Assembly (NCBI GenBank): GCA_965237785.1 | Contig: OZ250159.1 | Location: 455,989-519,988, forward strand | DNA: 64,000 nt | Direction: 5' to 3' | Origin: Candidatus Rariloculaceae bacterium | GTDB lineage: Bacteria; Pseudomonadota; Gammaproteobacteria; Steroidobacterales; Rariloculaceae | Part shown: piece by piece, positions 1 to 64,000 of the stretch | Layout of the letters: each line of letters opens with the position of its first letter | Numbering within the stretch: position 1 is the stretch's first letter | The notes under the pieces: model-generated | Database searches by the model: none | Told to the model about the DNA's origin: nothing | The model's input: only the letters and a program-made list of their open reading frames with translations | Translations under genes and position numbers: made by a program

Positions 1-588
1 CTGGAGCGTACCGGAATCAGTGCGGCAATCGTGAACGTCGGCGACCGCATCAGGCTCGCGGGTCACCCCTCGAGCAGTCGTGACGACGGCGTTCAGCCCG
101 TGCTTCTCACGTTGGCGACCGGTCCGTCGTTCGTGTTGAACGAGAATTCAGCCGCCGAATTCGGGTTGGTCGATGGGGCTCTGCGAGTGGAGATGACCGG
201 CGACGCCTCCGATGCGAGCGCTGCGGCGAATCTCGAGGTGGACGTGGCGCCCTCACGGCTCGGTTACTCCGTGGGCCGTTGGGAGGACGGCACGCTGATC
301 GTTGAGACAGGCCGCATCGACTACCCCTACTTCAACGATCAGGGTATACCGCAGAGCGAGGCTGTCGAGATCGTGGAACGATTCATGTTGAGCGCGGACG
401 AAACGCGCCTCGACTGGACGGCGACCCTGGTCGATCCGGAAACGTTCACGGAGCTCATCACGATGCACGACATGCACTGGGAATGGATCCCCGCGAATGA
501 GATCAAACCTTATAACTGCGTGGTGGACGGCAATTTCTTCTCCGGGCTCGTGCAACGAACGGCGCTGATTCGTTATGAGCCGCTCTGA
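1..588 (+). CDS. hypothetical secreted-protein paralog, 5'-partial (frame open to window edge)
   Basis: ORF-track ORF 31..588 (GTG) has no in-frame stop upstream to nt 1. It contains the block LGYSVGRWEDGTLIVETGRIDYPYF...IVERF, which recurs twice in the 585-aa ORF 1502..3259. Confidence 0.55.
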   Translation: MERTGISAAIVNVGDRIRLAGHPSSSRDDGVQPVLLTLATGPSFVLNENSAAEFGLVDGALRVEMTGDASDASAAANLEVDVAPSRLGYSVGRWEDGTLIVETGRIDYPYFNDQGIPQSEAVEIVERFMLSADETRLDWTATLVDPETFTELITMHDMHWEWIPANEIKPYNCVVDGNFFSGLVQRTALIRYEPL

Positions 589-655
589 GAAGTCGCCGGT
601 TGAGCATACAATGCCACTCGGACATTCGGTCGGTCGCTGGGAAGGGAGGTACTCA

Positions 656-1369
656 ATGAGGCATATCGTTTCAGTATTATTATTTGTGCTCGCCTACGCG
701 TTGGCACTGACGGCGTCTTCCCAGGTCGAGGGCGAGCCGGTGCCCATGGAAGAGGCGCCGTTCCACGTCCCGGTCTTCTCCAATGATTACATCACTCTGA
801 TAAGCATCAATATTCCACCTGGACGCAACACGGGATTTCATACTCATTTCGCCGACTCGGTGTCCGTGAATCTGTCGCCGGCCTTGCGGACGAACCAAAT
901 TTACGGCTCTTCCGAGGTGAGCGAGCCGGCTGTGGGAGAGCCTGTTCCGGGCCGTACGTCGTTTACCAATGTGACCAGGAACGGGCCACATACGCACAAA
1001 GTAACCAACGTCGGTCCAATGCCGTTTCACAACGTCTCCTTCATCCTTAAAGATCGATCCGCGGCCGAAGTTCCAGTTTCCGACCGCTCTGGAATCTTCG
1101 GCTACACTCAGATCCTGGATAACGAGCGCATACGAGCCTGGCGGGTAATTCTGGAGCCAGAAGAGGCGACTGGACAAATCATGCAAACGGCGCCGGGACT
1201 CAGAGTTTACGTCCGCGGCGGGGTACTGGACGAAATCGTGCCTGGCTCGGCCGATCGTGGTATGGCTCCGTACGACGGAGATTTCATCTGGCAGGACGCT
1301 GGGCAGACGAGGGCGGTAAAGAACACCGGTGCAACCGTGATCGAGTTCGTGGAGTTCGAGCTCAGGTAG
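656..1369 (+). CDS. secreted cupin-like protein
   Basis: ATG 656 is preceded by GGGAGG. Signal-like N-terminus MRHIVSVLLFVLAYALALTASSQVEG. Cupin-like His/Gly blocks (GFHTHFADSV, GPHTHKVTNVG, GQTRAVKNTGATVIEFVEFE). ORF-track start 575 is an upstream alternative. Confidence 0.5.
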   Translation: MRHIVSVLLFVLAYALALTASSQVEGEPVPMEEAPFHVPVFSNDYITLISINIPPGRNTGFHTHFADSVSVNLSPALRTNQIYGSSEVSEPAVGEPVPGRTSFTNVTRNGPHTHKVTNVGPMPFHNVSFILKDRSAAEVPVSDRSGIFGYTQILDNERIRAWRVILEPEEATGQIMQTAPGLRVYVRGGVLDEIVPGSADRGMAPYDGDFIWQDAGQTRAVKNTGATVIEFVEFELR

Positions 1370-1501
1370 GAAGGAGCTGGAGTAGATGTTCCCGCTATCG
1401 TCGGCCGCAACGTTTCGGATCAGCGAAATAAACGAACTGCTAATTTCCAGCATCGCAAAGGAGAGCGTAGTCGAATGGGGCGCGACCCCGATGCCTTTAG
1501 C

Positions 1502-3259
1502 TCAGAGTTCCTCCAACATTCGCGTCAATCCATCGAGGTCGGGTGGCGTATCTTTCGGCCCCAGGTTGACACACACCCACGGGCGGATTTCCTCATCCGG
1601 CGCCCAGATGAACTCCCGGCCCACCTTGAAGGCCTCGGTGTAGTTCACGGGATCGTCGATCTCGACCTCAAGCTGCAGATCATTCGATCCGGGCTCGCGC
1701 CAATAACGTTCCGTGACCCGGGCATCCGGACTGAGTGGCCGCGCGTTGCCGCTCAAGACGCCACCTGACATGTGCGTCGTCTCGATGATCAGGACGTCTC
1801 CCTCCCAACGTCCCACCGAATAACCGAGATGAGTGTTCGGCTGGTTCGCTGCCGGGGGAGTCCCATTCATGACGATGGAACGGACGGCGCCGCCCCGCTC
1901 ATAATGAAACACGAGCTTTCCGTCCTCCTCACGGACCTCCATGGGATCGGGGGTCCAGAGGACTCTGCTCATGGTCTGCGGCGCGCAGTCGTCGAGAACT
2001 CTGGGGTTGAGCTCCGGGACATACGCATCGAAAGCACGCTGCCCCTCCGCGGTGTAAGGAATCGCGTCGGGTTCGGTATCGGGCGTGGCCGGGACTCCTC
2101 CCTCGCGGATCGGCTGGGCATAAAGGCCGAAGAAATCCGCTCCGGAACCGTCTTCGTACTCTATCAGCGTTCGCTCGTAGTCCGTGAAAGATTGATTGTC
2201 GAGGCAGACGCTCTCCTCAAGCCTCCAATCGACGCTGCCGAAAATTCGCCTTGCCGACCAGGGTTGGGTATAGGCGATGGGGTCGTCAACCGTAATATCG
2301 ATTGTCAGCTCGTCGTCGCCACTTCGCCGAATTCGTTCCACTACGCGCAGTTGGTCGCTATGAGGTAGACCGCGGCGGTCAACCCAGGTCCTGTCATTAA
2401 AATTCACACTCTGCACGACCAGGGTGTCGCCTTCCCAATGCCCGATGGATTCTCCCATCCACGACGGCGGGCGACCTTCACGATGATCGCGGCCGTCCGT
2501 GTAGATGTGTCGGACGAGATTCATCCATTCGTACGCGATCAGGACACGGCCGGGTGTCTGCACAATCTCGAACGGGGCTGGATGGGCGTAGATGCGGGGC
2601 GTGCCGGACGGCAAGCACTGGTAAGCGGGATCGTTCGTATCGGAAACAGCCACTCCACGCGGGCCAAACGTCGGTTTCGATGCCTCGAACCGTTCCCTGC
2701 CCCAAGGCGTCATCGGCGGCAGCTCGGCCGTAAACGCGTAGTTCTCCCAACTATGGCTGTAGCGGTAATTCCACATACCGCTCAAATTGACGCTGTCGGT
2801 GGCCGGCGGCGCCGCGCTGGCGTCCCCGGTTTCCACACGCGAAGCAGTATCGCTTGCGGCTCCACCGACGACGAAGGCGCCGTCAGCGTCGACGATGCTG
2901 AGAATTCGCATGGACGGGGCACCGTTTCTGGCAGGACTGCCGGTAAGCTCGATGACATCGCCTGGCTGGAGCGTATCGCTTGTCCAGCCAGCGTGCGTGG
3001 TACCGCCGGGGCCGATACCGCGAGCCAGGCGGTTGGGCGTGGTGAGTTCGCCGGACCACTCGACGATGTCGCCGTTGTCGGATTGCGTTGCGATGTAGAC
3101 CAACGCATGGGGAAACACGAACCGAAACTGAGTCACCGGTCCCTTGAGTGTGATCGTTTCAGCATTGTCATATAGCGCCGCGCCGTGGTGTGCGGACAGG
3201 TCGATACTCACGAGGAATGAAACTGAGACCAGGAAACTTGCTACGCGCCGGGTATTCAT
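1502..3259 (-). CDS. hypothetical secreted protein with an internally duplicated domain
   Basis: 585-aa ORF with signal-like N-terminus MNTRRVASFLVSVSFLVSIDLSAHH. Two copies of a G(H/R)WEGD(T/V)L(V/I)...ET motif domain (GHWEGDTLVVQSVNFNDRTW... and GYSVGRWEGDVLIIETTHMSGG...), paralogous to ORF 1..588. Confidence 0.65.
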   Translation of the reverse strand: MNTRRVASFLVSVSFLVSIDLSAHHGAALYDNAETITLKGPVTQFRFVFPHALVYIATQSDNGDIVEWSGELTTPNRLARGIGPGGTTHAGWTSDTLQPGDVIELTGSPARNGAPSMRILSIVDADGAFVVGGAASDTASRVETGDASAAPPATDSVNLSGMWNYRYSHSWENYAFTAELPPMTPWGRERFEASKPTFGPRGVAVSDTNDPAYQCLPSGTPRIYAHPAPFEIVQTPGRVLIAYEWMNLVRHIYTDGRDHREGRPPSWMGESIGHWEGDTLVVQSVNFNDRTWVDRRGLPHSDQLRVVERIRRSGDDELTIDITVDDPIAYTQPWSARRIFGSVDWRLEESVCLDNQSFTDYERTLIEYEDGSGADFFGLYAQPIREGGVPATPDTEPDAIPYTAEGQRAFDAYVPELNPRVLDDCAPQTMSRVLWTPDPMEVREEDGKLVFHYERGGAVRSIVMNGTPPAANQPNTHLGYSVGRWEGDVLIIETTHMSGGVLSGNARPLSPDARVTERYWREPGSNDLQLEVEIDDPVNYTEAFKVGREFIWAPDEEIRPWVCVNLGPKDTPPDLDGLTRMLEEL

Positions 3260-3514
3260 ATTCGGCTACCCTCTCTAGTTTGACTGAATTCTACTGGCTT
3301 TCGAGCCAGGGACTGGCAATTTGATGCAGACCTCGCCAGTTTGTCCAATGAGTTATGCAATTATTCGATTTGCGGGATGTGGGAAAGTCAGCGATGCGGG
3401 TTAAACGCGTAGGTAACCCTTCGGTGGAGCCGTGATGGGGCCGGCTGATTTTACCGATTGAGTGTACGTTTCCAATCTTTTCTGAGGGGCCTGAGCCAGA
3501 CGTCCTTCTTGGGT

Positions 3515-3695
3515 TTGTCGTACAGCTTGTCCCGGTCGTGGCGCCATCCGGACATCAAGGACCAGACGGTGGATGTGCGCGCCTATGCCGGTCGGATTGT
3601 CATCCGCCAGGATGGGGAGACTGTCGCGGAGCATCCGCGCAGCTTCGAGCATGGCAAGACCATCTACAATCTCACCCATCACGGCTCAGAAACCA
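3515..3695 (+). pseudogene. IS21-family transposase (IstA) C-terminal remnant
   Basis: The translation DQTVDVRAYAGRIVIRQDGETVAEHPRSFEHGKTIYNLTHH resembles the conserved IstA C-terminal block (V.VR...V.I......VA.H.R). There is no intact upstream ORF, and it abuts the 3' end of brnA. Confidence 0.45.
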
Positions 3696-3716
3696 TTTCT
3701 GCCACGGACTGCTGGT

Positions 3717-3959
3717 CTAGACGGCCTTGCGGAGTTCCTCGCGGACGACACGGCGAAGCGTCGCTTCCAGCTCGTCGCTGGCCAGGTGCTCCCGGAGCGC
3801 CTGGTTGATGGCGGTCTGGTAGCCGCGGCCCGTGTCGCTGGCGCGCGCGCGGAACGCCGCGACGATGTCCCGGTCCAGCAGGATGGTGATGCGGGTCTTG
3901 CCCGACGCCTTCAGCGCCGGGCCTCGCTCGGCGTCCGTGAGGTCATATTCCTTGCGCAT
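3717..3959 (-). CDS. brnA: BrnA-type antitoxin (ribbon-helix-helix)
   Basis: 80 aa. KTRITILLDRDIVAAFRARASDTGRGYQTAINQALREHL is the typical BrnA C-terminal RHH block. The start overlaps the upstream brnT 3' end by 17 nt. Confidence 0.85.
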   Translation of the reverse strand: MRKEYDLTDAERGPALKASGKTRITILLDRDIVAAFRARASDTGRGYQTAINQALREHLASDELEATLRRVVREELRKAV

Positions 3960-4215
3960 AGGCTTTCTTCTCCTTTCGTGTGGCGGGGCGCGCCGAGATC
4001 AATCTGACATCGTCGTTCCGGTAGGCGTAGACCACCGCCACGATTCTGCCGAGCGCGTCCGCGCCGACGGTGACGAAACGCTCCTCGCCGCGTGCGTCGG
4101 GGTCCCCGCGGGTGAGCCTCAGGGGATCGCTTAGGGCAAGCTCGGCATCCTCGAAGGCAACGCCGTGTTTGGCGAGGTTCGCGCGTGCCTTGAGCGGATC
4201 CCAGTTCGCTTCCAC
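3943..4215 (-). CDS. brnT: BrnT-type toxin (DUF497 ribonuclease)
   Basis: 90 aa with a GTG start. WDPLKARANLAKHGVAFEDA...ERFVTVG...IVAVVYAYRNDDVRLISARPATRKEKKAY matches the BrnT/DUF497 pattern. Toxin-first order with overlap is typical of brnTA. Confidence 0.85.
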   Translation of the reverse strand: MEANWDPLKARANLAKHGVAFEDAELALSDPLRLTRGDPDARGEERFVTVGADALGRIVAVVYAYRNDDVRLISARPATRKEKKAYAQGI

Positions 4216-4220
4216 GGCAG

Positions 4221-4251
4221 ATTATATGTATGAACGTATGCATCCTGTCAA
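4221..4251 (-). promoter_or_regulatory. candidate sigma70-type promoter of brnTA
   Basis: Minus strand reads TTGACA (4251-4246), 19 nt, TATAAT (4226-4221). The -10 lies only 5 nt from the GTG start, so the spacing is long and the mRNA would be leaderless. Uncertain. Confidence 0.3.
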
Positions 4252-4823
4252 CAATGTAGTCGACAAGTGGCACGCAGGCCTGGTCGCGTCAGGCGACCGG
4301 CGTCGGCGGAACCGGTGTCTGGGGACGACGCTTGAGGCGCCACAGCACGATCGACCAGCGCGTGGCCCGAGATGCTCAACGCGCCTGCCAAGATCAACAA
4401 GAATTGCCGGATGGGGGTAGCCATTGGTTTCGGATATGATGCCTTAGAGTAATGCAGCCGATTTACCTAAATATGTCGTCCACAAACACCCGCACGACTC
4501 TTTATTGCCTGGCGCTCCTCGTCCTTACTGCCGCTCGCACGGTCCAAGCGCAAGATGCCCGCGTCTTCGAGTGTGGATCCGTCTTTGGCCCCGATACCAC
4601 CCCGGCAAGCCTTGCAGCCGTGTTCGGTGTGCTTGCGATACTTACTCAAGATCAAAGACGGTCCGCGGTCTATCTGAGAGTTCTGAGATAACTTTAAATA
4701 AAACAATCATATAAAAATCAATTCGCATTGTAGGACATGGGGAAATTCAATATGCGGGTTAGACTCCGGTCGGCGGAAGCCGCCCAGGTGATGGCGAGCG
4801 CGCCCAAAAGCGGGGATCAGAAG

Positions 4824-6524
4824 ATGAGACGATTGATCGAATGGTGTGCCGTCGGAACAATTCTTGCGGTTGGCCTCACCGGCTGCGGCGCCGACGACAC
4901 CGGAACGCAGCTTCGGGAACCGGCCGCCGAACAGGACAATCGCCCCAATATCCTTTTGATCGTCGCTGACGACATGGGCTTTACGGACCTGGGTTCGTTC
5001 GGCGGTGAAATTCCCACGCCCCATCTCGATGAACTGGCGTACGCCGGGATTCGTCTGGCGAATTTTCATGCGGCACCGGTTTGTGCGCCGGCGCGGGCGA
5101 TGCTCCTGTCGGGAATGGACAATCACGAAGCCGGCATCGGGTCGATGACCTTGAAGCGCGCTTACGATGCCGGGCAGGCGCCGCGCAGGGACCAGCCCGG
5201 GCACGCCCGTCCCGGCTACGAAGGCTACCTCAGCTACCGTGTAGCGGCATTACCGGAGGTGCTTCGGGATGCGGGGTACCGCACCTATATGGCGGGCAAG
5301 TGGGACCTCGGCCGGGCATTGGTTGAAGAGCACAATCCCGCGGGTCGTGGATTTGAAGCGTCTTTTGCCTTGACGACGGGCAGCGCACTGCATCTGAGCA
5401 CGGCTGACGGTGGCGCGCACGGCGGCATTTTGCGCGCGGACCCGCTGGTCTACCGGGAAAATTGGGACAGTGTGGACTCGCTGCCGGAGGACTATTTCTC
5501 GACCGCGATGTTCACCGACAAGATCATCGAGTACATCGATGCCGACCAGGGCGACGGCCAGCCGTTCTTCGCGTACCTTGCGTTTACCGCGCCGCATTTC
5601 CCGCTGCAGGTGCCTGAAGACTGGCGGGACCGGTTCGCCGGCGACTACGACCAGGGCTACGACGCGATTCGCGACCGGCGGGTCGAAGCAGCGCTGGACC
5701 TGGGCGTTCTGCCTCCCGGTGCCGATATGGATGGCTACCGGCGCCGCTCCGTCCCATGGGCGTCCCTGGATTCCGCCGGCCGCGCCGATCGGGCGCGACG
5801 CATGGAGATCTATGCGGCCATGGTGGCGAACATGGATTTCCACGTCGGCCGCCTGATAGAGTACCTGCGCGCGATCGGTGAATTCGAAAATACCTTCATT
5901 CTGTTCATGTCCGACAACGGCGCTGCCTCCAGCACTCCCGCGGGAATGGACGAGGGCTATGACAACAGCGTGGCCAATATGGGGGACGTCGATTCTTTCA
6001 TCGATTACGGGATGGGCTGGGCCGAAGCAGCCATGGCGCCGTTTCGGGATACCAAGAGTTCCATGGCCGAAGGCGGCGTGCTCGCCGCGGCCTTCGCCAC
6101 CCACGGACCGGTTGCAAGCCCCGGCGGCGTGTCGCGGCAATACCTCACGATGCAAGACGTGATGCCGACGCTCTTGACGATCGCGGAAACGGAGTATCCA
6201 ATGGGCGAATACAATCATCGACCGATTCTGTCCATGCGAGGCAAATCCTTTCTGGGTCACCTGCAAGGCGATGCGACCCCTGTACACGACGCGGATGAGC
6301 CCATCGGATGGGAGTTGAGCGGCCAGCGCGCGTTGGTGCGCGGCGACTGGAAGTTGTTGTGGACGCCGCGTTCGGGGGAGGCACCGGGTTGGGAACTCTT
6401 CGACCTGTCCGTCGACCCGTTCGAGCGGAACGATGTATCCGCGCAATTCCCCGATCTGACCGCTGAACTGGTTAACGCCTGGAACGAATACGCTGACGAA
6501 GTCGGCGTCGTGACTGGCGACTGA
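4824..6524 (+). CDS. arylsulfatase (formylglycine-dependent sulfatase family), probable lipoprotein
   Basis: LLIVADDMGFTDLGSFGGEI...AAPVCAPARAMLLSG carries the C-x-P-x-R sulfatase signature. ATG 4824 gives MRRLIEWCAVGTILAVGLTGC, a lipobox. ORF-track start 4737 is an alternative. Confidence 0.9.
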   Translation: MRRLIEWCAVGTILAVGLTGCGADDTGTQLREPAAEQDNRPNILLIVADDMGFTDLGSFGGEIPTPHLDELAYAGIRLANFHAAPVCAPARAMLLSGMDNHEAGIGSMTLKRAYDAGQAPRRDQPGHARPGYEGYLSYRVAALPEVLRDAGYRTYMAGKWDLGRALVEEHNPAGRGFEASFALTTGSALHLSTADGGAHGGILRADPLVYRENWDSVDSLPEDYFSTAMFTDKIIEYIDADQGDGQPFFAYLAFTAPHFPLQVPEDWRDRFAGDYDQGYDAIRDRRVEAALDLGVLPPGADMDGYRRRSVPWASLDSAGRADRARRMEIYAAMVANMDFHVGRLIEYLRAIGEFENTFILFMSDNGAASSTPAGMDEGYDNSVANMGDVDSFIDYGMGWAEAAMAPFRDTKSSMAEGGVLAAAFATHGPVASPGGVSRQYLTMQDVMPTLLTIAETEYPMGEYNHRPILSMRGKSFLGHLQGDATPVHDADEPIGWELSGQRALVRGDWKLLWTPRSGEAPGWELFDLSVDPFERNDVSAQFPDLTAELVNAWNEYADEVGVVTGD

Positions 6525-6544
6525 GCGCTCGCCCGGGAAGAACC

Positions 6545-7324
6545 ATGTTTCCAATCCGCGACGACAATCCGCAAATACTCACGCCCTACACGACCTACGC
6601 GATAATCGGCTTGAACGCCCTGGCGTGGGTATTCCTGCAGGGATTGGGTTCCGACCCGGCGTTGGCGGGTTCCGTTTGCCGGCTTGGACTGATTCCCGGG
6701 GAACTCTTGCAGACGGTGCCCGCGGGGACTCGCTTCCAGGTCGGTCCAAACAGCCTCTGCGTGCTCGGCGATGCCTCGGCCTGGCATACCACGATCACGT
6801 CGATGTTCCTGCACGGCGGCTGGTTACACCTGGTCGGCAATATGTGGTTCATGTGGATTTTCGGTAACAATGTCGAAGATTCCATGGGACATGTGCGGTT
6901 CGCGCTCTTTTACGTGCTTTGCGGTCTGGCGGCCGCCGCCGCGCAGATCGTGTCGAATCCTGATTCCGCCGTGCCGATGGTCGGTGCATCGGGCGCCATT
7001 GGCGGCGTTATGGGCGCCTATATCCTGCTGTACCCACGCGTGCACGTTCATATGCTGGTGTTCTTTGGATTCTTCATTACGACGATTGCCGTGCCGGCCG
7101 TGTTGATGCTGGGTTACTGGCTGTTTGTGCAGGTCTTGAGCGGGTTCGCGTCGCTGGGCGCACAGGGCGGCGGGGTCGCATTCTGGGCGCATGTGGGCGG
7201 CTTCGCTGCCGGAGCCGTGCTCATATTTCTGTTTCGCGATCCGGAGTTGCTGCGCAGGCACCCCTACCACGGCTGGCATCAGCGTTCATCGCCGACCCGA
7301 AACTGGCGCCGGATAGGGCGCTAG
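6545..7324 (+). CDS. rhomboid-family intramembrane serine protease
   Basis: Motifs HGGWLHLVGNMWFMWIFG, GASGAIGGVMGAY (catalytic Ser) and AHVGGF (catalytic His), in a multi-TM hydrophobic profile. Confidence 0.9.
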   Translation: MFPIRDDNPQILTPYTTYAIIGLNALAWVFLQGLGSDPALAGSVCRLGLIPGELLQTVPAGTRFQVGPNSLCVLGDASAWHTTITSMFLHGGWLHLVGNMWFMWIFGNNVEDSMGHVRFALFYVLCGLAAAAAQIVSNPDSAVPMVGASGAIGGVMGAYILLYPRVHVHMLVFFGFFITTIAVPAVLMLGYWLFVQVLSGFASLGAQGGGVAFWAHVGGFAAGAVLIFLFRDPELLRRHPYHGWHQRSSPTRNWRRIGR

Positions 7325-7349
7325 CGTCAGGTTAACAGTGGACCCATTC

Positions 7350-7368
7350 AGCGCGCTGGCGCTTGTTT
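7350..7368 (+). terminator. weak candidate intrinsic terminator after the rhomboid gene
   Basis: AGCGC-GCTG-GCGCT hairpin (5-bp stem) followed by TGTTT. The stem is short, so confidence is low. Confidence 0.25.
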
Positions 7369-7398
7369 AACAGCAGACTCATTGAGGACCAGGAGACT

Positions 7399-8277
7399 AT
7401 GGCAAGCATCAAGGACATTTCGATCATCGATTCGAACACCGCGGCGGCGAGCGCCGTTCCCTCCGGTCTGGAGCGCACGCTGTGCAGCTCCGGGCTTTGC
7501 GGTTCCGAGACGCTGACGGTATACAGGCGGACGGTCCTCGCGGGGCGGAATTTCGATCTTAAGGCCAGCGATGATTACCACGTCGCCTACATCATCGAAC
7601 AACCGACGAGTGGCGTCGTTCACTACACGGGCGAAACGCATGACGCGGGCGAAACGCATGACGCCGGAGAAGGCGCCGGCGTCCTGCTCGCACCCGGCGA
7701 GACGGCTCGGTTCGAAGCCACCGGATCGAATATGGATCTGCTTCATATGGTGGTACCCAAGCCTCCGGCGGCAGTCGAGGGCGGGCTGCCGGGCGGGCCC
7801 GGGTACTATTTCGACAGAGGGACTCTGCGCGTGCTCACCGACGCGAGCGGCGGGCGCGTGCGCCGATTCTGCGCCGAATCCAGCGTAAGGCTGCTGGACG
7901 GAACCCGGCTCACGCCCACCAACGCCATTCAGGCGGGAGAAATGCACTATATCGAAGGCGGTTCATCGCCGTACCACTCGCACGTTGGCACAAGCGCCAA
8001 CCCCGACGGGCCCGACCACTGCTACATGACTTTCAAGGGGCGTGGACTGGTCGAGGTGGAAGGTATCTCCCAGGAGATCGAGCCGGGCACGCTTGTGTAT
8101 TTCCCCTCGGGCGTGCCACACCGGCTTAGCTCCCTGGGTGGCTCATTGGACTACTTCGAGATCCAGGCCTGGAGGAGCTTCAAGACCCATGTTCTGAGCG
8201 AGGAACCCCTCGGTCTGAGGTGGTACTACGAGCGCGAGAACCCGGATGCCGATCGGGTGGAGTGGAACCAGAGTTAG
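7399..8277 (+). CDS. cupin domain protein
   Basis: ATG 7399 after GGAG. C-terminal cupin core YHSHVGTSANPDGPDHCYMTFKGRGLVEVEG...GTLVYFPSGVPHRL. ORF-track start 7363 is upstream. Confidence 0.75.
   Translation: MASIKDISIIDSNTAAASAVPSGLERTLCSSGLCGSETLTVYRRTVLAGRNFDLKASDDYHVAYIIEQPTSGVVHYTGETHDAGETHDAGEGAGVLLAPGETARFEATGSNMDLLHMVVPKPPAAVEGGLPGGPGYYFDRGTLRVLTDASGGRVRRFCAESSVRLLDGTRLTPTNAIQAGEMHYIEGGSSPYHSHVGTSANPDGPDHCYMTFKGRGLVEVEGISQEIEPGTLVYFPSGVPHRLSSLGGSLDYFEIQAWRSFKTHVLSEEPLGLRWYYERENPDADRVEWNQS
7630..7671 (+). repeat. in-frame 18-nt tandem duplication (GETHDA x2 plus partial)
   Basis: ggcgaaacgcatgacgcg / ggcgaaacgcatgacgcc / ggagaa, read directly from the sequence. Confidence 0.9.
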
Positions 8278-8382
8278 AAACCAGAGCAAGCCCGTGGCAA
8301 AAGTCCCACCGCCTCGCCCACCAATGTTCACGGCGAGTTAGACTCCGCGTTTCATTTCGCGGCGAGTTCGAGGGGAACAGAT

Positions 8383-10050
8383 ATGTCGCAATCCGTTCAG
8401 GCGTTGCTGGCCGTGCTGCCGATTCTGGTTGCGGCGATTCTTCTGGTTGGTTTTCGTATGCCCGCGCGCGTCGCGATGCCGGCCGTGTACGTGCTTGCGG
8501 TGGTGATCGGGCTGTTTGCCTGGACGATGCCGGTCGCCCAAATCGCCGCGGCGTCGATTCAGGGTCTTTTCATCACCTTCGAGATCCTGTTCATCATTTT
8601 CGCGGCGATTCTCCTGCTCAATACCTTGAAACGCTCGGGTGCCATCGCCGCAATTCGGGCGGGCTTTGCCACCATCACCCCGGATCGGCGGGTGCAGGTC
8701 ATCATCATCAGTTGGCTCTTCGGAAGCTTCATCGAGGGCGCATCGGGTTTCGGGACGCCGGCGGCGATTACGGCTCCGTTGCTGGTTGCGCTGGGATTCC
8801 CGGCAATGACCGCGGTCATGCTGGGGATGATGGTTCAGAGTACGCCCGTGACGTTCGGCGCGGTGGGGACGCCGATTCTGGTGGGCGTGAGCGGTGGGCT
8901 GGATAGCCCGGAAGTGTCCCGGCAACTGGCGGCGGCAGGGATCGAGTTCGGAGACTATCTCCAGATCATCACCGAGCATGTGGTTTGGCTGCACGCGATC
9001 GTGGGGACGGTGATGCCGTTGTTCATGGTCGTGATGATGACGCGGTTTTTCGGCCGGAACCGCTCGTGGACGGAGGGCTTGTCGATCTGGCCGTTCGCGC
9101 TGCTCGGCGGAGTTGCCTTCACGTTGCCGTATTTGCTCAGCGGCATTTTTCTGGGACCCGCGTTTCCATCGCTGCTTGGCGGATTGGTCGGTCTGGCGAT
9201 TGTCACGACGGCGGCCAGGAAGCGGTTTCTGGTTCCCGATGACGAGTGGGATTTCGCGCCGCGCGCCGACTGGCCCCTCGATTGGGTCGGGCGCTTGGAA
9301 ATGCGCCTTGAAACGCCCAAAAAACAGATGTCGGGCGTGCGAGCATGGTCGCCCTACCTGTTGGTTGCCGGATTGCTCGTCATTTCGAGGCTCCCGCAAC
9401 TTCCTGTCGGCGAACTGTTGCGGACGCTGGTTTTTCGCTGGGAGTCGATCCTGGGTACGTCAGTGACGGCCACTACGACGCCCCTGTATCTGCCCGCCAC
9501 GATGGTGCTCGTGGCCGCGCTCGCGACAGTCGCGCTGCACCGCATGCGCGGGCGTCAGTTTGTCGCCGCGTTTACGGAATCGTCGAGAACGCTGTTGGGC
9601 GCCGGTTTCGTGCTCGTGTTCACGGTGCCCATGGTGCGCATCTATATCAACTCCGATGTGAACGCGCTGGGGCTCGAGAGCATGCCCATCGTGATGGCCG
9701 ACTGGGTTGCCGTCAATGTCGGCGCCGTGTGGCCATTCTTTGCGCCGTTCATCGGCGCGCTGGGGGCGTTCATCGCCGGCAGCAATACGGTCAGCAACCT
9801 CATGTTCGCCCTGTTGCAGCACGGTGTGGCCACCGCGCTGGGGATTTCCGCGGCGTTGGTGGTGGCGCTGCAAGCCGTGGGTGCGGCCGCGGGCAACATG
9901 ATTGCGATCCACAACGTCGTTGCGGCATCGGCCACGGTGGGGCTGCTTGGCCAGGAGGGCGCCACGCTGCGCCGCACGGTGATCCCGACGATCTACTATC
10001 TCGTCATGACCGGCGCGCTGGGCATGCTCGCGGTGAGTTTCCTCGGGTAG
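8383..10050 (+). CDS. lctP: L-lactate/glycolate permease family (LctP) transporter
   Basis: 555 aa, polytopic. [43 protein letters not shown] matches the conserved LctP-family block. Confidence 0.88.
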
Positions 10051-10222
10051 AACCGAATTTGTGCTCGGCGAACCGGAGACTGGATTCGGGCATACTATGC
10101 GCCCATCTCCACTTAGGAAGGCACCAAGTAGAGTTGGTCCCTTTCCGTAATTGGTTTCGGTGCCGGCAACGCTTGACGCGACCGTGCCGGGCACGCTTTA
10201 TGAGGATGTAGCAGGAGCATAG

Positions 10223-12991
10223 GTGGCACGTAAGAAGCAGGCAACGGGCCGCGCTGGCGCCCGTAAGAAAGGGCGGAGTGCCGGAAGTTACGCACATCCT
10301 GAAGCAAGCGCGCTGCTCCGGCCCGACATAGGTACACAGGCGCAGTTTCGTAAGAAAAAACCGCTGGCCAGGTACCGTTACGACTCCTCGCTTTCTCCAG
10401 CGCTTGACTGGGATGTGCAGAACCCCTCGCGTGAGCACGCTGAGGCGAAAATTGCGGCGCTGTCGGATCGAATTGCAAAGTTATCCGGGATTCTTGATTC
10501 GAAAAATCTGGCAGGAATTCCCGAGAGCGACCTCGCTGAAGTAAGGGCTGAATTAGCTGCGGCACGGGAAGATGCCGCTCAATTGGCAACGCTCTCCAGA
10601 CCGTTTCTCAACTGGACGGGCAAGGCCGAGCGGCTCTCCTTCGACGTACCGACACTGCCGCTGTTCGTCCATGAACGCCTATCGACATCGGCAATCCTGG
10701 AAACCCTGAAAGGGCACACCCGCGACCGTCAGGTGAATATGTTCGATCTGTTCGGGGAGAGTGATCTGCCGATTCACGAACGGTTGCTCAAGGCATATGA
10801 GCACCAGAACGGCTGGGTGAACCGGTTGATCCTTGGCGACGCCCTGGTAGTGATGAATTCCCTACTCAACTACGAGGGGCTCGGTGGTCAAGTGCAGACC
10901 ATCTACATGGATCCCCCCTATGCCGTGAAATTCGGTTCGAACTTCCAGCCGTTCGTGCGCAAACGCGGCGTTACGCACGGCGACGACGAAAACATGATCC
11001 GCGAACCGGAGATGGTGCAAGCCTACCGGGACACATGGGAACTGGGCATTCATTCCTTCCTGACCTATCTGCGGGATCGGCTGACACTGGCGCGGGAAAT
11101 GCTTCATCCTTCCGGAAGTATCTTCGTGCAGATGTCCGACACTAATCTGCATCACGTCCGCGAGGTGCTGGACGAGGTGTTCGGACCCGAGTGCTTCGTC
11201 TCGCAGATCAGCTTTCAGACCACCTCGGGCTTTCGGACCAAGACACTGGCGACACTCGGCGACTTCTTGCTGTGGTATGCGCGAGACCCGGAACGGCTGA
11301 AAGTTAGAAAGTTGTTCGAGGAGCAGCCTGCCATACCGGGCGAGGGGAATGCGAGATGGGTCCTGCTTCCGGACGGAACCTATCGGGGCGTGACCGCTGC
11401 GGAGAAACGCCGGGAAGTGCCACTGCCTGCCGATGCCCGGTATTATAATCCTGATAATTTGCAGTCGCAGGGAGCGGCCCGGGACCCGCAGCCCTTCGAA
11501 TTCGGGGGTAAAGTTTACCAACCGGGCGCCAATTCGCACTGGAAACCCAACTACCCCGACGGGCTTGAGGAGCTTGTCGCTGCGGGTCGGATTCACGTGG
11601 CCGCCAACAGCATTAGATACCGCCGGTTTGCCACGGATTTTCCATTCAAGGAGCGGGGAAACCTCTGGACGGACACCCTCACAGGCAGCTTCACGGGCGA
11701 GAAAACATACGTCGTGCAGACGAATCCCAAGGTTATCGAGCGCTGCCTGCTGATGACCACCGATCCGGGCGACCTCGTTCTGGATCCTACCTGCGGTTCG
11801 GGGACGACCGCCTATTGCGCGGAGAAATGGGGGCGGCGGTGGATCACCGTCGACACTTCCCGAGTACCCATCGCGCTCGCCCGGCAGCGGCTGCTCACCA
11901 GCACTTTCGACTTCTATCAACTCAAGGAGCCTGATCGGGGACCTGCCGGAGGCTTCGACTATCGTCGCAAAACGAACTCCAAGGGGGAAGAAGTCGGCGG
12001 AATCGCGCCACACGTGACACTCGAATCGATCGCTAACAACGAGCCGGCGAAGGAGGAAGTGCTCGTTGACCGGCCGGAAAAGGACGGCGGCATAACGCGC
12101 GTGAGCGGGCCATTCTGGATTGAAGCGACCATACCGACTCCGGTGGATTGGGAGGGGGACGGTGAGGAGGACTCGGGCGACATTCTTGCTGCCGCCGCTT
12201 ACACGAACCATGTAGAGCGTATGGTCGAGGTGCTGCGGCGTTCGCCGGTGCTGCATCTCGGTGGCGGTCGAAGGCTCAGCCTGTCCAAGGTACGTCCGCC
12301 CGCCCGTTCCATGAGTCTGTCCGCGGAGGCTCTGGTGGAAGATGACGGCAAGCAGAGGGTTGCAATTGTCTTCGGACCCGAGAATGGCGCAGTCTCGGAA
12401 ACTCTGGTGTTCGAGGCGGCACGCGAAGCCTACGGCAAAGCATACGACCACCTCTACGCGATCGGATTTGCCATCCAGCCCGACGCAAGGCGTCTGGTCG
12501 AGGAATGCGAGAAAGCGGTCGGAGTGGCCGCGACTTACGTGCAGGCGAGCATGGATCTGGTGATGGGAGACTTGCTCAAGAACCTGCGGTCGAGCCAGAT
12601 TTTCTCGGTCTGTGGGTTGCCGGACATACGGATACGCCGAGCAGAAACGAAAAGCTACCAGGTTGAACTTCTCGGACTCGACGTTTTCGATCCCGTGGAG
12701 ATGGATTCCGACCATCGGAGCGGAAATGACGTCCCCGCGTGGTTCCTCGATACGGACTACAACGGACTCTGTTTCCATGTCTGTCAGGCGTTCTTTCCGC
12801 GGACTTCAGCGTGGAGCGCACTCAGGCGTTCGCTTCGCGGCGAATTCGATGACGATGTGTGGTCACATTTATCGGGCACGGTCAGCACTCCGTTTCAAGC
12901 GGGTGGACACGGCCAGATCGCGGTGAAAGTTGTCGATGATCGAGGCAATGAACTGATGGTCGTCAAGCCGCTTTCGGATACCGAGACGTGA
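10223..12991 (+). CDS. mod: Type III restriction-modification Mod subunit (beta-class N6/N4 DNA methyltransferase)
   Basis: GTG 10223 after AGGAG. Motif IV IYMDPPYAVKF (~10901-10930) precedes motif I LVLDPTCGSGTTA (~11771-11812). The stop overlaps the next start (GTGA at 12988-12991). Confidence 0.88.
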   Translation: MARKKQATGRAGARKKGRSAGSYAHPEASALLRPDIGTQAQFRKKKPLARYRYDSSLSPALDWDVQNPSREHAEAKIAALSDRIAKLSGILDSKNLAGIPESDLAEVRAELAAAREDAAQLATLSRPFLNWTGKAERLSFDVPTLPLFVHERLSTSAILETLKGHTRDRQVNMFDLFGESDLPIHERLLKAYEHQNGWVNRLILGDALVVMNSLLNYEGLGGQVQTIYMDPPYAVKFGSNFQPFVRKRGVTHGDDENMIREPEMVQAYRDTWELGIHSFLTYLRDRLTLAREMLHPSGSIFVQMSDTNLHHVREVLDEVFGPECFVSQISFQTTSGFRTKTLATLGDFLLWYARDPERLKVRKLFEEQPAIPGEGNARWVLLPDGTYRGVTAAEKRREVPLPADARYYNPDNLQSQGAARDPQPFEFGGKVYQPGANSHWKPNYPDGLEELVAAGRIHVAANSIRYRRFATDFPFKERGNLWTDTLTGSFTGEKTYVVQTNPKVIERCLLMTTDPGDLVLDPTCGSGTTAYCAEKWGRRWITVDTSRVPIALARQRLLTSTFDFYQLKEPDRGPAGGFDYRRKTNSKGEEVGGIAPHVTLESIANNEPAKEEVLVDRPEKDGGITRVSGPFWIEATIPTPVDWEGDGEEDSGDILAAAAYTNHVERMVEVLRRSPVLHLGGGRRLSLSKVRPPARSMSLSAEALVEDDGKQRVAIVFGPENGAVSETLVFEAAREAYGKAYDHLYAIGFAIQPDARRLVEECEKAVGVAATYVQASMDLVMGDLLKNLRSSQIFSVCGLPDIRIRRAETKSYQVELLGLDVFDPVEMDSDHRSGNDVPAWFLDTDYNGLCFHVCQAFFPRTSAWSALRRSLRGEFDDDVWSHLSGTVSTPFQAGGHGQIAVKVVDDRGNELMVVKPLSDTET

Positions 12992-14631
12992 TCCACACAG
13001 TCCGAATTTGCGGCTTCAAGCGATTCCAGGATGTGGAATTCCACTTGCCGGGGCACCTGGTTTTAGCAGGTCCCAACAATACCGGTAAAACTACAGTGCT
13101 TCAGGCCATCGCCTCATGGTCGCTTGCCTTGCGGCAGTGGAGAGCGCTGAACGACTTCAATCCTCGACAAGGATACACGAATGCGCCGATTGCCCGGCAT
13201 GCGTTCGCGTCGGTTCCCCTCAGGAGCTTCGATCTGATGTGGACGGACCGCCAATATCGGGGGAAGATCGAGATCGAGATTCGGCACAACACGGGCTGGT
13301 CAGTGACGATGGAGTTCATCGCCGACAGCACGGAGCAGATATACGTTCGGCCAGCGAACACGCCTGCTGATGTTTTACGAGAGCTCGATCTTCGTGCGGT
13401 ATTCATCCCTCCCATGACTGGTCTTGAAGTCGACGAGCCACTTTATCAGCGTCCGAAAATTGAGCAGCTTCTCGGCCTCGGCCGTCCAGGCGATGTCCTG
13501 CGAAATCTGCTGGTGGAAGTGAACACCAACGAGTCTGCTTGGGATGCGCTCCAAGCTTCCATAAAAAAGCTATTCGGCTACGAACTCCTGCCTCCCGATT
13601 CCAGCGGCGCGCACATTCTTTCCGAATACAGGATGGTGGAAGGCGGGCAATCTTTGGACATCGCGAGTGCCGGCAGCGGTTTTCAACAAGTTCTGATGCT
13701 GCTCGCGTTTCTCAACACACGAGAGGGCGCGGTACTGCTCCTGGACGAACCGGACGCGCATCTACACTTGATTCTCCAGGACGCGATTTACCATGAGTTA
13801 CGGACGGTTGCCGCCCGGCAGCATTCGCAGCTCATCGTTGCGACCCACTCTGAGGTCGTGATCAACACGGTCGAACCTCGTGAGTTGTGCGTCTTGGTCA
13901 ACCAACCGCGTATGGTTGCCGACAACGTTGAGCGAGGGAGACTAATTTCTTCGCTTCGCGTATTGAGCAACGCGGACGTGATGCAGGCCCTGAGTGTCCG
14001 TGGCGTCCTTTATGTGGAGGATTTTACTGACATCAATATCCTTCGTTCGTGGGCTGCCCAGCTCGGACACCAGGCCGAGAATCTATTGACCACGGAATTG
14101 ATGTGGAAACCGGTGGTCTTTCAGGCGCAGGACGGACGACCGGGAATCAGGGCGCGGGATCATTTCGATGCCTTGCGGATCGTGCACGACAATCTTCCTG
14201 GACTCGAACTCGTCGACGGTGATGCGCATCCGGCGATCCAGGCCAGCGAGATCACTGGGACTGGCTTGCAGCGGCAACGCTGGCAGCGCTACGAGATCGA
14301 AAGCTACCTCATCCACCCGGATGCGCTCGCCCGTTTCGTGACAGCCATGGTAGGGGCAGACTCTGCTGCACCGCATGTGGAGGACATGCTTGCCTACTGG
14401 CGCGACGAGTTTCCGCCGGCGGTGGTAAGGAATCCGCTCGCTGACCACGAATTCCTGAATACGACCAAGGCTCGTACGCGGCTAATTCCGCCGCTACTGG
14501 AAGCGGCGGAAATCTTCATTCCCTACACCCGCTACCATGAGATTGCAGCGTTGATGCTTCCTGAAGAAATCCACCCCGAAGTCGTGGAGAAACTGGATGC
14601 AATCTGCCTCGCATTCCGAGTCGAGCCGTGA
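12988..14631 (+). CDS. ABC-type ATPase fused to a TOPRIM/DUF4435-like domain (OLD-family / PARIS-like protein)
   Basis: Walker A GPNNTGKTT (13069-13095). Signature-like SAGSGFQQVL. Walker B/D-loop LLLDEPDAHLH (~13735-13767). H-loop VATHSE. C-terminal half has YVEDFTD (~14010-14030), LVDGDAH (~14208-14230) and YEIESYL (~14290-14310), matching the TOPRIM order Glu ... DxD ... E. The ATPase call is confident; the TOPRIM call is motif-level only. Confidence 0.65.
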   Translation: MIHTVRICGFKRFQDVEFHLPGHLVLAGPNNTGKTTVLQAIASWSLALRQWRALNDFNPRQGYTNAPIARHAFASVPLRSFDLMWTDRQYRGKIEIEIRHNTGWSVTMEFIADSTEQIYVRPANTPADVLRELDLRAVFIPPMTGLEVDEPLYQRPKIEQLLGLGRPGDVLRNLLVEVNTNESAWDALQASIKKLFGYELLPPDSSGAHILSEYRMVEGGQSLDIASAGSGFQQVLMLLAFLNTREGAVLLLDEPDAHLHLILQDAIYHELRTVAARQHSQLIVATHSEVVINTVEPRELCVLVNQPRMVADNVERGRLISSLRVLSNADVMQALSVRGVLYVEDFTDINILRSWAAQLGHQAENLLTTELMWKPVVFQAQDGRPGIRARDHFDALRIVHDNLPGLELVDGDAHPAIQASEITGTGLQRQRWQRYEIESYLIHPDALARFVTAMVGADSAAPHVEDMLAYWRDEFPPAVVRNPLADHEFLNTTKARTRLIPPLLEAAEIFIPYTRYHEIAALMLPEEIHPEVVEKLDAICLAFRVEP

Positions 14632-17600
14632 ACCCTCACGAGGTTCCCGAGCCAATCCTGAACTCGCCTTTCGAGGAACCGAGGGAGCATTGGCGCATCG
14701 TGGAGTACGAACCGCCGGAGCGGCGGGTTGGCCGGCGCCCAGCCATGTACTTCTACCGGCCGCCCGGAAGCGAATCCTCGCCGGAACGGCAGGGAGTCGG
14801 AACGGCAATCGGGTTGAAGTTGGTCAACCGGATTCGCGCCAAACTCGCCGAGTGGAGAACATTGGCGCTACGGGGCGAAGGCGGCGTGACTCGAACCACA
14901 ATGGAGTTGTTGCGCTATTGGCGCCGGGAGGATCGCAAGCACCGGCTGTTTTTCGCGCAGCTTGAAGCTGCTGAAACGATCATTTTCCTCGCGGAGGCAC
15001 GGGCGGACTTCTTGCAAGGGATCGATGTCCCGCTCGACCAGCCCAGTGCGGATGCGCAGGCCGACGGAATCCGGGCTTTCCGGCGTTACGCATGCAAGAT
15101 GGCGACGGGCACGGGAAAGACGACGGTCATGGGCATGCTTGCCGCCTGGAGCATTCTCAACAAGGTGACGGATCGGGGAAACGCACGGTACTCGGACGTG
15201 GTACTCGTTGTCTGCCCTAACGTAACAATCCGAAACCGGCTCGAAGAACTCAAGCCGCAAGGGGGCGAAGCCAGCCTGTACCGCACGCGCGACCTCGTCC
15301 CGCCGCGCTTCATGCCGCAACTCGCTCAAGGACACGTGCTGGTCACCAACTGGCACGTGTTCGAACCAAAAGCGATTCAAGTTGCGGGCCAGTCGGCGAA
15401 GGTCGTTCGCGCCGGTCGCGAGGTCCGGACAAGGGAAACTATCCGTATCGGCGCCAAGACAACGACAGTGCGCGGTGTGCGCTATCTGACCTTGAATGCT
15501 CTCGAACGGCAAACGGCCGCTGGGCTGATTGACATTCTGGATGAACACCGGGATCGGCAAGACAACCTCAAGGCCGTCTCGGTGGAATCGTTTCGGTATG
15601 TCGAGAGCGACACCAAGCTCATCGAACGCGTGCTCGGGCGCGAAATCGGAGGCAAACGAAATATCCTGGTCATGAACGACGAAGCCCATCACGCTTATCG
15701 GTTACGGCCCACCGAAACGGACGAAGGCGAGAAAGACTTGTTCGGCGAATTGGACGATGTAGAGGAGTACTACCGAGAGGCCACCGTGTGGGTCGACGGT
15801 CTGGATCGAATTCACAAGCATCGCGGCATCAACCTATGCATCGACCTTTCCGCGACGCCGTACTTTCTGGGGCGGGCCGGACAGGACGCGAACCGCCCGT
15901 TTCCCTGGGTCGTCTGCGATTTTGGGCTCATCGATGCCATCGAGTCGGGTCTGGTCAAGATCCCGCAACTCGCTGTTCGCGACACCAGCGGTAACGCGGT
16001 TCCCGGTTACTTCAACATCTGGCGCTGGATTCTTCCGAAGCTGACGCCAGCGGAACGCGGTGGGAGGCGCGGACGCGTGAAGCCGGAAGCCGTGCTCAAG
16101 TACGCGCACGTGCCGGTGGTGATGCTCGGTGGTTTGTGGGATGCGCTACGTGCGGAGTGGTCGCGGCGCGAAGGAGATAGCCGGCCACCCGTTTTCATCA
16201 TCGTTTGCAACAATACCGCGCTCGCCAAGGTTATTTTTCAGTGGCTCGCCGAGGACAAGGCGCCGGTGGGTATACCCCCGGCGCGGATCGACGAATTGCG
16301 TAACGCGAACGGGAATAACTACACGATTCGCGTGGACTCCAAGGTCGTGCGTGAATCTGACAGCGGGCAGGCGAAGTCTGACGAAGATCGGTGGATGCGT
16401 TTTACGCTGGATACGGTCGGAAAGATCGATTGGCCAATGGACGGGCAAAGGCGCTCTATCTACCCGGAGGGGTTCGAGGCGTTAGCGAAGAAACTTGAGC
16501 GCACACTACATCCGCCTGGCCGGGATGTGCGGTGCATTGTAAGCGTGGGAATGTTAACAGAGGGATGGGACTGCAATACCGTTACCCATATCATCGGACT
16601 TCGCCCCTTCATGTCCCAATTGCTTTGCGAGCAAGTTGTCGGTAGAGGTCTGCGGAGATCCAGCTATGCCGTGGGAGAAGATGGCAAGCTGGGCGAGGAA
16701 GTCGCCAAGATCTTCGGCGTCCCGTTCGAGATCGTGCCGCTGAAGGAGAACCCTCCGGGCGTTGACCCGAAGCCCGACGCGAAGACCTGGCGGATCCGGG
16801 CAGTGCCTGAGAAGGTGCATCTGGAGATTCGTTTTCCGCGCGTGGAGGGCTACATCCAGGGGATCCGGCACCGCGTGAAGGTGGACTGGGAGAACATAGC
16901 CCCGCTCCGACTCGATCCGATGGACATCCCGCCCGAGGTGGAAATGAAGGCGGGGCTTCCGAGCAACACGGGCAGGCCGTCCCTCGTCGGTCCGGGACAT
17001 CTTGAGCGCGTGGATCTCAACCCTTACCGCAAGGGGCGTCGCCTCCAGCAACTGGTATTCGAAATGGCGCGAGACCTTACTCGGGAATACCGGCAACAAC
17101 CCGGCTGCGATGCGCCGGCGCATGTGTTGTTTTCCCAGCTTGCGCTCATCGTCACTCGCTACCTCAAAGAGAAGGTTCATCCCATCGATCCGGCGCGGGA
17201 CGTCGACGCGTTCCTTTCTCCTTGGTACGGGTGGCTCGTGGAACGGCTTGTAACCGCCATCCAGCCAGACAACGAGAGCGGGGAGGATGCCGAGTTGCCA
17301 CGTTTCGAGAGCGGTCGGCGACCCGGATCAACGAACGAGGTTGACTTTGACACGCGTCAAGAACCTTATCCGGTCGTCAAGAGCCATATCAATGCGGTCG
17401 TGCCCGATACGGCCAAGTGGGAGCAAATGGCTGCGTATCGACTGGACAAGCATGACCATGTGCAGGCTTTCGTAAAGAATGCTGGGCTCGGTTTTGCAAT
17501 CCCGTATTTTCACAATGGTGAGCACCATGAGTATCTGCCCGACTTTATTATCCGGCTGACGGGAGACCGAGAGCGCTACCTTATACTGGAAACGAAGGGC

Positions 17601-17753
17601 TACGATCCACTTGAGGAGGTAAAAGCGCAGGCGGCGAACAGGTGGGTCCGGGCTGTGAATACCGACGCGGGCTTCGGCACTTGGGATTATGCCGTCGTAT
17701 CGGATATGAGCAAGGTTGGAGATGAGGTCGACCGGTCGGCGGCCTCATTGTAG
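14628..17753 (+). CDS. res: Type III restriction enzyme Res subunit (SF2 helicase plus C-terminal PD-(D/E)xK nuclease)
   Basis: The GTG start overlaps the upstream stop (GTGA 14628-14631). Motif I KMATGTGKTT (~15096-15131), motif II VMNDEAHHAY (~15666-15695), MLTEGWDCNTV, motif VI QVVGRGLRR (~16631-16657). C-terminal YLPDFIIRL...YLILETKGYD (~17538-17607) is nuclease-like. Confidence 0.9.
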   Translation: MNPHEVPEPILNSPFEEPREHWRIVEYEPPERRVGRRPAMYFYRPPGSESSPERQGVGTAIGLKLVNRIRAKLAEWRTLALRGEGGVTRTTMELLRYWRREDRKHRLFFAQLEAAETIIFLAEARADFLQGIDVPLDQPSADAQADGIRAFRRYACKMATGTGKTTVMGMLAAWSILNKVTDRGNARYSDVVLVVCPNVTIRNRLEELKPQGGEASLYRTRDLVPPRFMPQLAQGHVLVTNWHVFEPKAIQVAGQSAKVVRAGREVRTRETIRIGAKTTTVRGVRYLTLNALERQTAAGLIDILDEHRDRQDNLKAVSVESFRYVESDTKLIERVLGREIGGKRNILVMNDEAHHAYRLRPTETDEGEKDLFGELDDVEEYYREATVWVDGLDRIHKHRGINLCIDLSATPYFLGRAGQDANRPFPWVVCDFGLIDAIESGLVKIPQLAVRDTSGNAVPGYFNIWRWILPKLTPAERGGRRGRVKPEAVLKYAHVPVVMLGGLWDALRAEWSRREGDSRPPVFIIVCNNTALAKVIFQWLAEDKAPVGIPPARIDELRNANGNNYTIRVDSKVVRESDSGQAKSDEDRWMRFTLDTVGKIDWPMDGQRRSIYPEGFEALAKKLERTLHPPGRDVRCIVSVGMLTEGWDCNTVTHIIGLRPFMSQLLCEQVVGRGLRRSSYAVGEDGKLGEEVAKIFGVPFEIVPLKENPPGVDPKPDAKTWRIRAVPEKVHLEIRFPRVEGYIQGIRHRVKVDWENIAPLRLDPMDIPPEVEMKAGLPSNTGRPSLVGPGHLERVDLNPYRKGRRLQQLVFEMARDLTREYRQQPGCDAPAHVLFSQLALIVTRYLKEKVHPIDPARDVDAFLSPWYGWLVERLVTAIQPDNESGEDAELPRFESGRRPGSTNEVDFDTRQEPYPVVKSHINAVVPDTAKWEQMAAYRLDKHDHVQAFVKNAGLGFAIPYFHNGEHHEYLPDFIIRLTGDRERYLILETKGYDPLEEVKAQAANRWVRAVNTDAGFGTWDYAVVSDMSKVGDEVDRSAASL

Positions 17754-17802
17754 TCATCCCGTACTCGGCAGGATTAAAACTTGATTAAGCGATAGTAGCG
17801 GC

Positions 17803-19011
17803 CTACTGGAGGACAAACTTCTGCACGCGCTTGCCGGTCAGGACCTCGCCCGTGTAGATGTTGCCCTGTGAATCGCTGGCGATGCCGTCGATCCAGTAGA
17901 ACTGCCCGGCGTTGCGGCCGGGGCTTCCGAATTGCCCCACCTCCTCGCCGGTGAAGCGATCATGGATCCACACCCTGTGGTTCGTGCCGTCGGCGACGAA
18001 TACGTATTGCTGGTTCTCATCGTGGGAAAACGCCAGGTTGTAGGTGGTTCCGCACATGGGCCACTCGTTGCTGCCGGGGCCACCGCAGCCGGTTCCGTCC
18101 GGATTGCTGCGCGCCTGCGTGTTCGGGGACACCATGAACTCCGATACGTACTCGCCGGCCTTGGTGAAGACCTGGATTCGATTCATGCCGCGCTCGCAAA
18201 CATAGACCAGTCCATCGTCGGAAAGCATGACGCAGTGAACGGCCGGGACAAAACCGTCGTGATCGGGCGGCGGCCCACCGGTCCATAGGTAACCAGGCTC
18301 GGGGTCGTTGCTGATTTCACTGAGCGGTTTGCCGCGTCCGCCCCAGCCTCGCTTGTAGTCGCCATTGTCCATGTCGTATACAAGCACGCGCTTGCCGTTT
18401 TCGAGCACGTAGATCTCGCGTGCTTCCTCATCCAGGGCGATGTTGAATACGCCGTTGCGGAGGATTTCGGTTTCCTGATTGTCCTGGAAGTTGCGCGGCA
18501 TCGGCGCCTCGCCGGGGGCGGGCCTCGACCCACGATGGGGAAAATCCCAGAGAAACTCGCCTTCCCGGGTGAACTTCATGAGACCCTCGCCTTGACCCAG
18601 CGCCGCGACCCAGACGTTGAACTCGCTGTCGACAATCACTGTCTGCGGCCGTGTGGGCCAAAGGGGATGGTGATCCGGGCCGCCCCAGGCATTGACCACG
18701 TTCCCCGCCGGATCGAACTCGACGATATCGGGCGCGGCGATGCAGCAATCGCCTCGGGGCGGATCGTAGGAGGCCATGGCCTCATCGGGCCGTATGTCGT
18801 CGGACCGACTGATGATCCAGACGTGGTCCCGGTCATCCGTGGTCATGGTCGGTACCCCCTGGACAATCCAGGCATTGGGCAGTGGCACGTTGGGCCAGAA
18901 AGGATCCACCTGGTACTGCGGGACCGGGACGTCTTGAGCCTGGACGCCCGAAAGCGGAATGAGCCCGAAGAGCGCGATCGCGATTAAAGGAGTTGACGGC
19001 CGAATTCTCAT
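17803..19011 (-). CDS. NHL-repeat beta-propeller protein (secreted)
   Basis: ATG 19011 after AGGAGG gives the signal peptide MRIRPSTPLIAIALFGLIPLSGVQAQ. NHL-type repeats include VADGTNHRVWIHD...GSPGRNAGQFYWIDGIASDSQGNIYTGEV..KRVQKF. ORF-track start 19164 is probably spurious. Confidence 0.8.
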   Translation of the reverse strand: MRIRPSTPLIAIALFGLIPLSGVQAQDVPVPQYQVDPFWPNVPLPNAWIVQGVPTMTTDDRDHVWIISRSDDIRPDEAMASYDPPRGDCCIAAPDIVEFDPAGNVVNAWGGPDHHPLWPTRPQTVIVDSEFNVWVAALGQGEGLMKFTREGEFLWDFPHRGSRPAPGEAPMPRNFQDNQETEILRNGVFNIALDEEAREIYVLENGKRVLVYDMDNGDYKRGWGGRGKPLSEISNDPEPGYLWTGGPPPDHDGFVPAVHCVMLSDDGLVYVCERGMNRIQVFTKAGEYVSEFMVSPNTQARSNPDGTGCGGPGSNEWPMCGTTYNLAFSHDENQQYVFVADGTNHRVWIHDRFTGEEVGQFGSPGRNAGQFYWIDGIASDSQGNIYTGEVLTGKRVQKFVLQ

Positions 19012-19060
19012 TTGCGTGCCTCCTGTTTTGGACAGCTGTTGGCGTCGGCGAATTTCATTG

Positions 19061-20992
19061 TCAATACGCCATGGCGTAACAATCCCGCCGCACGTCGGCG
19101 CCCGCGATGCGTGCGCCGTGGTTAGGATCGAGCAGGACGACGGTGCCGCACGATGGGATTCCAAGCGGCTGGAGTCGATTCACGGCGTGACCGCGTTCTT
19201 CCAGGGAGCGGATGACCTGTGGCGGCAGATCATTCTCGACGTTGAGTCGATTGAAACCCGTGTCGTGGGGCCAGAACGACGCGTAGTAGTGCAACGTCTG
19301 CACCCGCGGCGCCTGGATCGCCTGATGCAGATTGGGGTACCACTGGGACGGAAATTCGACGATGTTCAGGAACATCTGCAATATCGTCTGCTCCTGGCTG
19401 TCGCCGCCCGGTGTACCGATGGCGAGGAAAGGCTCGCCATCGCGCAGCACGATACTCGGTGTCAGGGTATAGCGGGGCCGCGAGCGGGGCCGCAGTTGCG
19501 CGGCGCGGGTCTCGTCGAGCCAGAACTGCTCGCCGCGAACGCTCATGCCGATACCGGTATCGCCGAGAATGACCGCGCCCCCGATCCAACCGCCGCTCGG
19601 CGTGCTGTCGAATATGTTCCCGTCCTTGTCGATGACGGCGATGTGGGTCGTATCCTTCATGGTCCCGTCGTCGTCCACCGCGGCCACCCGCAGTCGTTCC
19701 CCGGTCTCGCTTTCGGCGGCCATCCAGAATGGCCAGTCCTCGCGGTCGAGCGTCTCGTCGAATGGAAACGGATCGCCGGCCATAAAGGATTCCGAAGCCT
19801 GCCGCATGTCGATGAGTTGCGCGCGTTGCGCGGCGTACTCCTTGGACAGGAGTCCCTGGGCCGGGATGTCCACGAATTCGGGGTCGGCGTAATAGGTATC
19901 CCGGTCCGCGAACGCCAGTTTCAACGCTTCGACGATGGTGTGGAGGTAGTCGGCGCTGTTGTGCCCCATTCTTTGAAGATCGAAATTTTCGAGGATATTC
20001 AATGCTTGCAGAAGCGTTGGCCCCTGGCTGTTGAACGACTGCTTGTAGATCGTGTAACGCTTGTAGGTGGTGCTGAGCGGTTCCTCCACCCTGGCGTAAA
20101 ACTCCGCAAAGTCGTCGAGCGCAAACGGGGCGCCGTACGCCTGCAGGAACGCCACGATCTCCTCGGCGATGTCGCCCTTGTAGAAGCGGTCGCGTGCCGC
20201 GGCAACACCGGCTTCGCGCCCCTCGGCGCGGTGCTCGCGTTCGGCTTCCACCATCTTCTTCAGCGTATTGGCAAGGGTGGGAAGCTGGATGAGTTCGCCG
20301 GGCGTATACAGCGAGCCATCCGGGTGCGTCCAGTATTCGCGGTTGTCGGGCCATCGATTGATGAAGTCGAGTTCGCGGCGAATCGTATACACCGTTCGGG
20401 ATCGCAGGGGAAAGCCGGCCTCCGCGTAGTCGATGGCGCGAGCGGCGACTTCCTCGAAACTCATGGTGCCCCAGCGCTCGAGTACGGTGAGCGCGCCGTG
20501 CAATGCGCCGGGCACCACCGCGGGGTCCAGCCCGTAGCCGTACAAGGTCTTGGCGTGCTCGTTGTACCAGTCAATGGTCGCCTCGCGCGGCGCCCAGCCC
20601 TGGCCGACGATAGAGGTTACGCTTCCCTCGCTCCGGGGATACACCAGAATCAGCGCTTCGCCGCCGAGACTGAAAAGGTCCTGCTCGACCACGCCGCCCG
20701 TCAGCAGGGCAGCCACGCCCGCGTCGAATGCATTGCCGCCGTTTTGCAGGATTTCGATGGCGGCGGCCGTGGTCAGGGGATGGCCGGCGGACACGCCGCC
20801 GCTGCTGCCCATCACGGGGGGTCGCAGGAAGTTCGGAACCACGGTGACGACGTCCACCGGCGCCTCGGTGACGACATCCACCGGCGCTTCGGTATCGGCG
20901 GTTTGCGGCTCACAGGCACCGATCAGGCCCAGGGCGCCGGCGGCGAGTATCAATCGGCTGATGGATCGGCTCATATGCGGTCCTTGCGTCAT
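19061..20992 (-). CDS. ggt: gamma-glutamyltransferase family protein, probable lipoprotein
   Basis: 643 aa. Nucleophile region DTTHIAVIDKDGNIFDSTPSGGW. N-terminus ...LGLIGAC is a lipobox. The start overlaps the ALDH stop (ATGA at 20989-20992). Confidence 0.85.
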   Translation of the reverse strand: MTQGPHMSRSISRLILAAGALGLIGACEPQTADTEAPVDVVTEAPVDVVTVVPNFLRPPVMGSSGGVSAGHPLTTAAAIEILQNGGNAFDAGVAALLTGGVVEQDLFSLGGEALILVYPRSEGSVTSIVGQGWAPREATIDWYNEHAKTLYGYGLDPAVVPGALHGALTVLERWGTMSFEEVAARAIDYAEAGFPLRSRTVYTIRRELDFINRWPDNREYWTHPDGSLYTPGELIQLPTLANTLKKMVEAEREHRAEGREAGVAAARDRFYKGDIAEEIVAFLQAYGAPFALDDFAEFYARVEEPLSTTYKRYTIYKQSFNSQGPTLLQALNILENFDLQRMGHNSADYLHTIVEALKLAFADRDTYYADPEFVDIPAQGLLSKEYAAQRAQLIDMRQASESFMAGDPFPFDETLDREDWPFWMAAESETGERLRVAAVDDDGTMKDTTHIAVIDKDGNIFDSTPSGGWIGGAVILGDTGIGMSVRGEQFWLDETRAAQLRPRSRPRYTLTPSIVLRDGEPFLAIGTPGGDSQEQTILQMFLNIVEFPSQWYPNLHQAIQAPRVQTLHYYASFWPHDTGFNRLNVENDLPPQVIRSLEERGHAVNRLQPLGIPSCGTVVLLDPNHGARIAGADVRRDCYAMAY

Positions 20993-22548
20993 GCGTTTGA
21001 GGGAAAGAATTTTTCCAAGAGTGGTTGGTACCCCTGCACGGCAGTGCGCTGCAGGTAGAATGACAGTCCGCGCAGGCCGCCCAATTCCTCGCCGCCGCCG
21101 GCACGGCCCGGTCCGCCGTGAACCATCGCCGGGGACACCACGCCGGGACTCGGCGCGAACGCGGCAACCTTGTTCCCGCCCAGCGTGAGCCGGCCATGAA
21201 ACGGCGCAAGCGCCAGCAACATGGACCGCGCGAATCCCCGGTCATCGGTGTAGACGGATGAGACCAGCGCGCCGTTCCCGCGAGCGCAGAGATCGGCTGC
21301 ATCTTCCATCGACTCATAGGCCATGACCGTCACGGCGGGGCCGAACACCTCGCGGGCGTGTATGGCGTTGGCCGCGCCGGCGTCCTCGCACTTGAATACG
21401 TGCGGGGTGACGAAATAGCCGCGCCCGTTCTCAACGCCGGGCAGACCCCCGGGCGCGGAATCGCCTGTTACGCGGGTTGCCTCAGCGCCAATGGCGTCAA
21501 GGCCCGCGCGAACATCGTGCAACTGCGCCTCGTTGACAAGGGGCCCAATTCGCACAGATGCGTCGGCCGGATTGCCCACCGTGAGAAATCCGAGTTCATC
21601 TTCGAGCGCTTCGACGCAATCGTCGAGACGGCCCGGAGGGACGAGGACACGCCGGATGGCTGTGCACTTCTGGCCAGCCTTCTGGCGGATGTCGGTAGTG
21701 ACATCGCGGATCAGTTGTTGCCACGCCTCGGTTCCCGGGCGGACATCGGGGCCGAGTATGGCTGCATTGAGGCTGTCCGCCTCTACGTTGATGCGCATGG
21801 ATGACCTGACGTGCGCATCGAGGCTGCGCAGGCGCTGAGCCGTATCGCTTGAGCCGGTGAACGCGAGCACGTCCTGTGGCCCGAGATGCGCCAGGAGGTC
21901 GCCCGTGGAACCGGCAATGAACGACAGCGCACCGGCCGGCACGACCTGGGCACCCACGACCAACTCCATCATCCGGTAGGCCAACAGCGCCGTGCTGGTG
22001 GCGGGTTTGGAGATGACCGGCATGCCGGCGAGCAAGGCCACCGCGGCCTTTTCCATGAATCCCCACGCAGGAAAGTTGTAGGCGTTGATATGAACCGCGG
22101 CGCCCTGCAGCGGAGTCAGAATGTGCTTGCCTGCGTAGCGGGGGTTGCGCCCCAGGCGCTCGGAGTCGCCGTCCACAAGGAGCGTCCGCTCCCCGAGCGT
22201 CTTGCCGTAGGCCGAATAGGCCAGCAGGGTTCCGGTGGCGCCATCGACGTCGAACTTGGCATCGTTGCGGGTGTTGCCGCCATTGCGGATGGACAGTTCG
22301 AGCAGTTCTTCCCGGTGCGCGTATAGGACTTCATAGACGCCTCGCAGGCATGCGCCGCGTTCCCCAAACGTCAGTTCACGCAGCGCCGGGCCACCGACGT
22401 TCCGGGCATGATCCAGCGCCGCGGCGAAATCGATGCCGCCGGTGCCGGTTTCGGCCAGTCGTTCCTCCGTGGCGGGATTGAGCAATACGGCGGACTCGCC
22501 CCGGCCTTCCTGCCAGGCGCCGTTGACATAGCTCTTGAGCTTGATCAC
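20989..22548 (-). CDS. NAD(P)-dependent aldehyde dehydrogenase family (PaaZ-N/BoxD-like subgroup)
   Basis: 519 aa. N-terminus MIKLKSYVNGAWQEG...LLNPATEE, then ...AGQKCTAIRR (catalytic Cys region) and FTGS. The subgroup assignment is a judgement from the N-terminal pattern only. Confidence 0.8.
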   Translation of the reverse strand: MIKLKSYVNGAWQEGRGESAVLLNPATEERLAETGTGGIDFAAALDHARNVGGPALRELTFGERGACLRGVYEVLYAHREELLELSIRNGGNTRNDAKFDVDGATGTLLAYSAYGKTLGERTLLVDGDSERLGRNPRYAGKHILTPLQGAAVHINAYNFPAWGFMEKAAVALLAGMPVISKPATSTALLAYRMMELVVGAQVVPAGALSFIAGSTGDLLAHLGPQDVLAFTGSSDTAQRLRSLDAHVRSSMRINVEADSLNAAILGPDVRPGTEAWQQLIRDVTTDIRQKAGQKCTAIRRVLVPPGRLDDCVEALEDELGFLTVGNPADASVRIGPLVNEAQLHDVRAGLDAIGAEATRVTGDSAPGGLPGVENGRGYFVTPHVFKCEDAGAANAIHAREVFGPAVTVMAYESMEDAADLCARGNGALVSSVYTDDRGFARSMLLALAPFHGRLTLGGNKVAAFAPSPGVVSPAMVHGGPGRAGGGEELGGLRGLSFYLQRTAVQGYQPLLEKFFPSNA

Positions 22549-22690
22549 CCGGATAAGCCTCTGTAGTCGAGTCCGTATTCTACGTTGGCGGCGGGCTGGC
22601 GTCTGCCACCGCTGGATTTTCGGAAAATGTCCGTCTTCCTGAAGAAAACTTAACTGAGCGTCGCTGTCTCTTTTGGCAAAATATCACGGT

Positions 22691-24910
22691 ATGAGCGGTT
22701 CACATCAACTCGCGACGGCGCAACGGCGAATGAGTCGTCCGTGCCTGCCTGCCGCCGCCGCCCTGGCGACCGCGTTGTCGTTTGCGATCGCCACGCCTCT
22801 CAGCGCCCAACAGGCCACTGTCTCGGCGTCAGGTGGCGCCAAGGTGCTGGCGGTAGCGCGCACCGACGCACCCCCGGCGATCGACGGCGTGCTGGACGAT
22901 GCCGTTTGGGCGAACGCGCCGTCCATGGACGACATGCACCAATATGCCCCAATCGACCAAGCCGATCCATCCGAGCGCACCGAAGTCTATATCCTCTACG
23001 ACAGCGACAACCTCTATGTCGGCGCGCGGATGTGGGATAGCGATCCCGAGCAGATCACCGCCCGGCAAATGGTTCAGGGCGGTACGCTGCGGTGGGACGA
23101 TTCGATCGGGATTTATCTCGATCCCTTCAACAACAATCGCAGCGGATACAGCTTTCAGGTCAATCCCAACAGCAGCCGCGAGGACGGCATGTTCGAAACG
23201 CCCACGCGCCTGAACCGGGATTGGAATGGCGTGTGGTTCGCGGAGGCTGCCATCGATGAACATGGCTGGACGGCCGAGATCGCCATTCCATTCAAGACCT
23301 TGAACTTCAATCCGGACAACCCGGATTGGGGATTTACGGTAGAGCGCACCATCGCTCGCCGCCAGGAAGAAATTGCCTGGGTATCGTTCAACCGCCAGGT
23401 CAATCCCGGCACCACGGGAACGATTACCGGCCTGACCGGGCTCCGGCAGGGCAGGGGACTCGATGTAGTGCCCTCTTTGGTGACATCCGGTGTCAAAAAC
23501 TTCGCCACGAGCGTGAGCGATTCGTCCACGGAGCCGGCGCTGGACATTTTCTACAACCTCACCCCGTCTCTGAGCGGTGTGCTGACCTTGAATACCGATT
23601 TTTCCGCCACCGAAGTGGACGATCGGCAGATCAATCTGACCCGCTTTTCGCAGTTCTTTCCGGAGAAGCGGGACTTCTTTCTGCAAGACGTGGACATTTT
23701 CGCCTTCGGCGGCTTGCGGCGGAACGGCATCCCGTTCTTTTCGCGCCGGATCGGCTTGAGCCTACGAGGTCAGCCAGTGGACCTGGGCGTGGGCGCAAAG
23801 CTGACCGGGCGTATCGGCCGGTGGAATGTCGGCGTATTGGATATCCAGCAGGATGAATTCCAGGGAGTCGACAGTACCAATCTGTTTGTCGGTCGCGTTG
23901 CGGCCAACGTCCTGGAGGAGTCCAGCGTCGGCATGATCGTTACCAACGGCGACCCCCGAGCCAATCTCGATAACTCCCTGTTGGGCGTGGACTTCCGGTA
24001 TCGCAATACGCGTCTTCCGGGTGGCCGGACCCTGGAAGGAGAAGCCTGGTACCAACAGTCCGACACCGAAGGCGTCACGGGCGATGAGAGCGCCTGGGGT
24101 GTCCGGTTGTCGACGCCGAACAACACGGGCCTGCGCGGCGAAGTGGGCCTGGAGCATTTCGATGAGGATTTCAACCCTGCTTTGGGGTTCGTAAACCGCC
24201 ACGGGATCGAGCGCACCGAGGTCGGAGTCGGTTACACGAGCAGACCCGTCCATCCGTGGATCAGGGCTGTATCCCATGGTGTTTTTTATGAGGGCTACGA
24301 AAAAATTTCCGGCGGGCTGGAGAGCGAACGCCTGTTCGCCGAGTTGATCGAGCTGGAGACCAATTCCGGCGATGACTTCAGCATCAATCTGAATTATCGG
24401 CGTGAGGTGCTGTTCGAAGAATTCGAAGTGGTGGACGGTAACGTTATTCCAGCAGGCGAATATGAATACGGTGGATTTAGTTTCGAGGTTTCGGGAGCCT
24501 CGGAACGGGTCTTCGCGCCGGGATTCGAGTATTTTCGTGGGAAATTTTTTAACGGCGACCGGGTGGAAATGTCCGCGGAACTGGACTGGCGTCCGAATCG
24601 GCGGCTGTCGATGGGCTTCGAGTACGAATACAACGACATCGAATTGCCGGGCGGCCAATTCATCACGCGGTTGATCGCCGTCAACGCCGATGTGGCCTTC
24701 AACGTCCGCTGGTCATGGCTCAACCTGATGCAGTATGACAACGAGTCGGAATCTCTCGGTATCAATAGCCGCCTGCGGTGGAATCCCCGCGCCGGGCAGG
24801 ATCTGTTCATTGTCGTCAATCACGGCTATTCAGCCGAGGGCGTGTTCTCCGGGCTGAGTTCCGAGCAGTCCCAGATCGCCGTGAAATATACTCATACGTT
24901 TCGTTTTTAA
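22691..24910 (+). CDS. CBM9/DOMON-like plus DUF5916-like beta-rich secreted or outer-membrane protein
   Basis: Signal-like MSRPCLPAAAALATALSFAIATPLSAQQ, then DGVLDDAVWANAP...YILYDSDNLYVGARMWD (CBM9-like), a long beta-strand-rich C-terminus and a terminal F. Start ambiguous among 22673, 22691 and 22730. Confidence 0.7.
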   Translation: MSGSHQLATAQRRMSRPCLPAAAALATALSFAIATPLSAQQATVSASGGAKVLAVARTDAPPAIDGVLDDAVWANAPSMDDMHQYAPIDQADPSERTEVYILYDSDNLYVGARMWDSDPEQITARQMVQGGTLRWDDSIGIYLDPFNNNRSGYSFQVNPNSSREDGMFETPTRLNRDWNGVWFAEAAIDEHGWTAEIAIPFKTLNFNPDNPDWGFTVERTIARRQEEIAWVSFNRQVNPGTTGTITGLTGLRQGRGLDVVPSLVTSGVKNFATSVSDSSTEPALDIFYNLTPSLSGVLTLNTDFSATEVDDRQINLTRFSQFFPEKRDFFLQDVDIFAFGGLRRNGIPFFSRRIGLSLRGQPVDLGVGAKLTGRIGRWNVGVLDIQQDEFQGVDSTNLFVGRVAANVLEESSVGMIVTNGDPRANLDNSLLGVDFRYRNTRLPGGRTLEGEAWYQQSDTEGVTGDESAWGVRLSTPNNTGLRGEVGLEHFDEDFNPALGFVNRHGIERTEVGVGYTSRPVHPWIRAVSHGVFYEGYEKISGGLESERLFAELIELETNSGDDFSINLNYRREVLFEEFEVVDGNVIPAGEYEYGGFSFEVSGASERVFAPGFEYFRGKFFNGDRVEMSAELDWRPNRRLSMGFEYEYNDIELPGGQFITRLIAVNADVAFNVRWSWLNLMQYDNESESLGINSRLRWNPRAGQDLFIVVNHGYSAEGVFSGLSSEQSQIAVKYTHTFRF

Positions 24911-24960
24911 GCCTCGCGGCGTCAAGCCGCATTCAGACAACGCGAGAAGGTGCCATCAGT

Positions 24961-25083
24961 ATGAATCGATGTACGGCGCTGGTCGTGGTCGTGCGTACCG
25001 GTCGAGATGGTCGCACGCGGTTGATTTCCGCCCGTCCGGCGTCCCGTAAGGAAAGGCTGGCTTATCATGAACGAATACGATAG
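24961..25083 (+). pseudogene. brnT remnant (C-terminal ~40 codons only)
   Basis: ALVVVVRTGRDGRTRLISARPASRKERLAYHE aligns with IVAVVYAYRNDDVRLISARPATRKEKKAYAQ of the intact brnT at 3943..4215. The N-terminal two thirds are absent. Confidence 0.7.
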
Positions 25084-25230
25084 ACCTCTTACACCCGCGG
25101 AGATCGCGGCCACGAAGGACGAGCGCATCGGCTTCAGCGATATACCCGAATTAGATGAGGCATTCTGGCGGCAGGCGAAACTTGTCGAACCTGCCGTACT
25201 TGGGCGCAAGCGAAAACAAGTCCGGTTCCA
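25067..25230 (+). pseudogene. brnA-like antitoxin remnant (N-terminal part only)
   Basis: MNEYDRPLTPAEIAATKDERIGFSDIPELDEAFWRQAKLVEP is a BrnA-type N-terminus that overlaps the brnT remnant as in intact modules. The RHH C-terminus is missing, and the frame continues into unrelated antisense sequence. Confidence 0.55.
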
Positions 25231-25760
25231 GGGTCCGCGGCGCTGCAGTAAACAGAACTTCATCGTAGTAAACGCGGTTCATCCCGTGGGTAACGATTAT
25301 GGACCCGCGGGCGGCGTATGTGCGAACCCCACCCAAGTGATCGAAATGATGATGTGTGTTGACGAGGTATCGAATTGGCTTATTGGAAGTCAGCCGATCG
25401 ACTTCCGCAATCACCGCCAGCGAACGAGCCTCGTTTACCGGCGCTTCGATTACCGTGACAAAATCGCCGAACTCGACAGCTACGCTGTTGTGCGACCCTC
25501 CGCCCAGAAACTACACTCCGTCTGCTATCTCGCGAGACTCTACCCGAACTGGCGGAACCTTCGCCTGTCGCACAACTTCGGGAACCGGTAACGCAGCAAC
25601 CGCAACATTCGGTCTAACGTCGTTCACCGTAAGCAGCATAATATTGTGGGCCGCAGTGACTCGGGCATCTCCGAAATGTTGGTCCATGTCGATTGGAAAT
25701 CCGATTTCCCCAAAATCCTTGTAACCACCACGGTAAAAAACTTCATATAGCATGTCCCCC
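25151..25760 (-). pseudogene. metallo-beta-lactamase-fold hydrolase pseudogene (in-frame TAG, truncated 3' end; 5' extent uncertain)
   Basis: Same-frame translation reads ...ESREIADGV*FLGGGSHNSVAVEFGDFVTVIEAPVNEARSLAVIAEVDRLTSNKPIRYLVNTHHHFDHLGG (HxHxDH motif). The TAG is at 25511-25513. Only ~55 codons follow the motif, and the 5' boundary is approximate. Confidence 0.6.
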
Positions 25761-25840
25761 AGAACCGGGCGAAAGCCGCCGTTGCTCGCCCTGGATAGGA
25801 AAACCGGGACCGCCGCCGAGGGGTCGCCAGTTAAGTCCAG

Positions 25841-26638
25841 TTGCGAATGAGCAAGCACATCCTGCCCGGCTTGGGCGACCTGCTGGTTTCGGAAGTGGAG
25901 CGCAAGCACATCCTGAAGTTCCAGTACGGGCTGAGGGAGATGCCGACCGTCGCGAACCGCACGGTCGACATGCTGGTGAAGATGTTCAACCTGGCCGAAC
26001 TGTGGGAGATGCGTCCTGCGGGACGAAACCCCTGCAAGTCGGTGCGCCGCTACAAGGTGCAACGGCACAAGGAGCGGTTCCTGACGTCGGAGGAACTGGC
26101 GCGGCTCGGGCGTGTACTGGACGTCGCCCCGGCGAAGCGGCTGGCGTCGCGGCATTCGGCGGCGGCGATCCGGCTCCTGATCCTGACCGGGTGCCGGAGA
26201 AACGAGATCATGGGACTGGCCTGGGACGATCTCGACTTCGAGGCGGGCGAGATGCGATTGAGGGACAGCAAGACCGGGGCGCGGATCGTGCCGCTGCCGC
26301 CCGCGGCCGCGGAGGTACTGGCGGACCTCCCGAACGTCGCGGGCAACCCGTGGGTGTTTCCCGGCAGGAAGAAGGGAACCCATCAGGTGAACATCAACGA
26401 TTCCTGGGATCGCATTCGCCGGCGCGCCGGTCTCGATGGCGTGCGGCTGCACGATCTGCGCCACACCTTCGCGTCGAGGGCACTCGCGCTCGGGGAGGGC
26501 TTGGCGATGATTGGCGAACTGCTCGGTCATACGCAGGTCAACACCACGGCCCGCTACGCGCACCTGGCCCGGGAATCCATCCAGGCCTCCACCGCGAAGG
26601 TCGCCGACAGCATTGGCGCGGACATCCTTGCGGAGTAG
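25841..26638 (+). CDS. tyrosine recombinase/integrase, 5'-truncated copy (lacks N-terminal arm-binding domain)
   Basis: Aligns with the downstream integrase from its residue ~125 onward (HILPGLGDLLVSEV... vs RHILDRHLLPALGNLRLGEL...). Catalytic region HDLRHTFASRAL...LGHTQVNTTARYAHL is present. TTG/ATG start with an in-frame TAA just upstream. Confidence 0.8.
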   Translation: MRMSKHILPGLGDLLVSEVERKHILKFQYGLREMPTVANRTVDMLVKMFNLAELWEMRPAGRNPCKSVRRYKVQRHKERFLTSEELARLGRVLDVAPAKRLASRHSAAAIRLLILTGCRRNEIMGLAWDDLDFEAGEMRLRDSKTGARIVPLPPAAAEVLADLPNVAGNPWVFPGRKKGTHQVNINDSWDRIRRRAGLDGVRLHDLRHTFASRALALGEGLAMIGELLGHTQVNTTARYAHLARESIQASTAKVADSIGADILAE

Positions 26639-26642
26639 TGGC

Positions 26643-27842
26643 ATGGCGAAGCTCGACCGGCAAACGATTTCCAGGCGGACCGTCGAGTCGCTCCCGGTGG
26701 GCGGCCGCGAAGCGGTGTACTGGGACACGGAGCTTTCGGGCTTCGGGGTCCGGGTGTACCCGTCGGGATCGAAGGTCTTCCTGGTGCAGACGCGCGCGGG
26801 GGGCAAGTCGCGGCGGATGACCGTCGGACGGCACGGCCTGATCTCGGCGGAGCGGGCGCGGCGCAAGGCGGCAAAGCTCATCGCGGATATCAAGGCCGGA
26901 AACGAGCCCGATGCGGTCAACGGCGCCTCCCGGCGCGACGCCGGCCCCACGGTGGCCGAGGTGGCGGAGCGGTACATGACGGAGCACGTTGCGGTGCGCT
27001 GCAAGCCCGCCACAATGCGGCATTGCCGGCACATTCTGGACCGCCATCTGCTACCGGCGCTGGGCAACCTGCGCCTCGGGGAACTCGGGCGCGAGCGCGT
27101 CGCGGCCCTGCAATACGCTCTCCACGAGACGCCGGCGATGGCGAACAAGGCGGTGGACATGCTTTCTCGCCTGTTCCACATGGCCGAGCTCTGGGGCGTC
27201 GCGCCGGAGGGCGGCAATCCCTGCCGTTTCGTACGCAAGTACAAGGAACGCCCGCGCGAACGATTTCTGTCGGACGGAGAGTTCCAACGCCTCGGACGCG
27301 TACTGTGCGAGGTTCAATCCGAAGGCAAGGTCTATCCGAGCGCGGTGGCGGCGTTCCGTCTGCTGATGCTCACCGGTTGCCGGAGAAACGAGATCCTGAC
27401 GCTGCGCTGGGAGGATGTGGACCTCGGGGCCGGAGAGCTTCGATTGCGCGACGCCAAGACGGGTGCGCGATCCGTCGCCCTATCGCCTTCGGCGCGGAGC
27501 GTGCTGGAAGGTCTGCCGCGCCAACAGGACAATCCCTGGGTAATGCCCGGCGCGAAGCCGGGCCAACACTACAGCAATCTCAACAACGCCTGGGCGGTCG
27601 TGCGGTCCCGCGCCGGCCTGGACGATGTGCGCATTCACGATCTGAGGCACAGCTTCGCGTCTCGTGCGTTGGCTCTGGGCGAGAGCCTGCCGATGATCGG
27701 CAAGCTGCTCGGCCACCGGAAGGTGCAGACCACGGCGCGCTACGCGCACCTGGCGCGGGATTCCGTGAAGGTGGCCGCCGCGCGCGTCGCCGAAAGCCTG
27801 CGGGCGGATCTGGCGGGCGAGCCTGCCGCGACGGGACCGTGA
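26643..27842 (+). CDS. P4-like tyrosine integrase (DUF4102 N-terminal domain plus phage-integrase catalytic domain)
   Basis: ATG 26643. N-terminus LPVGGREAVYWDTELSGFGVRVYPSGSKVFLVQTRAGGKSRRMTVG (DUF4102-type). Catalytic R...HDLRHSFASRAL...LGHRKVQTTARYAHL. Confidence 0.9.
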   Translation: MAKLDRQTISRRTVESLPVGGREAVYWDTELSGFGVRVYPSGSKVFLVQTRAGGKSRRMTVGRHGLISAERARRKAAKLIADIKAGNEPDAVNGASRRDAGPTVAEVAERYMTEHVAVRCKPATMRHCRHILDRHLLPALGNLRLGELGRERVAALQYALHETPAMANKAVDMLSRLFHMAELWGVAPEGGNPCRFVRKYKERPRERFLSDGEFQRLGRVLCEVQSEGKVYPSAVAAFRLLMLTGCRRNEILTLRWEDVDLGAGELRLRDAKTGARSVALSPSARSVLEGLPRQQDNPWVMPGAKPGQHYSNLNNAWAVVRSRAGLDDVRIHDLRHSFASRALALGESLPMIGKLLGHRKVQTTARYAHLARDSVKVAAARVAESLRADLAGEPAATGP

Positions 27843-28103
27843 CGCGGCCCGCCCCGGAAACTCGTTCAGCATACTGACAGGCCAATGATAATGAAGTGAC
27901 AGCCGCCGGAAGGAGTCGATCCCGGTTTGCCTAACTCTTGTCATCTAGAAAAACTCAGGAGCACACGCCATACACGGCTCGGCGAGCTCGGGTCCCTCGG
28001 CCACCGGCGCGCCGCGTGTCGTGTTGTAGGCGAAGCGCGTGCGATGTACGCTGCAAGAACCGCCACGAATGAACTTGAGGTCGGATCCTTGCCGTTCCCC
28101 GCC

Positions 28104-28736
28104 ATGAGGCGCCCTGACGCCGTTTCCCACTTGTTTCGGGCACTTCTCTTCTGTCTTCTGGCCTGTCTTGTTCCCATCGGGGCCACCGCCCAATCATTGG
28201 ACACCCTGTTTGGTGTCTACCCGGGACAGATGAACGATAGCGGCGTGACGCTGTACGGTGTCGTCGGTCGGATACCCGATTCCCCGACGGCGATGGGCAC
28301 CGTGCTGGCCGTGCAGATCACGGCAGCCGACCCGCAGGCGACGACGGCCGCGCGCGAACAGGCTGGCGATGCACCGTGCGCGAACTGCACCGCAGCCCAC
28401 TACTTCCTCCTGAGCGAGCGTTCCCGGACGCGCCCGAACGTCTTCATTCACGCACCCGGACCCGTGACGTATCTCGTCGCGAACGACAAGGAGTACATGC
28501 TTACGAGTATTCGTCTGGCGTGGACGGACGACCGTCCACGCCTCGAGCGAGCCACGCTGATGCGCACCGGTTTCCTCCCCCCTCTCTTCAAGCAGAAGAT
28601 CAGGATTCACTTCGACGCCCCGCTGGAACCCGGTACCCGCACCGAGGAAATCGCCGGCATGGCCTTGGCGGACATGATGGAATCCGAACGAATCGCTCAA
28701 GCAGCCTACCAAAACGCCCTGAACGCCCATCGGTGA
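28104..28736 (+). CDS. hypothetical secreted protein
   Basis: ATG 28104 gives the signal-like MRRPDAVSHLFRALLFCLLACLVPIGATAQS. No recognisable motif. Confidence 0.45.
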   Translation: MRRPDAVSHLFRALLFCLLACLVPIGATAQSLDTLFGVYPGQMNDSGVTLYGVVGRIPDSPTAMGTVLAVQITAADPQATTAAREQAGDAPCANCTAAHYFLLSERSRTRPNVFIHAPGPVTYLVANDKEYMLTSIRLAWTDDRPRLERATLMRTGFLPPLFKQKIRIHFDAPLEPGTRTEEIAGMALADMMESERIAQAAYQNALNAHR

Positions 28737-28768
28737 CCGTCAGCCGCTCGCCTGACAACGTCGCGAGC

Positions 28769-29345
28769 TCAAGGGTTTTGGTCCGACGCCGGCCGATACA
28801 CGAACTCGTCCTCCGAGAGAACCAGCTTGCGCAGGCGCGCGTTGGTGAACTCCTGATTCGTTGTTGCGGTTTGGAGAACGTCCCTGAACGCCGGCAGCTC
28901 GGTGAACCGCGCGGTGAACGGCTCGAACGTGGTCGCGCTCGCCTCGACCACGGGACCGAAGGTACTGGTGCCCGTTTTGTGCCTCAGCTTGAACGCGTAT
29001 TCGGTACTCGAGGCGAGGTTCGGGACCTCGTACTGGTTGCCATTGGGCTCGCTCGGCCTGCTCAGGGGAATTTCCGTCCAGGCACCGAACGATCCGCCGC
29101 TCGCCGCGACTTGGTACTCGATGTCCGAACGGTCGGGGCGACCCCGGAATACCCAGGACAGCACCACGCTGTTGTGCGTCGGGTCGGCGGCGGCACGGTT
29201 GGGAGCGGGTGCCGCCTCGTCTTCCTCGATCGCGACCGTGCTGGAGAGAATGTCCACGACCGCGGTCGTGGTACCCGAAAGCGTCACGCGTCGGTCGCCG
29301 GTGTAGGTGTCGTCCGAAATCCGCGTCGCGAAGTACCGGCACGGC
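28769..29345 (-). pseudogene. orphan 5'-truncated fragment of an adhesin passenger (Fn3-containing), paralog of the middle of 32573..35338
   Basis: DDTYTGDRRVTLSGTTTAVVD...PTHNSVVLSWVF...GGSFGAWTEIP...YEVPNLASSTEYAFKLRHK...ATTFEPFTARFTELPAF aligns with NSDTYTGDRSVTLSGASAEDVD...PTHNSAVLSWRF...YEVPNLASSTEYAFKLRYK...ATTFEPFTARFTDLPAF. There is no signal peptide and no beta-barrel. Confidence 0.75.
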
Positions 29346-29392
29346 GAGCCCCGGCACCCCTGAATTGGATGTGTACGGGGCTCGACGGCAAC

Positions 29393-32300
29393 CTACCAGC
29401 GCACCGAGCCCTGAAGCCGGAACGCGTCCTCGGCCATGCCGCGCGTGCCCGTGCGCCGGCCGAGCTCGAGCCCCGCCTCGAGGTTCGCGCCCGAAGTGAG
29501 TTTCAGGCCCATCCGGTACGCCTGTTGCCCGGCCGAGGATTCGGTGGCGAAGAACGGGACCCAGAGCGCGCGGCCCTTGCGTCCCTCGAGACCGTAGCCG
29601 AGCTGGGCGTGGAACCGCTGTGCCGTATCCATCGCCGCGCCCCGCGGGGCAAGCCCCGAGGCATCGGCCCGCGACCACAGCCCCTGTACGCCGCTCTGCG
29701 TCGCGCCCCAGCTCGAACCCACGTCCATCGCCCAGCCTCGTCCGTCCGGGTTGGGCTGCCACCTGAGGGCGGTACTGAACCCCCATTCCTCGTACTCCGC
29801 ATCCTCGTGCGCGAGCAACCCCCGCACGTTGAGCTCGACCGACAGCCGCCCGGCCGACCAGGCCAGTCCGCCGCCGATCTCGATACCCGCGCCCGTCTCC
29901 GCGTCGCCGCCGTCGTACCTCACGCCCGCCTCGAGCGTCGGGCGCAACACCGCGCCGTTCGGGAGCGGCATGGATCCGGAACCTTCCAGCATCAGCCGCA
30001 CGCGGCTCGACGCGCCCTCGGCGCCCATCAGACCCGTCGCGGCCTCGGACACTGTGTTCGTGAACAACGCGTCGGACACCACCGCCAGCTTCAACCCGCC
30101 CGCGCGGCGGGAAAATACGCCCCGCCCGCCGAACGCCGCCATGGTGGATTCGAGGCCCGTCTCGATCGCGTCGTCGGCGCGCTTGCTTTGAAGACTCAGA
30201 TCGCCCACGCCGTAACCGACCGCGCCCCACAGGCTCAACCGCTCGTTGAGCGTGAAGTTCGCGTACGGGTTGATGCTCGTCAGGCGGCTCGTCACATCGC
30301 CGCCCGCGGCGGTGGCATGGCTGTAACCGCCTTCGCCGAAGCTGTGGGACACCGCCACGCCCGCCAGCCACCGGCCCCACTGGGCGTCGGCGCCGACGGT
30401 GGCCGTGGCCACGGCTCCGTCGATCGAAAGCTCCCCGTCGGCACCGCTGAACCGGATCTCCGCCGCCCGGCCCCAGGCCGTCCAGCTTGAAAGTCCGTTC
30501 CGCGTCTCCGTCCCGTCCGCAAGCGTTCGCGAGTAATCAAACGAACTGCCTATGAGCAGCGCCCGCCAGTCGTCGCGTCCCCTCGACAGCAGGTCCGCGA
30601 ACGGCCGCGCCGCGGACAACAGTCCTGCGGACGACAGTCCCGCCGGCAGCACGCCCGCGGACGACAGTCCGGCGGACACCAGATTCTCGAGTCCCGCGCG
30701 TGCCGCGGACGGCAGTCCTGCAGACGGCACGCCTGTGCTCGGCGGCGCCGCGGGCGACAGTCCTGCGGACGGCAGTCCCGCGTCGTTCGATCCTGAAGGC
30801 GACGCGCCTGAAGACGAAAAACCCGTGGGCGCCGGTCCGCCCATCCGCGGCGTCCCGCCCGCGGACTCGCCCCCTGCAAGCCCAATGCCGCCGCCTGCAA
30901 GCCCGCTGCCTACAAGGCCAGTGCCGCCCGGCGCGGTCCCCCAACGCATGGATTCCGCTTTGAGGCGGTCCATGCGCTCCCAGGCCGACTCGTCCTCAAG
31001 ACGCCTGTCCGGCGCGGCCCGGTCCCCGGTCTCCTTCGCATCGGCGCCCCGGGCGGCGTTGCGGAAGTCGTCGAACAGTTGGTCCACGCGCCGTCCGCCC
31101 ACCGTGAAGTGGTTGTCCGCCGAGCGCCGCGGCCCGCCGGCGAGCCGTTCGCGGATCGCATCGACCGTCTGAACCGATGCCGTTCGCCCGAACCGCGCCA
31201 GCCACGCCTTCGGCATCGGGTCGGAATTCACGATCGTGCCCGTCGCCTCGGCGTCGGCCAGGTACGCGTTGCCGCCCGCGGCGTTCGAGAGCCTCAGCGT
31301 CAGGGTCTGCTCGCCCTCGTCGTGGCCGTCGTCGAGCACCGCCACCGACACCGTCTTCGACGTCTCGCCCACGAGGAACGTCAGCGTGCCGGAGTCCGGC
31401 TCGTAGTCCTCGTCCGCCGTCGCCGTCCCGTCCGCGGTCGCGTAGCCCACGCTCACCGTCTCCGGCGACGCCCGTGCGAGCGTCACCGCGAAGTCGAGCG
31501 TCGCGTTTTCCTCGGCCTCGTCCACGCGCGCATCGGCCACCGAGAGTCCCCGCGGCCCGAGGATCGTCTCCGACACTTCGTTCGCGAGCACCTCGCCGTC
31601 CGCGGTGCACACCGCGCCGGTGTCGGTGCAGAGCGAGAACGGCCCGATGGAGACCGTCACGTCCTCCTCCGACCCCGGCGCGACCCTGACCTCCCACCGG
31701 TCGTTGTGCGGCGGGTTGAGGCGCCGCACCTCCGGCGTGAGCCGCGTCTGCCCGCCCCGGCGTATGTTCAGGGTGCTGCCGCGCAGCGTCGTGTAGCTGT
31801 AGTCCGCATGCGGCTCCTTCGTGAACTCGACCGTGAACACGATCTCGCCCGTCCCGGCGTGCTCGTCGGGAAAGCCCACCAGCCGGACCCGCAACGGCGC
31901 CGCCTCCTGCACCGCCTCCGGCACCGTCTCCGCGCTCGGCTCCCCGGCGCCCGGCGCCGCGGTCGGCTCCGTGGCGTCATGGCGCAGATCCGCCGCGATC
32001 CCCGACGCCAGCGACACGATGTCCACTCCGTTCGACGCCATGGCATTCGCCGCGATCGCGACCTCGCTGAAGTAAAGCGTCCTTGCAAGCGCCACCCACG
32101 CGAACACGAGCGTGTCGCTGCCCGAGCCCGATGTGTATCCGACCAGCGCCGTGTGTCCCTTGACCGTGAGCTTGATGACGGGAATGAGGTCGGTGATCGT
32201 CACCGCGAGCGGCTCGTTGAACGTGACATGCACCTCGAACGTCTCGTTCGCAATCCATTCCAGGGCGCCGGGGTCGTCCGGCGTGATTGCGATCCCGGTC

Positions 32301-32566
32301 ACATAGGGTGCGACGGCGAAGCCGAGCTCGACGTCGTTCCCGCGGGCGTCGAGGATCCGCGCGCCGCCGGTTGCCAATCCGTTTGCCGCCACGCGCGCCC
32401 GCCGCGCGCCTTCGTCCCCGGCCGTCGCGGTGTAGCTGAACGTCAGGGTATCGGTGCCCGATCCGCCGCTATAGGCGGCCATGCGTGGCGTGCCGCCGAG
32501 CACGATCTTGAGTGTCGGCCCGGCGTCCGGCGCTCCGTCGACGGTCACGGTTTCGGTGAAGCGCAC
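29393..32566 (-). CDS. autotransporter adhesin, C-terminal portion (Calx-beta, linker, autotransporter beta-barrel); no signal peptide of its own
   Basis: Calx-beta block VADARVDEAEENATLDFAVTL...ATADGTATADEDYEPDSGTLTF...VLDDGHDEGEQTLTLRL (~31230-31545). Junction NSDPMPKAWLARFGRT. ~300-aa beta-barrel ending RLQGSVRW. Lies in frame with the upstream ORF, separated by one TAG. Confidence 0.85.
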   Translation of the reverse strand: MRFTETVTVDGAPDAGPTLKIVLGGTPRMAAYSGGSGTDTLTFSYTATAGDEGARRARVAANGLATGGARILDARGNDVELGFAVAPYVTGIAITPDDPGALEWIANETFEVHVTFNEPLAVTITDLIPVIKLTVKGHTALVGYTSGSGSDTLVFAWVALARTLYFSEVAIAANAMASNGVDIVSLASGIAADLRHDATEPTAAPGAGEPSAETVPEAVQEAAPLRVRLVGFPDEHAGTGEIVFTVEFTKEPHADYSYTTLRGSTLNIRRGGQTRLTPEVRRLNPPHNDRWEVRVAPGSEEDVTVSIGPFSLCTDTGAVCTADGEVLANEVSETILGPRGLSVADARVDEAEENATLDFAVTLARASPETVSVGYATADGTATADEDYEPDSGTLTFLVGETSKTVSVAVLDDGHDEGEQTLTLRLSNAAGGNAYLADAEATGTIVNSDPMPKAWLARFGRTASVQTVDAIRERLAGGPRRSADNHFTVGGRRVDQLFDDFRNAARGADAKETGDRAAPDRRLEDESAWERMDRLKAESMRWGTAPGGTGLVGSGLAGGGIGLAGGESAGGTPRMGGPAPTGFSSSGASPSGSNDAGLPSAGLSPAAPPSTGVPSAGLPSAARAGLENLVSAGLSSAGVLPAGLSSAGLLSAARPFADLLSRGRDDWRALLIGSSFDYSRTLADGTETRNGLSSWTAWGRAAEIRFSGADGELSIDGAVATATVGADAQWGRWLAGVAVSHSFGEGGYSHATAAGGDVTSRLTSINPYANFTLNERLSLWGAVGYGVGDLSLQSKRADDAIETGLESTMAAFGGRGVFSRRAGGLKLAVVSDALFTNTVSEAATGLMGAEGASSRVRLMLEGSGSMPLPNGAVLRPTLEAGVRYDGGDAETGAGIEIGGGLAWSAGRLSVELNVRGLLAHEDAEYEEWGFSTALRWQPNPDGRGWAMDVGSSWGATQSGVQGLWSRADASGLAPRGAAMDTAQRFHAQLGYGLEGRKGRALWVPFFATESSAGQQAYRMGLKLTSGANLEAGLELGRRTGTRGMAEDAFRLQGSVRW

Positions 32567-32572
32567 CTGCGC

Positions 32573-35338
32573 CTAGACGGTTTCGCCCTCGTTCCACACC
32601 CCGTCCTCGCCGGGCCCGGAGGTCACGCCCGCACCGCCCGCCGTCACCTCGACGCTCCCCGGCAGTCCCGTGTCGAACGCCGGCGCGCCGTAGACCGGTA
32701 CCGTGACGGACGCGCCCTGCGTCAGCGGATGCAAGGCAGCACTGCAGATACGAGCGGTCTCGTCCGGCGCGCAGCGAAGCTGTGGAGGCTGCTCGGCGTT
32801 GACCCCGACGGTCACCTCCGTTGCGCCCGAGTCCGGACGAATTGTCAGGTTCCAGGCGCGCCCCTGGCCTTGGCCCGCCCGCGCGAGTCGTTCATAGGTT
32901 CCGCCCTGAACGACGACCTGGCTCGTATGCTCGTGATGCAGCCCTTCGAAGCGCAGAAGATCCGCGCTGAACACGACCGTTACCTCGAATGCCTCACCGG
33001 GCAGGAAATGTGTCGGCGGATCCTCCAATTCGACGGTGTACTCGGACAGCGTCGTCACGTCGGCGGATCTCGCGACGCTCACGATGTCCGTTCCGGCCCT
33101 GGCGCGGACTTCGAACGTGTAGGCCGTCTGCTTCGCAAGCCCGGACACCAGGAAGCCTGAATGGTTCGCCCCGCCCACGCCGCTGTCGGGGACGTCCTGC
33201 CAATCGGGCGCGGTTCCGGTGCGCCAGTACCGGTACTGGTAGGTGTGCGCCGCCGCGTTCACGGACGGGTCCCAGCTCAATCGGACCGCCTCGGGTCCCG
33301 GAGTCGCCTCGAAATCGTCCGGCGCCAGCAATCCCACATCGTCTTCCTCGATTTCAAGCTCCACGCGGCCGGTCTCGGAATCCAGCGCGACGTGCCCTTC
33401 GGAGGGCGTTCCCGCGGCGATCGCGATGCGCCTGTTCCCGGTGGCTTCGCCGTTGTCGCGCGCGGTCAGCGCGATCGCGTTCGAATCCCGCGAGCCGGCG
33501 GGAATCGTGAGCCGCGTCCCGGAGGCTTCAACGTCGCCCGCCTCATCCGTGATTTGAACGTCGACGTACACGTCCACGTCGCTCGTTTCGTTGACCGGAT
33601 CGGTTTCCCGGCTTCTGGGCTTGTAAAGCCTGGCGGTCAGGTTCGCGACGCCGCCGTTTTCGGAGATCGACGCGGTGTCCAGGGCCAGCCGGACCTCCCT
33701 CCTCGCCCTGACGATGCCCGTGACGTCCTCGCTGAGGGGCCGCAGGTCGGCACTGCAGAGCTTCCGTATCGGGGCGGAGCTGGCTTCGGCCTCCGTGCAC
33801 CTCACCTTGGGTCCGTCCGGCGCCTTCAGGGTGATCGCGACCGACGTGGTGTCGGCCATGGCCCGGAGCTCCATCCAGAAGCTGTCCGGGTCGCGTCCGT
33901 CATCACGGCCCACGTAGACGGCGCCGTCGACCTCGACCAGGCCGTGACGGGGGCCCAATGCCCTGCTGGTGCGCAATGCGCTGCTGTACTCCCCCGTCAC
34001 GGTGAACAACTGATCCGATCTTGCGGTTGAGCGAGTGTCGCTGAACGCCGGCAGGTCGGTGAACCGCGCGGTGAACGGCTCGAACGTGGTCGCGCCCGCC
34101 TCGACCTCGGGGCCGGGACTGTTGTCCCTCTTGTATCTCAGCTTGAACGCGTACTCGGTACTCGAGGCGAGGTTCGGGACCTCGTACCGGCTGCCGTGGC
34201 TCTGGTACGGCCTGCTCTGGGGAATTTCCGTCCAGGCACCGAACGATCCGCCGTTCGCCGAGAGCCGGTACTCGACGACCGAAGTGCGGGGTCGATACGG
34301 GAATCTCCAGGACAGCACCGCGCTGTTGTGCGTCGGGTTGGTCTCGAGACCGGACGGATCCTCGTCCTCCTCGATCACGACCGTGCTGGAGGGAATGTCC
34401 ACGTCCTCGGCCGAGGCGCCGGAAAGGGTCACGCTTCGGTCGCCGGTGTAGGTGTCGCTGTTCACCGCGGTGAGGGTGACCGTACCGGTACTCGTCGTCT
34501 CGCCGGCGGCGAACGAGAGCGTGGTGTTGGCACTCAGCGTAAAGTCCGATGCCGTGGCGGGAGCATGAGGAGAAAACGCCACATCCACCGTAAATTCCGT
34601 GTCCAACGCCGGACCCACGGTTCCGGTAACCGTCGCCATACCGCCGTCCTGGGTGATGTTTCGAGGGGTCGCACGCAGCGTGACAACGGAATTGCTTCCC
34701 ACCCGTGTCCCCAAAACCTTCATCTTCATTACATCGTCTCTGGTCCCCCACCGATATCCAGTCCGTTTCCAATAGCTATTATCTGCAATCGACCAATAAT
34801 CCAGTTGCGTTTCACGATCGCTGTCAGTGGCATCTATCGTGAACCAACGCAGGGTTCCCGGGTTGTCGAGCCTGAATTGAACTACATAGTCCGTATTGGG
34901 CAAGAGCGTCCTGCTCTCCTCGGATGTACCGTCGACAGGAAAAAAGCTCATGGCGCCGCCGGCGCCGATGTACGTCCCATACGACGTCGGAATTGTAAAA
35001 TCCAGAATCTTTTTTCCGAGCGGGTTCCTGGCGTTGCCGAACAAATGGAGCGATGCCTCCAAATTCTCTCCGTCTATTTTTTCGTAGTCGACCCAAACGA
35101 ATTCCACCGATGACAGCTTGTAGCCATCCCTTGCGTCCCCGGTGGTAAAAAGCTGCGCCCCTCGTTGGTTGTAGCTCTTGGTGGAGCTTGGATGTTGCTC
35201 TTCCCTGCCCACCTCGGGTCGCGCATCCATCCGTTGGTTCATATTGCTGACGAATGTAATGTCTTCCTGACCTTGAACGGCCGCGGAACCCAGTGACACC
35301 GCGATGACGAGCAAGCCGGGAGTGAATTTGGCGAGCAT
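32573..35338 (-). CDS. autotransporter adhesin, N-terminal portion (signal peptide plus passenger: N-terminal domain, Fn3 x2, beta-sandwich modules); ends at an in-frame TAG
   Basis: Signal peptide MLAKFTPGLLVIAVSLGSAAVQGQ. Fn3-like blocks (PTHNSAVLSWRF...YAFKLRY; AVRLSWDPS...YTFEVRA). The stop TAG 32573-32575 is followed 6 nt later, in frame, by ORF 29393..32566. Confidence 0.85.
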   Translation of the reverse strand: MLAKFTPGLLVIAVSLGSAAVQGQEDITFVSNMNQRMDARPEVGREEQHPSSTKSYNQRGAQLFTTGDARDGYKLSSVEFVWVDYEKIDGENLEASLHLFGNARNPLGKKILDFTIPTSYGTYIGAGGAMSFFPVDGTSEESRTLLPNTDYVVQFRLDNPGTLRWFTIDATDSDRETQLDYWSIADNSYWKRTGYRWGTRDDVMKMKVLGTRVGSNSVVTLRATPRNITQDGGMATVTGTVGPALDTEFTVDVAFSPHAPATASDFTLSANTTLSFAAGETTSTGTVTLTAVNSDTYTGDRSVTLSGASAEDVDIPSSTVVIEEDEDPSGLETNPTHNSAVLSWRFPYRPRTSVVEYRLSANGGSFGAWTEIPQSRPYQSHGSRYEVPNLASSTEYAFKLRYKRDNSPGPEVEAGATTFEPFTARFTDLPAFSDTRSTARSDQLFTVTGEYSSALRTSRALGPRHGLVEVDGAVYVGRDDGRDPDSFWMELRAMADTTSVAITLKAPDGPKVRCTEAEASSAPIRKLCSADLRPLSEDVTGIVRARREVRLALDTASISENGGVANLTARLYKPRSRETDPVNETSDVDVYVDVQITDEAGDVEASGTRLTIPAGSRDSNAIALTARDNGEATGNRRIAIAAGTPSEGHVALDSETGRVELEIEEDDVGLLAPDDFEATPGPEAVRLSWDPSVNAAAHTYQYRYWRTGTAPDWQDVPDSGVGGANHSGFLVSGLAKQTAYTFEVRARAGTDIVSVARSADVTTLSEYTVELEDPPTHFLPGEAFEVTVVFSADLLRFEGLHHEHTSQVVVQGGTYERLARAGQGQGRAWNLTIRPDSGATEVTVGVNAEQPPQLRCAPDETARICSAALHPLTQGASVTVPVYGAPAFDTGLPGSVEVTAGGAGVTSGPGEDGVWNEGETV

Positions 35339-35432
35339 GAGGCTCTTCAGGACCGATACGACTCTCCTCGCGCGAGACCCGCGGGGGGCGTCCCGGAGGG
35401 TCTTCGGCGCGGATCGAGCATCGGCCTGGCGT

Positions 35433-38400
35433 TCACCAGCGCACCGAGCCCTGCAGCCGCAACGCTGCCTCGGCCACGCCGCGCGTGCCCGTTCGCCGGC
35501 CGAGCTCGAGCCCCGCCTCGAGGTTCGCGCCCGACGTGAGCTTCACGCCCATCCGCAAGGCCCGTTGCCCGGCGGAAGCTTCCGTGCCGAGGAACGGCAC
35601 CCAGAGCGCGCGGCCCCTGCGTCCCTCAAGGCCGTAGCCGAGCTCGGCGTGCAACCGCCGGGCGGCATCCATCCCTGCGCCCCGGGCGATTCCCGAGGCG
35701 TCCTGGCGGCTCCACAGCGCGTTCACGCCGCTTGCGGTGTCGCCCCAGCTCGAACCCGCGTCCATCGCCCAGCCGCGCCCGTCCTCGTTGGGCTGCCACT
35801 TCACCGATCCGCTGAACCCCCATTCCTCGTACGCGGCGTCCTCGTGCGCGACAAGCCCCCGCACGTTGACCTCGACCGACACCCGCCCGGCCGTGTAGGC
35901 CACTCCGCCGCCGAGCTCCACACCGGCGCCCGTCTCGGCGTCCCCGCCGTCGTAGCGCAGCCCCGCCTCGAGCGTCGGGCGCAGCACCGCGCCGTTCGAA
36001 AGCGCCATGGATCCCGAACCTTCAAGCATCAGCCGCACGCGGCTCGACGCGCCCTCGGCGCCCATCAGACCCGTCGCGGCCTCGGACACCGTGTTCGTGA
36101 AGAGCGCGTCGGACACGACCGCGAGCTCCAACCCGCCCCCGCGGCGGGAAAACACGCCCCGCCCGCCGAACGCCGCCAGAGCGGATTCAAGACCCGTCCC
36201 GATCGCGTCGTCGGCGCGCTCGCTCCGAAGAGCGAGATCGCCCACGCCGTAACCGACCGCGCCCCACAGGCTCAACCGCTCGTTGAGCGTGAAGTTCGCG
36301 TACGGGTTGACGCTCGTCAGACGGCTCGTCAGTTCGCCGCCGGCGCCGGCGCTTGCATGGCTGTAGGCGCCCTCGCCGAAACTGTGCGACACCGCCACGC
36401 CCGCCAGCCACCGGCCCCACCGGGCGTCGGCGCCGACGGTGGCCGTGGCCACCTCGCCGTCGATCGAAAGCTTCCCGTCGGCGCCGCTGAACCGCGTCTC
36501 CGCCGCCCGGCCCCAGGCCGACCAGCTTGCAAGCCCGTTCGCGGTCCCCGCCCCGTCGTCCAGCGTTCGCGAGTAATCGAACGAACTGCCCATGAGCAGC
36601 GCCCGCCAGTCCTCGCGCCCCCTCGACAGCAGATCCGCGAACGGCCGGGCCGTGGACAGCAGTCCGGCGGACGACAGTCCCGCCGGCAGCACGCCCGCGG
36701 ACGACAGCCCGGCGGACACCAGATCTTCGAGTCCCGCGCGTGCTGCCGACGGCAGTCCTGCGGACGCCAGTTCTGCGGACGCCAGTCCTGCGTCGTTCGA
36801 TCCTGAACGCGACGCGCCTGAAGACGACAAGCCCGTGGGCGCCGGTCCGCCCATCCGCGGGGCCCCGCCCGCGGACCCGCCCGCCGCAAGCCCGATGCTG
36901 CCGGGCGTCGCCCACCAGCCCATGGATTCGGCCTTGAGCCGGTCCATGCGCTCCCAGGCCGATTCGTCCTCAAGGCGCCTGTCCGGCGCGGCCCGGTCCG
37001 CGGTCTCCTTCGCATTGCCGCCCCGGGCGGCGCTGCGCAACTCGTTCAACAGTTGATCCACGCGCCGTCCGCCCACCGTGAACTGGTTTTCCTCGGGCCG
37101 GCGCGGCCCGCCGGTGAGCCGCTCGCGGATCGCATCGACCGTCTGAACCGACGAGGTGCGACCGAACCGCGCCAGCCACGCCTTCGGCATGGGGTCGGAG
37201 TTGTTGATGGTGCCCGTCGCCTTGCCGTCGGCGATGGTTGCGCCGGAAGGGTTGGAGAGCGTCATCGTCAGGGTCTCCGCGCCCTCGTCGTGGCTGTCGT
37301 CCAGCACCGCGATGGAGACGATCCTTCGCTGCTGCCCGCGGGCGAAGGTGAGCGTGCCGCTGCGCGAGTGGTAGTCCTGGCCCGCGGTCGCGGGATTCGC
37401 GCCGGCGCCGTCCGCGGTCGCGTAGTCCACCGTGACCGTGGTGCTCGGCGCCCGGTTCAGCGTGACCGCGAAGTCGAGCAGCGTCGCGTCGTTCTCCTTC
37501 TCGTCCACCGACGCGTCCGCCACCGAGAGTGCCGGCGGCGGTGGGCCTTCCTCAACGGCTTCCTCCTCTACGGGGTCATCCTCGGCCGGGTCATCCTCGG
37601 CCGCGTCGTCCTCGGCCGGGTCGTCCTCGGCCGGATCATCCTCAGCCGGGTCATCCTCAACCGGGTCGTCCTCGGCCGCGTCACCCTCGGCCGGCTCCCG
37701 GTCCGTGTCGGCTCCGCTCGCGGAGTCGCCCGGAGCCTCATCCTCGCGGTTCAGGATCGTCCCCGTCGCCCGGTCGTCGCCGATTTGCGCGCCCCTGGCC
37801 TCGTAGAGGTGAAAGTAAAACGTCTCGCCGCTGTCCTTGTCCTCATCGTCCACGATCGGCACCTCGACGATTTTCCGCCACTCGCCGGCGGCAAAGGTCA
37901 GCGTGCCCGTGGTCTCCTCGTAGTCCGCTCTCACCGTCGCCGTGCCGGACGACGTGTAGTACCGCACCGTCACCTCCCCGGCGGCCGCCGGCGACAGCCT
38001 CACCGCGAACCGGATCGCCGGGTTCGTCCCTTCCCGGCCCTCGGCGTCCGCCACCGACAACGCCGGCGTCGTCCCCACCGGGTCCGCCACGATCCGGCTG
38101 AACTCCGCCACGTGGGGCACGGAGTGCCATTTTCCCGCGGCCCGCAGGTTGTCCGATTCTTCGTACGACTTCCAGTAGCTGACCGAGACGGTCTCGCCGT
38201 CCGACGGCCCGTCGTACTCCGTCCCCCCGCGTATCACCGGGTTCAACGTGAGCCGCACGATCCGGCAGGCCTGGCCGTTGGACGTGCAGGCGCTCCCATT
38301 GCGCGCCTGCACGATCTCGGTCAGGTTCACGCTGTTCGCGGCCAGGGTGTCTGGAAGACCGGCCGGCGCCGATTCCGAATAATGCACCCCGAACTGCGGC

Positions 38401-41400
38401 GTCAGTTTGTTGTGGCGCGCAACGCCCGTATCGAGGTCGCGGTCGAAGAAGATCCAGACCTTGTCGCCATGGCGCTCGATGCGCTCGACCTCGGGCGCGC
38501 CCCGGTTCGAACCCTGGCCCGTCCCGCCGACGTTGTACACCGTCGTCCACGGCCCCGGGCCGCGCTCGTTCTCCCAACGCACCCGCACGTCGTAGGCCTG
38601 CCCGGCCGCGACGTCGAAGATGACGTCGCTGTCGCGTCCGGTGCGCTTCTGGCCGCGCCAGCCCTCCCTCTCGCCGGGCGATGCCCACGCCTTGCCGGCG
38701 CGCTGCCACTGGATGCGGTAGTCGACGCCCACCGGGTCCAGGTCGAAGTTCACCCGCAGGTCCGGCTGCGCGTTCCCGTTGTAATCGATCGGTTCCACCG
38801 TGACGTGCCCCGGCGCCTCCGGCGGCCCGGTCACCCCGCGCACCGTGAGGGTCAGGCGCTTCGACAGCCCGTTCGACCCCGCGCACATCGCGCCCGCGCC
38901 GGGACACGGCAGCGGCTGGACCCTCACGGTCACGTCTTCCGTGCCCGTCGGCGTCAGCTCCATCCGAATGCGGTGGTACGCCGTGTCGATGAAGCGCACG
39001 GTGGCGCCGGTCACCCGCAGCGCCCCGTTCGGCCCGAGCCACTGGTCCGGGGCCGGGCCACGCGCGCATACCGTGAATGACGAGAGGCTCTGGTACTGCT
39101 CCCAGGTGAGTGGCTGGCACCGCTCAGTCAGCAACACGTAGTCGCCCGCCCGCCGGAACTGCACCGCGAGCTGGAACGGCTCGCCGAAGTGGATGTCCGG
39201 CAGGGGACCGCCCCACCCGGCCACGTCGTCCGCGCCGCCTCTCACCGCCGTGAAATGGGCGTCGATCGAGCCGAAGGAGCCCTCGTCGTCCGTGACCGTA
39301 ACCTCCACGTCGCCCGCCGTCACCCCGTTGTAGTTCGCGCCCCTCACCCGGTGGCTGACCGTGGCGAGGTCGTCCTCGTCGTCCGCGTCATGGTCCGCCG
39401 ACACCGTCACGTCCTGCGGCTCGGCCCAGTTCATGGCCGTGAAGGTCAGCGCAGCCGATACCCTCACTTCGGCGTTGTCCACCACCCGCGGCGTCACCGT
39501 CACCGGTCCCGTGGGCGGCGCCTTCAATACGACCGTGTAGGTCGCCTCGGCGCCCTCGTCGACCGCCAGCGACGTCGCGCTCAGCGTCACGCCCGCGGCG
39601 GTGGCGGTGGCGCCCGAACCGGGTTCCGACCACTCGCTGTCGGTCTCGCCGTTCAGCGCCCGCACCCGCACCTGGTAGCTGGTGTCCGCGGACAGGCCCG
39701 TGATCGGCGCGCTCGTGCCGGTGACGTTCTGCGGGCCGTCCATGAAGTCGTCGCCGGTGCCCGGGCGGTATTGCAGGTCGTAGCCTGCGATGTCCGGGCC
39801 GCCGTTCAGACCCGGTTTCGTCCAGGTCACCTCCAGGCTCGTGGTCGAGCCCGGCGTCGCGCCCACCGACGGCGCCGCCGGCGTCTCCGGCTGCTCGTCC
39901 GCGTCGGTCACGTTGATCGTCACGGCGATGCTTTCGGCGCCGCCGTTGCCGTCGGAGACCGAAACCGTCACCGCGTAGCTGGACTTCGCCTCGAAATTCA
40001 ACGCCGCCTTGGTCCGGAGCTGCCCGGAGGTCGAGACCATGGCGAAGGCCGCGGCGTCCGTCCCGCCCAGGGTGTAGGTCAGCGTGTCGCCCGTGTCCGT
40101 ATCCGCGGCCGCGACACGATCCCCGATATCGGCGCCCGCCGCCGTGTTCTCGGCCACGCTGCGCGTGGCGCTCGCGCCCTCGGTGAAGGTCGGGGCATTG
40201 TTGGCGGGCGACCCGGTGTTGCCGGTTCCCGACGGGGACCACTCGCTGGGGGTCTCGCCGTTCAGCGCCCGGACCTGCACCTGGTACCTGGTGGCCGCGT
40301 TCAGGCCCGTGATCGGCGCGCTCGTGCCGGTGACGTTCTGCGGGCCGTCCATGAAGTCGCCGCTGGTGCCAGGGCGGTATTGCAGGTCGTAGCCGGCGAT
40401 GGCCGGGCCGCCGTTCAGCCCCGGCGCGGTCCAGCTCACCGTCAGGCTGGCGGTGGTTCCGGCGGTGGCGCTGACGTCCGGCGCGGCGGGCCTCGCCGGC
40501 TGCTCGTCCGCGTCGGTCACGTTGATCGTCACGGCGATGCTGTCGGCGCCGCCGTTGCCGTCGGAGACCGAAACCGTCACCGCGTAGCTGGACTTCGCCT
40601 CGAAATTCAGCGCCGCCTTGGTCCGGAGCTGGCCGGAGGTCGAGACCATGGCGAAGGCCGCGGCGTCCGTCCCGCCCAGGGTGTAGGTCAGCGTGTCGCC
40701 CGTGTCCGTATCCGCGGCCGCGACACGATCCCCGATATCGGCGCCCGCCGCCGTGTTCTCGGCGACGCTGCGCGTGGCGCTCGCGCCCTCGGTGAAGGTC
40801 GGGGCATTGTTGGCGGGGTCAACCGTCCCGCTCAAGGGATAGGCCGCGCTGGTCAGTGCCTCGTCGTTGCCCTCGTTATCCTGGAAGCTGACCCGCACCT
40901 TGATCTTCTTGCCCTCGTCGTCCGCCACCAGCGCGTAGGTGTACAAGTCTGTCCCGATGTTCACCGGGTTCGTCCCGTCCGCATTCACCCGGACCCACTG
41001 CAAGGTGTAGTCGTCCGGGAAGGTGTCCGGCAGCCCGTCGGTGTCGGCGATGTTGTCGATCGCCGCGGTCAGCGTCTCCCCGACCCGCGCCGTGCCGGAT
41101 ATCGCCGGCGCCCCGGTGGCGGGGTTGTTGGCCACGCCAACCGTTGCGGTGCCCGACGGGTATGGCTCGCTGGTCACTTCCTCGTCGGCGCCACCCTTGT
41201 CCTGGAAGCTCACCTCCACCTTGATCTTCTTGCCCACGTCGGCCGCCACCAGCGCGTAGGTGTACAAGTCTGTCCCGATGTTCACCGGGTTCGTATCGTC
41301 CGCATTCACCCGGACCCACTGGAAGGTGTAGTCGTCCGGGAAGGTGTCCGGCAGCATGTCGGTGTCGGCGATGTTGCCGATCGCCGCGGTCAGCGTCTCG

Positions 41401-41675
41401 CCGGCCCGCGCCGTCCCGGATATGGCCGGCGCGCCGGTGGCGAAGTTGTTGTCCACGCCAACCGTCCCGCTCGCGGGATAGGCGGCACTGGTCACTTCCT
41501 CGTCGGCGCCGCCCTTGTCCTGGAAGCTCACCTCCACCTTGATCTTCTTGCCCACGTCGGCCGCCACCAGCGCGTAGGTGTACAAGTCTGTCCCGATGTT
41601 CACCGGGTTCGTATCGTCCGCATTCACCCGGACCCACTGGAAGGTGTAGTCGTCCGGGAAGGTGTCCGGCAGCAT
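35433..41675 (-). CDS. giant adhesin, C-terminal segment (Ig-like repeats, cadherin-Fn3 x2, Calx-beta x2, autotransporter beta-barrel)
   Basis: The apparent ATG 41675 is an internal Met of the repeat (…DTDMLPDTF…). Contains NAPTFTEGASATRSVAENTAAGADIG...DTDTGDTLTYTL (cadherin-like), Fn3 (LTVSWTAPGLNGGPAIAGYDLQYR), two Calx-beta blocks, NSDPMPKAWLARFGRT, and a barrel ending LQGSVRW. Confidence 0.88.
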   Translation of the reverse strand: MLPDTFPDDYTFQWVRVNADDTNPVNIGTDLYTYALVAADVGKKIKVEVSFQDKGGADEEVTSAAYPASGTVGVDNNFATGAPAISGTARAGETLTAAIGNIADTDMLPDTFPDDYTFQWVRVNADDTNPVNIGTDLYTYALVAADVGKKIKVEVSFQDKGGADEEVTSEPYPSGTATVGVANNPATGAPAISGTARVGETLTAAIDNIADTDGLPDTFPDDYTLQWVRVNADGTNPVNIGTDLYTYALVADDEGKKIKVRVSFQDNEGNDEALTSAAYPLSGTVDPANNAPTFTEGASATRSVAENTAAGADIGDRVAAADTDTGDTLTYTLGGTDAAAFAMVSTSGQLRTKAALNFEAKSSYAVTVSVSDGNGGADSIAVTINVTDADEQPARPAAPDVSATAGTTASLTVSWTAPGLNGGPAIAGYDLQYRPGTSGDFMDGPQNVTGTSAPITGLNAATRYQVQVRALNGETPSEWSPSGTGNTGSPANNAPTFTEGASATRSVAENTAAGADIGDRVAAADTDTGDTLTYTLGGTDAAAFAMVSTSGQLRTKAALNFEAKSSYAVTVSVSDGNGGAESIAVTINVTDADEQPETPAAPSVGATPGSTTSLEVTWTKPGLNGGPDIAGYDLQYRPGTGDDFMDGPQNVTGTSAPITGLSADTSYQVRVRALNGETDSEWSEPGSGATATAAGVTLSATSLAVDEGAEATYTVVLKAPPTGPVTVTPRVVDNAEVRVSAALTFTAMNWAEPQDVTVSADHDADDEDDLATVSHRVRGANYNGVTAGDVEVTVTDDEGSFGSIDAHFTAVRGGADDVAGWGGPLPDIHFGEPFQLAVQFRRAGDYVLLTERCQPLTWEQYQSLSSFTVCARGPAPDQWLGPNGALRVTGATVRFIDTAYHRIRMELTPTGTEDVTVRVQPLPCPGAGAMCAGSNGLSKRLTLTVRGVTGPPEAPGHVTVEPIDYNGNAQPDLRVNFDLDPVGVDYRIQWQRAGKAWASPGEREGWRGQKRTGRDSDVIFDVAAGQAYDVRVRWENERGPGPWTTVYNVGGTGQGSNRGAPEVERIERHGDKVWIFFDRDLDTGVARHNKLTPQFGVHYSESAPAGLPDTLAANSVNLTEIVQARNGSACTSNGQACRIVRLTLNPVIRGGTEYDGPSDGETVSVSYWKSYEESDNLRAAGKWHSVPHVAEFSRIVADPVGTTPALSVADAEGREGTNPAIRFAVRLSPAAAGEVTVRYYTSSGTATVRADYEETTGTLTFAAGEWRKIVEVPIVDDEDKDSGETFYFHLYEARGAQIGDDRATGTILNREDEAPGDSASGADTDREPAEGDAAEDDPVEDDPAEDDPAEDDPAEDDAAEDDPAEDDPVEEEAVEEGPPPPALSVADASVDEKENDATLLDFAVTLNRAPSTTVTVDYATADGAGANPATAGQDYHSRSGTLTFARGQQRRIVSIAVLDDSHDEGAETLTMTLSNPSGATIADGKATGTINNSDPMPKAWLARFGRTSSVQTVDAIRERLTGGPRRPEENQFTVGGRRVDQLLNELRSAARGGNAKETADRAAPDRRLEDESAWERMDRLKAESMGWWATPGSIGLAAGGSAGGAPRMGGPAPTGLSSSGASRSGSNDAGLASAELASAGLPSAARAGLEDLVSAGLSSAGVLPAGLSSAGLLSTARPFADLLSRGREDWRALLMGSSFDYSRTLDDGAGTANGLASWSAWGRAAETRFSGADGKLSIDGEVATATVGADARWGRWLAGVAVSHSFGEGAYSHASAGAGGELTSRLTSVNPYANFTLNERLSLWGAVGYGVGDLALRSERADDAIGTGLESALAAFGGRGVFSRRGGGLELAVVSDALFTNTVSEAATGLMGAEGASSRVRLMLEGSGSMALSNGAVLRPTLEAGLRYDGGDAETGAGVELGGGVAYTAGRVSVEVNVRGLVAHEDAAYEEWGFSGSVKWQPNEDGRGWAMDAGSSWGDTASGVNALWSRQDASGIARGAGMDAARRLHAELGYGLEGRRGRALWVPFLGTEASAGQRALRMGVKLTSGANLEAGLELGRRTGTRGVAEAALRLQGSVRW
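37566..37695 (-). repeat. 15-nt in-frame tandem repeat encoding an acidic (A/V)EDDP spacer
   Basis: ggccgggtcatcctc / ggccgcgtcgtcctc / ggccgggtcgtcctc / ggccggatcatcctc / agccgggtcatcctc / aaccgggtcgtcctc... It translates as DAAEDDPVEDDPAEDDPAEDDPAEDDAAEDDPAEDDPVEE. Confidence 0.9.
39600..40817 (-). repeat. 609-nt tandem duplication (cadherin-like plus Fn3 pair x2)
   Basis: The sequence gaaaccgtcaccgcgtagctggacttcgcctcgaaattca... at 39961 recurs at 40570 (offset 609). The cadherin halves are near-identical and the Fn3 halves are more diverged. Confidence 0.9.
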
Positions 41676-44600
41676 CGTCGGTGTCGGCGATGTTGCCGAT
41701 CGCCGCGGTCAGCGTCTCGCCGGCCCGCGCCGTCCCGGATATCGCCGGCGCGCCGGTGGCGGGGTTGTTGGCGGCGGCCACCGTTGCGGTGCCCGACGGG
41801 TATGGCTCGCTGGTCACTTCCTCGTCGTTGCCGTCGTCGTCCTGGAAGCTCACCTCCACCTTGATCTTCTTGCCCACGTCGGCCGCGACCAGCGCGTAGG
41901 TGCCGGAGTCTGTCCCGATGTTCACCGGGTTCGTCCCGTCCGCGTCCACCCGGACCCACTGCAAGGTGTAGTCGTCCGGGAAGGTGGCCGGCAGCCCGTC
42001 GGCGTCGGCGATGGTGTCTTTCGCCGCGGTCAGCGTCTCGCCGGCCCGCGCCGTCCCGGATATCGCCGGCGCGCCGGTGGCGGGGTTGTTGGCGGCGGCC
42101 ACCGTTGCGGTGCCCGACGGGTATGGCTCGCTGGTCACTTCCTCGTCGTTGCCGTCGTCGTCCTGGAAGCTGACCTCCACCTTGATCTTCTTGCCCACGT
42201 CGGCCGCGACCAGCGCGTAGGTGCCGGAGTCCGTCCCGATGTTCACCGGGTTCGTCCCGTCCGCGTCCACCCGGACCCACTGCAAGGTGTAGTCGTCCGG
42301 GAAGGTGGCGGGCAGCCCGTCGGCGTCGGCGATGGTGTCTTTCGCCGCGGTCAGCGTCTCGCCGGCCCGCGCCGTCCCGGATATCGCCGGCGCGCCGGTG
42401 GCGGGGTTGTTGGCGGCGGCCACCGTTGCGGTGCCCGACGGGTATGGCTCGCTGGTCACTTCCTCGTCGTTGCCGTCGTCGTCCTGGAAGCTCACCTCCA
42501 CCTTGATCTTCTTGCCCACGTCGGCCGCGACCAGCGCGTAGGTGCCGGAGTCTGTCCCGATGTTCACCGGGTTCGTCCCGTCCGCGTCCACCCGGACCCA
42601 CTGCAAGGTGTAGTCGTCCGGGAAGGTGGCGGGCAGCCCGTCGGCGTCGGCGATGGTGTCTTTCGCCGCGGTCAGCGTCTCGCCGGCCCGCGCCGTCCCG
42701 GATATCGCCGGCGCGCCGGTGGCGGGGTTGTTGGCGACGCCAACCGTTGCGGTGCCCGACGGGTATGGCTCGCTGGTCACTTCCTCGTCGTTGCCGTCGT
42801 CGTCCTGGAAGCTGACCCGCACCTTGATCTTCTTGCCCTCGTCCGCCGCGACCAGCATGTAGGTGCTTGAGTCCGTCCCGATGTCGACCGAGTTCGACTC
42901 GCCGTCCGCGTCCACCCGGACCCACTGCAAGGTGTAGTCGTCCGGGAAGGTGTCCGGCAGCCCGTCGGCGTCGGCGATGGTGTCTTTCGCCGCGGTCAGC
43001 GTCTCGCCGGCCCGCGCCGTCCCGGATATCGCCGGCGCGCCGGTGGCGGGGTTGTTGGCGGCGGCCACCGTTGCGGTGCCCGACGGGTATGGCTCGCTGG
43101 TCACTTCCTCGTCGTTGCCGTCGTCGTCCTGGAAGCTCACCTCCACCTTGATCTTCTTGCCCACGTCGGCCGCGACCAGCGCGTAGGTGCCGGAGTCCGT
43201 CCCGATGTTCACCGGGTTCGTCCCGTCCGCGTCCACCCGGACCCACTGCAAGGTGTAGTCGTCCGGGAAGGTGGCGGGCAGCCCGTCGGCGTCGGCGATG
43301 GTGTCTTTCGCCGCGGTCAGCGTCTCGCCGGCCCGCGCCGTCCCGGATATCGCCGGCGCGCCGGTGGCGGGGTTGTTGGCGGCGGCCACCGTTGCGGTGC
43401 CCGACGGGTATGGCTCGCTGGTCACTTCCTCGTCGTTGCCGTCGTCGTCCTGGAAGCTCACCTCCACCTTGATCTTCTTGCCCACGTCGGCCGCGACCAG
43501 CGCGTAGGTGCCGGAGTCCGTCCCGATGTCGACCGAGTTCGACTCGCCGTCCGCGTCCACCCGGACCCACTGCAAGGTGTAGTCGTCCGGGAAGGTGGCC
43601 GGCAGCCCGTCGGCGTCGGCGATGGTGTCTTTCGCCGCGGTCAGCGTCTCCCCGACCCGCGCCGTGCCGGAAATCGCCGGGACGCCGGTGGCGGGGTTGT
43701 TGGCGACGCCAACCGTTGCGGTGCCCGACGGGTATGGCTCGCTGGTCACTTCCTCGTCGTTGCCGTCGTCGTCCTGGAAGCTGACCTCCACCTTGATCTT
43801 CTTGCCCACGTCGGCCGCCACCAGCGCGTAGGTGTACAAGTCTGTCCCGATGTTCACCGGGTTCGTCCCGTCCGCGTCCACCCGGACCCACTGCAAGGTG
43901 TAGTCGTCCGGGAAGGTGGCCGGCAGCCCGTCGGCGTCGGCGATGGTGTCTTTCGCCGCGGTCAGCGTCTCCCCGACCCGCGCCGTGCCGGAAATCGCCG
44001 GGACGCCGGTGGCGGGGTTGTTGGCGACGCCAACCGTTGCGGTGCCCGACGGGTATGGCTCGCTGGTCACTTCCTCGTCGTTGCCGTCGTCGTCCTGGAA
44101 GCTGACCTCCACCTTGATCTTCTTGCCCACGTCGGCCGCCACCAGCGCGTAGGTGTACAAGTCTGTCCCGATGTTCACCGGGTTCGTCCCGTCCGCGTCC
44201 ACCCGGACCCACTGCAAGGTGTAGTCGTCCGGGAAGGTGGCGGGCAGCCCGTCGGTGTCCTCGATGCTGCCCCGCGCCGCGGTCAGCGTCTCCCCGACCC
44301 GCGCCGTGCCGGAAATCGCCGGGACGCCGGTGGCGGGGTTGTTGGCGGCGGCCACGGCGAGGGAAACCTTCACCCTGTCGCCTTCGTTCCAGGAGAGCCC
44401 GGCGGCGTCGAATGCGAACACAAGCTGGCTGCCGAGGCCGGCGGTGAAGGTGAAGGTTTCGGAGCCGAGGGTGAGGGCGAGCTCCTCGCTGCCCAGCAGC
44501 CCGTCGGCAGGGGTGGTGCCGGAGATGCGGCGTATCTGGAGACTGAGCTGCCCGCCCGTGCCACTGTTGTAGGCGACGTAGGGGACGCCGACGACGGCGG

Positions 44601-47600
44601 TGCCGCGGGTAAAGCTGTCGGGGGAGAGCGAGCCGATGTCGACGGGAGGTAAATCGCTGTAGCCGTAAAGGGTGCTGAGGTTCCCGACGGTGAGGGTGGC
44701 GCACCACAGGACCTCGCAGGCCTCCGCCACTGTTTCCATCCCCGAGGGATAGGCGGCGCCGGTCAGTGCCTCGTCGTTGCCCTCGTTATCCTGGAAGCTG
44801 ACCCGCACCTTGATCTTCTTGCCCTCGTCCGCCGCGACCAGCATGTAGGTGCTTGAGTCCGTCCCGATGTCGACCGAGTTCGACTCGCCGTCCGCGTCCA
44901 CCCGGACCCACTGCAAGGTGTAGTCGTCCGGGAAGGTGGCCGGCAGCCCGTCGGCGTCGGCGATGTTGTCTTTCGCCGCGGTCAGCGTCTCGCCGGCCCG
45001 CGCCGTCCCGGATATCGCCGGCGCGCCGGTGGCGGGGTTGTTGGCGACGCCAACCGTTGCGGTGCCCGACGGGTATGGCTCGCTGGTCACTTCCTCGTCG
45101 TTGCCGTCGTCGTCCTGGAAGCTGACCCGCACCTTGATCTTCTTGCCCTCGTCCGCCGCGACCAGCATGTAGGTGCTTGAGTCCGTCCCGATGTCGACCG
45201 AGTTCGACTCGCCGTCCGCGTCCACCCGGACCCACTGCAAGGTGTAGTCGTCCGGGAAGGTGTCCGGCAGCCCGTCGGCGTCGGCGATGGTGTCTTTCGC
45301 CGCGGTCAGCGTCTCGCCGGCCCGCGCCGTCCCGGATATCGCCGGCGCGCCGGTGGCGGGGTTGTTGGCGGCGGCCACCGTTGCGGTGCCCGACGGGTAT
45401 GGCTCGCTGGTCACTTCCTCGTCGTTGCCGTCGTCGTCCTGGAAGCTCACCTCCACCTTGATCTTCTTGCCCACGTCGGCCGCGACCAGCGCGTAGGTGC
45501 CGGAGTCCGTCCCGATGTTCACCGGGTTCGTCCCGTCCGCGTCCACCCGGACCCACTGCAAGGTGTAGTCGTCCGGGAAGGTGGCCGGCAGCCCGTCGGC
45601 GTCGGCGATGGTGTCTTTCGCCGCGGTCAGCGTCTCGCCGGCCCGCGCCGTCCCGGATATCGCCGGCGCGCCGGTGGCGGGGTTGTTGGCGGCGGCCACC
45701 GTTGCGGTGCCCGACGGGTATGGCTCGCTGGTCACTTCCTCGTCGTTGCCGTCGTCGTCCTGGAAGCTCACCTCCACCTTGATCTTCTTGCCCACGTCGG
45801 CCGCGACCAGCGCGTAGGTGCCGGAGTCCGTCCCGATGTTCACCGGGTTCGACTCGCCGTCCGCGTCCACCCGGACCCACTGCAAGGTGTAGTCGTCCGG
45901 GAAGGTGGCCGGCAGCCCGTCGGCGTCGGCGATGGTGTCTTTCGCCGCGGTCAGCGTCTCCCCGGCCCGCGCCGTGCCGGATATCGCCGGCGCGCCGGTG
46001 GCGGGGTTGTTGGCGGCGCCAACCGTTGCGGTGCCCGACGGGTATGGCTCGCTGGTCACTTCCTCGTCGTTGCCGTCGTCGTCCTGGAAGCTGACCTCCA
46101 CCTTGATCTTCTTGCCCACGTCCGCCGCGACCAGCGCGTAGGTGCTTGAGTCCGTCCCGATGTCGACCGAGTTCGACTCGCCGTCCGCGTCCACCCGGAC
46201 CCACTGCAAGGTGTAGTCGTCCGGGAAGGTGGCGGGCAGCCCGTCGGCGTCGGCGATGGTGTCTTTCGCCGCGGTCAGCGTCTCGCCGGCCCGCGCCGTG
46301 CCGGATATCGCCGGCGCGCCGGTGGCGGGGTTGTTGGCGGCGCCAACCGTTGCGGTGCCCGACGGGTATGGCTCGCTGGTCACTTCCTCGTCGTTGCCGT
46401 CGTCGTCCTGGAAGCTGACCTCCACCTTGATCTTCTTGCCCACGTCGGCCGCCACCAGCGCGTAGGTGTACAAGTCTGTCCCGATGTTCACCGGGTTCGT
46501 CCCGTCCGCGTCCACCCGGACCCACTGCAAGGTGTAGTCGTCCGGGAAGGTGGCCGGCAGCCCGTCGGCGTCGGCGATGGTGTCTTTCGCCGCGGTCAGC
46601 GTCTCGCCGGCCCGCGCCGTGCCGGATATCGCCGGCGCGCCGGTGGCGGGGTTGTTGGCGGCGGCCACGGCGAGGGAAACCTTCACCCTGTCGCCTTCGT
46701 TCCAGGAGAGCCCGGCGGCGTCGAATGCGAACACAAGCTGGCTGCCGAGGCCGGCGGTGAAGGTGAAGGTTTCGGAGCCGAGGGTGAGGGCGAGCTCCTC
46801 GCTGCCCAGCAGCCCGTCGGCAGGGGTGGTGCCGGAGATGCGGCGTATCTGGAGACTGAGCTGCCCGCCCGTGCCACTGTTGTAGGCGACGTAGGGGACG
46901 CCGACGACGGCGGTGCCGCGGGTGAAGCTGTCGGGGGAGAGCGAGCCGATGTCGACGGGAGGTAAATCGCTGTAGCCGTAGAGGGTGCTGAGGTTCCCGA
47001 CGGTGAGGGTGGCGCACCACAGGACCTCGCAGGCCTCCGCCACTGTTTCCATCCCCGAGGGATAGGCGGCGCCGGTCAGTGCCTCGTCGTTGCCCTCGTT
47101 ATCCTGGAAGCTGACCCGCACCTTGATCTTCTTGCCCTCGTCCGCCGCGACCAGCATGTAGGTGCTTGAGTCCGTCCCGATGTCGACCGAGTTCGACTCG
47201 CCGTCCGCGTCCACCCGGACCCACTGCAAGGTGTAGTCGTCCGGGAAGGTGGCGGGCAGCCCGTCGGTGTCGGCGATGGTGTCTTTCGCCGCGGTCAGCG
47301 TCTCCCCGGCCCGCGCCGTCCCGGATATCGCCGGCGCGCCGGTGGCGGGGTTGTTGGCGGCGGCCACCGTTGCGGTGCCCGACGGGTATGGCTCGCTGGT
47401 CACTTCCTCGTCGTTGCCGTCGTCGTCCTGGAAGCTGACCTCCACCTTGATCTTCTTGCCCACGTCCGCCGCGACCAGCGCGTAGGTGCTTGAGTCCGTC
47501 CCGATGTCGACCGGGTTCGACTCGCCGTCCGCGTCCACCCGGACCCACTGCAAGGTGTAGTCGTCCGGGAAGGTGGCCGGCAGCCCGTCGGCGTCGGCGA

Positions 47601-50600
47601 TGGTGTCTTTCGCCGCGGTCAGCGTCTCGCCGGCCCGCGCCGTCCCGGATATCGCCGGCGCGCCGGTGGCGGGGTTGTTGGCGGCGGCCACCGTTGCGGT
47701 GCCCGACGGGTATGGCTCGCTGGTCACTTCCTCGTCGTTGCCGTCGTCGTCCTGGAAGCTCACCTCCACCTTGATCTTCTTGCCCACGTCGGCCGCGACC
47801 AGCGCGTAGGTGCCGGAGTCCGTCCCGATGTTCACCGGGTTCGTCCCGTCCGCGTCCACCCGGACCCACTGCAAGGTGTAGTCGTCCGGGAAGGTGGCCG
47901 GCAGCCCGTCGGCGTCGGCGATGGTGTCTTTCGCCGCGGTCAGCGTCTCGCCGCGGTCAGCGTCTCGGGAAGGTGGCCCGTGTCTTTCCCGCGCCGTCCC
48001 CGGCCCGCGCCGTGCCGGATATCGCCGGCGCGCCGGTGGCGGGGTTGTTGGCGGCGCCAACCGTTGCGGTGCCCGACGGGTATGGCTCGCTGGTCACTTC
48101 CTCGTCGTTGCCGTCGTCGTCCTGGAAGCTGACCTCCACCTTGATCTTCTTGCCCACGTCCGCCGCGACCAGCGCGTAGGTGCTTGAGTCCGTCCCGATG
48201 TCGACCGAGTTCGACTCGCCGTCCGCGTCCACCCGGACCCACTGCAAGGTGTAGTCGTCCGGGAAGGTGGCGGGCAGCCCGTCGGTGTCGGCGATGTTGT
48301 CTTTCGCCGCGGTCAGCGTCTCGCCGGCCCGCGCCGTCCCGGATATCGCCGGCGCGCCGGTGGCGGGGTTGTTGGCGGCGCCAACCGTTGCGGTGCCCGA
48401 CGGGTATGGCTCGCTGGTCACTTCCTCGTCGTTGCCGTCGTCGTCCTGGAAGCTCACCTCCACCTTGATCTTCTTGCCCACGTCGGCCGCGACCAGCGCG
48501 TAGGTGCCGGAGTCTGTCCCGATGTTCACCGGGTTCGTCCCGTCCGCGTCCACCCGGACCCACTGCAAGGTGTAGTCGTCCGGGAAGGTGGCCGGCAGCC
48601 CGTCGGCGTCGGCGATGGTGTCTTTCGCCGCGGTCAGCGTCTCGCCGGCCCGCGCCGTCCCGGATATCGCCGGCGCGCCGGTGGCGGGGTTGTTGGCGGC
48701 GGCCACGGCGAGGGAAACCTTCACCCTGTCGCCTTCGTTCCAGGAGAGCCCGGCGGCGTCGAATGCGAACACAAGCTGGCTGCCGAGGCCGGCGGTGAAG
48801 GTGAAGGTTTCGGAGCCGAGGGTGAGGGCGAGCTCCTCGCTGCCCAGCAGCCCGTCGGCAGGGGTGGTGCCGGAGATGCGGCGTATCTGGAGACTGAGCT
48901 GCCCGCCCGTGCCACTGTTGTAGGCGACGTAGGGGACGCCGACGACGGCGGTGCCGCGGGTGAAGCTGTCGGGGGAGAGCGAGCCGATGTCGACGGGAGG
49001 TAAATCGCTGTAGCCGTAGAGGGTGCTGAGGTTCCCGACGGTGAGGGTGGCGCACCACAGGACCTCGCAGGCCTCCGCCACTGTTTCCATCCCCGAGGGA
49101 TAGGCGGCGCCGGTCAGTGCCTCGTCGTTGCCCTCGTTATCCTGGAAGCTGACCCGCACCTTGATCTTCTTGCCCTCGTCCGCCGCGACCAGCATGTAGG
49201 TGCTTGAGTCCGTCCCGATGTCGACCGAGTTCGACTCGCCGTCCGCGTCCACCCGGACCCACTGCAAGGTGTAGTCGTCCGGGAAGGTGGCGGGCAGCCC
49301 GTCGGTGTCGGCGATGGTGTCTTTCGCCGCGGTCAGCGTCTCCCCGACCCGCGCCGTCCCGGATATCGCCGGCGCGCCGGTGGCAGGGTTGTTGGCGGCG
49401 GCCACCGTTGCGGTGCCCGACGGGTATGGCTCGCTGGTCACTTCCTCGTCGTTGCCGTCGTCGTCCTGGAAGCTGATCTCCACCTTGATCTTCTTGCCCA
49501 CGTCCGCCGCGACCAGCGCGTAGGTGCTTGAGTCCGTCCCGATGTCGACCGCGTTCGACTCGCCGTCCGCGTCCACCCGGCTCCACTGGAAGGTGTAGTC
49601 GTCCGGGAAGGTGTCCGGCAGCTCGTCGATGTCGGCGATGTTGCCGACCGCCGCGGTCAGCGTCTCGCCGGCCCGCGCCGTCCCGGATATCGCCGGCGCG
49701 CCGGTGGCGGGGTTGTTGGCGACGCCAACCGTTGCGGTGCCCGACGGGTATGGCTCGCTGGTCACTTCCTCGTCGTTGCCGTCGTCGTCCTGGAAGCTCA
49801 CCTCCACCTTGATCTTCTTGCCCACGTCGGCCGCCACCAGCGCGTAGGTGCCGGAGTCTGTCCCGATGTTCACCGGGTTCGTCCCGTCCGCGTCCACCCG
49901 GACCCACTGCAAGGTGTAGTCGTCCGGGAAGGTGGCCGGCAGCCCGTCGGCGTCGGCGATGTTGTCTTTCGCCGCGGTCAGCGTCTCCCCGACCCGCGCC
50001 GTCCCGGATATCGCCGGCGCGCCGGTGGCGGGGCGGTTGGCAATGGCGAGGGAGACCTTCACCGTGTCGCCTTCGTTCCAGGAGAGCCCGGCGGCGTCGA
50101 ATGCGAACACAAGCTGGCTGCCGAGGCCGGCAGTGAAGGTGAAGGTTTCGGAGCCGAGGGTGAGGGCGAGCTCCTCGCTGCCCAGCAGCCCGTCGGCAGG
50201 GGTGGTGCCGGAGATACGGCGTATCTGGAGACTGAGCTGCCCGCCCGTGCCACTGTTGTAGGCGACGTAGGGGACGCCGACGACGGCGGTGCCGCGGGTG
50301 AAGCTGTCGGGGGAGAGCGAGCCGATGTCGACGGGAGGTAAATCGCTGTAGCCGTAGAGGGTGCTGAGGTTTCCGACGGTGAGGGTGGCGCACCACAGGA
50401 CCTCGCAGGCCTCCGCCACTGTTTCCATCCCCGAGGGATAGGCGGCGCCGGTCACTTCCTCGTCGTTGCCCTCGTTATCCTGGAAGCTGACCCGCACCTT
50501 GATCTTCTTGCCCACGTCCGCCGCGACCAGCGTGTAGGTGCTTGAGTCCGTCCCGATGTCGACCGAGTTCGACTCGCCGTCCGCGTCCACCCGGCTCCAC

Positions 50601-51060
50601 TGGAAGGTGTAGTCGTCCGGGAAGTTGGCGGGCAGCCCGTCGGTGTCGGCGATGTTGCCCTGCCCGGCGGTCAGATCTTCGCGCACCTGCGCCGTGCCCG
50701 TGATCGCCGGGGCGCCCGTGGCGGCGTTGTTGGCAGCGGCGACCACGCCCGTGGCCGCGCTGGTGAGCGACTCGGCGTTGCCGTCGTCGTCCTGGAAGCT
50801 GGCCCGGACCTTGATCGTCTTGCCCTCGTCAGCGTCCACCAGCGTGTAGGTGCTTGACGTAGCGCCCGATATATCAGCAGGGTTCGAGCTGCCGTCCGCA
50901 TCGAGCCGGATCCACTGGTAGGTGTAGCTCACGTTGGTAAGCCCGTCCATGTCCATGATGCCGGTGGTGGCCGCGGTGAGTTCCTGGCCTACCTGCGCGG
51001 TGCCGGTGATGGTGGGGGCGCCGGTGGCGTTGGCGCTGTCCACCTCGGTGACGGTTACCG
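40820..51060 (-). repeat. coding tandem array: ~27 contiguous copies of a 321/324-nt unit interspersed with four 378-nt modules
   Basis: The periodic antisense ORFs in the ORF track start 321 or 324 nt apart (41984, 42305, 42626, 42950, 43271, 43595, 43916, 44237; 44936...46550; 47249...48588; 49287...49932). The steps are 699 nt across each inserted module. Many units are near-identical at nucleotide level. Confidence 0.95.
41677..47952 (-). CDS. giant adhesin, central repeat segment (in-frame part of ORF-track ORF 40876..48060)
   Basis: About 18 copies of the ~107/108-aa repeat ANNPATGAPAISGTARAGETLTAAKDTIADADGLPATFPDDYTLQWVRVDADG...GKKIKVEVSFQDDDGNDEEVTSEPYPSGTATV, plus 2 copies of a 126-aa Cys-containing module. 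Both ends of the ORF-track ORF are out-of-frame read-through. Confidence 0.85.
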
Positions 51061-54000
51061 TGGGGTACGGCGCGCCGCCGTAGGTGCCGATTATCGCCAC
51101 GTGGGCGATGGTCGTCGTGCCGTTCTCGGTGTCCGTGTCCGCAGCGGCGTTCACCGTCACGGTCTGGGCCGTGCTCCAGTCGGATGTCGTGAAGGTCAGC
51201 CCGGCCTCCGAGTCATGCGTGATGTCCTCGTCGCCGCCGTCGGCTAGTGCCACCCGCAGTATCACCGTCGCGGTTGGCGCCGTGGCGAACACCACGGTGT
51301 AGCTCGCGCTGCCGCCCTCCGGAACCTTCAGCTCCGTCGGCGTGATCAGCACCCCAGGCGTCTGGTTGATCACCGCCTGGTCCGTCAGCGCCGCCGCGGC
51401 GTTGCCATCCTCGTCCCGCACCGGATTCGACGCCGGCACCCTGTAGCTCACCGTGACGCTCTCGCCCGGCCCGGCCGCCGTCGACAGCATCAGCGTCACC
51501 GCCTGCCCGGCCACGGCCACCGCGCTGCTCGACGCCAGCGCGCGCTCCGCGCCCGCCACCATCACCGTGAACGCCGCCGCGTCCGTCTTCGAGTTCTCGT
51601 CCAACGCCACGTCGTAGGTCAGCGTCAGCACCGCGCCGTTAATCGTCGCGCTCTCAAGCGCCGGCGTCGTGTCCGCCGCGGCAACCGGCGTCGCGGATTG
51701 CTCCGCGCTGGCGACGCCACCGCCCACGTCGTTCACCGCCCGGAGCTGGAAGGTGTGGGCCGTGTCGTTCGGCAAGCCCGTGACGGTGAAGCTGGCTTCG
51801 TTGGCTTCGCCCGGCGCGCTGTCGGCAATCGCCGTCCATGCACCGTAGGCGGCGGTTGTTTTCACCCGGTACTCGTGGCCGGCGATCCCCGACGCGCTCG
51901 GCACGGTCCAGCCCAGGGTCACCGCGCCGTCGCCCGCCGTGGCCGCGAACCCGGCCGGCGCCGCCGGCGCCAGTGCCACCGTCCCGGTGCGCGTGAACAC
52001 GAGCCGCGCGATGCGCTCGCCGGTGAACTTGCCCCTGCCGCGCAGGCTGGCGATGGGCGCCTTCGGGTTCGTGCCGGCGTTGCTCATGTCGAACCCGGTC
52101 CCGTCCTCCGTTCCCGCGTCCCACGGATACAGCTCCACCGTGCGCGACGACAGCCAGTCGCCGGACGAGTCCAGCAGCGACAGCCCGGAGACCCCCACGA
52201 ACCAGTCCGGCGTCGGGGCGATCATCGACGTGAGCGTGATGCGCGGGTGGTCGCTGGTGAAGACGACGCCGGTCTCGGTGCGGTTGCCGGCGATGCCGGG
52301 CGCGTCATAGGTGACCGCCGCAAGCGCATCGGGCTTCCCGGCGTTGACCTCGCCCGCCAGGGTAGCCGTGGTCCCTTCCTCGGCCATGGCCTCCACACCG
52401 GCGCTCGCCGTCTCGCCGGCCTCGAGGAACGCGACCTGGTCGTTGTGGATGCCGCCCACGAAGGTCGTGAAGTGGGCGCCGGGCGGCACCCCGCCCGGCG
52501 TGACGCCGCTGTCCCAGTCCCCTTCGATCCGAATGCTGTAGGTGGCCCGCGACGTGCGCGCCACCGCCGGGTCGTCGTCCGGCGGCGTCAGCGAGTCGTC
52601 CCCGGTGTCGCTTTCATCGGTGACGCTGACGGTCACGGCGTGGGTCGCCGAAGCCCCGCCGTCGGACACCTTCACCGTCACCGAGTGGCTGATCTTGGCC
52701 TCGTGGTCGAGGTGGGCCCTGGTTTGTATCCGGCCGGTGTCCGTGATCGCGAAGTTATCGCCGTCATCGCCTTTCAGGGTGTAGGTCAGGGTGTCGCCGG
52801 CGTCCGGGTCGGTGGCCGTGAACGGGTTGCCGATGTTCGTGTCCGGCGCGGTGTTCTCCGCCACGGACAACGTCGCCGGCAGGCCGGTGTCGAACACCGG
52901 GGGAGCGTTCGGCAGGAGCTCCACGGTCACGAACGCCCCGTCGGCCAGGCCCCGGATCGCCGCGGGCGCGGGGGTCCACCGGTAGTTGTTGGCTACCCCA
53001 TCTTCACCGTCTCTATTGCCTCTGGTCGCGCTGCCCGGGGCGAAGAAATGCGACCCCACCCTCAGCGTCACGCGGCCCAGGCCGGCGGCGGGAAAGTCGC
53101 GGTCCAGGGTCAGGTGGAGCGAGCCACTGCCATCGACAAGATCAGTATCCCATCTGAGGCTCTCGACCGTGTAGGGCGCGCCGTCCAGGTCGAAATCCGT
53201 GTCGCTGAGCCCGCCGTAGGGTGTCGAACACCGTCCAGCCGCGGCGTCGCAGTACCCATGGGGCACGTCTTGATCCCCCACCTGTACAGCCCCCACCGTC
53301 AGCGTCGCGCACCAGATGTGTCCCGCGGTGCAGGCCGGGGGCGGCACCGTCGCGGCGCTGGTCCGCGCCTCTGCGTTGCCCTCGCCGTCCGTGAAGCCCA
53401 CCCTGACCCGGAACCGCTTGCCCGCGTCGGCCGCGACCAGCGTGTAGGTGCGGGCGCTCGCCCCGGAAATCTCCACCCGGTTCGACTCGCCGTCCGCGTC
53501 CACCCGGACCCACTGCAAGGTGTAGTCGTCCGGGAAGGTGTCCGGCAGCCCGTCGGCGTCGGCGATGTTGCCGATCGCCGCGGTCAGCGTCTCCCCGACC
53601 CGCGCCGTGCCGGAAATCGTCGGGACGCCGGTGGCGGGGGTGTTGGTGGACATTGCCGGGAGCGTTGTCAGCCGGACGTTGACCGTGTCGCCGTCGGACC
53701 AGGTCAGACCGCTATTGGCCCAGCGTAGGTCCCGGTTGCCCCTGAGCCGGCTCGCATCGTCGAACGCGAACGCGGCGTCGTCCACATGAAGCGTCCAGCC
53801 GGACGGCGGCTCCTTGTCGAATTCAAGGGACAACTCACCATCGCCCAACACGGCGAGATAGATGATGGTGTACCCAGTGCCGTCATATGTGAAACTGCTC
53901 GGGTTGAGCGACCCCACTCTGCCGGAGGAATAGCCCACGGCTCCTGGCGTTGGTGCTCCCGCCTCCATTGTTGCGGAGTGGATTCCCTGGACCGAGAGCG

Positions 54001-57000
54001 ACGCGACCGCCTTGGACGCGGGATACGCCGCGCTGGTCAGTTCCTCGTCGTTGCCGTCGTCATCCTGGAAGCTCACCCGCACCTTGATCTTCTTGCCCTC
54101 ATCGGCCGCGACCAGCGCGTAGGTGCTCAAGGTCGCCCCGGGGATGTCAACCGCGTTCGAGCCGTCCGAATCCTCCCGAATCCACTGGAAGCTGTAGTCG
54201 CCCGGGAAGTTGACCGGCAGCCCGTCGGCGTCGGCGATGTTGCCGATCGCCGCGGTCAGCGTCTCCCCGACCCGCGCCGTGCCGGAAATCGCCGGCGCGC
54301 CGATGGCGTTGCTGTGGCCCGTCGGCGTCAGACTGCCGTCGACCTTGTGCTCGGATTGCCTGCCGGGGCCAGCGTGGTTGAGGAAGGCGGAAACCTGGTC
54401 GTCGACGGCGCGAATGTATTCGCCGTCGTCAAGCTTGATGGTTCTCGTTTGATTCCCGATCCAGATGCCGTTGTCGTCCATGTCGGCGGCCAGCACCGTG
54501 TAGACGAACACCAGGGCCGTCGTGCCCGAGCCCCTCTCGTAGGCCGCCCGCGTGTCCGTCCCGTCGAGCGAGAACTCGAAATGCGGCCGGCTCGCGCTCA
54601 CCTCCACCTCATCGGTGAAGGTCACCGTGAAACGGATCAGCTCGCCCACCCCGTAGGTGTCGGATTCAGCGGTCGGCGTCGAGGTGACCGCCACCGAGGA
54701 AACCGTAGGGGCGGCGGCGCCAACCCGAAAAATTCCCGACAGGCCGTAAAAACGGCGAAGGTCTGTTTTGGCGGTGGGCAAGGCATCAATTTCGAAGCCT
54801 GCGGAGGCAGGATAGCCCTGATTAACCCGATCTGCACCGAGGTAGTTGCTTCCGCTACTCGCGCCTGATTCCAAACAACCGGTAAATACTCGCGATTCCG
54901 CCCCGCTTACCGGGGCATTCGTCCCGCCGGGATATTTGGGCCTGTTGGAATCCCAATTCCCGTCGTAAAGATCCGCGTAGTTGTCCGCGACCTTCGCCCC
55001 GTTGAGCCAGTAAATGGCGGCTGCCGTATCGGTGCTTCCAGTGTATGTATTCGCGATGGCGCTGGTAGTCTCGGTACAACCCAGTACATTGAAGCCTGCG
55101 GAATAACTTCGAATGTCCGCGTGACCGTCACTGGAAACATCGCCCTGGACCACACTGTTGTAGTCGGCGATAGCGGTATCTTCCGCGTCTTGTCGAGTGG
55201 ACGTGACGATCAGCAGGCGGAAAGCGTCGCCCTCACTCAGTCCCGAAGGAATCAGGCCCCAGTTCGGCGGAACCTCCGCCGGCGGGGGCGGCGGCGGGGG
55301 CGGCGTCAGGCTGCCGTCCACCTTGTGGCCGCCCAGAAGCCCCAACCCAATATGGGTCAGCACGGCATCGGCCGTATTGCTGACCAGGTCCCGGATCGTC
55401 TCCCCGGCGTCCAGCTTGACGGTTCGCGTGTGATCCCTGACCCAGATGCCGTTGTCGTCCATGTCGGCGGCCAGCACCGTGTAGGCGAACACCAGCGCGG
55501 TCGTGCCGTCCCCGCTCTCCAGCGCCGCCTCCTTGTCCACGTCGCTTCCCGACGGACCGAGCGAGAACTCGAAATGCGGGGCGCCCGTCACGCGGACCGG
55601 ACCGTTGAAGGTCACCGTGAAACGGATCGTCTCGCCCACCCCGTAGGTGTCCTCCATCGCCGTGGGCATCGAGCTCACCGCCACCAATGAAAGCGCCGGC
55701 GGCGTGACGTCGAGCTCGAGCGCGACGGCGACGATCTCGCCGTAGCTCCAGCCCAGCCCCCCCGCCGGCCGCGGCCACGCGTAGCAGTCGCTCGTCGTGA
55801 TCGCCGTGGAGGCGTCGAACCGGAAGGTTTTGCCGCTGATGAGCAGAACCAGCGCGTTGCGCACCGCGTCCGGGGGGGTCGCGGAAGCGACAAAGCAGGC
55901 AACGACCGTCTCGGCATCGTAAGGGGTCGGGGCGGTCGCGCCGAACTCGCCGAGCAGGCCAAGCTCGTAGCGCGTGCTGTCGACCTCGAAGTCGGCGCCG
56001 GTTATCGCGCCGATCGTCGGCGAGAGGAGCGCGTTGTATCCGGGGAAGCCATCCCTCTCGCCCACCGTCATGCTGGCGGTGAGCAGCGCCGCGGGATGCG
56101 CGCTCGGCGCCGCGGCCTCGCGCACCAGCGTCACCGTGTAGGCCTCGGTCGTGTTGCCGTCCTCCGCCGTCACCGTCACCTTGACCGTGTTGCGGCCCGT
56201 GTCGAGCGACAGGGCGGCGGTGCCGCGCGTGGCGGCGTCGTCGTCGCCCGCGATCGCCACCGTGGCGGCCTCGTCGTTCTTCGTCGCCGTCACCGTCACC
56301 GAGTCCACCGGGTTCGCCACCCAGGCGCGGTACTCCGTCGTGGCGCTCGCGAACGCCGGGTCGAGCGTCACGCCCGTGCCGAGCGACAGCGCGCTCAGCG
56401 TGGCGTCGGTGGAGGCCGAGGCGCCCGCTACCCGAAAAATTTCAGACAGGCCGTAAAAACGGTAACTGTCTGTACGAGGAAAACTAACATTACTAAATTC
56501 GAATCCTGCGTTGCCAGGATAACCCACGTTAACATCCGCATCTGTTGAACCGAGGTACCCAAGTGCTCTGACCACTCCTGTGTCACCACAACCCGTAAAT
56601 GCCACTGAAGCAAGGCCGATTGTCGGGGCATCCGTCCCGGCGGGATACTTGGGCGCGTTGGAATCCCAACTCCCGTCATACAAATCCGCGTAGTCGTCCG
56701 CGACCTTCGCCCCGTTGAGCCAGTAAATGGGGGCCGCCGTATCGGTGCTTGCCGTGTTTGTATTCGCGCTGGCGCTGGTCGTCTCGGTACAACCCAGCAT
56801 ATTGAATTTTGCGGAATAACCTTGAATGTCCGTGTGACCGTTGCCGGACACGTCGCCCTGGACCACCGTGTTGTAGTGGACGATATCGGTATTCTCAGCG
56901 GTTTGTTGAGTAGACGTGACGATCAGCAGGCGAAAATCGTCGCCCGCGCTCAGTCCCGAAGGAATCAAGCTCCAGTCCGCCGGAACCTCCGTCTGCGTCT

Positions 57001-57655
57001 GCGCCGGCGGCGGGGCGGTGTCGTCGTTGACGCGGATTTTCAGCAGGTGACCGTTCGTAACCCAAGCGTTATTCGACCCCCTCGCACGCCACAGCCGGTC
57101 GTCGTGAATACTCCAGCCCTCGGCGGATGTATCATCCTCCGCATCCGACTGCGTGCGCTGCACGAGTATTTGAATGTTCCCGCTGTAGCTCAAATGCACG
57201 AAGTAGTCCGTGCTTGCCGACAGCGTCGTATTCGGCAGCGCGCTGAATGTCCCCACGCCCTCCTCCGACAGACTCGCCGGATTGTTCAACGTGGCGATAC
57301 TGCTGCCCGGGATATCGCTGTCGTTCTCATCCGCGGTCCAAAGTGTCGCCGTCAGGGATTGAAGCGCATCGTCACTGGCAGAAAAAAACTCGACTTCGAT
57401 CGACCCCAGGGTGTACCCACCCGGTGTTGGTCCGGTCTCAAAGCCCATGGCCATTTCGTTGATCGCCAGTACTATAGTGCTTGAGTTATCCTGCCCGATG
57501 TTGCTGACCAGTTCGGCGGCCTGGGCGGACGCGGGGATGACCAGTAACGCGCCGAACGCGAGCCTGAAGAAGGCGCCCGAAGGGCGAAGCAGCCGCGGGG
57601 CCCTCACACACGTAATTCCTGACAGTCTGCGCCCGCCGTCCCGCTCGCCGGCCAT
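48002..57655 (-). CDS. giant adhesin, N-terminal segment (ORF-track ORF 47957..58069, true start ~57655)
   Basis: ATG 57655 gives MAGERDGG...FFRLAFGALLVIPASAQA|AE. The ORF-track N-terminus 57656-58069 is antisense to the upstream barrel. Domains: N-terminal domain, duplicated lectin-like modules, cadherin-like beta-sandwich, cadherin, Spondin_N-like, Fn3, Ig-like repeats. Confidence 0.85.
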
Positions 57656-57678
57656 CAACTTGAGAATCGGCCCGGTAT

Positions 57679-60600
57679 TCACCAGCGCACCGAGCCCTGC
57701 AGTTGGATTGCGTTGTCGGCCACGCCGCGCGTGCCCGTTCGCCGGCCGATCTCGAGCCCCGCCTCGAGGTTCGGACCCGACGTGAGCTTCACGCCCATCC
57801 GCAAGGCCCGTTGCCCGGCGGAGGCTTCCGTGCCGACGAACGGCACCCAGAGCGCGCGGCCCCCGCGTCCCCCGAGGCCGTAGCCGAGCTCGACGTGGAA
57901 CCGTTGAGCGGCATCCATTCCCGCGCCCCTGGCCATTCCCGAGGCGTCCCGGCGGCTCCAGAGCGCATTCACGCCGCTCGCCGTGGCGCCCCAGCTCGAT
58001 CCCGCGTCCATCGCCCAGCCGCGCCCGTCCTCGCCGGGCTGCCACTTCACCGAACCGCTCAACCCCCATTCCTCGTACGCGGCGTCCTCGTGCGCCAGCA
58101 ACCCGCGCGCGTTGACCTCCACCGACACCCGCCCGGCCGAGTACGCCAGTCCTCCGCCGACCTCAAGCCCGGCGCCCGTCTCGGCGTCCCCGCCGTCGTA
58201 GCGAAGCCCCGCCTCGAGCGTAGGCGTCAGCACCCCGCCGCCGAGCGGGAGCGAGCCCTTGCCTTCCAGGGTGAGCCGCACGCGGCTCGTGGCGCCCGTG
58301 GCGCCGAGCAGGTTCTCCGACGCGCCCGATACCGTCTCGGTCAGCATGGCGTCGGAACGCACCGCCAGCTCGAACGAGCCCGACGCGCCGGTTCGCACCG
58401 ACAGCACACCGCGCCCTCCAAACGCCGCCATGGTCGTGCTCAGGTCCGTATCCACGCTCGCGGCCGCCCCCTCGGGCGTCAGCGAAAGGTCGCCCACGCC
58501 ATAGCCGATCGTGCCCCACACGCTGGTGCGCTCGTTGAACCGGTACTGCGCGTATGGGTGCAGGCTCGTGAGCGTGCTGGTCACGGAACCGCCGCTGGCC
58601 GTGGCGTGCGTGAAGCCGCCTTCGCCCTCGCTGTGCGCGAGCACGACGCCCCCGAGCCATCGGTTCCAGCGGGCATCCGCGCCAAGCATCGCCGTCGAGA
58701 CCTCGCCGTCGAGCGACAGCGGCCCGTCCTCGCCCCGGAAGCGCGTCGCGGCCGTGCGGCCCCACGCGGACCAGTCCCTGAACCCGCCCGCGTCCGGCGC
58801 ATCGGGATTCTGCTCACCGTTCTCCTGCTCACCGTCCGCGCTCGAATAGAAGAAGGAGCTGCCCATGAGAATGTCTCTCAGGCTCGGCAGCCCGCGGCCT
58901 GAGCCCGTGCCGGCGTGCGCCGCGGTCCGAGGCTCAACGCCGCCCGCAAGACCGCTGCCTGGGTATGCGGCGGTTCCGGGCACCCCGCCGCCGACCGCCG
59001 GGTTGCCGCCCGCGGGCCGCTGCGTGGCGTCGTCGCGGGCGAAAAAGCCGTCCACACGCAGCCCGCCCAGCGTGAAATGCGTCTCCCGGGGCGCGTCGGC
59101 GTCGCGCAATCGCGCCTGGATCGCCTCGACCACATGATCCGACACGGTTCGTCCGAACCGCGCGATCCAGGCCTTCGGCATGGGATCGGAGTTCTGGATG
59201 GTGCCTGTGGCCGTAGCCTGCACCAGGTACGCGTTGCCGCCCGATGGGTTGCTGAGCGTCAGCGTGAAGGTCTCCCCGTCGTCGTCGTGGGCATCGTCGA
59301 GCACCTCCACCGCCACCGTCTTCGAGATTTCCCCGGCCTCGAAGGTCAGCGTCCCGGAGGTTTCGGTGTAGTCCTCCCCTGGCGTCGCCGTGCCTTCGGC
59401 GGTCGCGAAGTCGACGCTCACCGCCTCGGTCAGCGCGCGGCCCAGGGTCACCGCGAAGTCCATGGTCGCGTCCGGTCCCTCCGCCACCCGGGCGTCGGCC
59501 ACGCCGAGCCCCGGCGGGCCCTTGACGACCGCGTGAATGTTGTTCGCCAGCCTGCGCCCGTCCCCGGTGCACACCGCGCCCTCCCCGGCGCAGTCGAAGG
59601 TCGGGCCGAGGCTGATGGAGACATCGGCCTTCGAATCGGGCTCGATGCCGACCACCCAGTATTGGTTGTCGCCCGCTTCGAGCCGCGAGACGTCCGTTAT
59701 CCGCCCGCCCGTGACCAGGAACGACGACGCGCTCAGCGTCAACCCGTCGAGATCGGGAGGCGTCTCCGTCGCCGGCGGATCGTCCTGAGCCGGGCCGTCC
59801 GTCTGTCCGGCGCCATCCGTCTGCGCGGTCCCGTCGTCGCCGGCCGTGCCGTCCGTCGAACCCGGTTCACCGAAACCGACCTGTACGCTGAACGCCGTCT
59901 CCCCGTCATGCGCTTCCGGCACGGAGTCCGGTTCGAAGCCGGCCGTCAGCGCTTCTTCCGGAGATCTCGCCAGGACCGTCGAGCCCTCGGAGATCGTCGT
60001 CAGCGGGTTTCGCAGGTTCGCCGCGTGACCGCCCGGACCCGTCGCATCCACGATCGTGGCGCCGCCGGAGATTGAGATCGCGTCCGCCGGCACGAAGATG
60101 CCGCCCGAGAGGTCGTCGCCCTCCTGGACCCGGTAGCGGAACTCCAGCCGGCTGCCGATGTGACCCGAACCGTAGTTCCGGAATGCCGGCGGTTTCGACG
60201 CGGCGGCGAACGCGGCCTGGCGCGTCTCCTCGCCGAACCCGATCCCGAGCGTAGGCGAGCCGTCCGCGGCCGCGACCCTCACCGGTTCGGTGAAGGCCAT
60301 GACGAACACGAGATCGTCGTCCGCCTCGAACGTATCCACATCTACCGCGTCCAGCCAGAGTCCGACCACCCGCGGCGCCTCGTCCCTCATCCGCGCCTCG
60401 GTCGACGGCGCCGACACCCTCGGCGTCATCCCCTCCTCACCGGAGGTCACCGCGCGCACCTGGGCCCGCAGCTCGAACGTATCGGGCAGCACGTAGCAGC
60501 CGAGCGCCTGGGCGTCGAAGCGGTAGGAACGCGCGTTGGCGCCGTCCGGTCCGCTGTCCGGGATCCGCCACCAGCCGTCCGGCTCGAACGGCCGGTTGCC

Positions 60601-63600
60601 GGCGCACTGGAACGGCGCCGGCGCAAGCCCGTTGTACGACTCCGGATACCGCCCGAGCCGGAACTCGAACCAGGAAGTGTCCTCCATGGCCTCTTCCATG
60701 GCCTCGTCCGAGGGCTCATCCGAAGTCCCGTCCGAAGTCCCGTCCGAGAGCTCATCCGAAGCGTCCTCCGGATCCTCCGGTTCCGGCGCATTCCACCGCA
60801 GCGCGATCTCGGTCTGCACGGTGTTGTTGGCGTCCAGGCTCAACGACCGGCTCATTGTCACGCCGGTGGGCGCCTCGGGTCCGAGCGCCGCCTGTTGCTC
60901 CTGCGTGTCGATCAGCTCGATGGCGACCTCGACCGTGTCGGCGCCGCCCTGGCCGTCGCTGGCCGTCACCGTCACCGCGTGCGACGGCTTCGTCTCGTAG
61001 TCGAGCACCGCGCGGGTCAGGATCTGGCCGGTCTGCGGGTCGATGTCGAAGGACGCCGCGTCGTCGCCGTCCAGCGTGTAAGTCAGGCTGTCCCGGTCCA
61101 TGTCCACCGCCGTGAGCGGGGCGCCGACCGGTTCGCGCCTGCCACTGTCCTCGGGGACGCTGCGCGTCGCCCTCTCGTCTGCGAACTCCGGCGGGTTGTT
61201 GTCCTCCCTGCCGGTGCTCCCGGCGCCCGGCTCCGACCACTCGCCCGGCGCCTCGCCGTTGAGCGCCCGCACGCGCGCCTGGTAGTCCGCGGACACCGCA
61301 AGCTCCTCGATCGCCGTGCGCGTCTCCGCACCCTCGTGCCCGTGGTCGATCCACTCGCCCTCCGTGCCCTCGCGGTACTGCACCTCGTAACCGGTGACGG
61401 GCGGGCCGCCGCCGGCATCCGGCGCGCGCCAGCGCACGTCCAGGCTCATGGTGGTCCCGGCCGTCGCCAGCACCAGCGGCGGCGAGGGTTGCGCGGGCTG
61501 TTCTTCCACGTCGGCGACGTTGACCGTCACCGCGAGCGCGGCGGCGCCGCCCGCGCCGTCGCTGACCCGAACGCTCAGCGACCGGGAGCCCCCGGCCTCG
61601 TGGTCGAGCGCCGCTCGGGTCCTGAGCTGGCCGCTGTCGGCGTCGATCGCGAACGCGGGCCTGTCCGGGCCGTCGAGCAGCCAGGTCAGCGTGTCGCCGT
61701 CCGTATCGGCGGCGGCGAAGGGCGCGCCGATGTCGGTGTCCGCGCCGGTGTTCTCGTCCACCGTCAAGGTGGCGGGCAGGCCGGCGTCGAAGACCGGCAC
61801 GCTGTTGACCGCCCGGCCGGTGCGCCCGGCGCCCGGCGCCGACCACTCGCCCGGAATTTCGCCGTTCAGCGCCCGCACCCGGGCCTGATACTCGGTGGCC
61901 GCCACGAGATCCGCGATGCTCGCGCGCGTTTCCGCGCCCTCGTGCTCGTGCTCGATCCACTCGCCCTCCGTGCCCTCGCGGTACTGCACCGCGTAACCCG
62001 TGACGGACGGGCCGCCGTTGCGGCGCGGCGCGGTCCAGTGCAGGTCGAGGCCAGTGGTCGAGTCCGCCGTCGCCAGCACGCCCGGCGCCGACAGCGGCGG
62101 GGCCTGCTCGTCCAGGTCGGCGACGCCGACCCTCACCCGGATGGCATCGGCGCCGCCCTTGCCGTCGTCGGCCCGCACCGTCAGGAAATAGCGGGGCTTC
62201 GCCTCATGGTCGAGTGCCGCCCTCGTCCTGAGCTGCCCGCTTTCCGGATCGATGGCGAAGACGCGCCGGTCGGCGCCGTCGAGCCGGTACGTCAACGCAT
62301 CGCCGTCGGTGTCGGTGGCGGCGAAGGGCGCCCCGATGTCGATGTCCGCGGCGGTGTGCTCGTCCACGGTCACCTCAACCGGCAGGCCGTCGTCGAACAC
62401 GGGCGGACTGTTGACCGGTTCGCCGGTGCTGCCGGCGCCAGGCTCCGACCACTCGCCCGGGATCTCGCGGTTCAGTGCACGCACCCGCGCCTGGTACGCG
62501 GTGGACGGCTCAAGATACGCGATCGCCGTGCGCGTGCCCGCGCCCCGGTGCCGATGCGTCAGCCAGGGACCTTCCTCGCCGGTGGCCGTTTCCGTGGCTG
62601 TGTCTGTATTTGTTTCCGTGGCTGTTTCCGTGCCGGTATCCGCGACCGCGCGGTACTGCACTTCGTAGCCGGCGATGGCCGGGCCGCCGTTGATATCCGG
62701 CGCGCTCCAGTTCACCCCCAGGCTCGTGGTCGAGCCCCGGGCCGCGAGCACCGCCGGCGCCACCGGCGTGCCGGCCTGCTCGTCGATGTCCGCGACGCTC
62801 ACCGTCAACGCGATACCGTCGCGTCCGCCGTTGCCGTCGTCGGCCCGCACCGTCAGCGAATAGCGCCGCTTCGACTCATGGTCGAGTGCCGCCCGGGTAC
62901 GGAGCTGCCCCAACGAGTCGATCGCGAAGGCGTGCCTGTCGGCGCCCTCGAGCAGGTAGGTCAGCGTGTCGCCGTCGCTGTCGGTGGCGGTGAAGGGAGC
63001 GCCCAGCTCGGCGCCGGCGTCGGTGTTCTCATCCACCGTCAGCGTTGTCGGCAGCGCGGCGTCGAAGGCCGGGGCGCTGTTGTCCGGTTGGCCGGTGTTG
63101 CCGGAGCCCGGTTCGGACCATTCGCCCGGCGCCTCGCCGTTCAGCGCGCGCACCCGCGCCTGGTGTTGCGTCGCCGCCGCCAGACGCGCGATGGTCGCGC
63201 GCGTGTCCGTGCCGATGTGCCGGTGATTGCTCCAGGCGCCCGTCGTGCCGGCGCGGTACTGCACCTCGTAGCCGGTGATGGCCGGACCGCCGTTCCTCTC
63301 CGGCACGTTCCAACGCAAGCTCACGCTCGTGGTCGAGCCCGGGGCCGCCAGCACCGTCGGCGCCTCGGCCGTGCCGGGCTGCTCGTCCACGTCCGTCACC
63401 GTCACCACGGCCGCGAAACCGGCCGTCTCGCCGTGACCGTCGTCGGCCGTCACCGTCACCGAGTAGCGGGTCCTGGTCTCGTGGTCCAGTGCCGCCCGGG
63501 TGCGGAGCTGTCCGCTCTCGGGATCGACTGCGAAGCTGTCCGCGTCGACGCCCTGCACCGTGTAGGCAAGCGCGTGGCCGTCTTCGTCGGTGGCCGCCAG

Positions 63601-64000
63601 CAGTGGGCCGATGGCCGTGTCCACGGCGGTGTTTTCCGCCACCTCCAGCGTCACCGGCAGCTCCGCCGGGAACACCGGGGCGTTATTCTCCCGCACCGTC
63701 ACCGTGTAGGTCGCGGTGGCTTCGTTGTACTCGCCGGTGCCCGCCGCCGTGGCGGTGACCGCGCAAGCGCCCACGCCGACGATCGTCAACTCGCCGGTGG
63801 CGGTGTCGACCGTGCACACGCCGGCGGGCGCGGCCGAGTAGCTCAGGCCGGTCTGCGCCCCGGTGGGGGCCGTGACGGTGGGGGCGATGGAACCGAACGT
63901 CACCGAGGCCGTGCCGTAGCCGAACCCGACGAGCGTCTGATCCCTCCTGGCCACCGGCGGGAGCGCGACGGTCACCGTGTCGGTGTTGCCGGCGGTGTCC
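57679..64000 (-). CDS. autotransporter adhesin, 5'-partial (frame open to window edge): cadherin-Fn3 array, Calx-beta, beta-barrel
   Basis: No stop between 63975 and 64000 in frame. Four cadherin-like plus Fn3 pairs and one extra cadherin-like domain (N(N/S)(A/P)PVF...TD.DGD.LTY...DHE...VTV.D(V/I)DEQ; then L..W..P..NGGP..GY.VQYR). Calx-beta ~59160-59520. Barrel ending LQGSVRW. Confidence 0.88.
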   Translation of the reverse strand, partial: DTAGNTDTVTVALPPVARRDQTLVGFGYGTASVTFGSIAPTVTAPTGAQTGLSYSAAPAGVCTVDTATGELTIVGVGACAVTATAAGTGEYNEATATYTVTVRENNAPVFPAELPVTLEVAENTAVDTAIGPLLAATDEDGHALAYTVQGVDADSFAVDPESGQLRTRAALDHETRTRYSVTVTADDGHGETAGFAAVVTVTDVDEQPGTAEAPTVLAAPGSTTSVSLRWNVPERNGGPAITGYEVQYRAGTTGAWSNHRHIGTDTRATIARLAAATQHQARVRALNGEAPGEWSEPGSGNTGQPDNSAPAFDAALPTTLTVDENTDAGAELGAPFTATDSDGDTLTYLLEGADRHAFAIDSLGQLRTRAALDHESKRRYSLTVRADDGNGGRDGIALTVSVADIDEQAGTPVAPAVLAARGSTTSLGVNWSAPDINGGPAIAGYEVQYRAVADTGTETATETNTDTATETATGEEGPWLTHRHRGAGTRTAIAYLEPSTAYQARVRALNREIPGEWSEPGAGSTGEPVNSPPVFDDGLPVEVTVDEHTAADIDIGAPFAATDTDGDALTYRLDGADRRVFAIDPESGQLRTRAALDHEAKPRYFLTVRADDGKGGADAIRVRVGVADLDEQAPPLSAPGVLATADSTTGLDLHWTAPRRNGGPSVTGYAVQYREGTEGEWIEHEHEGAETRASIADLVAATEYQARVRALNGEIPGEWSAPGAGRTGRAVNSVPVFDAGLPATLTVDENTGADTDIGAPFAAADTDGDTLTWLLDGPDRPAFAIDADSGQLRTRAALDHEAGGSRSLSVRVSDGAGGAAALAVTVNVADVEEQPAQPSPPLVLATAGTTMSLDVRWRAPDAGGGPPVTGYEVQYREGTEGEWIDHGHEGAETRTAIEELAVSADYQARVRALNGEAPGEWSEPGAGSTGREDNNPPEFADERATRSVPEDSGRREPVGAPLTAVDMDRDSLTYTLDGDDAASFDIDPQTGQILTRAVLDYETKPSHAVTVTASDGQGGADTVEVAIELIDTQEQQAALGPEAPTGVTMSRSLSLDANNTVQTEIALRWNAPEPEDPEDASDELSDGTSDGTSDEPSDEAMEEAMEDTSWFEFRLGRYPESYNGLAPAPFQCAGNRPFEPDGWWRIPDSGPDGANARSYRFDAQALGCYVLPDTFELRAQVRAVTSGEEGMTPRVSAPSTEARMRDEAPRVVGLWLDAVDVDTFEADDDLVFVMAFTEPVRVAAADGSPTLGIGFGEETRQAAFAAASKPPAFRNYGSGHIGSRLEFRYRVQEGDDLSGGIFVPADAISISGGATIVDATGPGGHAANLRNPLTTISEGSTVLARSPEEALTAGFEPDSVPEAHDGETAFSVQVGFGEPGSTDGTAGDDGTAQTDGAGQTDGPAQDDPPATETPPDLDGLTLSASSFLVTGGRITDVSRLEAGDNQYWVVGIEPDSKADVSISLGPTFDCAGEGAVCTGDGRRLANNIHAVVKGPPGLGVADARVAEGPDATMDFAVTLGRALTEAVSVDFATAEGTATPGEDYTETSGTLTFEAGEISKTVAVEVLDDAHDDDGETFTLTLSNPSGGNAYLVQATATGTIQNSDPMPKAWIARFGRTVSDHVVEAIQARLRDADAPRETHFTLGGLRVDGFFARDDATQRPAGGNPAVGGGVPGTAAYPGSGLAGGVEPRTAAHAGTGSGRGLPSLRDILMGSSFFYSSADGEQENGEQNPDAPDAGGFRDWSAWGRTAATRFRGEDGPLSLDGEVSTAMLGADARWNRWLGGVVLAHSEGEGGFTHATASGGSVTSTLTSLHPYAQYRFNERTSVWGTIGYGVGDLSLTPEGAAASVDTDLSTTMAAFGGRGVLSVRTGASGSFELAVRSDAMLTETVSGASENLLGATGATSRVRLTLEGKGSLPLGGGVLTPTLEAGLRYDGGDAETGAGLEVGGGLAYSAGRVSVEVNARGLLAHEDAAYEEWGLSGSVKWQPGEDGRGWAMDAGSSWGATASGVNALWSRRDASGMARGAGMDAAQRFHVELGYGLGGRGGRALWVPFVGTEASAGQRALRMGVKLTSGPNLEAGLEIGRRTGTRGVADNAIQLQGSVRW

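Follow-up and report, generated by a model that had tools for sequence, protein, structure and literature searches.

A predicted ABC ATPase-TOPRIM gene embedded between mod and res of a Type III-like restriction-modification operon

A Type III-like restriction-modification (R-M) operon of a Candidatus Rariloculaceae bacterium carries a third gene, here called mid, between mod and res. Its sequence and modelled structure indicate that the mid product joins an ABC ATPase to a divergent nuclease domain of the DUF4435/TOPRIM kind, and so belongs to the OLD family as a fused PARIS (AriAB)-type protein. By analogy with known systems, we propose (with a probability of roughly 0.55) that mid is an embedded PARIS-like 'R-M guardian' in a three-gene defence operon, with PrrC of Type I loci as its counterpart, and that it would most likely act as a back-up suicide defence once a phage evades restriction. 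What is new is the presence of a module of a known type, putatively a guardian, inside a Type III-like R-M system, as a conserved three-gene package; no published description of a mod-mid-res package was found in the literature.

Anatomy of the mod-mid-res operon

The window analysed here is a stretch of 64,000 nucleotides (contig OZ250159.1, positions 455,989 to 519,988). Within it, mod (10223-12991), mid (12988-14631) and res (14628-17753) lie on the + strand and encode proteins of 922, 547 and 1041 aa, each open reading frame being found exactly where the first-pass annotation had placed it. The two 4-nt GTGA overlaps that it had described were also seen by direct reading of the sequence. 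The features, with predicted functions, are as follows:

10051-10222, + strand: intergenic stretch 5' of mod, between the stop codon of an L-lactate permease gene (10050) and the mod start; presumed operon promoter region
10223-12991, + strand: mod, 922-aa beta-class N6/N4 DNA methyltransferase, Type III-like R-M
12988-12991, + strand: GTGA overlap mod/mid, TGA stop of mod over GTG start of mid (...GAG ACG TGA / GTG ATC)
12988-13902, + strand: N-terminal ABC-type ATPase domain of mid, residues 1 to ~305 (Pfam, PADLOC, Foldseek, conserved motifs)
13999-14322, + strand: predicted TOPRIM/DUF4435-type nuclease core of mid, residues ~338-445 (profile matches of relatives, domain model, conserved acids)
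14323-14631, + strand: C-terminal helical region of mid and stop codon, residues ~446-547 (helices modelled at pLDDT >90)
14628-14631, + strand: GTGA overlap mid/res, TGA stop of mid over GTG start of res (...GAG CCG TGA / GTG AAC)
14628-17753, + strand: res, 1041-aa SF2 helicase-nuclease, BPTD_3080-family restriction endonuclease

The same arrangement recurs across related loci: of 45 mid-to-res junctions that could be scored, 38 are -4 nt and 42 overlap to some extent, and a -4 nt overlap joins mod to mid at 31 of 44 junctions. The start/stop overlaps are therefore no chance property of the window locus. The evidence that points to co-transcription of the three genes is the conservation of these overlaps; scans of the operon for a consensus promoter and for terminators gave no signal above shuffled expectation.

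The operon had also been described as lower in GC than its neighbours. At 0.56-0.60 it does dip relative to its immediate flanks (0.61-0.66), but the dip is marginal, as other parts of the window are equally low (0.57-0.59). The reported lack of a mobility gene is true for the immediate flanks, which hold cupin and L-lactate permease genes on one side and genes for an NHL-repeat protein and a gamma-glutamyltranspeptidase on the other; no tRNA or flanking direct repeats were found around the operon.

mod and res as an R-M system

Mod matches the Pfam family N6_N4_Mtase (PF01555; 5.7e-25) and the PADLOC model MTase_III PDLC03632 (3.2e-144). Its DPPY motif (motif IV; residues ~230-233, ~10910-10921) lies ahead of motif I, DPTCGSGTT (~521-529, ~11783-11809), i.e. 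DPPY at ~residue 230 precedes CGSG at ~residue 525, the order of beta-class, Type III methyltransferases. Res scores 1021.6 bits (cutoff 800) with the NCBIfam equivalog NF046055, over residues 7-1036 and positions 2-968 of the 970 in the model, and carries a Walker A motif (ATGTGKT, ~159-165), DEAHH (~351-355) and a PD...ExK nuclease motif (~970-991, ~17535-17600), as expected of a Type III Res. In Pfam it matches ResIII (5.4e-6) and, weakly, RE_endonuc. Classical REase_III models also match weakly (8e-9 over 46 residues), so Res represents a distinct lineage. The R-M system is of the BPTD_3080 Type III-like kind and not of the EcoP1/EcoP15 lineage. Together, mod and res are predicted to form a complete Type III-like R-M system of the BPTD_3080 family. 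The DPPY motif of Mod is kept in 23/23 three-gene loci, as are Walker A, DEAHH and PD...ExK of Res; since the R-M catalytic motifs are intact throughout, mid would be dispensable as a restriction nuclease.

The ATPase half of mid

The N-terminal half of mid matches Pfam AAA_21 (3.2e-19) and AAA_15 (9.5e-18), and contains the motifs of an OLD-family ATPase: Walker A (GPNNTGKTT, 13069-13095), a signature (SAGSG, ~227-231), Walker B (LLLDEPD, 250-256) and an H-loop (H287). In a family alignment of 89 sequences, G33-K34, G229/G231 and D253-E254 are present in 89/89 and H287 in 88/89. PADLOC matches to NsnB, AriA, mad3 and GajA are confined to this part of the protein, and a Foldseek search with the full-length model found that the ATPase resembles PtuA, OLD and SMC heads. 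Public gene calls put the start of mid at M84 (464 aa, P0001). This start is almost certainly wrong, because it would delete the Walker A motif, and the GTG start is supported by conservation of the N-terminus, including the invariant G33-K34.

The nuclease half of mid

The C-terminal half had been proposed to be TOPRIM/DUF4435-like, and this assignment is supported by the profiles of relatives, by conserved acidic residues and by a domain model that matches OLD, the window copy alone matching none of the profiles. The latter gave zero Pfam matches for this half even at E<=10, its nuclease half did not reach the AriB, AriAB or DUF4435 models, and on these models the protein would not be classed as PARIS. 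Among the C-terminal domains of 34 diverse relatives, Pfam DUF4435 was matched by 7 (best 1.1e-6), PADLOC AriAB by 23 and AriB by 11, and Pfam OLD-like_TOPRIM by one (E = 0.2). DUF4435/AriB homology of the window protein would thus hold by transitivity via these relatives.

The acidic set of the predicted TOPRIM domain comprises E344 (14017-14019), D348, D410 (14215-14217), D412, E436 and E438, accompanied by Y440; E344, D348, D410, E436 and E438 are kept in 87-89 of the 89 sequences. When the domain model (pLDDT 90.3) was compared with the PDB, the top five matches were OLD C-terminal TOPRIM domains (6nk8, 6njx/v/w), at modest similarity (E ~3e-3, probability 1.0, TM 0.40-0.51), with a second 6nk8 chain at E 0.017 and TM 0.35. 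PARIS AriB (8ux9_A) ranked after the OLD TOPRIMs (E = 0.04, probability 0.6), with GajA a few ranks lower. The full-length model aligns with Thermus OLD (6p74) over 508/512 residues and end to end with GajA, at a sequence identity to OLD-family structures of 12-15%. The model is therefore consistent with an OLD-family TOPRIM domain, in its E ... DxD ... E acidic set as well as in its fold. The helical region that follows (~446-547) gave no profile match; it is conserved across the family and bears the motif 'PEEIHPEV.EKLD'.

Recurrence and co-divergence of the three genes

The mod-mid-res order is found in 33 loci from several phyla, which form one monophyletic clade (~44-78% identity). At >=44% identity, 15 of the 26 genome loci and most metagenome loci have this order, and in one locus (L121) mid lies between the R-M genes in the reverse order, res-mid-mod. 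The recurrent linkage of mid to mod and res with overlapping codons, which the first-pass annotation had set as a check, is thus true within a single monophyletic clade. Divergence runs in parallel in all three genes (r = 0.91-0.96, Mantel p = 0.001; r = 0.93 for mid and res), without shuffling of partners over this long-term co-divergence. The package is conserved and has spread horizontally across many bacterial phyla.

Such tight linkage, and transfer of the genes across phyla as a single unit, would also be expected of an addiction or stabilisation module, i.e. if mid killed cells that lose the R-M operon (post-segregational killing) or controlled restriction alleviation and had no role in phage defence; ABC-ATPase/AAA_21 families are indeed also annotated as TA toxins, the Pfam description reading 'putative AbiEii toxin'. 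We consider this highly improbable: repeated loss of the R-M genes has left mid in place, which is the opposite of what such a module predicts, an antitoxin-like partner is absent, and mid has the domains of known abortive-infection nucleases.

Autonomy of mid and the mod|res slot

At 23 deep-branch loci, relatives of mid stand alone without a recurrent neighbour. Conversely, the window locus departs from the two genes, mod and res, of a Type III system, and two-gene relatives that lack mid and have the same -4 overlap exist, e.g. M. avium pS2b, whose Res is 59% identical and whose Mod (983 aa) and Res (1029 aa) are close in length to the window proteins. At least eight intact copies of mid, scattered over the tree, sit beside decayed or lost R-M genes with their catalytic residues kept; one such solo copy (L016) adjoins an R-M-type methyltransferase. 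In Planktothrix, Thermus, PCC 7002 and Sphingomonas plasmids, the slot flanked by the two R-M genes is taken by other cargo, in one case a TA-like pair. The standalone deep relatives, the mod-res systems without mid, the other slot cargo and survival past R-M decay together make the mid module look autonomous.

These observations bear on a reading in which mid belongs to the restriction complex as a stoichiometric subunit, in a Gabija-like hybrid machine with Res in the role of GajB, where target recognition would license the TOPRIM domain or the mid ATPase would gate Res. The overlap of mid with res in 42/45 loci, their co-divergence (r = 0.93) and the location of mid between both R-M genes in either gene order are what such a machine would predict, and Class 2 OLD/GajA acts in a 4:4 complex with its helicase (PMC10568477). 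However, mod overlaps res directly in close two-gene relatives, Res retains its own PD-ExK nuclease in 23/23 loci, deep relatives of mid are standalone, intact mid outlasts loss of res at least eight times, unrelated cargo fills the same slot, and the three-gene Mod and Res have no obvious extra domain, their lengths being similar to those in M. avium. We therefore regard an integrated machine as unlikely. The first-pass annotation had allowed for both an anti-anti-restriction trigger and a single hybrid machine; the former, in the form of a self-contained embedded guardian, is favoured over the latter because of the standalone deep relatives, the two-gene systems without mid and the copies of mid that have outlived their R-M genes.

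The same autonomy could mean that mid is an unlinked hitch-hiker, i.e. an independent OLD/PARIS-type defence or selfish toxin-like gene with a trigger unrelated to restriction (e.g. RecBCD inhibition, DNA damage or nucleotide depletion) and which gains expression and co-transfer from being embedded. This would suit the standalone relatives, the solo survivors with intact catalytic residues and a slot that takes many unrelated genes, including the TA-like pair, and Payne et al. (bioRxiv 10.1101/2024.01.29.577857) show that defence by embedded systems is generally independent. We nevertheless think it improbable, as mid has repeatedly been placed specifically between R-M genes, in several configurations, and has co-diverged with them for long without partner shuffling, its closest functional relatives (PARIS and PrrC) fire on anti-restriction factors, and even the solo copy L016 again adjoins an R-M-type methyltransferase.

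A putative mechanism for the proposed R-M guardian

In the preferred reading, mid as a guardian of the R-M system, Mod would methylate host DNA and Res, with its SF2 helicase and its own PD-(D/E)xK nuclease, would attack unmodified DNA. A single transcript would yield mid together with both, through termination-reinitiation at each 4-nt overlap, and the ABC ATPase of mid would be the sensor or switch controlling the C-terminal DUF4435/TOPRIM metal-dependent nuclease, which it would keep off in the uninfected cell. Neutralisation or bypass of restriction by a phage or plasmid, e.g. by a DNA-mimic anti-restriction protein, would change the state of the ATPase and license the nuclease, which would then cut host tRNA or DNA and so abort the infection. 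The scheme follows the response of PARIS to Ocr and of PrrC in the EcoprrI locus, from which its trigger and nuclease substrate are borrowed by analogy.

Several observations count against the guardian reading. The window protein fails every TOPRIM/DUF4435 profile, and the structural match is modest (E ~3e-3, TM 0.35-0.51). A stoichiometric physical complex with Res would likewise account for the strict coupling, especially of mid to res, and for the tight co-divergence, and the intact solo copies could stem from recent R-M loss rather than from independent function.

A more specific version, which we put forward tentatively and judge unlikely, is that the BPTD_3080-type mod|res junction is a dedicated, maintained docking slot for guardians, with mid wired to Res by coupling-fixed stoichiometry, silenced by the active complex and firing on its inhibition. 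If this were true, a Type III-like R-M system would have its first guardian, the fused AriAB-type proteins would have their first member with a defined partner, and ABC-TOPRIM sensors that read the state of another immune machine could be studied in a natural system.

Comparison with known systems

Mid resembles PARIS (AriAB) in its combination of an ABC ATPase with a predicted DUF4435-type TOPRIM domain, as reflected in the AriAB and AriB matches of its relatives. However, its ATPase fits the small ABC ATPases of the NsnB/MAD3 type better than AriA over the full length: the PADLOC AriA match (1.6e-21) covers residues 211-293 only, NsnB and mad3 span the whole ATPase better, and PDB AriA is matched at E = 0.036. 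PARIS is typically a free-standing two-gene system of satellite and prophage hotspots, whereas mid is a fusion that lies within an R-M operon. PARIS senses Ocr and acts by release of AriB from the AriA scaffold; as a fused protein cannot do this, the activation of mid must differ from the PARIS mechanism.

PARIS and PrrC have both been termed 'RM guardian systems' (PMC12707154), and PrrC is the guardian paradigm, silenced by R-M and activated when a phage inhibits R-M. Like mid, PrrC in the Type IC EcoprrI hsd locus (compare the RloA-C 'restriction-linked ORFs') is an ABC-type ATPase-nuclease encoded between R-M genes. Its host system is Type I, whereas that of mid is Type III-like; its effector is an ACNase domain and that of mid a TOPRIM domain; and any physical masking of mid by its R-M system would be conjectural.

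An ABC ATPase at the N-terminus and a TOPRIM domain at the C-terminus of one polypeptide are shared by mid and the OLD family, with P2 Old and Thermus OLD in Class 1 and GajA of Gabija in Class 2, and the helicase gene downstream of Class 2 OLD genes has its counterpart in res; none of the published OLD Classes 1-4 has the context of mid between mod and res. Gabija (GajA+GajB) was rejected, as the downstream gene encodes an SF2 BPTD_3080 Res with DEAHH and PD-ExK and not a UvrD/PcrA/Rep-like SF1 GajB, and GajA models match the ATPase part only. Menshen consists of a DUF262/ParB protein (NsnA), an ABC ATPase with DUF3696 (NsnB) and an inPIN-effector (NsnC) (PMC12065111). It too was rejected: the ATPase core alone matches NsnB (2.5e-22), and neither a DUF262 gene nor one of NsnC type neighbours the window locus.

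HEC-04 is, like mid, a fused ABC ATPase-TOPRIM gene that lies inside a multi-gene defence system. It is embedded in Hma, and experiments showed that it defends alone and needs its Walker A motif and TOPRIM acidic triad; the hosts named in the survey that describes it are Hma, BREX, DISARM and Type I R-M, 'type III' occurring solely as DRT type III (Payne et al.). HEC-04 is not among the best 25 PADLOC matches listed for the window mid, HEC-01A being listed for the ATPase part only, and the six PADLOC families matched by the 34 C-terminal domains include no HEC model. Finally, the two-gene BPTD_3080 system of M. avium pS2b shares with the window locus the order of mod before res and a 4-nt overlap, but in the window a 1.64-kb gene lies exactly at the mod|res junction, with the overlap recreated on both sides.

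Organisation of the operon

The operon consists of three co-directional open reading frames, found exactly where the first-pass annotation had placed them:

10223-12991, + strand: mod, methyltransferase gene (922 aa)
12988-14631, + strand: mid, middle ATPase-nuclease gene (547 aa)
14628-17753, + strand: res, restriction enzyme gene (1041 aa)

Both junctions are the GTGA tetranucleotides that had been described, i.e. the TGA stop codon of one gene overlaps the GTG start codon of the next (12988-12991 and 14628-14631), and Mod, Mid and Res may be made from one mRNA by termination-reinitiation. Scans for consensus promoters and terminators gave counts at or below the shuffled expectation, and therefore say nothing about transcription. 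Upstream lie a cupin gene and an L-lactate permease gene, and downstream lie genes for an NHL-repeat protein and a gamma-glutamyltranspeptidase. A search for insertion scars found no tRNA near the operon and no direct repeats bracketing it. The operon had also been described as lower in GC than its neighbours; this holds against the immediate flanks (0.56-0.60 versus 0.61-0.66), but other parts of the window are likewise at 0.57-0.59 and the dip is therefore marginal. A larger shift occurs within 23001-30000, where GC goes from ∼0.57 (23-26 kb) to 0.66-0.70 (26-30 kb). Long open reading frames also run antisense to mod, mid and res (e.g. 638 aa at 10862-12778, − strand); their translations are low-complexity and rich in Arg, Gly and Pro, and they look like the spurious open frames usual in ∼60% GC DNA rather than genes.

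The outer genes encode a restriction-modification (R-M) system. Mod contains a Pfam N6_N4_Mtase domain (5.7e-25), matches the PADLOC MTase_III model PDLC03632 (3.2e-144) and has its DPPY motif before the CGSG motif I, as in the beta class. Res matches NCBIfam NF046055, 'BPTD_3080 family restriction endonuclease', over its whole length with 1021.6 bits (equivalog cutoff 800), and matches the classical Type III Res models weakly. It carries a Walker A motif (ATGTGKT), DEAHH and a C-terminal PD...ExK motif. These motifs and the DPPY of Mod are kept across 23 complete three-gene loci, and the R-M system is therefore predicted to be Type III-like, complete and equipped with a nuclease of its own.

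Mid is an OLD-family protein

Residues 1 to ∼305 of Mid (numbered from the GTG start at 12988) make up an ABC-type ATPase (Pfam AAA_21, 3.2e-19; AAA_15, 9.5e-18). The PADLOC matches to NsnB, AriA, mad3, PtuA and GajA were all via this part only, and the PDB sequences matching it were PtuA, the N-terminus of OLD 6p74 and AriA. The C-terminal 244 aa of the window protein had no Pfam match at E ≤ 10, and the protein was likewise unmatched by the TOPRIM and nuclease-domain profiles of Pfam and PADLOC. The family is large, with 4295 matches at E ≤ 1e-5 in 90% clusters and 331 clusters with E ≤ 1e-30 at 50% identity, and its two-domain architecture persists down to ∼30% identity. We scanned 34 diverse C-terminal domains of the family singly against Pfam and PADLOC. 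Pfam DUF4435 was matched by seven of them (best 1.1e-6), PADLOC AriAB by 23 (best 6.8e-8) and PADLOC AriB by 11 (best 1.6e-8), with one weak match each to DUF3226 and OLD-like_TOPRIM; a profile built from the 34 domains had no match among PDB sequences. The conserved columns 'VLYxEGxTD' (E344, D348), 'LxDxD' (D410, D412) and 'RYEIENYL' (E436, E438, Y440) correspond to a TOPRIM-type acidic set, and across 89 full-length members of the family this set shows little or no variation, as do the ATPase motifs.

Structure prediction gave the same picture. The best PDB match of the full-length AlphaFold model (pLDDT 78.9) was OLD of Thermus scotoductus (6p74; E = 2e-9, covering 508 of its 512 residues), and the model also aligns with GajA end to end. 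When residues 310-547 were modelled separately (pLDDT 90.3, pTM 0.87), the top five matches all fell on C-terminal TOPRIM regions, those of OLD from Burkholderia and Xanthomonas (6nk8, 6njx/v/w; best E ∼3e-3, prob 1.0, TM 0.35-0.51), followed by PARIS AriB (8ux9_A, E = 0.04), with GajA a few ranks below. The earlier suggestion of a TOPRIM/DUF4435-like C-terminal half is thus borne out by the profile matches of relatives and by the domain model, the window copy on its own matching none of these profiles. Mid is an OLD-family protein, in fold as well as motifs, which joins an ABC ATPase to a TOPRIM domain in a single polypeptide. In sequence, its predicted nuclease domain is nearest to the DUF4435/AriB type, and Mid would therefore be a divergent relative of the fused form of PARIS (AriAB), to which the window protein is linked via transitive homology only.

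The public gene calls (NCBI/ENA; P0001, L179) begin Mid at M84, giving 464 aa. This start drops residues 1-83 (12988-13239), including the invariant Walker A residues G33-K34, and homologues keep the N-terminal residues that follow the GTG at 12988, which is therefore almost certainly the real start; the deposited annotation is probably truncated. The ENA contig also has the upstream mod gene called as only 441 aa. The window protein is too divergent for current models to flag, and because it is unmatched by nuclease profiles and its gene calls are truncated, mid is probably under-annotated in genomes.

Relation to known systems and proposed role

In the published OLD classification, Class 1 is a single gene, Class 2 has a UvrD-like helicase neighbour, Class 3 is associated with a retron and Class 4 is the split AriA/AriB; the mod-mid-res context matches none of these, and where fused AriAB forms belong is explicitly left unresolved there. 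With the operon, such single-gene AriAB/OLD forms gain a defined genetic partner that can be tested. Three other candidates were rejected. Menshen, suggested by NsnB as the best full-length ATPase match, shares the ABC core alone; the mad2/mad3 matches to MADS reached 46.8 bits against an NCBIfam cutoff of 420, and the other MADS genes are absent; and the MORC/GHKL-type third genes of Type III-like operons set a precedent for ATPases as third genes but have a different fold (PMC2292703).

We propose that Mid is a self-contained sensor-effector, in which the ATPase would gate the TOPRIM nuclease. Because its nearest characterised relatives behave so, we infer that Mid may act as a second line of defence once restriction is evaded or inhibited. 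PARIS is triggered by Ocr and cuts tRNA-Lys, PrrC, which is embedded in the Type IC EcoprrI locus, is triggered when Stp inhibits R-M, and both have been called 'RM guardian systems' (PMC12707154). HEC-04, a fused ABC-TOPRIM gene embedded in Hma, is described in an embedded-gene survey as defending alone, in a manner requiring its Walker A and TOPRIM acidic residues (bioRxiv 10.1101/2024.01.29.577857).

That defence genes can be embedded in other defence systems is already established, as is the R-M guardian idea. To our knowledge, guardians that punish anti-restriction have so far been associated with Type I R-M (PrrC) or have been free-standing (PARIS). With a three-gene unit that is conserved and moves horizontally, this logic of layered immunity would be carried over to Type III-like systems. 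The searchable literature, outside the ABC-ATPase classification of Krishnan et al. 2020, contained no account of a Type III-like R-M system with an embedded gene of the OLD/PARIS type; within the searchable literature we likewise found no description of the BPTD_3080 family and no paper joining type III restriction with DUF4435.

Recurrence and loss of the three-gene unit

A scan of one genome per species gave 26 loci at 61-78% identity, assigned from record titles to Gamma- and Alphaproteobacteria, Binatia, Thermodesulfobacteriota, Latescibacterota, Bryobacterales, Gemmatimonadota, Planctomycetota and Spirochaetota MAGs. A complete colinear mod-mid-res unit was present at 15 of these. At three (L001, L003, L026) mid was intact and mod and/or res were reduced to fragments, and at five (L009, L011, L016, L017, L019) mid was intact without trace of a BPTD_3080-type R-M system within 8 kb; mid was truncated at two, and one contig was too short for judgement. 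A further 80 loci, at 31-64% identity, came from scanning metagenomes with the family profile; neighbours were classified by HMMs built from the window and annotated plasmid systems. Family members at ∼44% identity or above were almost always in mod-mid-res units, and those at 31-42% were mostly standalone; 23 loci with at least 1.5 kb of flank on either side had no R-M match and no recurrent neighbour family.

The linkage of mid to mod and res is recurrent: in a neighbour-joining tree the 33 mod-mid-res loci, counting the window, group in a single clade. Copies that are solo or have decayed R-M genes are scattered within this clade, which indicates repeated independent loss of R-M with mid retained together with its catalytic residues (E344D in L019 being the exception). 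Locus L101 is a further case of R-M decay with mid kept: in a res-mid-mod order, res, upstream of an intact mid, has an internal deletion that leaves only HMM positions 1-80 and 884-971, fused in tandem (4946-5482). Since the losses hit the R-M genes, it is unlikely that Mid is an addiction module. Mid could also be a pure hitch-hiker with a trigger unrelated to R-M, which we consider less probable. On deep branches, to which L101 also belongs, locus L121 has the order res-mid-mod, and in L090 both the mod and the res that enclose mid are divergent.

The overlapping codons are conserved across related loci: the mid-res junction is −4 nt in 38/45 (42/45 with an overlap of any length) and the mod-mid junction is −4 nt in 31/44. 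Pairwise protein distances among the 23 complete loci are highly correlated (r = 0.93 for Mid-Res, 0.91 for Mid-Mod and 0.96 for Mod-Res; Mantel p = 0.001), and the three genes have therefore travelled as one unit, with Mid evolving slightly faster (mean distance 0.357, versus 0.331 for Mod and 0.310 for Res). The extreme conservation of the mid-res overlap and this co-divergence would also be expected under the main rival to our proposal, in which Mid is physically integrated into a Gabija-like OLD plus helicase hybrid complex that uses Res. However, Res has its own nuclease, two-gene mod-res systems exist, Mid has standalone relatives, and solo mid copies survive where R-M has been lost. The R-M system thus occurs without mid, and mid without the R-M system. 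The sequences show a complete R-M system and, at its centre, an ABC-TOPRIM protein, each with intact catalytic residues. The arrangement would be of greater interest if the guardian were physically wired to Res, or if the mod-res junction proved a general cargo slot.

As for mobility, tblastn of Mid against plasmids returned only seven remote, ATPase-only matches (24-27% identity), so that no close relative was found on catalogued plasmids. Viral contigs held only two full-length family members (L124 and L125; 32-33% identity), the others being ATPase-only, and the family therefore does not look phage-borne as PARIS is. One three-gene operon (a relative 62% identical; L030, 1275-15426) lies in an apparent defence island with Trypco1 and Peptidase_S8, a NucS_C-like protein, SIR2_2 and PIN_10/DUF433. 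At L016, a 1104-aa Type ISP/IIG-like methyltransferase (N6_Mtase and Type_ISP_C; 9714-13028, − strand) is convergent to the solo mid, which belongs to the embedded clade and is therefore again beside an R-M-type gene, of another class.

The mod-res junction as a variable slot

A BPTD_3080-type Res occurs on 40 plasmids, none of them among the seven plasmid records remotely matching Mid, and gene order was examined at 12 of these loci. In M. avium pS2b mod abuts res with a 4-nt overlap (Res 59% identical to that of the window), mod also directly abuts res on the Shinella and R. etli plasmids, and the genes are adjacent in res-mod order on those of Chondrocystis, Rhodococcus and Hymenobacter. 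Two further loci are uninformative: res is at the record edge on the Chlorohelix plasmid, and in Sphingobium CAP-1 IS21 elements lie upstream of res and mod is not annotated.

At four of the 12 loci other genes lie between the two R-M genes or directly after them. These are a DUF3800 protein in Thermus brockianus (L035, 4140-4985), a toxin-antitoxin-like UPF0175 and DUF3368 pair on PCC 7002 pAQ5 (L041, 8097-8841), a DUF3883 protein in Sphingomonas aliaeris (L042, 7997-8965) and, at the mod-res slot of Planktothrix agardhii plasmid p3 (NZ_LR882966.1; L033, 5934-6998), a 354-aa hypothetical protein without a Pfam match, whose gene overlaps res by 4 nt (Res 56% identical) and which is a candidate embedded defence gene. 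The junction thus behaves as a variable slot, and its occupation by unrelated cargo is a further point against a hybrid complex of Mid with Res. Because it repeatedly hosts such cargo, it is a place where 'guilt by embedding' may reveal new defence genes; the hosts named in the embedded-gene survey are Hma, BREX, DISARM and Type I R-M, and not Type III R-M (bioRxiv 10.1101/2024.01.29.577857). Cargo can also accompany mid: in L027 (2384-7004; also L028), a relative whose Mid is 51% identical, mod is split into two ORFs (HMM positions 11-593 and 601-864), and it is separated from mid by a second AAA_15/AAA_21 ATPase (490 aa) and a 153-aa gene, with mid still abutting res.

Follow-up and report, generated by a model that had tools for sequence, protein, structure and literature searches.

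Why does a restriction–modification operon carry, between the genes for its methyltransferase and its restriction enzyme, a third gene that is predicted to encode an ATPase fused to a nuclease? The question is raised by a 64,000-nucleotide stretch of Candidatus Rariloculaceae bacterium DNA, referred to here as the window, in which this gene is chromosomal. The encoded protein, referred to here as ATPase–Toprim (Table 1), is probably a semi-autonomous, PARIS/OLD-like accessory defence nuclease embedded in the mod–res operon as a second line, and not a core restriction subunit. Its putative role is most likely that of a back-up anti-phage module.

Upstream of ATPase–Toprim is the methyltransferase Mod, which matches PADLOC MTase_III PDLC03632 (3.2e-144) and Pfam N6_N4_Mtase (5.7e-25), and whose translation contains the motifs IYMDPPY and DPTCGSGTT. 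Downstream is Res, comprising an SF2 helicase and a PD-(D/E)xK nuclease, which matches NCBIfam NF046055 over its full length with 1021.6 bits (cut-off 800). In Pfam, Res matches ResIII and, weakly, RE_endonuc, and its translation carries MATGTGKT, NDEAHH and PDFII...LILETKG. At both junctions the genes share a GTGA overlap, the TGA stop of Mod with the GTG start of ATPase–Toprim (acGTGAtcc) and the TGA stop of the latter with the GTG start of Res (gccGTGAacc). Read from the sequence, the gene is predicted to be translationally coupled with Mod and Res, and hence co-expressed. Its GTG start is backed by a conserved family N terminus, MIxxVxxxNFK; the public record for the gene gives a shorter product of 464 aa (P0001).

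Table 1 Features of the operon and of the ATPase–Toprim protein (positions in the window).
Feature	Position	Strand	Basis
Mod, Type III-like DNA methyltransferase, 922 aa, upstream gene of the operon	10223..12991	+	PADLOC MTase_III PDLC03632, Pfam
ATPase–Toprim, fused OLD/ABC-type ATPase and AriB/DUF4435-type Toprim nuclease (predicted), 547 aa	12988..14631	+	Pfam, PADLOC, AF2 model, conservation
ABC (OLD-ABC) ATPase domain, residues 1–~310	12988..13917	+	Pfam, PADLOC, Foldseek, conservation
Walker A GPNNTGKTT, residues 28–36	13069–13095	+	ATPase motif
Signature SAGSGFQQVL, residues 227–236 (SAGSGF)	13666–13695	+	ATPase motif
Walker B/D-loop LLLDEPDAHLH, residues 250–260	13735–13767	+	ATPase motif
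H-loop ATHSE, within VATHSE, residues 284–289	13837–13854	+	ATPase motif
Toprim core, residues ~337–445	13996..14322	+	AF2 secondary structure, conservation in 47 homologues
β1 339–343, then E344xxxD348; motif GVLYVEDFTDINILRSW, residues 339–355	14002–14052	+	AF2 model
β3 405–409, then D410-G-D412; motif LELVDGDAH, residues 406–414	14203–14229	+	AF2 model
β4 427–431, then W432..E436-I-E438-S-Y-L; motif RYEIESYLIHPDAL, residues 434–447	14287–14328	+	AF2 model
Family-specific C-terminal helical domain, residues ~446–547	14323..14628	+	All-helical in AF2 model, conservation
Res, BPTD_3080-family restriction endonuclease (Type III-like), 1041 aa	14628..17753	+	NCBIfam NF046055

All of the ATPase motifs quoted for this reading frame by the first-pass annotation are present. 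The N-terminal half matches Pfam AAA_21 (3e-19), AAA_15 (1e-17) and SMC_N, far beyond chance, and PADLOC NsnB (2.5e-22), AriA (1.6e-21), GajA, PtuA and mad3. Residues K34, Q39, G231, D253, E254 and H287 are kept in 44–47 of 47 diverse ATPase–Toprim sequences sharing 30–55% identity. Profile and Foldseek searches match this half to the Thermus OLD nuclease (TsOLD, 6p74), PtuA and GajA. The best profile match of the protein is 6p74 (6.5e-17), which is also first in the Foldseek search of the PDB (E 6e-12, 493 columns), with PtuA and GajA following in a ranking that, the query being the full-length model, is dominated by the ATPase.

As a single sequence, the C-terminal half of the window protein matches no Pfam profile at E ≤ 10, no PDB sequence and, in PADLOC, a spurious E1-E2 model only; a profile of the C-terminal family finds no AriB, OLD or GajA chain among PDB sequences. 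When the isolated C-terminal domains of 32 relatives are searched against PADLOC, the only nuclease families matched are AriAB (25 of the 32, best 7e-8) and AriB (10, best 1.4e-8). Pfam DUF4435 is matched by 7 of the 47 relatives (best 7e-6), the best scores lying below the gathering cut-off (23 versus 27 bits). The E...DxD...ExE stretch of the relatives aligns in register with positions 1–110 of 236 in AriB and 4–104 of 238 in DUF4435. The window protein's own link to AriB is transitive, running through these domains.

The AlphaFold (AF2) model of the protein (ma7780a002a53; pLDDT 93.5, pTM 0.87) gives the C-terminal domain a β–α–β topology, with E344 after β1 and D410 and D412 after β3, as in Toprim. 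D348, D410 and E438 are present in all 47 sequences and E344 in 45, position 412 is D in 35 and N in 9, and position 436 is E in 44 and D in 3. Because a confident model, the AriB, AriAB and DUF4435 matches of relatives and the conservation of the catalytic residues coincide, the C-terminal half is supported as a predicted Toprim domain of the AriB/DUF4435 type. The first-pass annotation had proposed just such a fused, AriA/AriB-like polypeptide from a Glu motif, a DxD motif and an E-containing helix; these are the residues that survive in the relatives, in the order it gave, with E344 and D410 separated by 66 residues and not by about 68. The two points on which that proposal was made to depend, a Toprim-like fold and conserved catalytic residues, are both borne out.

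Following the Toprim core is a helical domain in which A520, E527, H529 and L536 are nearly invariant (motif EIHPEV..KLD). It lies mostly beyond the AriB, AriAB and DUF4435 matches of relatives, the exception being one relative whose AriAB match extends to residue 211 of a 237-residue segment. The complete C-terminal domain is found in 372 clusters (50% identity), nearly always at residues ~310–570 of proteins of 540–600 aa.

OLD nucleases are classed by genomic partner: class 1 is solo, class 2 is paired with a UvrD-like helicase, class 3 with a retron, and class 4 consists of separate AriA and AriB. The first-pass annotation had recognized this principle but placed the protein outside the classes on account of an E-D dipeptide in place of E-G. 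That is no ground for exclusion, because position 345 varies within the family (G in 30, D in 13, S in 2, N in 1 and A in 1 of 47 sequences) and D is a clade-level variant, typical of the window protein's own ~75%-identity clade (27 of 30); the family consensus around E344 is the classical LYVEGxTD. What sets the gene apart from classes 1–4 is its Mod/Res context, a partner that the annotation had not considered.

This context is shared by most relatives. Among 69 assessable species loci, 45 contain the complete Mod–X–Res trio, 6 are consistent with it and ended by a contig edge, 4 have partly decayed, and in 14 the gene is solo. Linkage to Mod and/or Res is seen in 80% of assessable loci, commonly with overlapping codons, and the tightly packed operon is conserved across phyla. 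ATPase identity follows Res identity (Spearman 0.90, n = 41). The Res family also occurs on 44 plasmids without the ATPase–Toprim gene, and Mod overlaps Res directly, with no insert, for example in Shinella and on M. avium pS2b, whose Res is 59% identical. Next to ATPase–Toprim, the Mod–Res junction of other genomes also contains PD-T4-4 A and B, HEC-01 (ATPase and DUF4276), an AbiLi/PDC-M38-like pair of ATPase and DUF3226, and a mad3/mad4-like pair. Among viral contigs the gene is rare, with just two distant full-length matches.

The protein resembles PARIS in its merged AriAB form and looks like a compact, divergent relative of it. PARIS is triggered by the anti-restriction protein Ocr, and its AriB cleaves tRNA-Lys (Rousset 2022, PMC9122126; Burman 2024, PMC11464382). 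Common to both are a single polypeptide in which a DUF4435-type Toprim follows an AAA_15/21 (OLD-ABC) ATPase, the in-register matches of the relatives' nuclease domains, a predicted catalytic Glu after β1 at the position of AriB E26, and the theme of restriction, PARIS sensing anti-restriction proteins. Unlike PARIS, the window nuclease domain falls below every AriB and DUF4435 threshold, most of the helical domain with its EIHPEV motif has no place in the AriB-type matches, and the gene is chromosomal, lies inside a Type III-like operon and is seldom viral. With 547 residues, the protein falls ~150 short of the AriAB model (694), so the release of AriB described for PARIS cannot apply literally.

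For trigger, substrate, oligomeric state and abortive outcome we infer the following course, with the ABC ATPase as sensor or switch and the Toprim domain as nuclease. The ATPase heads would dimerize or oligomerize around ATP and hold the Toprim site closed. An infection cue, most likely an anti-restriction factor made by the phage or a nucleic-acid structure arising upon failed restriction, would shift the ATPase state and uncover a two-metal site (E344, D348, D410, D412, E436, E438). This site would then cut host tRNA, like AriB and the abortive tRNase P2 Old (bioRxiv 10.64898/2026.07.10.737580), or DNA, like TsOLD and GajA, and growth arrest would provide a second line behind restriction.

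A tentative alternative, unlikely on balance, is a PrrC-like guard wired to the restriction enzyme, in which a Mod/Res complex binds and silences ATPase–Toprim until a phage inhibitor of that enzyme unleashes it; that the protein depends functionally on its neighbours, with no semi-autonomy, is likewise improbable. The frequent linkage would favour this arrangement, as would coupling at both junctions, through stoichiometric co-production, and the strong co-divergence with Res would fit a physical partnership. However, cassette co-inheritance alone predicts co-divergence, 12 of the 14 solo copies remain intact and keep every motif, and the unrelated ABC-ATPase modules at the same junction point to a permissive hotspot rather than a bespoke partnership. 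The precedent is PrrC, an ABC-type ATPase nuclease in a Type I hsd locus activated by the anti-restriction peptide Stp (summarized in bioRxiv 10.1101/2024.01.29.577857). PrrC/RloC and the rlo genes of Type I loci share with ATPase–Toprim an ABC-type ATPase-coupled nuclease between restriction–modification genes, acting as back-up upon neutralized restriction (summarized in bioRxiv 10.1101/2024.01.29.577857 and PMC12065111). They differ in having an anticodon-nuclease domain rather than Toprim and a Type I rather than Type III-like host, and no sequence relationship to ATPase–Toprim was found beyond the ABC ATPase.

It is doubtful, and quite unlikely, that the protein is an independent class 1 OLD-like nuclease hitch-hiking in the operon, sensing aberrant DNA (ends, hairpins) and degrading DNA without relation to restriction or anti-restriction. 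Its domain order and size are nearest to those of Thermus scotoductus OLD (528 aa, PDB 6P74), its top structural and profile match, and intact solo copies recall TsOLD and P2 Old, which act as single genes (PMC10568477). Against this, the Toprim domain is AriB/DUF4435-like, the relatives' nuclease domains match AriB/AriAB and none of the PADLOC Old, GajA or OLD-like Toprim models, and PF20469 is absent for the family among the Pfam matches listed. Most relatives, like the window copy, are nested in a restriction–modification operon rather than solo, and linkage to one restriction–modification family is far stronger than ordinary defence-island adjacency.

Very improbable is an integral third subunit, contributing an additional motor or nuclease without which restriction would fail, as with the ATPases of BREX, Hma and MADS: the packed, conserved operon, the pairing of methylases with ABC or AAA ATPases in MADS and Hma-type systems (PMC11464382, PMC12839542) and weak NCBIfam MAD3 and PADLOC mad3 matches would suit it, but MAD3 scores 47 bits (cut-off 420), Res has its own helicase and nuclease, same-family Mod–Res pairs (Res up to 59% identical) do without the ATPase, and the gene persists alone.

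A nuclease nested in a restriction operon, as in the preferred reading of an embedded defence module, is a known theme, and this locus adds a new variation to it rather than a system of a new kind. BREX and BR loci harbour nested PARIS-like pairs (PMC9009780, PMC12839542). Payne et al. (bioRxiv 10.1101/2024.01.29.577857) speak of 'guilt by embedding' and describe HEC-04 as a validated fused ATPase–Toprim whose defence requires Walker A and an E/D/D metal site; no match to the PADLOC HEC-04 model was seen on the relatives' isolated nuclease domains. Shared with these modules are the combination of an ABC ATPase with Toprim, as a fusion or as a pair, the nesting in a methylation-based defence operon, and a junction here that also hosts HEC-01, PD-T4-4 and AbiL-like pairs. 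The hosts named in the passages of the preprint that were covered are Hma, BREX, DISARM and Type I restriction–modification, whereas the host here is a BPTD_3080-family Type III-like system.

The gene encoding the ATPase–Toprim protein lies between mod and res of a restriction–modification (R–M) operon in which mod is upstream of res, as in Type III R–M. The 4-bp GTGA overlaps at both the Mod/ATPase–Toprim and the ATPase–Toprim/Res junctions make the three genes a single operon with translational coupling, and the ATPase–Toprim gene is co-expressed with the R–M system. The Mod translation has IYMDPPY upstream of DPTCGSGTT, that is, DPPY ahead of the FxGxG-type SAM motif, the order required of a Type III Mod. 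Res carries GTGKT, DEAH and PD...ETK motifs, as expected of an SF2 helicase with a C-terminal PD-(D/E)xK nuclease; it scores 1021.6 bits on NF046055 (cut-off 800) and matches Pfam ResIII plus, weakly, RE_endonuc. Owing to the weak match of Res with the PADLOC REase_III models (8e-9), we refer to the system by the safer term 'Type III-like'. An identity of Mod and Res as Hma or Type-1 BR was rejected, with no DUF499 ATPase present and Mod matching only N6_N4_Mtase and not DUF1156 (Pfam; PMC12839542); nothing on BPTD_3080 was found in the literature. The G+C content of the cassette (positions 10001–18000), at 0.56–0.605, is slightly below that of most of its flanks, 0.61–0.66 (5–10 kb, 18–23 kb), a difference that would fit horizontal acquisition. 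Within 30 kb of the cassette there is no tRNA gene that could mark an integration site.

Features of the R–M operon and of related loci (L-numbers denote loci of relatives in other genomes or plasmids; residues are those of the ATPase–Toprim protein)
Feature	Location	Strand	Details
Mod, Type III-like, 922 aa	10223..12991	+	PADLOC MTase_III 3.2e-144; Pfam N6_N4_Mtase
ATPase–Toprim ORF	12988..14631	+	GTG start, 547 residues
GPNNTGKTT	residues 28–36		
SAGSGFQQVL	residues 227–236		
LLLDEPDAHLH	residues 250–260		
VATHSE	residues 284–289		
GVLYVEDFTDINILRSW	residues 339–355		
LELVDGDAH	residues 406–414		
RYEIESYLIHPDAL	residues 434–447		
Helical domain	residues 446–547 (14323–14628)		
Res, 1041 aa	14628..17753	+	NCBIfam NF046055 'BPTD_3080 family restriction endonuclease', full length
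Row of very large ORFs	35433–63975	−	2080, 2394, 3370, 2098 aa
PD-T4-4_A-like ATPase + unannotated 152-aa protein	L042 Mod–ATPase gap		
Candidate ATPase + 153-aa pair, similar to L042 pair	L046 Mod–ATPase gap		ORF search
Candidate ATPase + small-protein pair, HEC-01-like in appearance	L047, between ATPase–Toprim and Res		ORF search
mad3/mad4-like pair	L051 Mod–ATPase gap		
AbiLi/PDC-M38-like ATPase + DUF3226	L054 Mod–ATPase gap		
PD-T4-4 A+B	L063 Mod–ATPase gap		1.6e-105 and 5e-14
HEC-01 ATPase + DUF4276	L071 Mod–ATPase gap		3.6e-188 and 6e-53
Decayed cassette	L004/L001, 8001–10204		Gammaproteobacteria MAG OY282353
Mod–ATPase–Toprim locus	L005, 7311–10243		Gammaproteobacteria MAG OY282378
R–M locus of the same family	L086, 6974–13658		Picosynechococcus PCC 7002 pAQ5

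All of the motifs quoted in the first-pass annotation are present in the translation of the central ORF. The N-terminal half is clearly an ABC/OLD-type ATPase with Walker A, Q-loop, signature, Walker B and H-loop, and K34, Q39, G231, D253, E254 and H287 are each kept in 44–47 of 47 full-length relatives. Its Pfam matches to AAA_21 (3e-19; 70.6 bits, cut-off 27) and AAA_15 (1e-17; 65.4 bits, cut-off 32.1) exceed the thresholds, as in merged AriAB PARIS, and SMC_N matches too. The best PADLOC models are NsnB (2.5e-22) and AriA (1.6e-21), accompanied by PtuA, GajA, Old and mad3; sequence and profile searches of the PDB matched Thermus OLD, PtuA, GajA and AriA. Two systems suggested by such matches were rejected: MADS, with MAD3 at 47 bits against a cut-off of 420, and Menshen, as NsnB, the best PADLOC match, is matched only as a generic OLD-ABC ATPase. 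The listed Pfam matches of the protein do not include DUF3696, and NsnA/NsnC-like genes were not observed next to it. The conserved N-terminus of the family supports GTG at 12988 as the start. The public call of the same gene (P0001) begins at an internal codon and yields a 464-aa product, 100% identical at 85% coverage, from which the Walker A region is lost.

As a single sequence, the C-terminal half matches no Pfam family at E ≤ 10 and gives neither a meaningful PADLOC match nor a PDB match (phmmer); the profile of its family against PDB sequences returns only chance matches, NolR and YvqK. The fold was taken from an AlphaFold model built on 47 diverse homologues (pLDDT 93.5, pTM 0.87), the model on 30 close homologues being unusable (pLDDT 47). 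Two linker helices (313–336) lead into a β-strand (339–343) followed by E344, helices 346–359 and 363–370, strand 371–375, helix 389–399, strand 405–409 followed by D410-G-D412, and strand 427–431; E436 immediately precedes helix 437–441, which carries E438. Toprim domains are defined by acidic residues at the C-terminal ends of β1 and β3 (PMC12065111), and the C-terminal half is predicted to adopt this arrangement, with a Glu after β1 and the DxD after β3. Foldseek searches (PDB and BFVD) used the full-length model, and their rankings are dominated by the ATPase; in the PDB, the Thermus scotoductus OLD nuclease ranked first (6p74; E 6e-12, 493 aligned columns), followed by PtuA and GajA.

Counted as conserved were C-terminal positions that are invariant or kept in at least 90% of the 47 aligned sequences. 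D348, D410, W432, E438 and Y440 occur in all 47 relatives and E344 in 45; D412 is retained as D in 35 and N in 9 (D/N in 44), and E436 as E in 44 and D in 3. The residues previously put forward as catalytic are among these conserved positions, across relatives of 30–55% identity, and the conservation of E344, D348, D410, D412, E436 and E438 removes the objection that such residues might not be kept among homologues. In the window protein the ATPase is intact, and so is the acidic constellation of the two-metal type. Residues 300–547, used as query in an exhaustive search, retrieved 372 clusters (50% identity), of which 195 reach E ≤ 1e-10, and in almost all of the 372 the match falls at ~310–570 of proteins of 540–600 aa; this constant position indicates that the fusion of ATPase and C-terminal half is fixed in the family. 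In the larger database, close relatives (73–78% identity), every one of them full length, occupy the first 120 clusters. Beyond residue ~446 the model is helical to the C-terminus. This helical domain contains a nearly invariant EIHPEV motif (E527 in 45 of 47, H529 in 43 of 47) and matches no known model; it might play a part in the active site or in oligomerisation.

The subtype of the Toprim domain emerges from the relatives. Scanned singly against Pfam, 7 of the 47 match DUF4435 (PF14491; best E 7e-6). In individual scans of isolated C-terminal domains the match runs in register from the β1 strand to the ExE helix, one example aligning segment residues 29–138 with model positions 4–104 of 238 (E 8e-5, 23 bits); scores in these scans reach 23 bits, just below the 27-bit gathering score. 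The merged-PARIS model AriAB of PADLOC matches 25 of 32 such isolated domains (best 7e-8) and AriB matches 10 (best 1.4e-8), positions 1–110 of 236 in the AriB model corresponding to residues ~26–150 of the segments, which is the Toprim core. No other PADLOC model recurs on the 32 domains, and there is no match to Old, GajA or HEC-04; mad4, whose model matches other proteins in stacked mod–res pairs, matches none of the domains. Of the 58 Pfam families matched by the 47 relatives, the 25 commonest do not include PF20469. The PADLOC and DUF4435 matches of the relatives place the nuclease domain in the AriB/DUF4435 lineage and not in the OLD/GajA Toprim lineage; for the window protein itself the link is transitive, via its family.

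The protein probably works in the manner of PARIS/OLD; by formal membership tests it is a clean member of neither family. PARIS is defined by DUF4435 at a gathering threshold of 27 bits (PMC9122126). The window protein passes the ATPase threshold of merged AriAB, but the DUF4435 threshold is not reached, its C-terminus being without any match, and its AriAB match (55 bits at full length) lies mainly in the ATPase, with the best stretch at residues 218–316 (model 300–402). With the OLD family it has the ATPase and, in the model, the Toprim fold in common, whereas the OLD-type Toprim models (PF20469, Old, GajA) do not match. The fused ABC ATPase–Toprim protein HEC-04 is analogous in architecture and embedded status, but HEC-04 models are matched neither in the 25 top-ranking PADLOC families of the full-length window protein nor on the 32 isolated C-terminal domains. 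Overall size and layout are closest to class-1 OLD. OLD classes are distinguished by partner: none in class 1, a UvrD-like helicase in class 2, a retron reverse transcriptase in class 3, and separate AriA and AriB in class 4. The window partners, Mod and Res with overlapping codons, a context that the first-pass annotation had overlooked, correspond to none of these; solo copies, which look like class 1, account for 14 of the 69 assessable relatives. The first-pass annotation had set the protein outside the OLD classes for the E–D dipeptide of its first motif, a step that does not hold: position 345 varies among the 47 relatives (G 30, D 13, S 2, N 1, A 1; family consensus LYVEGxTD), and D is characteristic of the clade to which the window protein belongs (D in 27 of 30, N in 3). 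D345 is a tolerated substitution beside the catalytic Glu and gives no ground to exclude the protein from any class.

In PARIS, AriA senses the anti-restriction protein Ocr and frees AriB, which cleaves tRNA-Lys; merged ariAB genes make up 2 of the 11 PARIS clades (PMC9122126, PMC11464382). P2 Old forms a tetramer, and when this is destabilised the Toprim site opens for tRNA cleavage (bioRxiv 10.64898/2026.07.10.737580); TsOLD and GajA cleave DNA (PMC10568477). In BREX and BR loci, nested PARIS-like pairs have been read as back-up effectors against anti-restriction (PMC9009780, PMC12839542). A further preprint describes genes nested within Hma, BREX, DISARM and Type I R–M as frequently being defence systems, and the fused HEC-04 as requiring its Walker A as well as its E/D/D residues (bioRxiv 10.1101/2024.01.29.577857). 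We infer that the ATPase–Toprim protein is probably a semi-autonomous second-line module. The ATPase would keep the covalently attached Toprim domain closed until an infection cue, for example an anti-restriction factor or an aberrant nucleic acid, and the opened nuclease would then cut tRNA or DNA, arresting the cell. In two-gene PARIS, AriB is released as a subunit; this is not possible for the fused window protein, so its activation would have to be conformational or oligomeric, as in Old/GajA.

Among species represented by one genome each, at least 508 encode a relative; they belong to many phyla, including Pseudomonadota, Acidobacteriota, Nitrospirota, Planctomycetota, Verrucomicrobiota, Spirochaetota, Gemmatimonadota and Actinomycetota. 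Linkage was counted in the best 80 loci of these at least 508 species, 11 of them not assessable. Tight trios of Mod, ATPase–Toprim and Res account for 31 loci and trios with extra DNA for 14; six are truncated at contig ends but consistent with a trio, four are partly decayed (for example L004, with the first 101 Res residues only), and in 14 the ATPase–Toprim gene stands alone. Identity of the ATPase to the window protein tracks that of Res (Spearman 0.90, n = 41) and of Mod (Spearman 0.76), which argues that the cassette moves as a whole, both in descent and in transfer, also between phyla at 70–76% identity. A PrrC-like guard physically wired to Mod/Res would suit this co-inheritance and the overlapping codons; with 12 of the 14 solo copies being uninterrupted ORFs with all motifs (two are frameshifted), we consider such wiring unlikely. 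If correct, the system would be the Type III equivalent of PrrC/EcoprrI, with a Toprim nuclease. A hitch-hiking OLD-like DNase unrelated to R–M would fit the solo copies; set against the frequency of trios, this reading is quite improbable. Loci without Mod and Res have no shared conserved neighbour, their sole 'cluster' being an antisense-ORF artefact.

That the gene encodes a core restriction subunit, as its place in the operon might suggest, is highly improbable: the Res family occurs on 44 plasmids (39 near full length), where the ATPase–Toprim family is absent and only the ATPase is matched, at ≤27% identity, and on M. avium pS2b (Res 59% identical) and a Shinella plasmid Res directly follows Mod, with codons overlapping or abutting. 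The ATPase–Toprim gene is an insert, dispensable for the R–M family and able to persist alone. Plasmid pAQ5 carries the same R–M family in the order Res, UPF0175, DUF3368, Mod, the middle two genes being a toxin–antitoxin-like pair nested between restriction and modification genes.

An ORF search of the trio loci with extra DNA found other ABC-ATPase defence pairs in six of seven Mod–ATPase gaps of ~1.7–2.0 kb; the seventh, at L047, holds a 164-aa ORF only. These mutually different pairs of an ABC ATPase and a small effector point to the mod–res junction of the window's R–M lineage as a hotspot for ABC-ATPase/nuclease modules, of which the fused AriAB-like gene is the most persistent. A bolder reading, to which we give only limited credence, takes the gene as the guard of one Type III-like R–M lineage, silenced by Mod/Res and firing when a phage inhibitor disables the enzyme, and the junction as a true integration hotspot; up to three different ABC-ATPase abortive modules would then be stacked and co-translated there.

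The principle of an ABC-ATPase–Toprim back-up nested in a methylation-based defence operon has already been published for BREX, BR, Hma and Type I R–M. New here are a specific, widespread and unannotated ATPase–Toprim subfamily, its compact form with a conserved C-terminal helical domain of its own, and its near-dedicated residence in a Type III-like R–M system whose mod–res junction is a hotspot. The feature is real. Annotation of the family goes no further than AAA_15/AAA_21 ATPase, and in one source a member is called 'predicted ATPase'. If the second-line module is as proposed, a large unrecognised family, invisible to Pfam DUF4435 and present in at least 508 species genomes, would be a PARIS/OLD-type defence nuclease, and Type III-like R–M would join BREX, Hma, DISARM and Type I R–M as a host to which 'guilt by embedding' applies. 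The mod–res junction of the BPTD_3080 family could be mined for new ABC-ATPase defence modules, and the operon would allow layered immunity to be tested on a system in which restriction is joined by a back-up, possibly a sensor of anti-restriction. As the compact fused protein cannot release AriB, it would be a convenient system for studying how an ABC ATPase gates an attached Toprim domain. Current concepts are not overturned; the family fills in a variant.

Individual loci show further variation. The decayed cassette at L004/L001 lies between hemC and hemD, with Mod absent and the ATPase–Toprim gene intact. A 163-aa ORF downstream of the L001 homologue was considered as a small partner and rejected, being an N-terminal remnant of Res (tblastn, 80% identical, residues 1–101); the L001 locus is therefore decayed. 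At L005, a 690-bp gap between Mod and ATPase–Toprim holds a 95-aa ORF of GIY-YIG-like appearance, and the ATPase–Toprim match is spread over 2243 bp, which suggests inserted sequence near the 3′ end of the gene. Cassettes 70–76% identical to that of the window (L004–L016) are found in MAGs assigned to Gammaproteobacteria, Thermodesulfobacteriota, Binatia, Latescibacterota, Spirochaetia and Alphaproteobacteria, and several of the more distant loci (46–54% identical; L042, L045, L058) have names typical of sponge symbionts, which suggests recent cross-phylum transfer of the cassette within one habitat. Elsewhere in the window, the row of very large minus-strand ORFs is unrelated to the ATPase–Toprim gene.

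Follow-up and report, generated by a model that had tools for sequence, protein, structure and literature searches.

An in-frame TAG in a gene for a large surface protein from an uncultured marine gammaproteobacterium: a probable young nonsense allele

The window analysed here, a 64,000-nucleotide stretch of a Candidatus Rariloculaceae genome, contains a minus-strand reading frame for a large surface protein that is interrupted once, by a TAG. The locus raises the question of whether this codon is an assembly error, a working stop between two genes, a site of readthrough or suppression, or an ordinary nonsense mutation.

A long reading frame with one internal stop

The minus-strand frame 35338..29393 comprises 1,982 codons. 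Translation revealed a TAG at codon 922 and no other internal stop, confirming the initial annotation, which had described one TAG splitting a frame of about 1,980 codons; the ORF coordinates given there (32573..35338 and 29393..32566) match the ORF listing. Around the stop the minus strand reads ...GGC GAA ACC GTC TAG GCG CAG GTG CGC TTC ACC..., translated as ...WNEGETV-stop-AQVRFTETVTV.... The gene is made up of the following elements.

32576..35338, minus strand: upstream half, 921 codons, with leader, N-terminal module and two fn3-like domains with Cys-pair modules between them (ORF, translation, Pfam)
35270..35338, minus strand: predicted Sec signal peptide MLAKFTPGLLVIAVSLGSAAVQG, codons 1-23 (read from the sequence and from alignment with homologue leaders)
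33092..33325, minus strand: fn3 domain, residues 672-749 of the upstream half (Pfam PF00041, E=7.5e-12)
32573..32575, minus strand (read 32575..32573): in-frame TAG, codon 922 of 1,982 (sequence and translation)
32319..32644, minus strand: 326-nt cassette encoding the Ig-like domain X1, with the TAG inside (comparison with the sister-lineage ortholog L021)
29393..32572, minus strand: downstream half, 1,059 sense codons and the terminal stop (ORF, translation, Pfam)
31223..31546, minus strand: Calx-beta domain (Pfam PF03160, E=1.3e-17)
29396..30595, minus strand: outer-membrane beta-barrel domain, the last 400 residues, ending ...LQGSVRW (AlphaFold2, Foldseek)

The predicted leader MLAKFTPGLLVIAVSLGSAAVQG has Lys as its fourth residue, a hydrophobic core and small amino acids ahead of the predicted cleavage point, and it aligns with the leaders of the homologues P0108 and P0011 and of the giant neighbouring gene. 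It is the sole leader-like N-terminus of the gene; the downstream ORF begins VRFTETV... and has neither a hydrophobic leader nor an export signal of its own. The downstream half continues with the rest of X1, then the domain X2, a Cys-pair module, the Calx-beta domain, a helical, low-complexity linker and the C-terminal barrel, which occupies the last ~380 residues in the AlphaFold model and is the only barrel of the gene. The earlier claims that the upstream ORF holds the only signal peptide (here a predicted one) and the downstream ORF the only beta-barrel both stand, and the further claim that neither half could function alone is supported.

The initial annotation had called the protein an autotransporter. 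The AlphaFold2 model of the barrel (pLDDT 76, pTM 0.64) has about 18 strands. Ahead of the barrel, where a type Va autotransporter has an alpha-helical linker through the pore, only a short helix (residues 10-14) and then a short strand (residues 18-24) are modelled, at low pLDDT. The paralogous barrels are 83% and 69% identical to this one in sequence. Foldseek searches with this model returned outer-membrane barrels only, the top matches being TonB-dependent receptors; BrkA was matched with a TMt of 0.55-0.57 and a TMq of 0.37, covering about a third of the model. In Pfam the barrel matched only OMP_b-brl (E=0.0027), PF03797 gave no match even at E<=10, no NCBIfam autotransporter model matched, and a PDB sequence-profile search with the barrel alignment returned nothing meaningful. 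Similar to the type Va autotransporters (EspP, NalP, BrkA; PF03797), the gene encodes one polypeptide with an aromatic last residue (W here), in which a long modular passenger lies between a Sec leader and a C-terminal barrel, and Foldseek lists the beta domains of BrkA, NalP and EspP. However, those barrels have 12 strands in ~270 residues, compared with about 18 predicted in ~380 here, and the best fold matches are the 22-strand TonB-dependent receptors. The label therefore fits only in part: the C-terminal outer-membrane barrel is there, but the 12-strand count and the PF03797 match are absent.

The TAG is located 19 residues into X1, a beta-sandwich domain that is canonical in the family and is followed by X2, and not at a domain boundary, in line with the earlier placement of the stop inside a recognisable domain. 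The homology of this domain to a family domain was also borne out, but the sequence quoted for comparison, YGVGETIRFTVTF, is a more distant and poorer match; the nearest counterparts read ...GETVEAEVRFS... or ...GETVEAQVRFS... (P0005, P0007 and P0049). The flanks of the cassette are 96-98% identical to L021, in which the X1 cassette is absent and a 542-nt cadherin+fn3 cassette sits in its place. No DNA-level donor for the TAG-bearing cassette was found elsewhere in the genome.

Reality, origin and age of the TAG

The TAG is a genuine feature of the DNA rather than a product of assembly, because an independent contig that differs from the window at 12 other positions of the gene shares it. This contig, L023 (ENA ERZ26167216, ctg466411_7.25x_l), was separately assembled and is 99.8% identical; across the gene it shows 11 substitutions and one 1-nt deletion, with the same TAG in an identical context. 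The 1,057-aa product of the downstream ORF is recorded on 2 contigs, an exact look-up of the 921-aa product gave no match, and JGI metagenome contigs, scanned for the junction pattern with NNN in place of the stop codon, gave 0 matches. The source genome is a single 4.39-Mb contig with a completeness score of 100%. As the two TAG haplotypes are so close, their shared stop would attest to its reality and not to long persistence.

The sequencing error that the initial annotation had listed among its options, with the T as a consensus error over a sense codon, is accordingly refuted in effect, and we consider it scarcely credible. A related contig does carry G at the site, and indels differ between assemblies of the region. 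However, that contig, L024 (ERZ25766727, ctg337012_3x_l; ~99% identical), differs from the window at 58 other substitution sites, which marks it as a different strain rather than a correct reading of the same molecule. It also has eight homopolymer-length indels, and its frame breaks are changes of homopolymer length, not substitutions. Substitutions in these long-read metagenome assemblies are reproducible and single-base indels are not, a distinction useful for judging other broken genes in the genome.

Whether orthologs have a sense codon at this position had been posed as a check, and they do. In L024 codon 922 is GAG (Glu), the only substitution within 130 nt; the base calls of this 3x contig are less secure, given its eight indels, but its G agrees with the family consensus. 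The stop column holds a sense residue in 118/118 covering homologous proteins, most commonly Glu (51/118). With the intact 2,023-aa homologue P0108 there is a single collinear alignment, from residue 9 to 1264, that extends from the leader past the stop, and residues 1-930 of P0108 are collinear with the upstream half. The genomes representing the species of the genus, family and order gave only domain matches of 30-40% and no close ortholog. Since L024 has GAG, all 118 homologues have a sense residue and P0108 is collinear across the stop, the stop is the derived state and GAG the ancestral one; on the same alignments, the two halves are evidently not a chance juxtaposition. A TAG is also the expected nonsense codon in this gene, because 59% of its one-step nonsense paths give TAG. 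With 59-68% of such paths leading to TAG, a surplus of TAG among nonsense lesions is what codon usage alone predicts; a count for one further ORF (D), possibly made in the wrong frame, was left aside.

Synonymous and non-synonymous changes relative to L024 number 8:9 upstream of the stop and 22:19 downstream, and dN/dS relative to L021 is 0.50 upstream and 0.34-0.39 downstream. The ratios are similar on both sides of the stop, and the constraint is therefore equal upstream and downstream. Together with the 1,059 downstream codons, which are identical in L023 and carry no later lesion, this indicates that the stop is recent. An open downstream half that is identical in two haplotypes would be expected of a young lesion, and is also compatible with residual function.

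Decoding of the stop and fate of the two halves

TAG is an ordinary stop in the source organism. It closes about a third of the coding-like frames of the genome (793/2,421, from a genome-wide GC3-signal scan of which only the tally of terminating stops was used). When applied to in-frame stops, the same genome-wide scan was not discriminating; it flagged mostly adjacent same-frame genes, and the codon-922 site was not flagged at either threshold. Release factor RF1 is present (511 bits, above the cut-off). No tRNA with anticodon CUA is among the tRNA genes listed by Aragorn for the genome, and for PylS there was only a 23-bit cross-match to PylS_Cterm against a cut-off of 178. The 151-nt RNA fold at the stop, mostly downstream of it, has a z-score of -0.27 and was equalled or bettered by 76 of 200 shuffles. 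Nor is the stop conserved in diverged orthologs: only L023 shares it, L024 has GAG and L021 lacks the cassette. Programmed amber readthrough or recoding (by suppressor tRNA or pyrrolysine) likewise involves a UAG that lies in frame with open, homologous sequence before and after it, but the decoding machinery, the conservation of the stop and a stimulatory RNA structure are all missing here.

These results give no support to the third option of the initial annotation, readthrough or suppression as an expression valve. A leaky stop, at which most ribosomes would stop and occasional near-cognate readthrough would yield a small, tolerated amount of full-length adhesin, is very unlikely. The 1,059 intact downstream codons and the presence of the TAG allele in two assemblies speak for it; against these stand the common use of TAG as a terminator by a genome with RF1 and no suppressor or Pyl route, the absence of stable structure downstream, a ~99%-identical haplotype with GAG, and the unrelated lesions that have broken the ortholog and neighbouring family genes (see below). 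More specifically, the amber might be tolerated or even favoured, with most translation ending early and background near-cognate UAG readthrough trickling out a full-length ~210-kDa adhesin, as a crude dosage valve kept polymorphic with the GAG allele of a co-occurring strain. We regard this as extremely unlikely; if true, it would let a host-associated bacterium limit a surface protein that is costly or immunogenic.

A functional split of the gene is also very improbable. Under it, the 921-residue fragment would be kept as a periplasmic or secreted protein, or the downstream part would be re-initiated at a GTG, giving two working genes. A GTG (32566) does lie 6 nt past the stop with a weak AGG upstream, both ORFs are listed by gene callers, and both halves bear the mark of past purifying selection. 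However, that selection signal predates the stop, and the break falls within a beta-sandwich domain. Without a signal peptide the barrel of the downstream product cannot reach the outer membrane, and the two-gene arrangement is absent from the 648 family matches and the cluster members read, the near-identical haplotype excepted.

We propose instead that the ancestral product was a single outer-membrane surface protein of ~1,981 residues, in which a Sec leader was followed by fn3, Ig-like and Calx-beta domains as the passenger and by a C-terminal barrel, and that a recent single-base substitution, falling in the first strand of one Ig-like domain of the passenger, changed a Glu codon, GAG, to TAG. 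Ribosomes would then release a 921-residue fragment bearing the leader, which may reach the periplasm but would have no barrel for crossing the outer membrane, and the 1,059 downstream codons, having no export signal, would be translated rarely or never. Because of both effects the full-length protein would be lost and, with RF1 present and no suppressor, the gene would be a young pseudogene.

The surrounding gene cluster

Other members of the family, in this genome and in related strains, carry lesions of their own. Two further features of the window belong here.

35433..57600, minus strand: giant family gene of ~7,400 codons, in ORFs 47957..58069, 40876..48060 and 35433..41675 (GC3 frame plot, translations, repeat alignment)
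28844..29326, minus strand: orphan passenger relic, homologous to residues ~290-446 of the upstream half (tblastn, blastn)

The frame of the giant neighbour is broken twice, at ~48090 and ~41676, each time inside tandem repeats, and L023 lacks the extra base at ~41676. The passenger relic adjoins the interrupted gene downstream (tblastn 63% identity over 161 aa, blastn 82-87%), and the genome contains three barrel relics at other sites. Immediately beyond the window, a third family gene shows 4-5 frame switches (genome positions 527750-525200), and in the sister lineage the ortholog (L021/L022) has been disrupted by an IS21 insertion and a 23-nt duplication. The number of repeats varies between strains. 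The locus belongs to a tandem cluster of giant adhesin genes, mosaic and recombining, which is eroding in the source lineage.

Because a real single-base change sits in a visibly decaying cluster, we conclude with good confidence that the gene is an ordinary, young pseudogene produced by a recent GAG-to-TAG nonsense mutation, and not a recoding device. The initial annotation had named a recent nonsense pseudogene as one option, and it is favoured by the GAG of the ~99%-identical haplotype, the like pattern of synonymous and non-synonymous change on both sides of the stop, and the broken neighbours and sister ortholog. An eye-catching in-frame amber in a giant gene would then be a young, population-level nonsense allele, a clean negative with respect to recoding.

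Split and truncated pseudogenes are known among the sca autotransporter genes of Rickettsia. As in such decaying adhesin and autotransporter pseudogenes of host-associated bacteria, a single inactivating lesion has struck one member of a multi-copy family with leader, passenger and barrel, the frame downstream of the lesion is still open, and different members or strains carry different lesions (stop, frameshift, IS insertion, deletion relic). Unlike in those cases, the organism here is an uncultured marine gammaproteobacterium, with relatives that go under the labels Ca. Foliamicus or Ca. Rariloculaceae MAGs (a search for literature on 'Foliamicus' found none), and the passengers of the family are built from Calx-beta, fn3 and cadherin domains and its barrel is larger. 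With variable-length repeat ('periscope'-type) and giant RTX-like adhesins the family shares tandem Ig-like domains, strain differences in repeat number and cassette exchange between paralogues, although the TAG is a simple base substitution and not a repeat-mediated switch. This marine lineage offers a cluster of giant Calx-beta/fn3/cadherin surface-protein genes with different lesions in different strains, in which domains are swapped as cassettes between paralogues, as with X1 against cadherin+fn3 in the sister lineage.

The interrupted frame and its homologues

Translation of 35338..29393 on the minus strand yielded 1,982 codons with one internal stop, at codon 922, where the strand reads GGC GAA ACC GTC TAG GCG CAG GTG CGC TTC ACC (TAG at window 32575..32573). 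The window spans G000:C1:455989-519988 in a single-contig genome that is complete (4.39 Mb, 61% G+C) and whose relatives are MAGs named Candidatus Foliamicus sp., Candidatus Rariloculaceae bacterium or Gammaproteobacteria bacterium. The initial annotation had described an in-frame TAG splitting one frame of about 1,980 codons, with a signal peptide only upstream and a barrel only downstream. The translation agrees with this description, and both claimed ORFs were found in the ORF listing at the same coordinates:

32573..35338, minus strand: upstream half, 921 aa, Sec-type leader MLAKFTPGLLVIAVSLGSAAVQG at its start and two fn3-like domains
29393..32566, minus strand: ORF of the downstream half (1,059 aa), Calx-beta domain (E=1.3e-17) and barrel-like C-terminal end (...LQGSVRW), without its own leader

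A search with the read-through translation gave 648 relatives, nearly all 1,100-3,400 aa in length. The intact homologue P0108 (2,023 aa) gives a single collinear alignment that starts in the leader (residue 9), crosses the stop column (as GETVAVEVAF) and ends at residue 1264. The stop does fall inside a recognisable domain, as had been claimed, about 19 residues into the Ig-like passenger domain X1, and across the family X1 is always followed by the domain X2 (...GPGxNGxWDxGETVEAEVRFS...APYVTxVAL...). The stop column holds a sense residue in 118/118 homologous proteins in the best alignments (E in 51, V in 12, T in 11, D in 11, R in 10, and others). Judged from these alignments, 35338..29393 is one gene, not two. 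A functional split, with each half serving as a working product, is highly improbable.

Origin and age of the stop codon

Three related assemblies were reached through the cluster of the upstream product. The independently assembled contig L023 (ENA ERZ26167216, ctg466411_7.25x_l; 98.5% match to window 43389-25000) shows just 11 substitutions and a single 1-nt deletion relative to the window across the gene, and carries the same TAG within 93 identical nucleotides. Since L023 is another haplotype built from other reads, a consensus error is very unlikely. The sequencing error considered in the initial annotation, in which the T would be an artefact, is thus barely credible, and the comparison shows the codon-922 TAG as a real base substitution inside the domain. 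Nine of the 11 substitutions fall within 240 nt (window 32954-33191, codons 716-795), and the 3.2 kb that follow the TAG are free of them; such clustering resembles a short gene-conversion tract more than dispersed point mutations. Another in-frame TAG, at 25511-25513 in an MBL-fold gene, is also reproduced in this assembly, the surrounding 66-mer (window 25480-25545) being identical in L023.

Relative to the window, a second haplotype contig, L024 (ERZ25766727, ctg337012_3x_l), has 59 substitutions, an in-frame deletion of 27 nt and eight single-base indels in homopolymer length; such indels are typical for a 3x consensus. Its codon 922 is GAG (Glu), the sole substitution within gene nt 2700-2830. 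As Glu is also the family consensus, the TAG is a derived single-base change. Synonymous to non-synonymous differences from L024 number 8:9 before the stop and 22:19 after it, and dN/dS against the more distant ortholog in L021 is 0.50 for the N part, 0.34 for X2 and 0.39 for the C part. No second lesion was found in the downstream half. Equal past constraint on both sides, together with the lack of a further downstream lesion, indicates that the nonsense mutation is young, in line with the recent nonsense pseudogene first listed among the options.

Decoding of TAG and fate of the product

The third option had been readthrough or suppression used as an expression valve. None of the 63 tRNA and tmRNA genes listed by Aragorn has the anticodon CUA; a UGA-reading tRNA-Sec was found. 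RF1 is present (511 bits, over the curated cut-off), the C-terminal model of PylS scores just 23 bits, a cross-hit, and the RNA at the stop (151 nt, mostly downstream) shows no folding advantage over shuffled sequence (z = -0.27). Against these results, a leaky stop acting as a dosage or expression valve is highly improbable. TAG terminates 793 of 2,421 frames where the coding-like GC3 signal stops, showing it to be an ordinary terminator in this organism. Most one-step nonsense paths lead to TAG, 296/500 in the interrupted GC3-rich gene and 331/486 in its neighbour, and a TAG bias among nonsense lesions is therefore expected. Separately, 14 tRNA genes are packed in 1.3 kb (genome C1:2196614-2197906), several of them duplicates of tRNAs elsewhere in the genome; the array may be a tRNA island derived from a mobile element or a phage.

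The gene is very probably a nonsense pseudogene, in which the TAG ends translation and the surface protein is lost. Translation would stop at codon 921. The fragment with the leader may reach the periplasm but lacks a barrel, and the leaderless downstream part would at best be re-initiated in the cytoplasm, with loss of the surface protein as the likely outcome. Surface-adhesin families are well known to contain nonsense pseudogenes; the present case is a new and well-documented one, in which a co-occurring strain still carries the ancestral allele.

Barrel, cassettes and the surrounding cluster

The term autotransporter, used initially, holds for the layout, in which leader, passenger and C-terminal outer-membrane barrel lie in one chain. 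It does not hold in the sense of the classical type Va system, as neither PF03797 nor any NCBIfam autotransporter model matched the product and about 18 strands are predicted. A PDB profile search with the barrel found nothing. An AlphaFold2 model of the C-terminal 400 residues (window 29396-30595, minus strand; 11-sequence alignment) places these strands over ~380 residues with moderate confidence (pLDDT 76, pTM 0.64), making the count provisional. Foldseek ranked 22-strand TonB-dependent receptors on top (TMq 0.44-0.48), whereas the 12-strand BrkA barrel covers the model only partially (TMt 0.55-0.57, TMq 0.37). The family's barrel may stand for a type V-like secretion variant with a larger barrel.

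In its DNA the gene is patchy. Window 34560-32645 shares 87.7% identity with a paralogue 45 kb off (genome 535221-533294) and window 31556-29395 shares 82.8% with the next gene; the DNA between 32645 and 31556 has no match elsewhere in the genome. Identity to the sister-lineage ortholog (P0002, in L021/L022) is 97.2% up to window 32645 and 96.5% again after the TAG-holding cassette, a 326-nt Ig-like domain (window 32644-32319). In its place L021:11810-12351 holds a 542-nt cadherin+fn3 segment, 80% identical to a paralogue, with flanks of 96-98% on both sides. A divergent cassette between near-identical flanks indicates that domains are swapped as cassettes.

The L021/L022 ortholog is itself broken, by a 23-nt tandem duplication near codon 45 and by an insertion after about codon 299:

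L021:5745-10007 (ENA ERZ25766727 ctg362301_18x_l), likewise in L022: IS21-family element (istA/istB, on the opposite strand) splitting the ortholog

By its sequence this ortholog is a dead gene. A few kb downstream come tandem genes for tyrosine integrases.

Window ORFs 47957..58069, 40876..48060 and 35433..41675 form one neighbouring gene of ~7,400 codons (minus strand, 35433-57600), whose frame is broken twice within near-identical tandem repeats, by a complex ~45-nt insertion at ~48090 and by one added base at ~41676. That base is absent from L023, which carries frame-breaking indels of its own at ~37912, 37887 and 37606, so indels in this region are strain-specific or irreproducible between assemblies. 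A third family gene, beyond the window (genome C1:513670-536803, minus strand; leader-bearing N part at 536014, barrel at 513670), switches coding frame 4-5 times within 2.5 kb (C1:525200-527750). With lesions in each, all three tandem genes of the cluster are disrupted. A passenger relic lies at window 28844-29326 and three barrel relics elsewhere in the genome. The interrupted gene is, by these comparisons, a mosaic member of a decaying cluster. Distant paralogues at 3.88, 3.96, 4.03 and 0.61 Mb of the genome are apparently intact, with leaders present.

Follow-up and report, generated by a model that had tools for sequence, protein, structure and literature searches.

A giant adhesin gene broken twice in frame, with a recently expanded Ig-like repeat array and probably a very young pseudogene, in a gammaproteobacterium close to Candidatus Foliamicus

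The window analyzed here, a DNA stretch of 64,000 nucleotides, comes from a gammaproteobacterium closely related to Candidatus Foliamicus; the names of its relatives suggest that the window is of sponge origin. Three tandem paralogous giant-adhesin genes lie on its minus strand, and the middle one, gene 2, is the disrupted gene considered below. The adhesin cluster is flanked by an integrase and by a jump in GC content.

57679–64000, minus strand: tandem paralog on the upstream side (gene 1), with its frame open as far as the window edge and the same C-terminal barrel, 69% identical
35433–57655, minus strand: disrupted adhesin gene (gene 2), one 7,390-aa ORF after removal of 50 nt
29393–35338, minus strand: tandem paralog on the downstream side (gene 3), which has a signal peptide of its own and again this barrel; in-frame TAG at 32573–32575

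The ordinary genes of the window are full length and none is broken, which indicates that the assembly is not generally indel-ridden. The TAG in gene 3 lies in unique DNA, and homologs carry E, V, R, Q or A at this place in the domain; a nonsense codon there favors real decay. Many ordinary genes of the window end in TAG, and recoding of the one in gene 3 was ruled out on that ground.

Gene 2 is spread over three minus-strand ORFs (47957–58069, 40876–48060 and 35433–41675), each of which overlaps the next, end to end. A repeat of 321 or 324 nt (107 or 108 aa; ANNPATGAPAISGTARAGETLTAA...) continues through both junctions, while the frame passes from 0 to 1 to 2.

47954–48002, minus strand: junction 1, an insertion of 49 nt in which pieces of the repeat unit are scrambled, a non-collinear mosaic that is unique in the window
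47931–47967, minus strand: 17-nt perfect tandem duplication of 2.2 copies, which makes up the insertion of junction 1 in its 3' part
47957–47959, minus strand: premature stop at the end of the first piece, 3,232 aa from ATG 57655
41676–41676, minus strand: junction 2, one inserted G (GAC-ATG becomes GAC-G-ATG, compared with the next unit)
40876–40878, minus strand: premature stop at the end of the second piece

The repeat unit starting at 48037, at junction 1, measures 370 nt, i.e., 321 + 49. The extra G of junction 2 is outside any homopolymer run and is missing from the homologous unit of L001, one of the nearest relatives. When these 50 nt (49 nt at 47954–48002 and the G at 41676) are removed, gene 2 becomes a frame of 22,173 nt, or 7,391 codons, with a terminal stop only and none internal. 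The initial annotation had described the locus in this way, as three overlapping ORFs parted by exactly a 49-nt and a 1-nt insertion with the same repeat running across, and its coordinates and arithmetic (22,223 − 50 = 22,173 = 3 × 7,391) hold. Downstream of junction 1, the frames are open for 2,394 and 2,080 codons, and these roughly 4,470 codons contain zero further stops or indels. The sequence supports the view that the three ORFs are fragments of one ancestral gene of ~7,390 codons. Insertion of a mobile element at junction 1 was ruled out, since the 49 nt are built from the repeat unit's own pieces.

Both junctions fall within an array of near-identical modules.

40800–51043, minus strand: main tandem array, with 27 of the 29 Ig-like modules and, interspersed, 4 of the 5 125-aa "WCATLTVG" modules
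47997–49991, minus strand: higher-order repeat block A, 98.3% identical to block B
45959–47953, minus strand: higher-order repeat block B, 98.3% identical to block A

The Ig-like module (107 or 108 aa, AIR9-A9 / SCAB-Ig type) is present in gene 2 in 29 copies. DNA copies in the array are 96–100% identical, and the longest exact repeat reaches 600–700 nt. Blocks A and B, ~2.0 kb each, differ at 33 positions and share mismatch-free runs of up to 600–700 nt; the junction-1 insertion sits exactly between them. Against the 29 copies in gene 2, ~5 were counted in the first 3,324 aa of the ortholog in L021 (OZ250178.1), a Candidatus Foliamicus MAG and the closest genome (94–95% nucleotide identity), and ~3 in L001, a number that may be collapsed, the nearest relatives L001–L003 being contigs at 2–4x coverage. 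The low count in the L021 ortholog indicates that the array in gene 2 expanded recently. Comparison with orthologous loci had been named as a check on the reconstruction, and the L021 ortholog is indeed one continuous frame over at least 3,324 codons.

The N-terminal part and the passenger contain the following features.

57518–57655, minus strand: start region and Sec-type signal peptide (...FFRLAFGALLVIPASAQA/AE), by sequence inspection
57026–57505, minus strand: choice-of-anchor R domain (NF041539), E = 8e-21, residues 51–210
56117–56368, minus strand: cadherin-like beta-sandwich domain (PF12733), Pfam match
52040–52546, minus strand: Spondin_N domain (PF06468), Pfam match
37200–40799, minus strand: post-array region with cadherin, fn3, cadherin, fn3, other beta-rich domains and two Calx-beta domains
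37573–37694, minus strand: 15-nt tandem repeat in 8 copies, giving an acidic (PAEDD)n linker between Calx-beta domains

By inspection, the signal peptide (...RLLRPSGAFFRLAFGALLVIPASAQA/AE, with the motif LVIPASAQA/AE) is found only at the 5' end of gene 2, as originally claimed for the first ORF, and it is also kept in the L021 ortholog. GTG 57607, which has AGGA upstream at about 57618–57621, is a likelier start than ATG 57655. After the signal peptide and the choice-of-anchor R domain, the protein has the 29 Ig-like modules as well as cadherin, fn3, Spondin_N and Calx-beta domains, and it ends in a C-terminal barrel. Domain matches of the gene 2 product reach E = 1e-35 to 1e-70, which places its domain content beyond chance. 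When the N-terminal 800 aa were used in a protein search, the matches listed were at most 64% identical over part of the query, and all were less than 1,400 aa long.

The C-terminal part of the protein was modeled with AlphaFold2.

37113–37193, minus strand: DPMPKAWLARFGRT... segment, a predicted long helix marking the start of the family-wide conserved C-terminal unit
36594–36650, minus strand: predicted helix directly before the barrel, linker-like (AlphaFold2)
35436–36527, minus strand: predicted outer-membrane beta-barrel of 18 long strands (AlphaFold2, Foldseek and relatives)

The barrel occupies the last ~360 residues, and two AlphaFold2 models agree on a helix followed by 18 long strands. 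The protein ends in ...LQGSVRW, and a terminal W or F (aromatic beta-signal) is conserved family-wide; a predicted beta-barrel with this ending is present in the last ORF only, consistent with what had been noted from the sequence. The best Foldseek matches of the model are the beta-domains of BrkA (3qq2) and NalP (1uyn), with weak TM-scores of about 0.4–0.5. Normalized to BrkA, the TM-score is 0.51–0.53 at 7 A rmsd, and alignments with 22-strand barrels cover most of the query. A search of PDB sequences with the barrel, both as a single sequence and as a family profile, gave no meaningful match and no solved autotransporter. PF03797 had no match at E ≤ 1 in the C-terminal 699 aa or 420 aa of the gene 2 protein, and no NCBIfam barrel was matched in it. 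Among 45 relatives, 4 are matched by PF03797 (best E = 1.7e-12, profile positions 2–207 of 255); in relatives, the first ~12 strands match the profile and end in SGSVKW, and ~120 residues then lead to QGSVRW. Mean-field DCA of 309 barrel sequences (effective number 160), which had no power here, raised adjacent hairpins only weakly above background and gave no signal for closure between strands 1 and 18 or 1 and 12. In the literature, nothing relevant came up for an 18-strand autotransporter or for the candidate taxa. The models suggest a barrel that is only autotransporter-like, with autotransporter beta-domains as its nearest solved relatives. The initial assignment to classical type Va with a 12-strand barrel is not supported, given the missing PF03797 and NCBIfam matches, the 18 modeled strands and TM-scores of ~0.4–0.5 to BrkA and NalP.

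The barrel family comprises about 9,900 representative proteins, encoded in large ORFs, with the barrel C-terminal in every case, and it is present in MAGs of at least 8 phyla. Intact members of 7,841, 6,709 and 5,075 aa were found, as was an intact member of ~3,590 aa with a signal peptide in a complete chromosome. In L006, L007, L011, L021, L032, L054, L060 and L082, the frames extend past 3,700 codons. BigE, an autotransporter described by Celik et al. 2012 (PMC3419190), has 10,429 aa. A size of 7,390 aa is therefore not unprecedented, and the earlier statement that it would lie far beyond typical autotransporter sizes is not supported. The puzzle raised along with it, how so large a passenger would cross a 12-strand barrel, loses its footing as well: its premise is unsupported and the gene as assembled is unable to make the full-length protein. 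We tentatively propose, with more doubt than confidence, that the C-terminal unit marks out a large class of type V-like translocators that has gone unannotated. Its members would combine a conserved "DPxPxAWLARFGRT" helix with a low-complexity linker, followed by a short helix and a barrel predicted at 18 strands (a 12-strand autotransporter-like core with a conserved 6-strand extension). They would be specialized for multi-thousand-residue passengers whose beta-sandwich domains fold independently, and horizontal transfer would have carried the class through bacteria of at least 8 phyla that live with hosts, probably sponges.

By homology, an intact gene 2 protein would leave the cytoplasm via Sec, using its N-terminal signal peptide, and would be anchored in the outer membrane by the C-terminal beta-barrel, inserted via the terminal aromatic residue, with a helix ahead of the barrel, a feature that autotransporters share. 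Its passenger is predicted to be a long rod of ~60 beta-sandwich domains (the 29 Ig-like ones together with cadherin, fn3, Calx-beta and Spondin_N). Such a rod would hold the choice-of-anchor R head far from the cell, on the surface. In gene 2 as assembled, the first piece has the signal without the anchor and the last piece the anchor without the signal, so the gene is probably inactivated. Its frame is broken twice; in the ortholog and in other members of the family, the frame runs on without a break.

On balance, we favor the view that gene 2, the middle of the three giant-adhesin paralogs, is a very young pseudogene, in which the array was recently expanded and is frameshifted. The Ig-like array has been lengthened lately through tandem duplications of 0.3 to 3 kb, and the 49-nt lesion resembles the scar of a template-switching duplication. 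The main competitor, which we consider unlikely although a serious possibility, is an assembly or consensus artefact: the true gene would be intact, with ~7,390 codons or some other number of repeats, and near-identical reads would have been collapsed or polished. Both lesions lie inside a 10-kb array with units 96–100% identical and exact repeats of up to 600–700 nt, the hardest place to obtain a correct consensus. The 49 nt, a non-collinear unit mosaic, fall exactly at the seam of the two near-identical 2-kb blocks, and such a patchwork could come from polishing across strains that differ in repeat number; the strong copy-number differences between relatives make population heterogeneity of this kind plausible. 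The fully open downstream frames (2,394 and 2,080 codons) also speak for an artefact; however, the stop-free ~4,470 codons past junction 1 fit a very recent lesion equally well. Several observations argue for real lesions instead: genes elsewhere in the window are unbroken, the extra G of junction 2 is not part of a homopolymer, the 33 differences between blocks A and B show that they are not one sequence doubled by the assembler, and the nonsense substitution in the unique DNA of gene 3 is an unlikely type of error. Exact-sequence look-ups with ORFs of the window, and scans of JGI metagenomes with the unique sequence of junction 1 and with the post-array protein, gave no match and no independent copy of the lesions. 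Among related genomes, a screen for frameshifted family members was confounded by spurious open frames at 70% GC and by tandem paralogs.

We regard it as improbable that the lesions are real and constitute a reversible OFF state, in which recombination between flanking units drops the faulty units (370 nt and 319 nt) and restores the frame with a shorter stalk. The arithmetic permits this (22,223 − 370 − 319 = 21,534 = 3 × 7,178), the units flanking each lesion are near-identical, copy number differs among relatives, and homologous recombination is an accepted route to repeat-number change in Periscope-type proteins (PMC9704523). Yet two independent contractions would be required, nothing points to mixed alleles, neither junction is a simple-sequence tract as in classical phase variation, and there is no sign of selection for OFF lesions rather than accident. 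Nor does a slipped-strand phase-variable locus fit, as neither site is a homopolymer or short simple-sequence tract: junction 2 is a G between GAC and ATG and junction 1 a complex 49-nt mosaic. That gene 2 works as assembled, as three separate genes or through a ribosomal or RNA polymerase frame shift at the junctions, is very improbable: its only support is that all three frames are open for thousands of codons, whereas ORFs 2 and 3 start mid-repeat with neither a signal peptide nor an independent start context, the Foliamicus ortholog is a single continuous frame, and programmed frameshifting is ruled out by the lack of a slippery motif at either junction, the 49 nt to be skipped at junction 1 and the absence of any Rfam element in the window.

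Behind the two small insertions there is probably either a recent inactivation of the gene or an error in the assembly, and not a record secretion puzzle. Taken alone, the frameshifted gene 2 is of little import, being a young pseudogene or a consensus error with a size that has precedents. The locus illustrates runaway tandem amplification (from about 5 to 29 modules at ~5% divergence), which makes a surface protein longer and also leaves it open to inactivation. The barrel family always bears huge Ig, cadherin and fn3 passengers. If its barrel is truly larger than the canonical 12 strands, the repertoire of type V secretion would be widened, and the wider barrel would be how such giant passengers get out; the family would also offer a concrete molecular handle on host attachment by uncultured symbionts.

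Among known systems, type Va autotransporters (BrkA, NalP, EspP and BigE) resemble gene 2 in the Sec signal, the very large passenger and the helix followed by a C-terminal, aromatic-ended barrel, and a few gene 2 relatives match PF03797. BigE also reaches giant size by internal repetition (PMC3419190). In contrast, the gene 2 barrel is predicted to have 18 strands where type Va has 12, and its SGSVKW motif is followed by ~120 aa of conserved extension; its protein lacks a PF03797 or NCBIfam match, and in place of a beta-helix its passenger strings together Ig-like, cadherin, fn3 and Calx-beta sandwiches. With Periscope proteins, gene 2 shares a single-chain stalk of tandem near-identical Ig-like repeats (29, DNA 96–100% identical), a repeat number that shifts between close relatives (~3, ~5 and 29) and recombination between repeats as the expected driver (PMC9704523); it differs in that its array is frameshifted. 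Inverse autotransporters (type Ve) have the opposite polarity, the barrel of gene 2 being C-terminal and its adhesive head (choice-of-anchor R) N-terminal. The RTX adhesins secreted by T1SS (LapA, SiiE and MpIBP) serve in attachment as rods of several thousand residues, made of Ca-binding repeats of the Ig-like, cadherin and Calx-beta kinds, and the rod of gene 2 is built of similar kinds of repeats. Unlike them, the gene 2 protein begins with a cleavable signal peptide for Sec and ends in a barrel; no RTX-type family was detected among its Pfam matches, and no T1SS C-terminal signal was detected in it. Finally, sponge symbionts are reported to be enriched in attachment proteins rich in cadherin and fn3 domains and to pass them on laterally (PMC10947273, citing Robbins et al. 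2021). What is reported there concerns domains, of the same repertoire as in gene 2, and not the anchor or architecture of gene 2.

Translation of the minus strand in all frames confirmed that the disrupted giant adhesin gene (gene 2, 35433..57655) is spread over three open reading frames, 47957..58069, 40876..48060, and 35433..41675, and that at both overlaps one and the same module, ANNPATGAPAISGTARAGETLTAAKD.IAD.DGLPATFPDDYTLQWVRVDADG...KKIKVEVSFQDDDGNDEEVTSEPYPSGTATV, carries on from frame to frame. In a motif map, units of the array were spaced at 321 or 324 nt with two exceptions, of 370 and 319 nt, and it is at these that the frame changes from 0 to 1 and from 1 to 2. Alignment to neighboring units showed the 370-nt unit to be a normal 321-nt unit with 49 extra bases, 47954-48002 (junction 1); the 319-nt unit corresponds to a 318-nt variant with one added G at 41676 (junction 2; GAC-G-ATG versus GAC-ATG in the next unit). 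Removal of these 50 nt leaves 22,173 nt, or 7,391 codons with the sole stop at the end, and the coordinates and arithmetic of the initial annotation are all correct. On inspection of the sequence, the signal peptide ending ASAQA|AE that it proposed is retained, with one refinement: as a start, GTG 57607 is more plausible than ATG 57655 because AGGA precedes it at the right distance, and it would give a signal peptide of 30 residues with the same end.

Searches of the reconstructed protein against Pfam and NCBIfam placed a choice-of-anchor R domain behind the signal peptide and detected cadherin-like and SWM-type domains, Spondin_N, fn3, and cadherin domains, many Ig-like modules of the AIR9-A9/SCAB-Ig type, and two Calx-beta domains. 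An HMM built from the units counted 29 Ig-like modules; a second module of 125 aa ('WCATLTVG') occurs five times. Tandem Repeats Finder gave 96% identity across 5.9 copies within the array. Blocks 47997-49991 (A) and 45959-47953 (B) are 98.3% identical, blocks 42419-45640 and 44726-47953 are 97.1% identical, and the longest exact repeats reach 600-700 nt. Judged by its DNA, the array is very young. Two features lie beyond it, toward the C terminus:

37573-37694, minus strand: acidic (PAEDD)n linker between the two Calx-beta domains, a 15-nt tandem repeat in 8 copies
37113-37193, minus strand: 'NSDPMPKAWLARFGRT...' motif, a predicted long helix after the last Calx-beta domain, kept across the barrel family

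The 'NSDPMPKAWLARFGRT...' motif was also found in proteins P0056, P0106, and P0320 and in the paralogs on either side, genes 1 and 3, and a low-complexity Gly/Ser/Ala/Pro linker of 150 aa separates it from the barrel. Candidate roles for the helix are a plug, an autochaperone, or a periplasmic handle.

A Ca. Foliamicus locus (OZ250178.1) is collinear with window positions 63678-53351 at 94%-95% nucleotide identity. Its gene-1 ortholog is open over at least 3,732 codons, and its gene-2 ortholog has the same signal peptide and one continuous frame that stays open for at least 3,324 codons, as far as the fetched sequence reaches. The latter holds only ~5 Ig-like units and parts from the window architecture after residue ~1186, by then entering post-array domains. 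In L001, a metagenome contig of ~93% identity to the window with only 4x coverage and fragmented genes, ~3 units lie between the Spondin region and the post-array region, and the equivalent of junction 2 is without the extra G. The ~10-kb array is therefore recent and confined to the lineage of the window. Some 830 nt of the gene-2 N-terminal region (56426-57256, minus strand) have no collinear match in the Ca. Foliamicus ortholog; this stretch holds an internally duplicated domain, and 'EVPADWSLIPSGLS...' occurs twice in the gene-2 protein. L001 and two further contigs of ENA ERZ25766727 (L002 and L003; 2-4x coverage for the three) are the closest metagenomic relatives, at 83%-93% identity. 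Their adhesin genes are split into many short ORFs, probably by low-coverage consensus errors, as a result of which most database barrel homologs appear "stand-alone," at 380-700 aa.

The surroundings of gene 2 contain the following features:

57679-64000, minus strand: gene 1, the upstream paralog, with cadherin, fn3, and Calx-beta domains and a barrel 69% identical; open to the window edge
29393-35338, minus strand: gene 3, the downstream paralog, one frame cut by a single in-frame TAG at 32573-32575
26511-27842, plus strand: tyrosine integrase (Arm-DNA-bind_3 + Phage_integrase) adjoining the adhesin cluster
10223-17753, plus strand: candidate restriction/defence operon of three genes, each stop overlapping the next start

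Gene 1 appears intact within the window. The TAG of gene 3, a normal stop codon in the window, lies in non-repetitive DNA and falls midway through a conserved domain, at a position where homologs have E, V, R, Q, or A. Near 26 kb the GC content steps from ~0.6 to ~0.7 at the adhesin cluster; together with the adjacent integrase, this rise is consistent with horizontal acquisition and suggests that the cluster is an acquired island. Integrases likewise adjoin the barrel gene in L001 and L002. The window yielded no tRNA gene. The putative operon encodes an N6/N4 DNA methylase (922 aa), an AAA_21/AbiEii-like ATPase (547 aa), and a ResIII helicase-like protein (1,041 aa).

We lean toward a real inactivation of gene 2. 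Elsewhere the window is clean and its ordinary genes are full length, with essentially full-length profile matches for the sulfatase, lactate permease, gamma-glutamyltranspeptidase, and aldehyde dehydrogenase genes, and the junction-2 G lies outside any homopolymer. The two blocks that flank junction 1, A and B, show 33 differences and are therefore genuine separate copies. The 49 nt sit exactly at their seam and form a non-collinear mosaic of unit fragments, including a perfect 17-nt duplication, as expected of the scar of a microhomology-mediated template-switching duplication. Polishing of reads with different copy numbers could just as well have produced the mosaic; an assembly or consensus artefact, which we hold to be the less likely explanation, would also fit the location of both insertions in the 10 kb where the window is most repetitive and the 4,470 codons 3' of junction 1 without further damage. 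Against an artefact stand the separate block copies and the nonsense TAG of gene 3: consensus errors are unlikely to take the form of a substitution in unique sequence, and decay in the cluster therefore looks real. Exact-sequence and JGI searches found no independent copy of the gene-2 lesions. That gene 2 is in a real but readily reversible OFF state seems improbable; this reading gets some weight because in-register recombination removing the 370-nt and 319-nt units would restore the frame (21,534 = 3 x 7,178). It is very unlikely that the three ORFs are separate functional genes or are read by programmed frameshifting.

By analogy with known autotransporters, an intact adhesin would be exported over the inner membrane by Sec, its C-terminal barrel would be inserted by BAM via the terminal aromatic residue, and the passenger would be displayed on the cell surface. 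As assembled, piece 1 (3,232 aa) would reach the periplasm without an anchor, and pieces 2 and 3 have neither start context nor signal peptide, so no functional adhesin would be expected from this gene-2 copy. The frameshifts themselves are unremarkable; of greater interest are the divergent anchor, which may be an 18-strand barrel, and its occurrence across phyla.

Even at E <= 1, the last 420-700 residues of gene 2 matched neither Pfam PF03797 nor a barrel model of NCBIfam, and sequence searches with a single sequence or a 45-member profile found no solved structure for the barrel. Four of the 45 homologs reach PF03797 (best E = 1.7e-12) and 12 the generic OMP_b-brl model. In the PF03797-matching homologs, profile positions 2-207 of 255 map to residues ~57-258 of the 420-aa query, which would put the end of a canonical 12-strand domain close to the conserved SGSVKW (residues 295-300), after which come ~120 further conserved residues ending in QGSVRW. 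An AlphaFold2 model from the family alignment (mean pLDDT 81, pTM 0.69) consists of a helix and then 18 long strands, the last six at pLDDT ~81-93. The same 18 strands appear again in a longer model (589 aa), where the conserved 'PMPKAWLARFGRT...' segment is predicted with confidence as a long helix and a disordered low-complexity linker lies between this helix and the barrel. The top Foldseek matches in the PDB were the BrkA and NalP beta-domains (E = 1e-5, 17%-18% identity), with TM-scores of only ~0.4-0.5 and 7-13 A rmsd; barrels of 22 to 26 strands rank next, aligned over most of the query. A covariation test of the barrel-closing strand had no power. We take the gene-2 C terminus to be an outer-membrane barrel homologous to autotransporter beta-domains, probably larger than 12 strands.

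Among 1.84 billion representatives, a profile search returned 9,888 proteins at E <= 1e-3, of which 5,743 reach E <= 1e-30, with the barrel at the extreme C terminus in all 150 matches listed. Species-representative genomes carrying it are MAGs labelled Gammaproteobacteria (Ca. Foliamicus, Ca. Rariloculus, Azotimanducaceae, and others), Alphaproteobacteria, Binatia, Nitrospirales, Nitrospinota, Latescibacterota, Tectimicrobiota, Thermodesulfobacteriota, and Longimicrobiales. In these the barrel always closes a large ORF (450 to >3,700 codons); of the loci with a full 10-kb upstream flank, eight are still open at the flank end, and a closed Ca. Rariloculus chromosome encodes a complete protein of ~3,590 aa with a signal peptide. 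To us, many of the MAG names look like those of sponge-metagenome bins; one study describes an enrichment of cadherin- and fn3-type attachment proteins in the symbionts of sponges and their lateral transfer between these symbionts (PMC10947273). PF03797 matches are absent from most of the 45 homologs, and the single named database match is annotated "hypothetical protein."

Gene 2 is a broken, recently repeat-inflated member of this large, uncharacterised, autotransporter-like adhesin family. The observation in the initial annotation is confirmed, and its interpretation is upheld in part. Its question of how such a passenger could cross a 12-strand barrel presupposes a barrel type unsupported by the tests run: the C-terminal domain is autotransporter-like and not demonstrably type Va. 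Nor is the size, above typical as it is, far beyond what is known. Lengths among the family matches listed reach 7,841, 6,709, 5,075, 4,592, and 4,386 aa, the largest being an intact protein with SWM-like, Calx-beta, fn3, and Ig-like repeats, the same linker motif, and the barrel, and BigE is a 10,429-aa autotransporter that arose by internal replication (Celik et al., 2012; PMC3419190).
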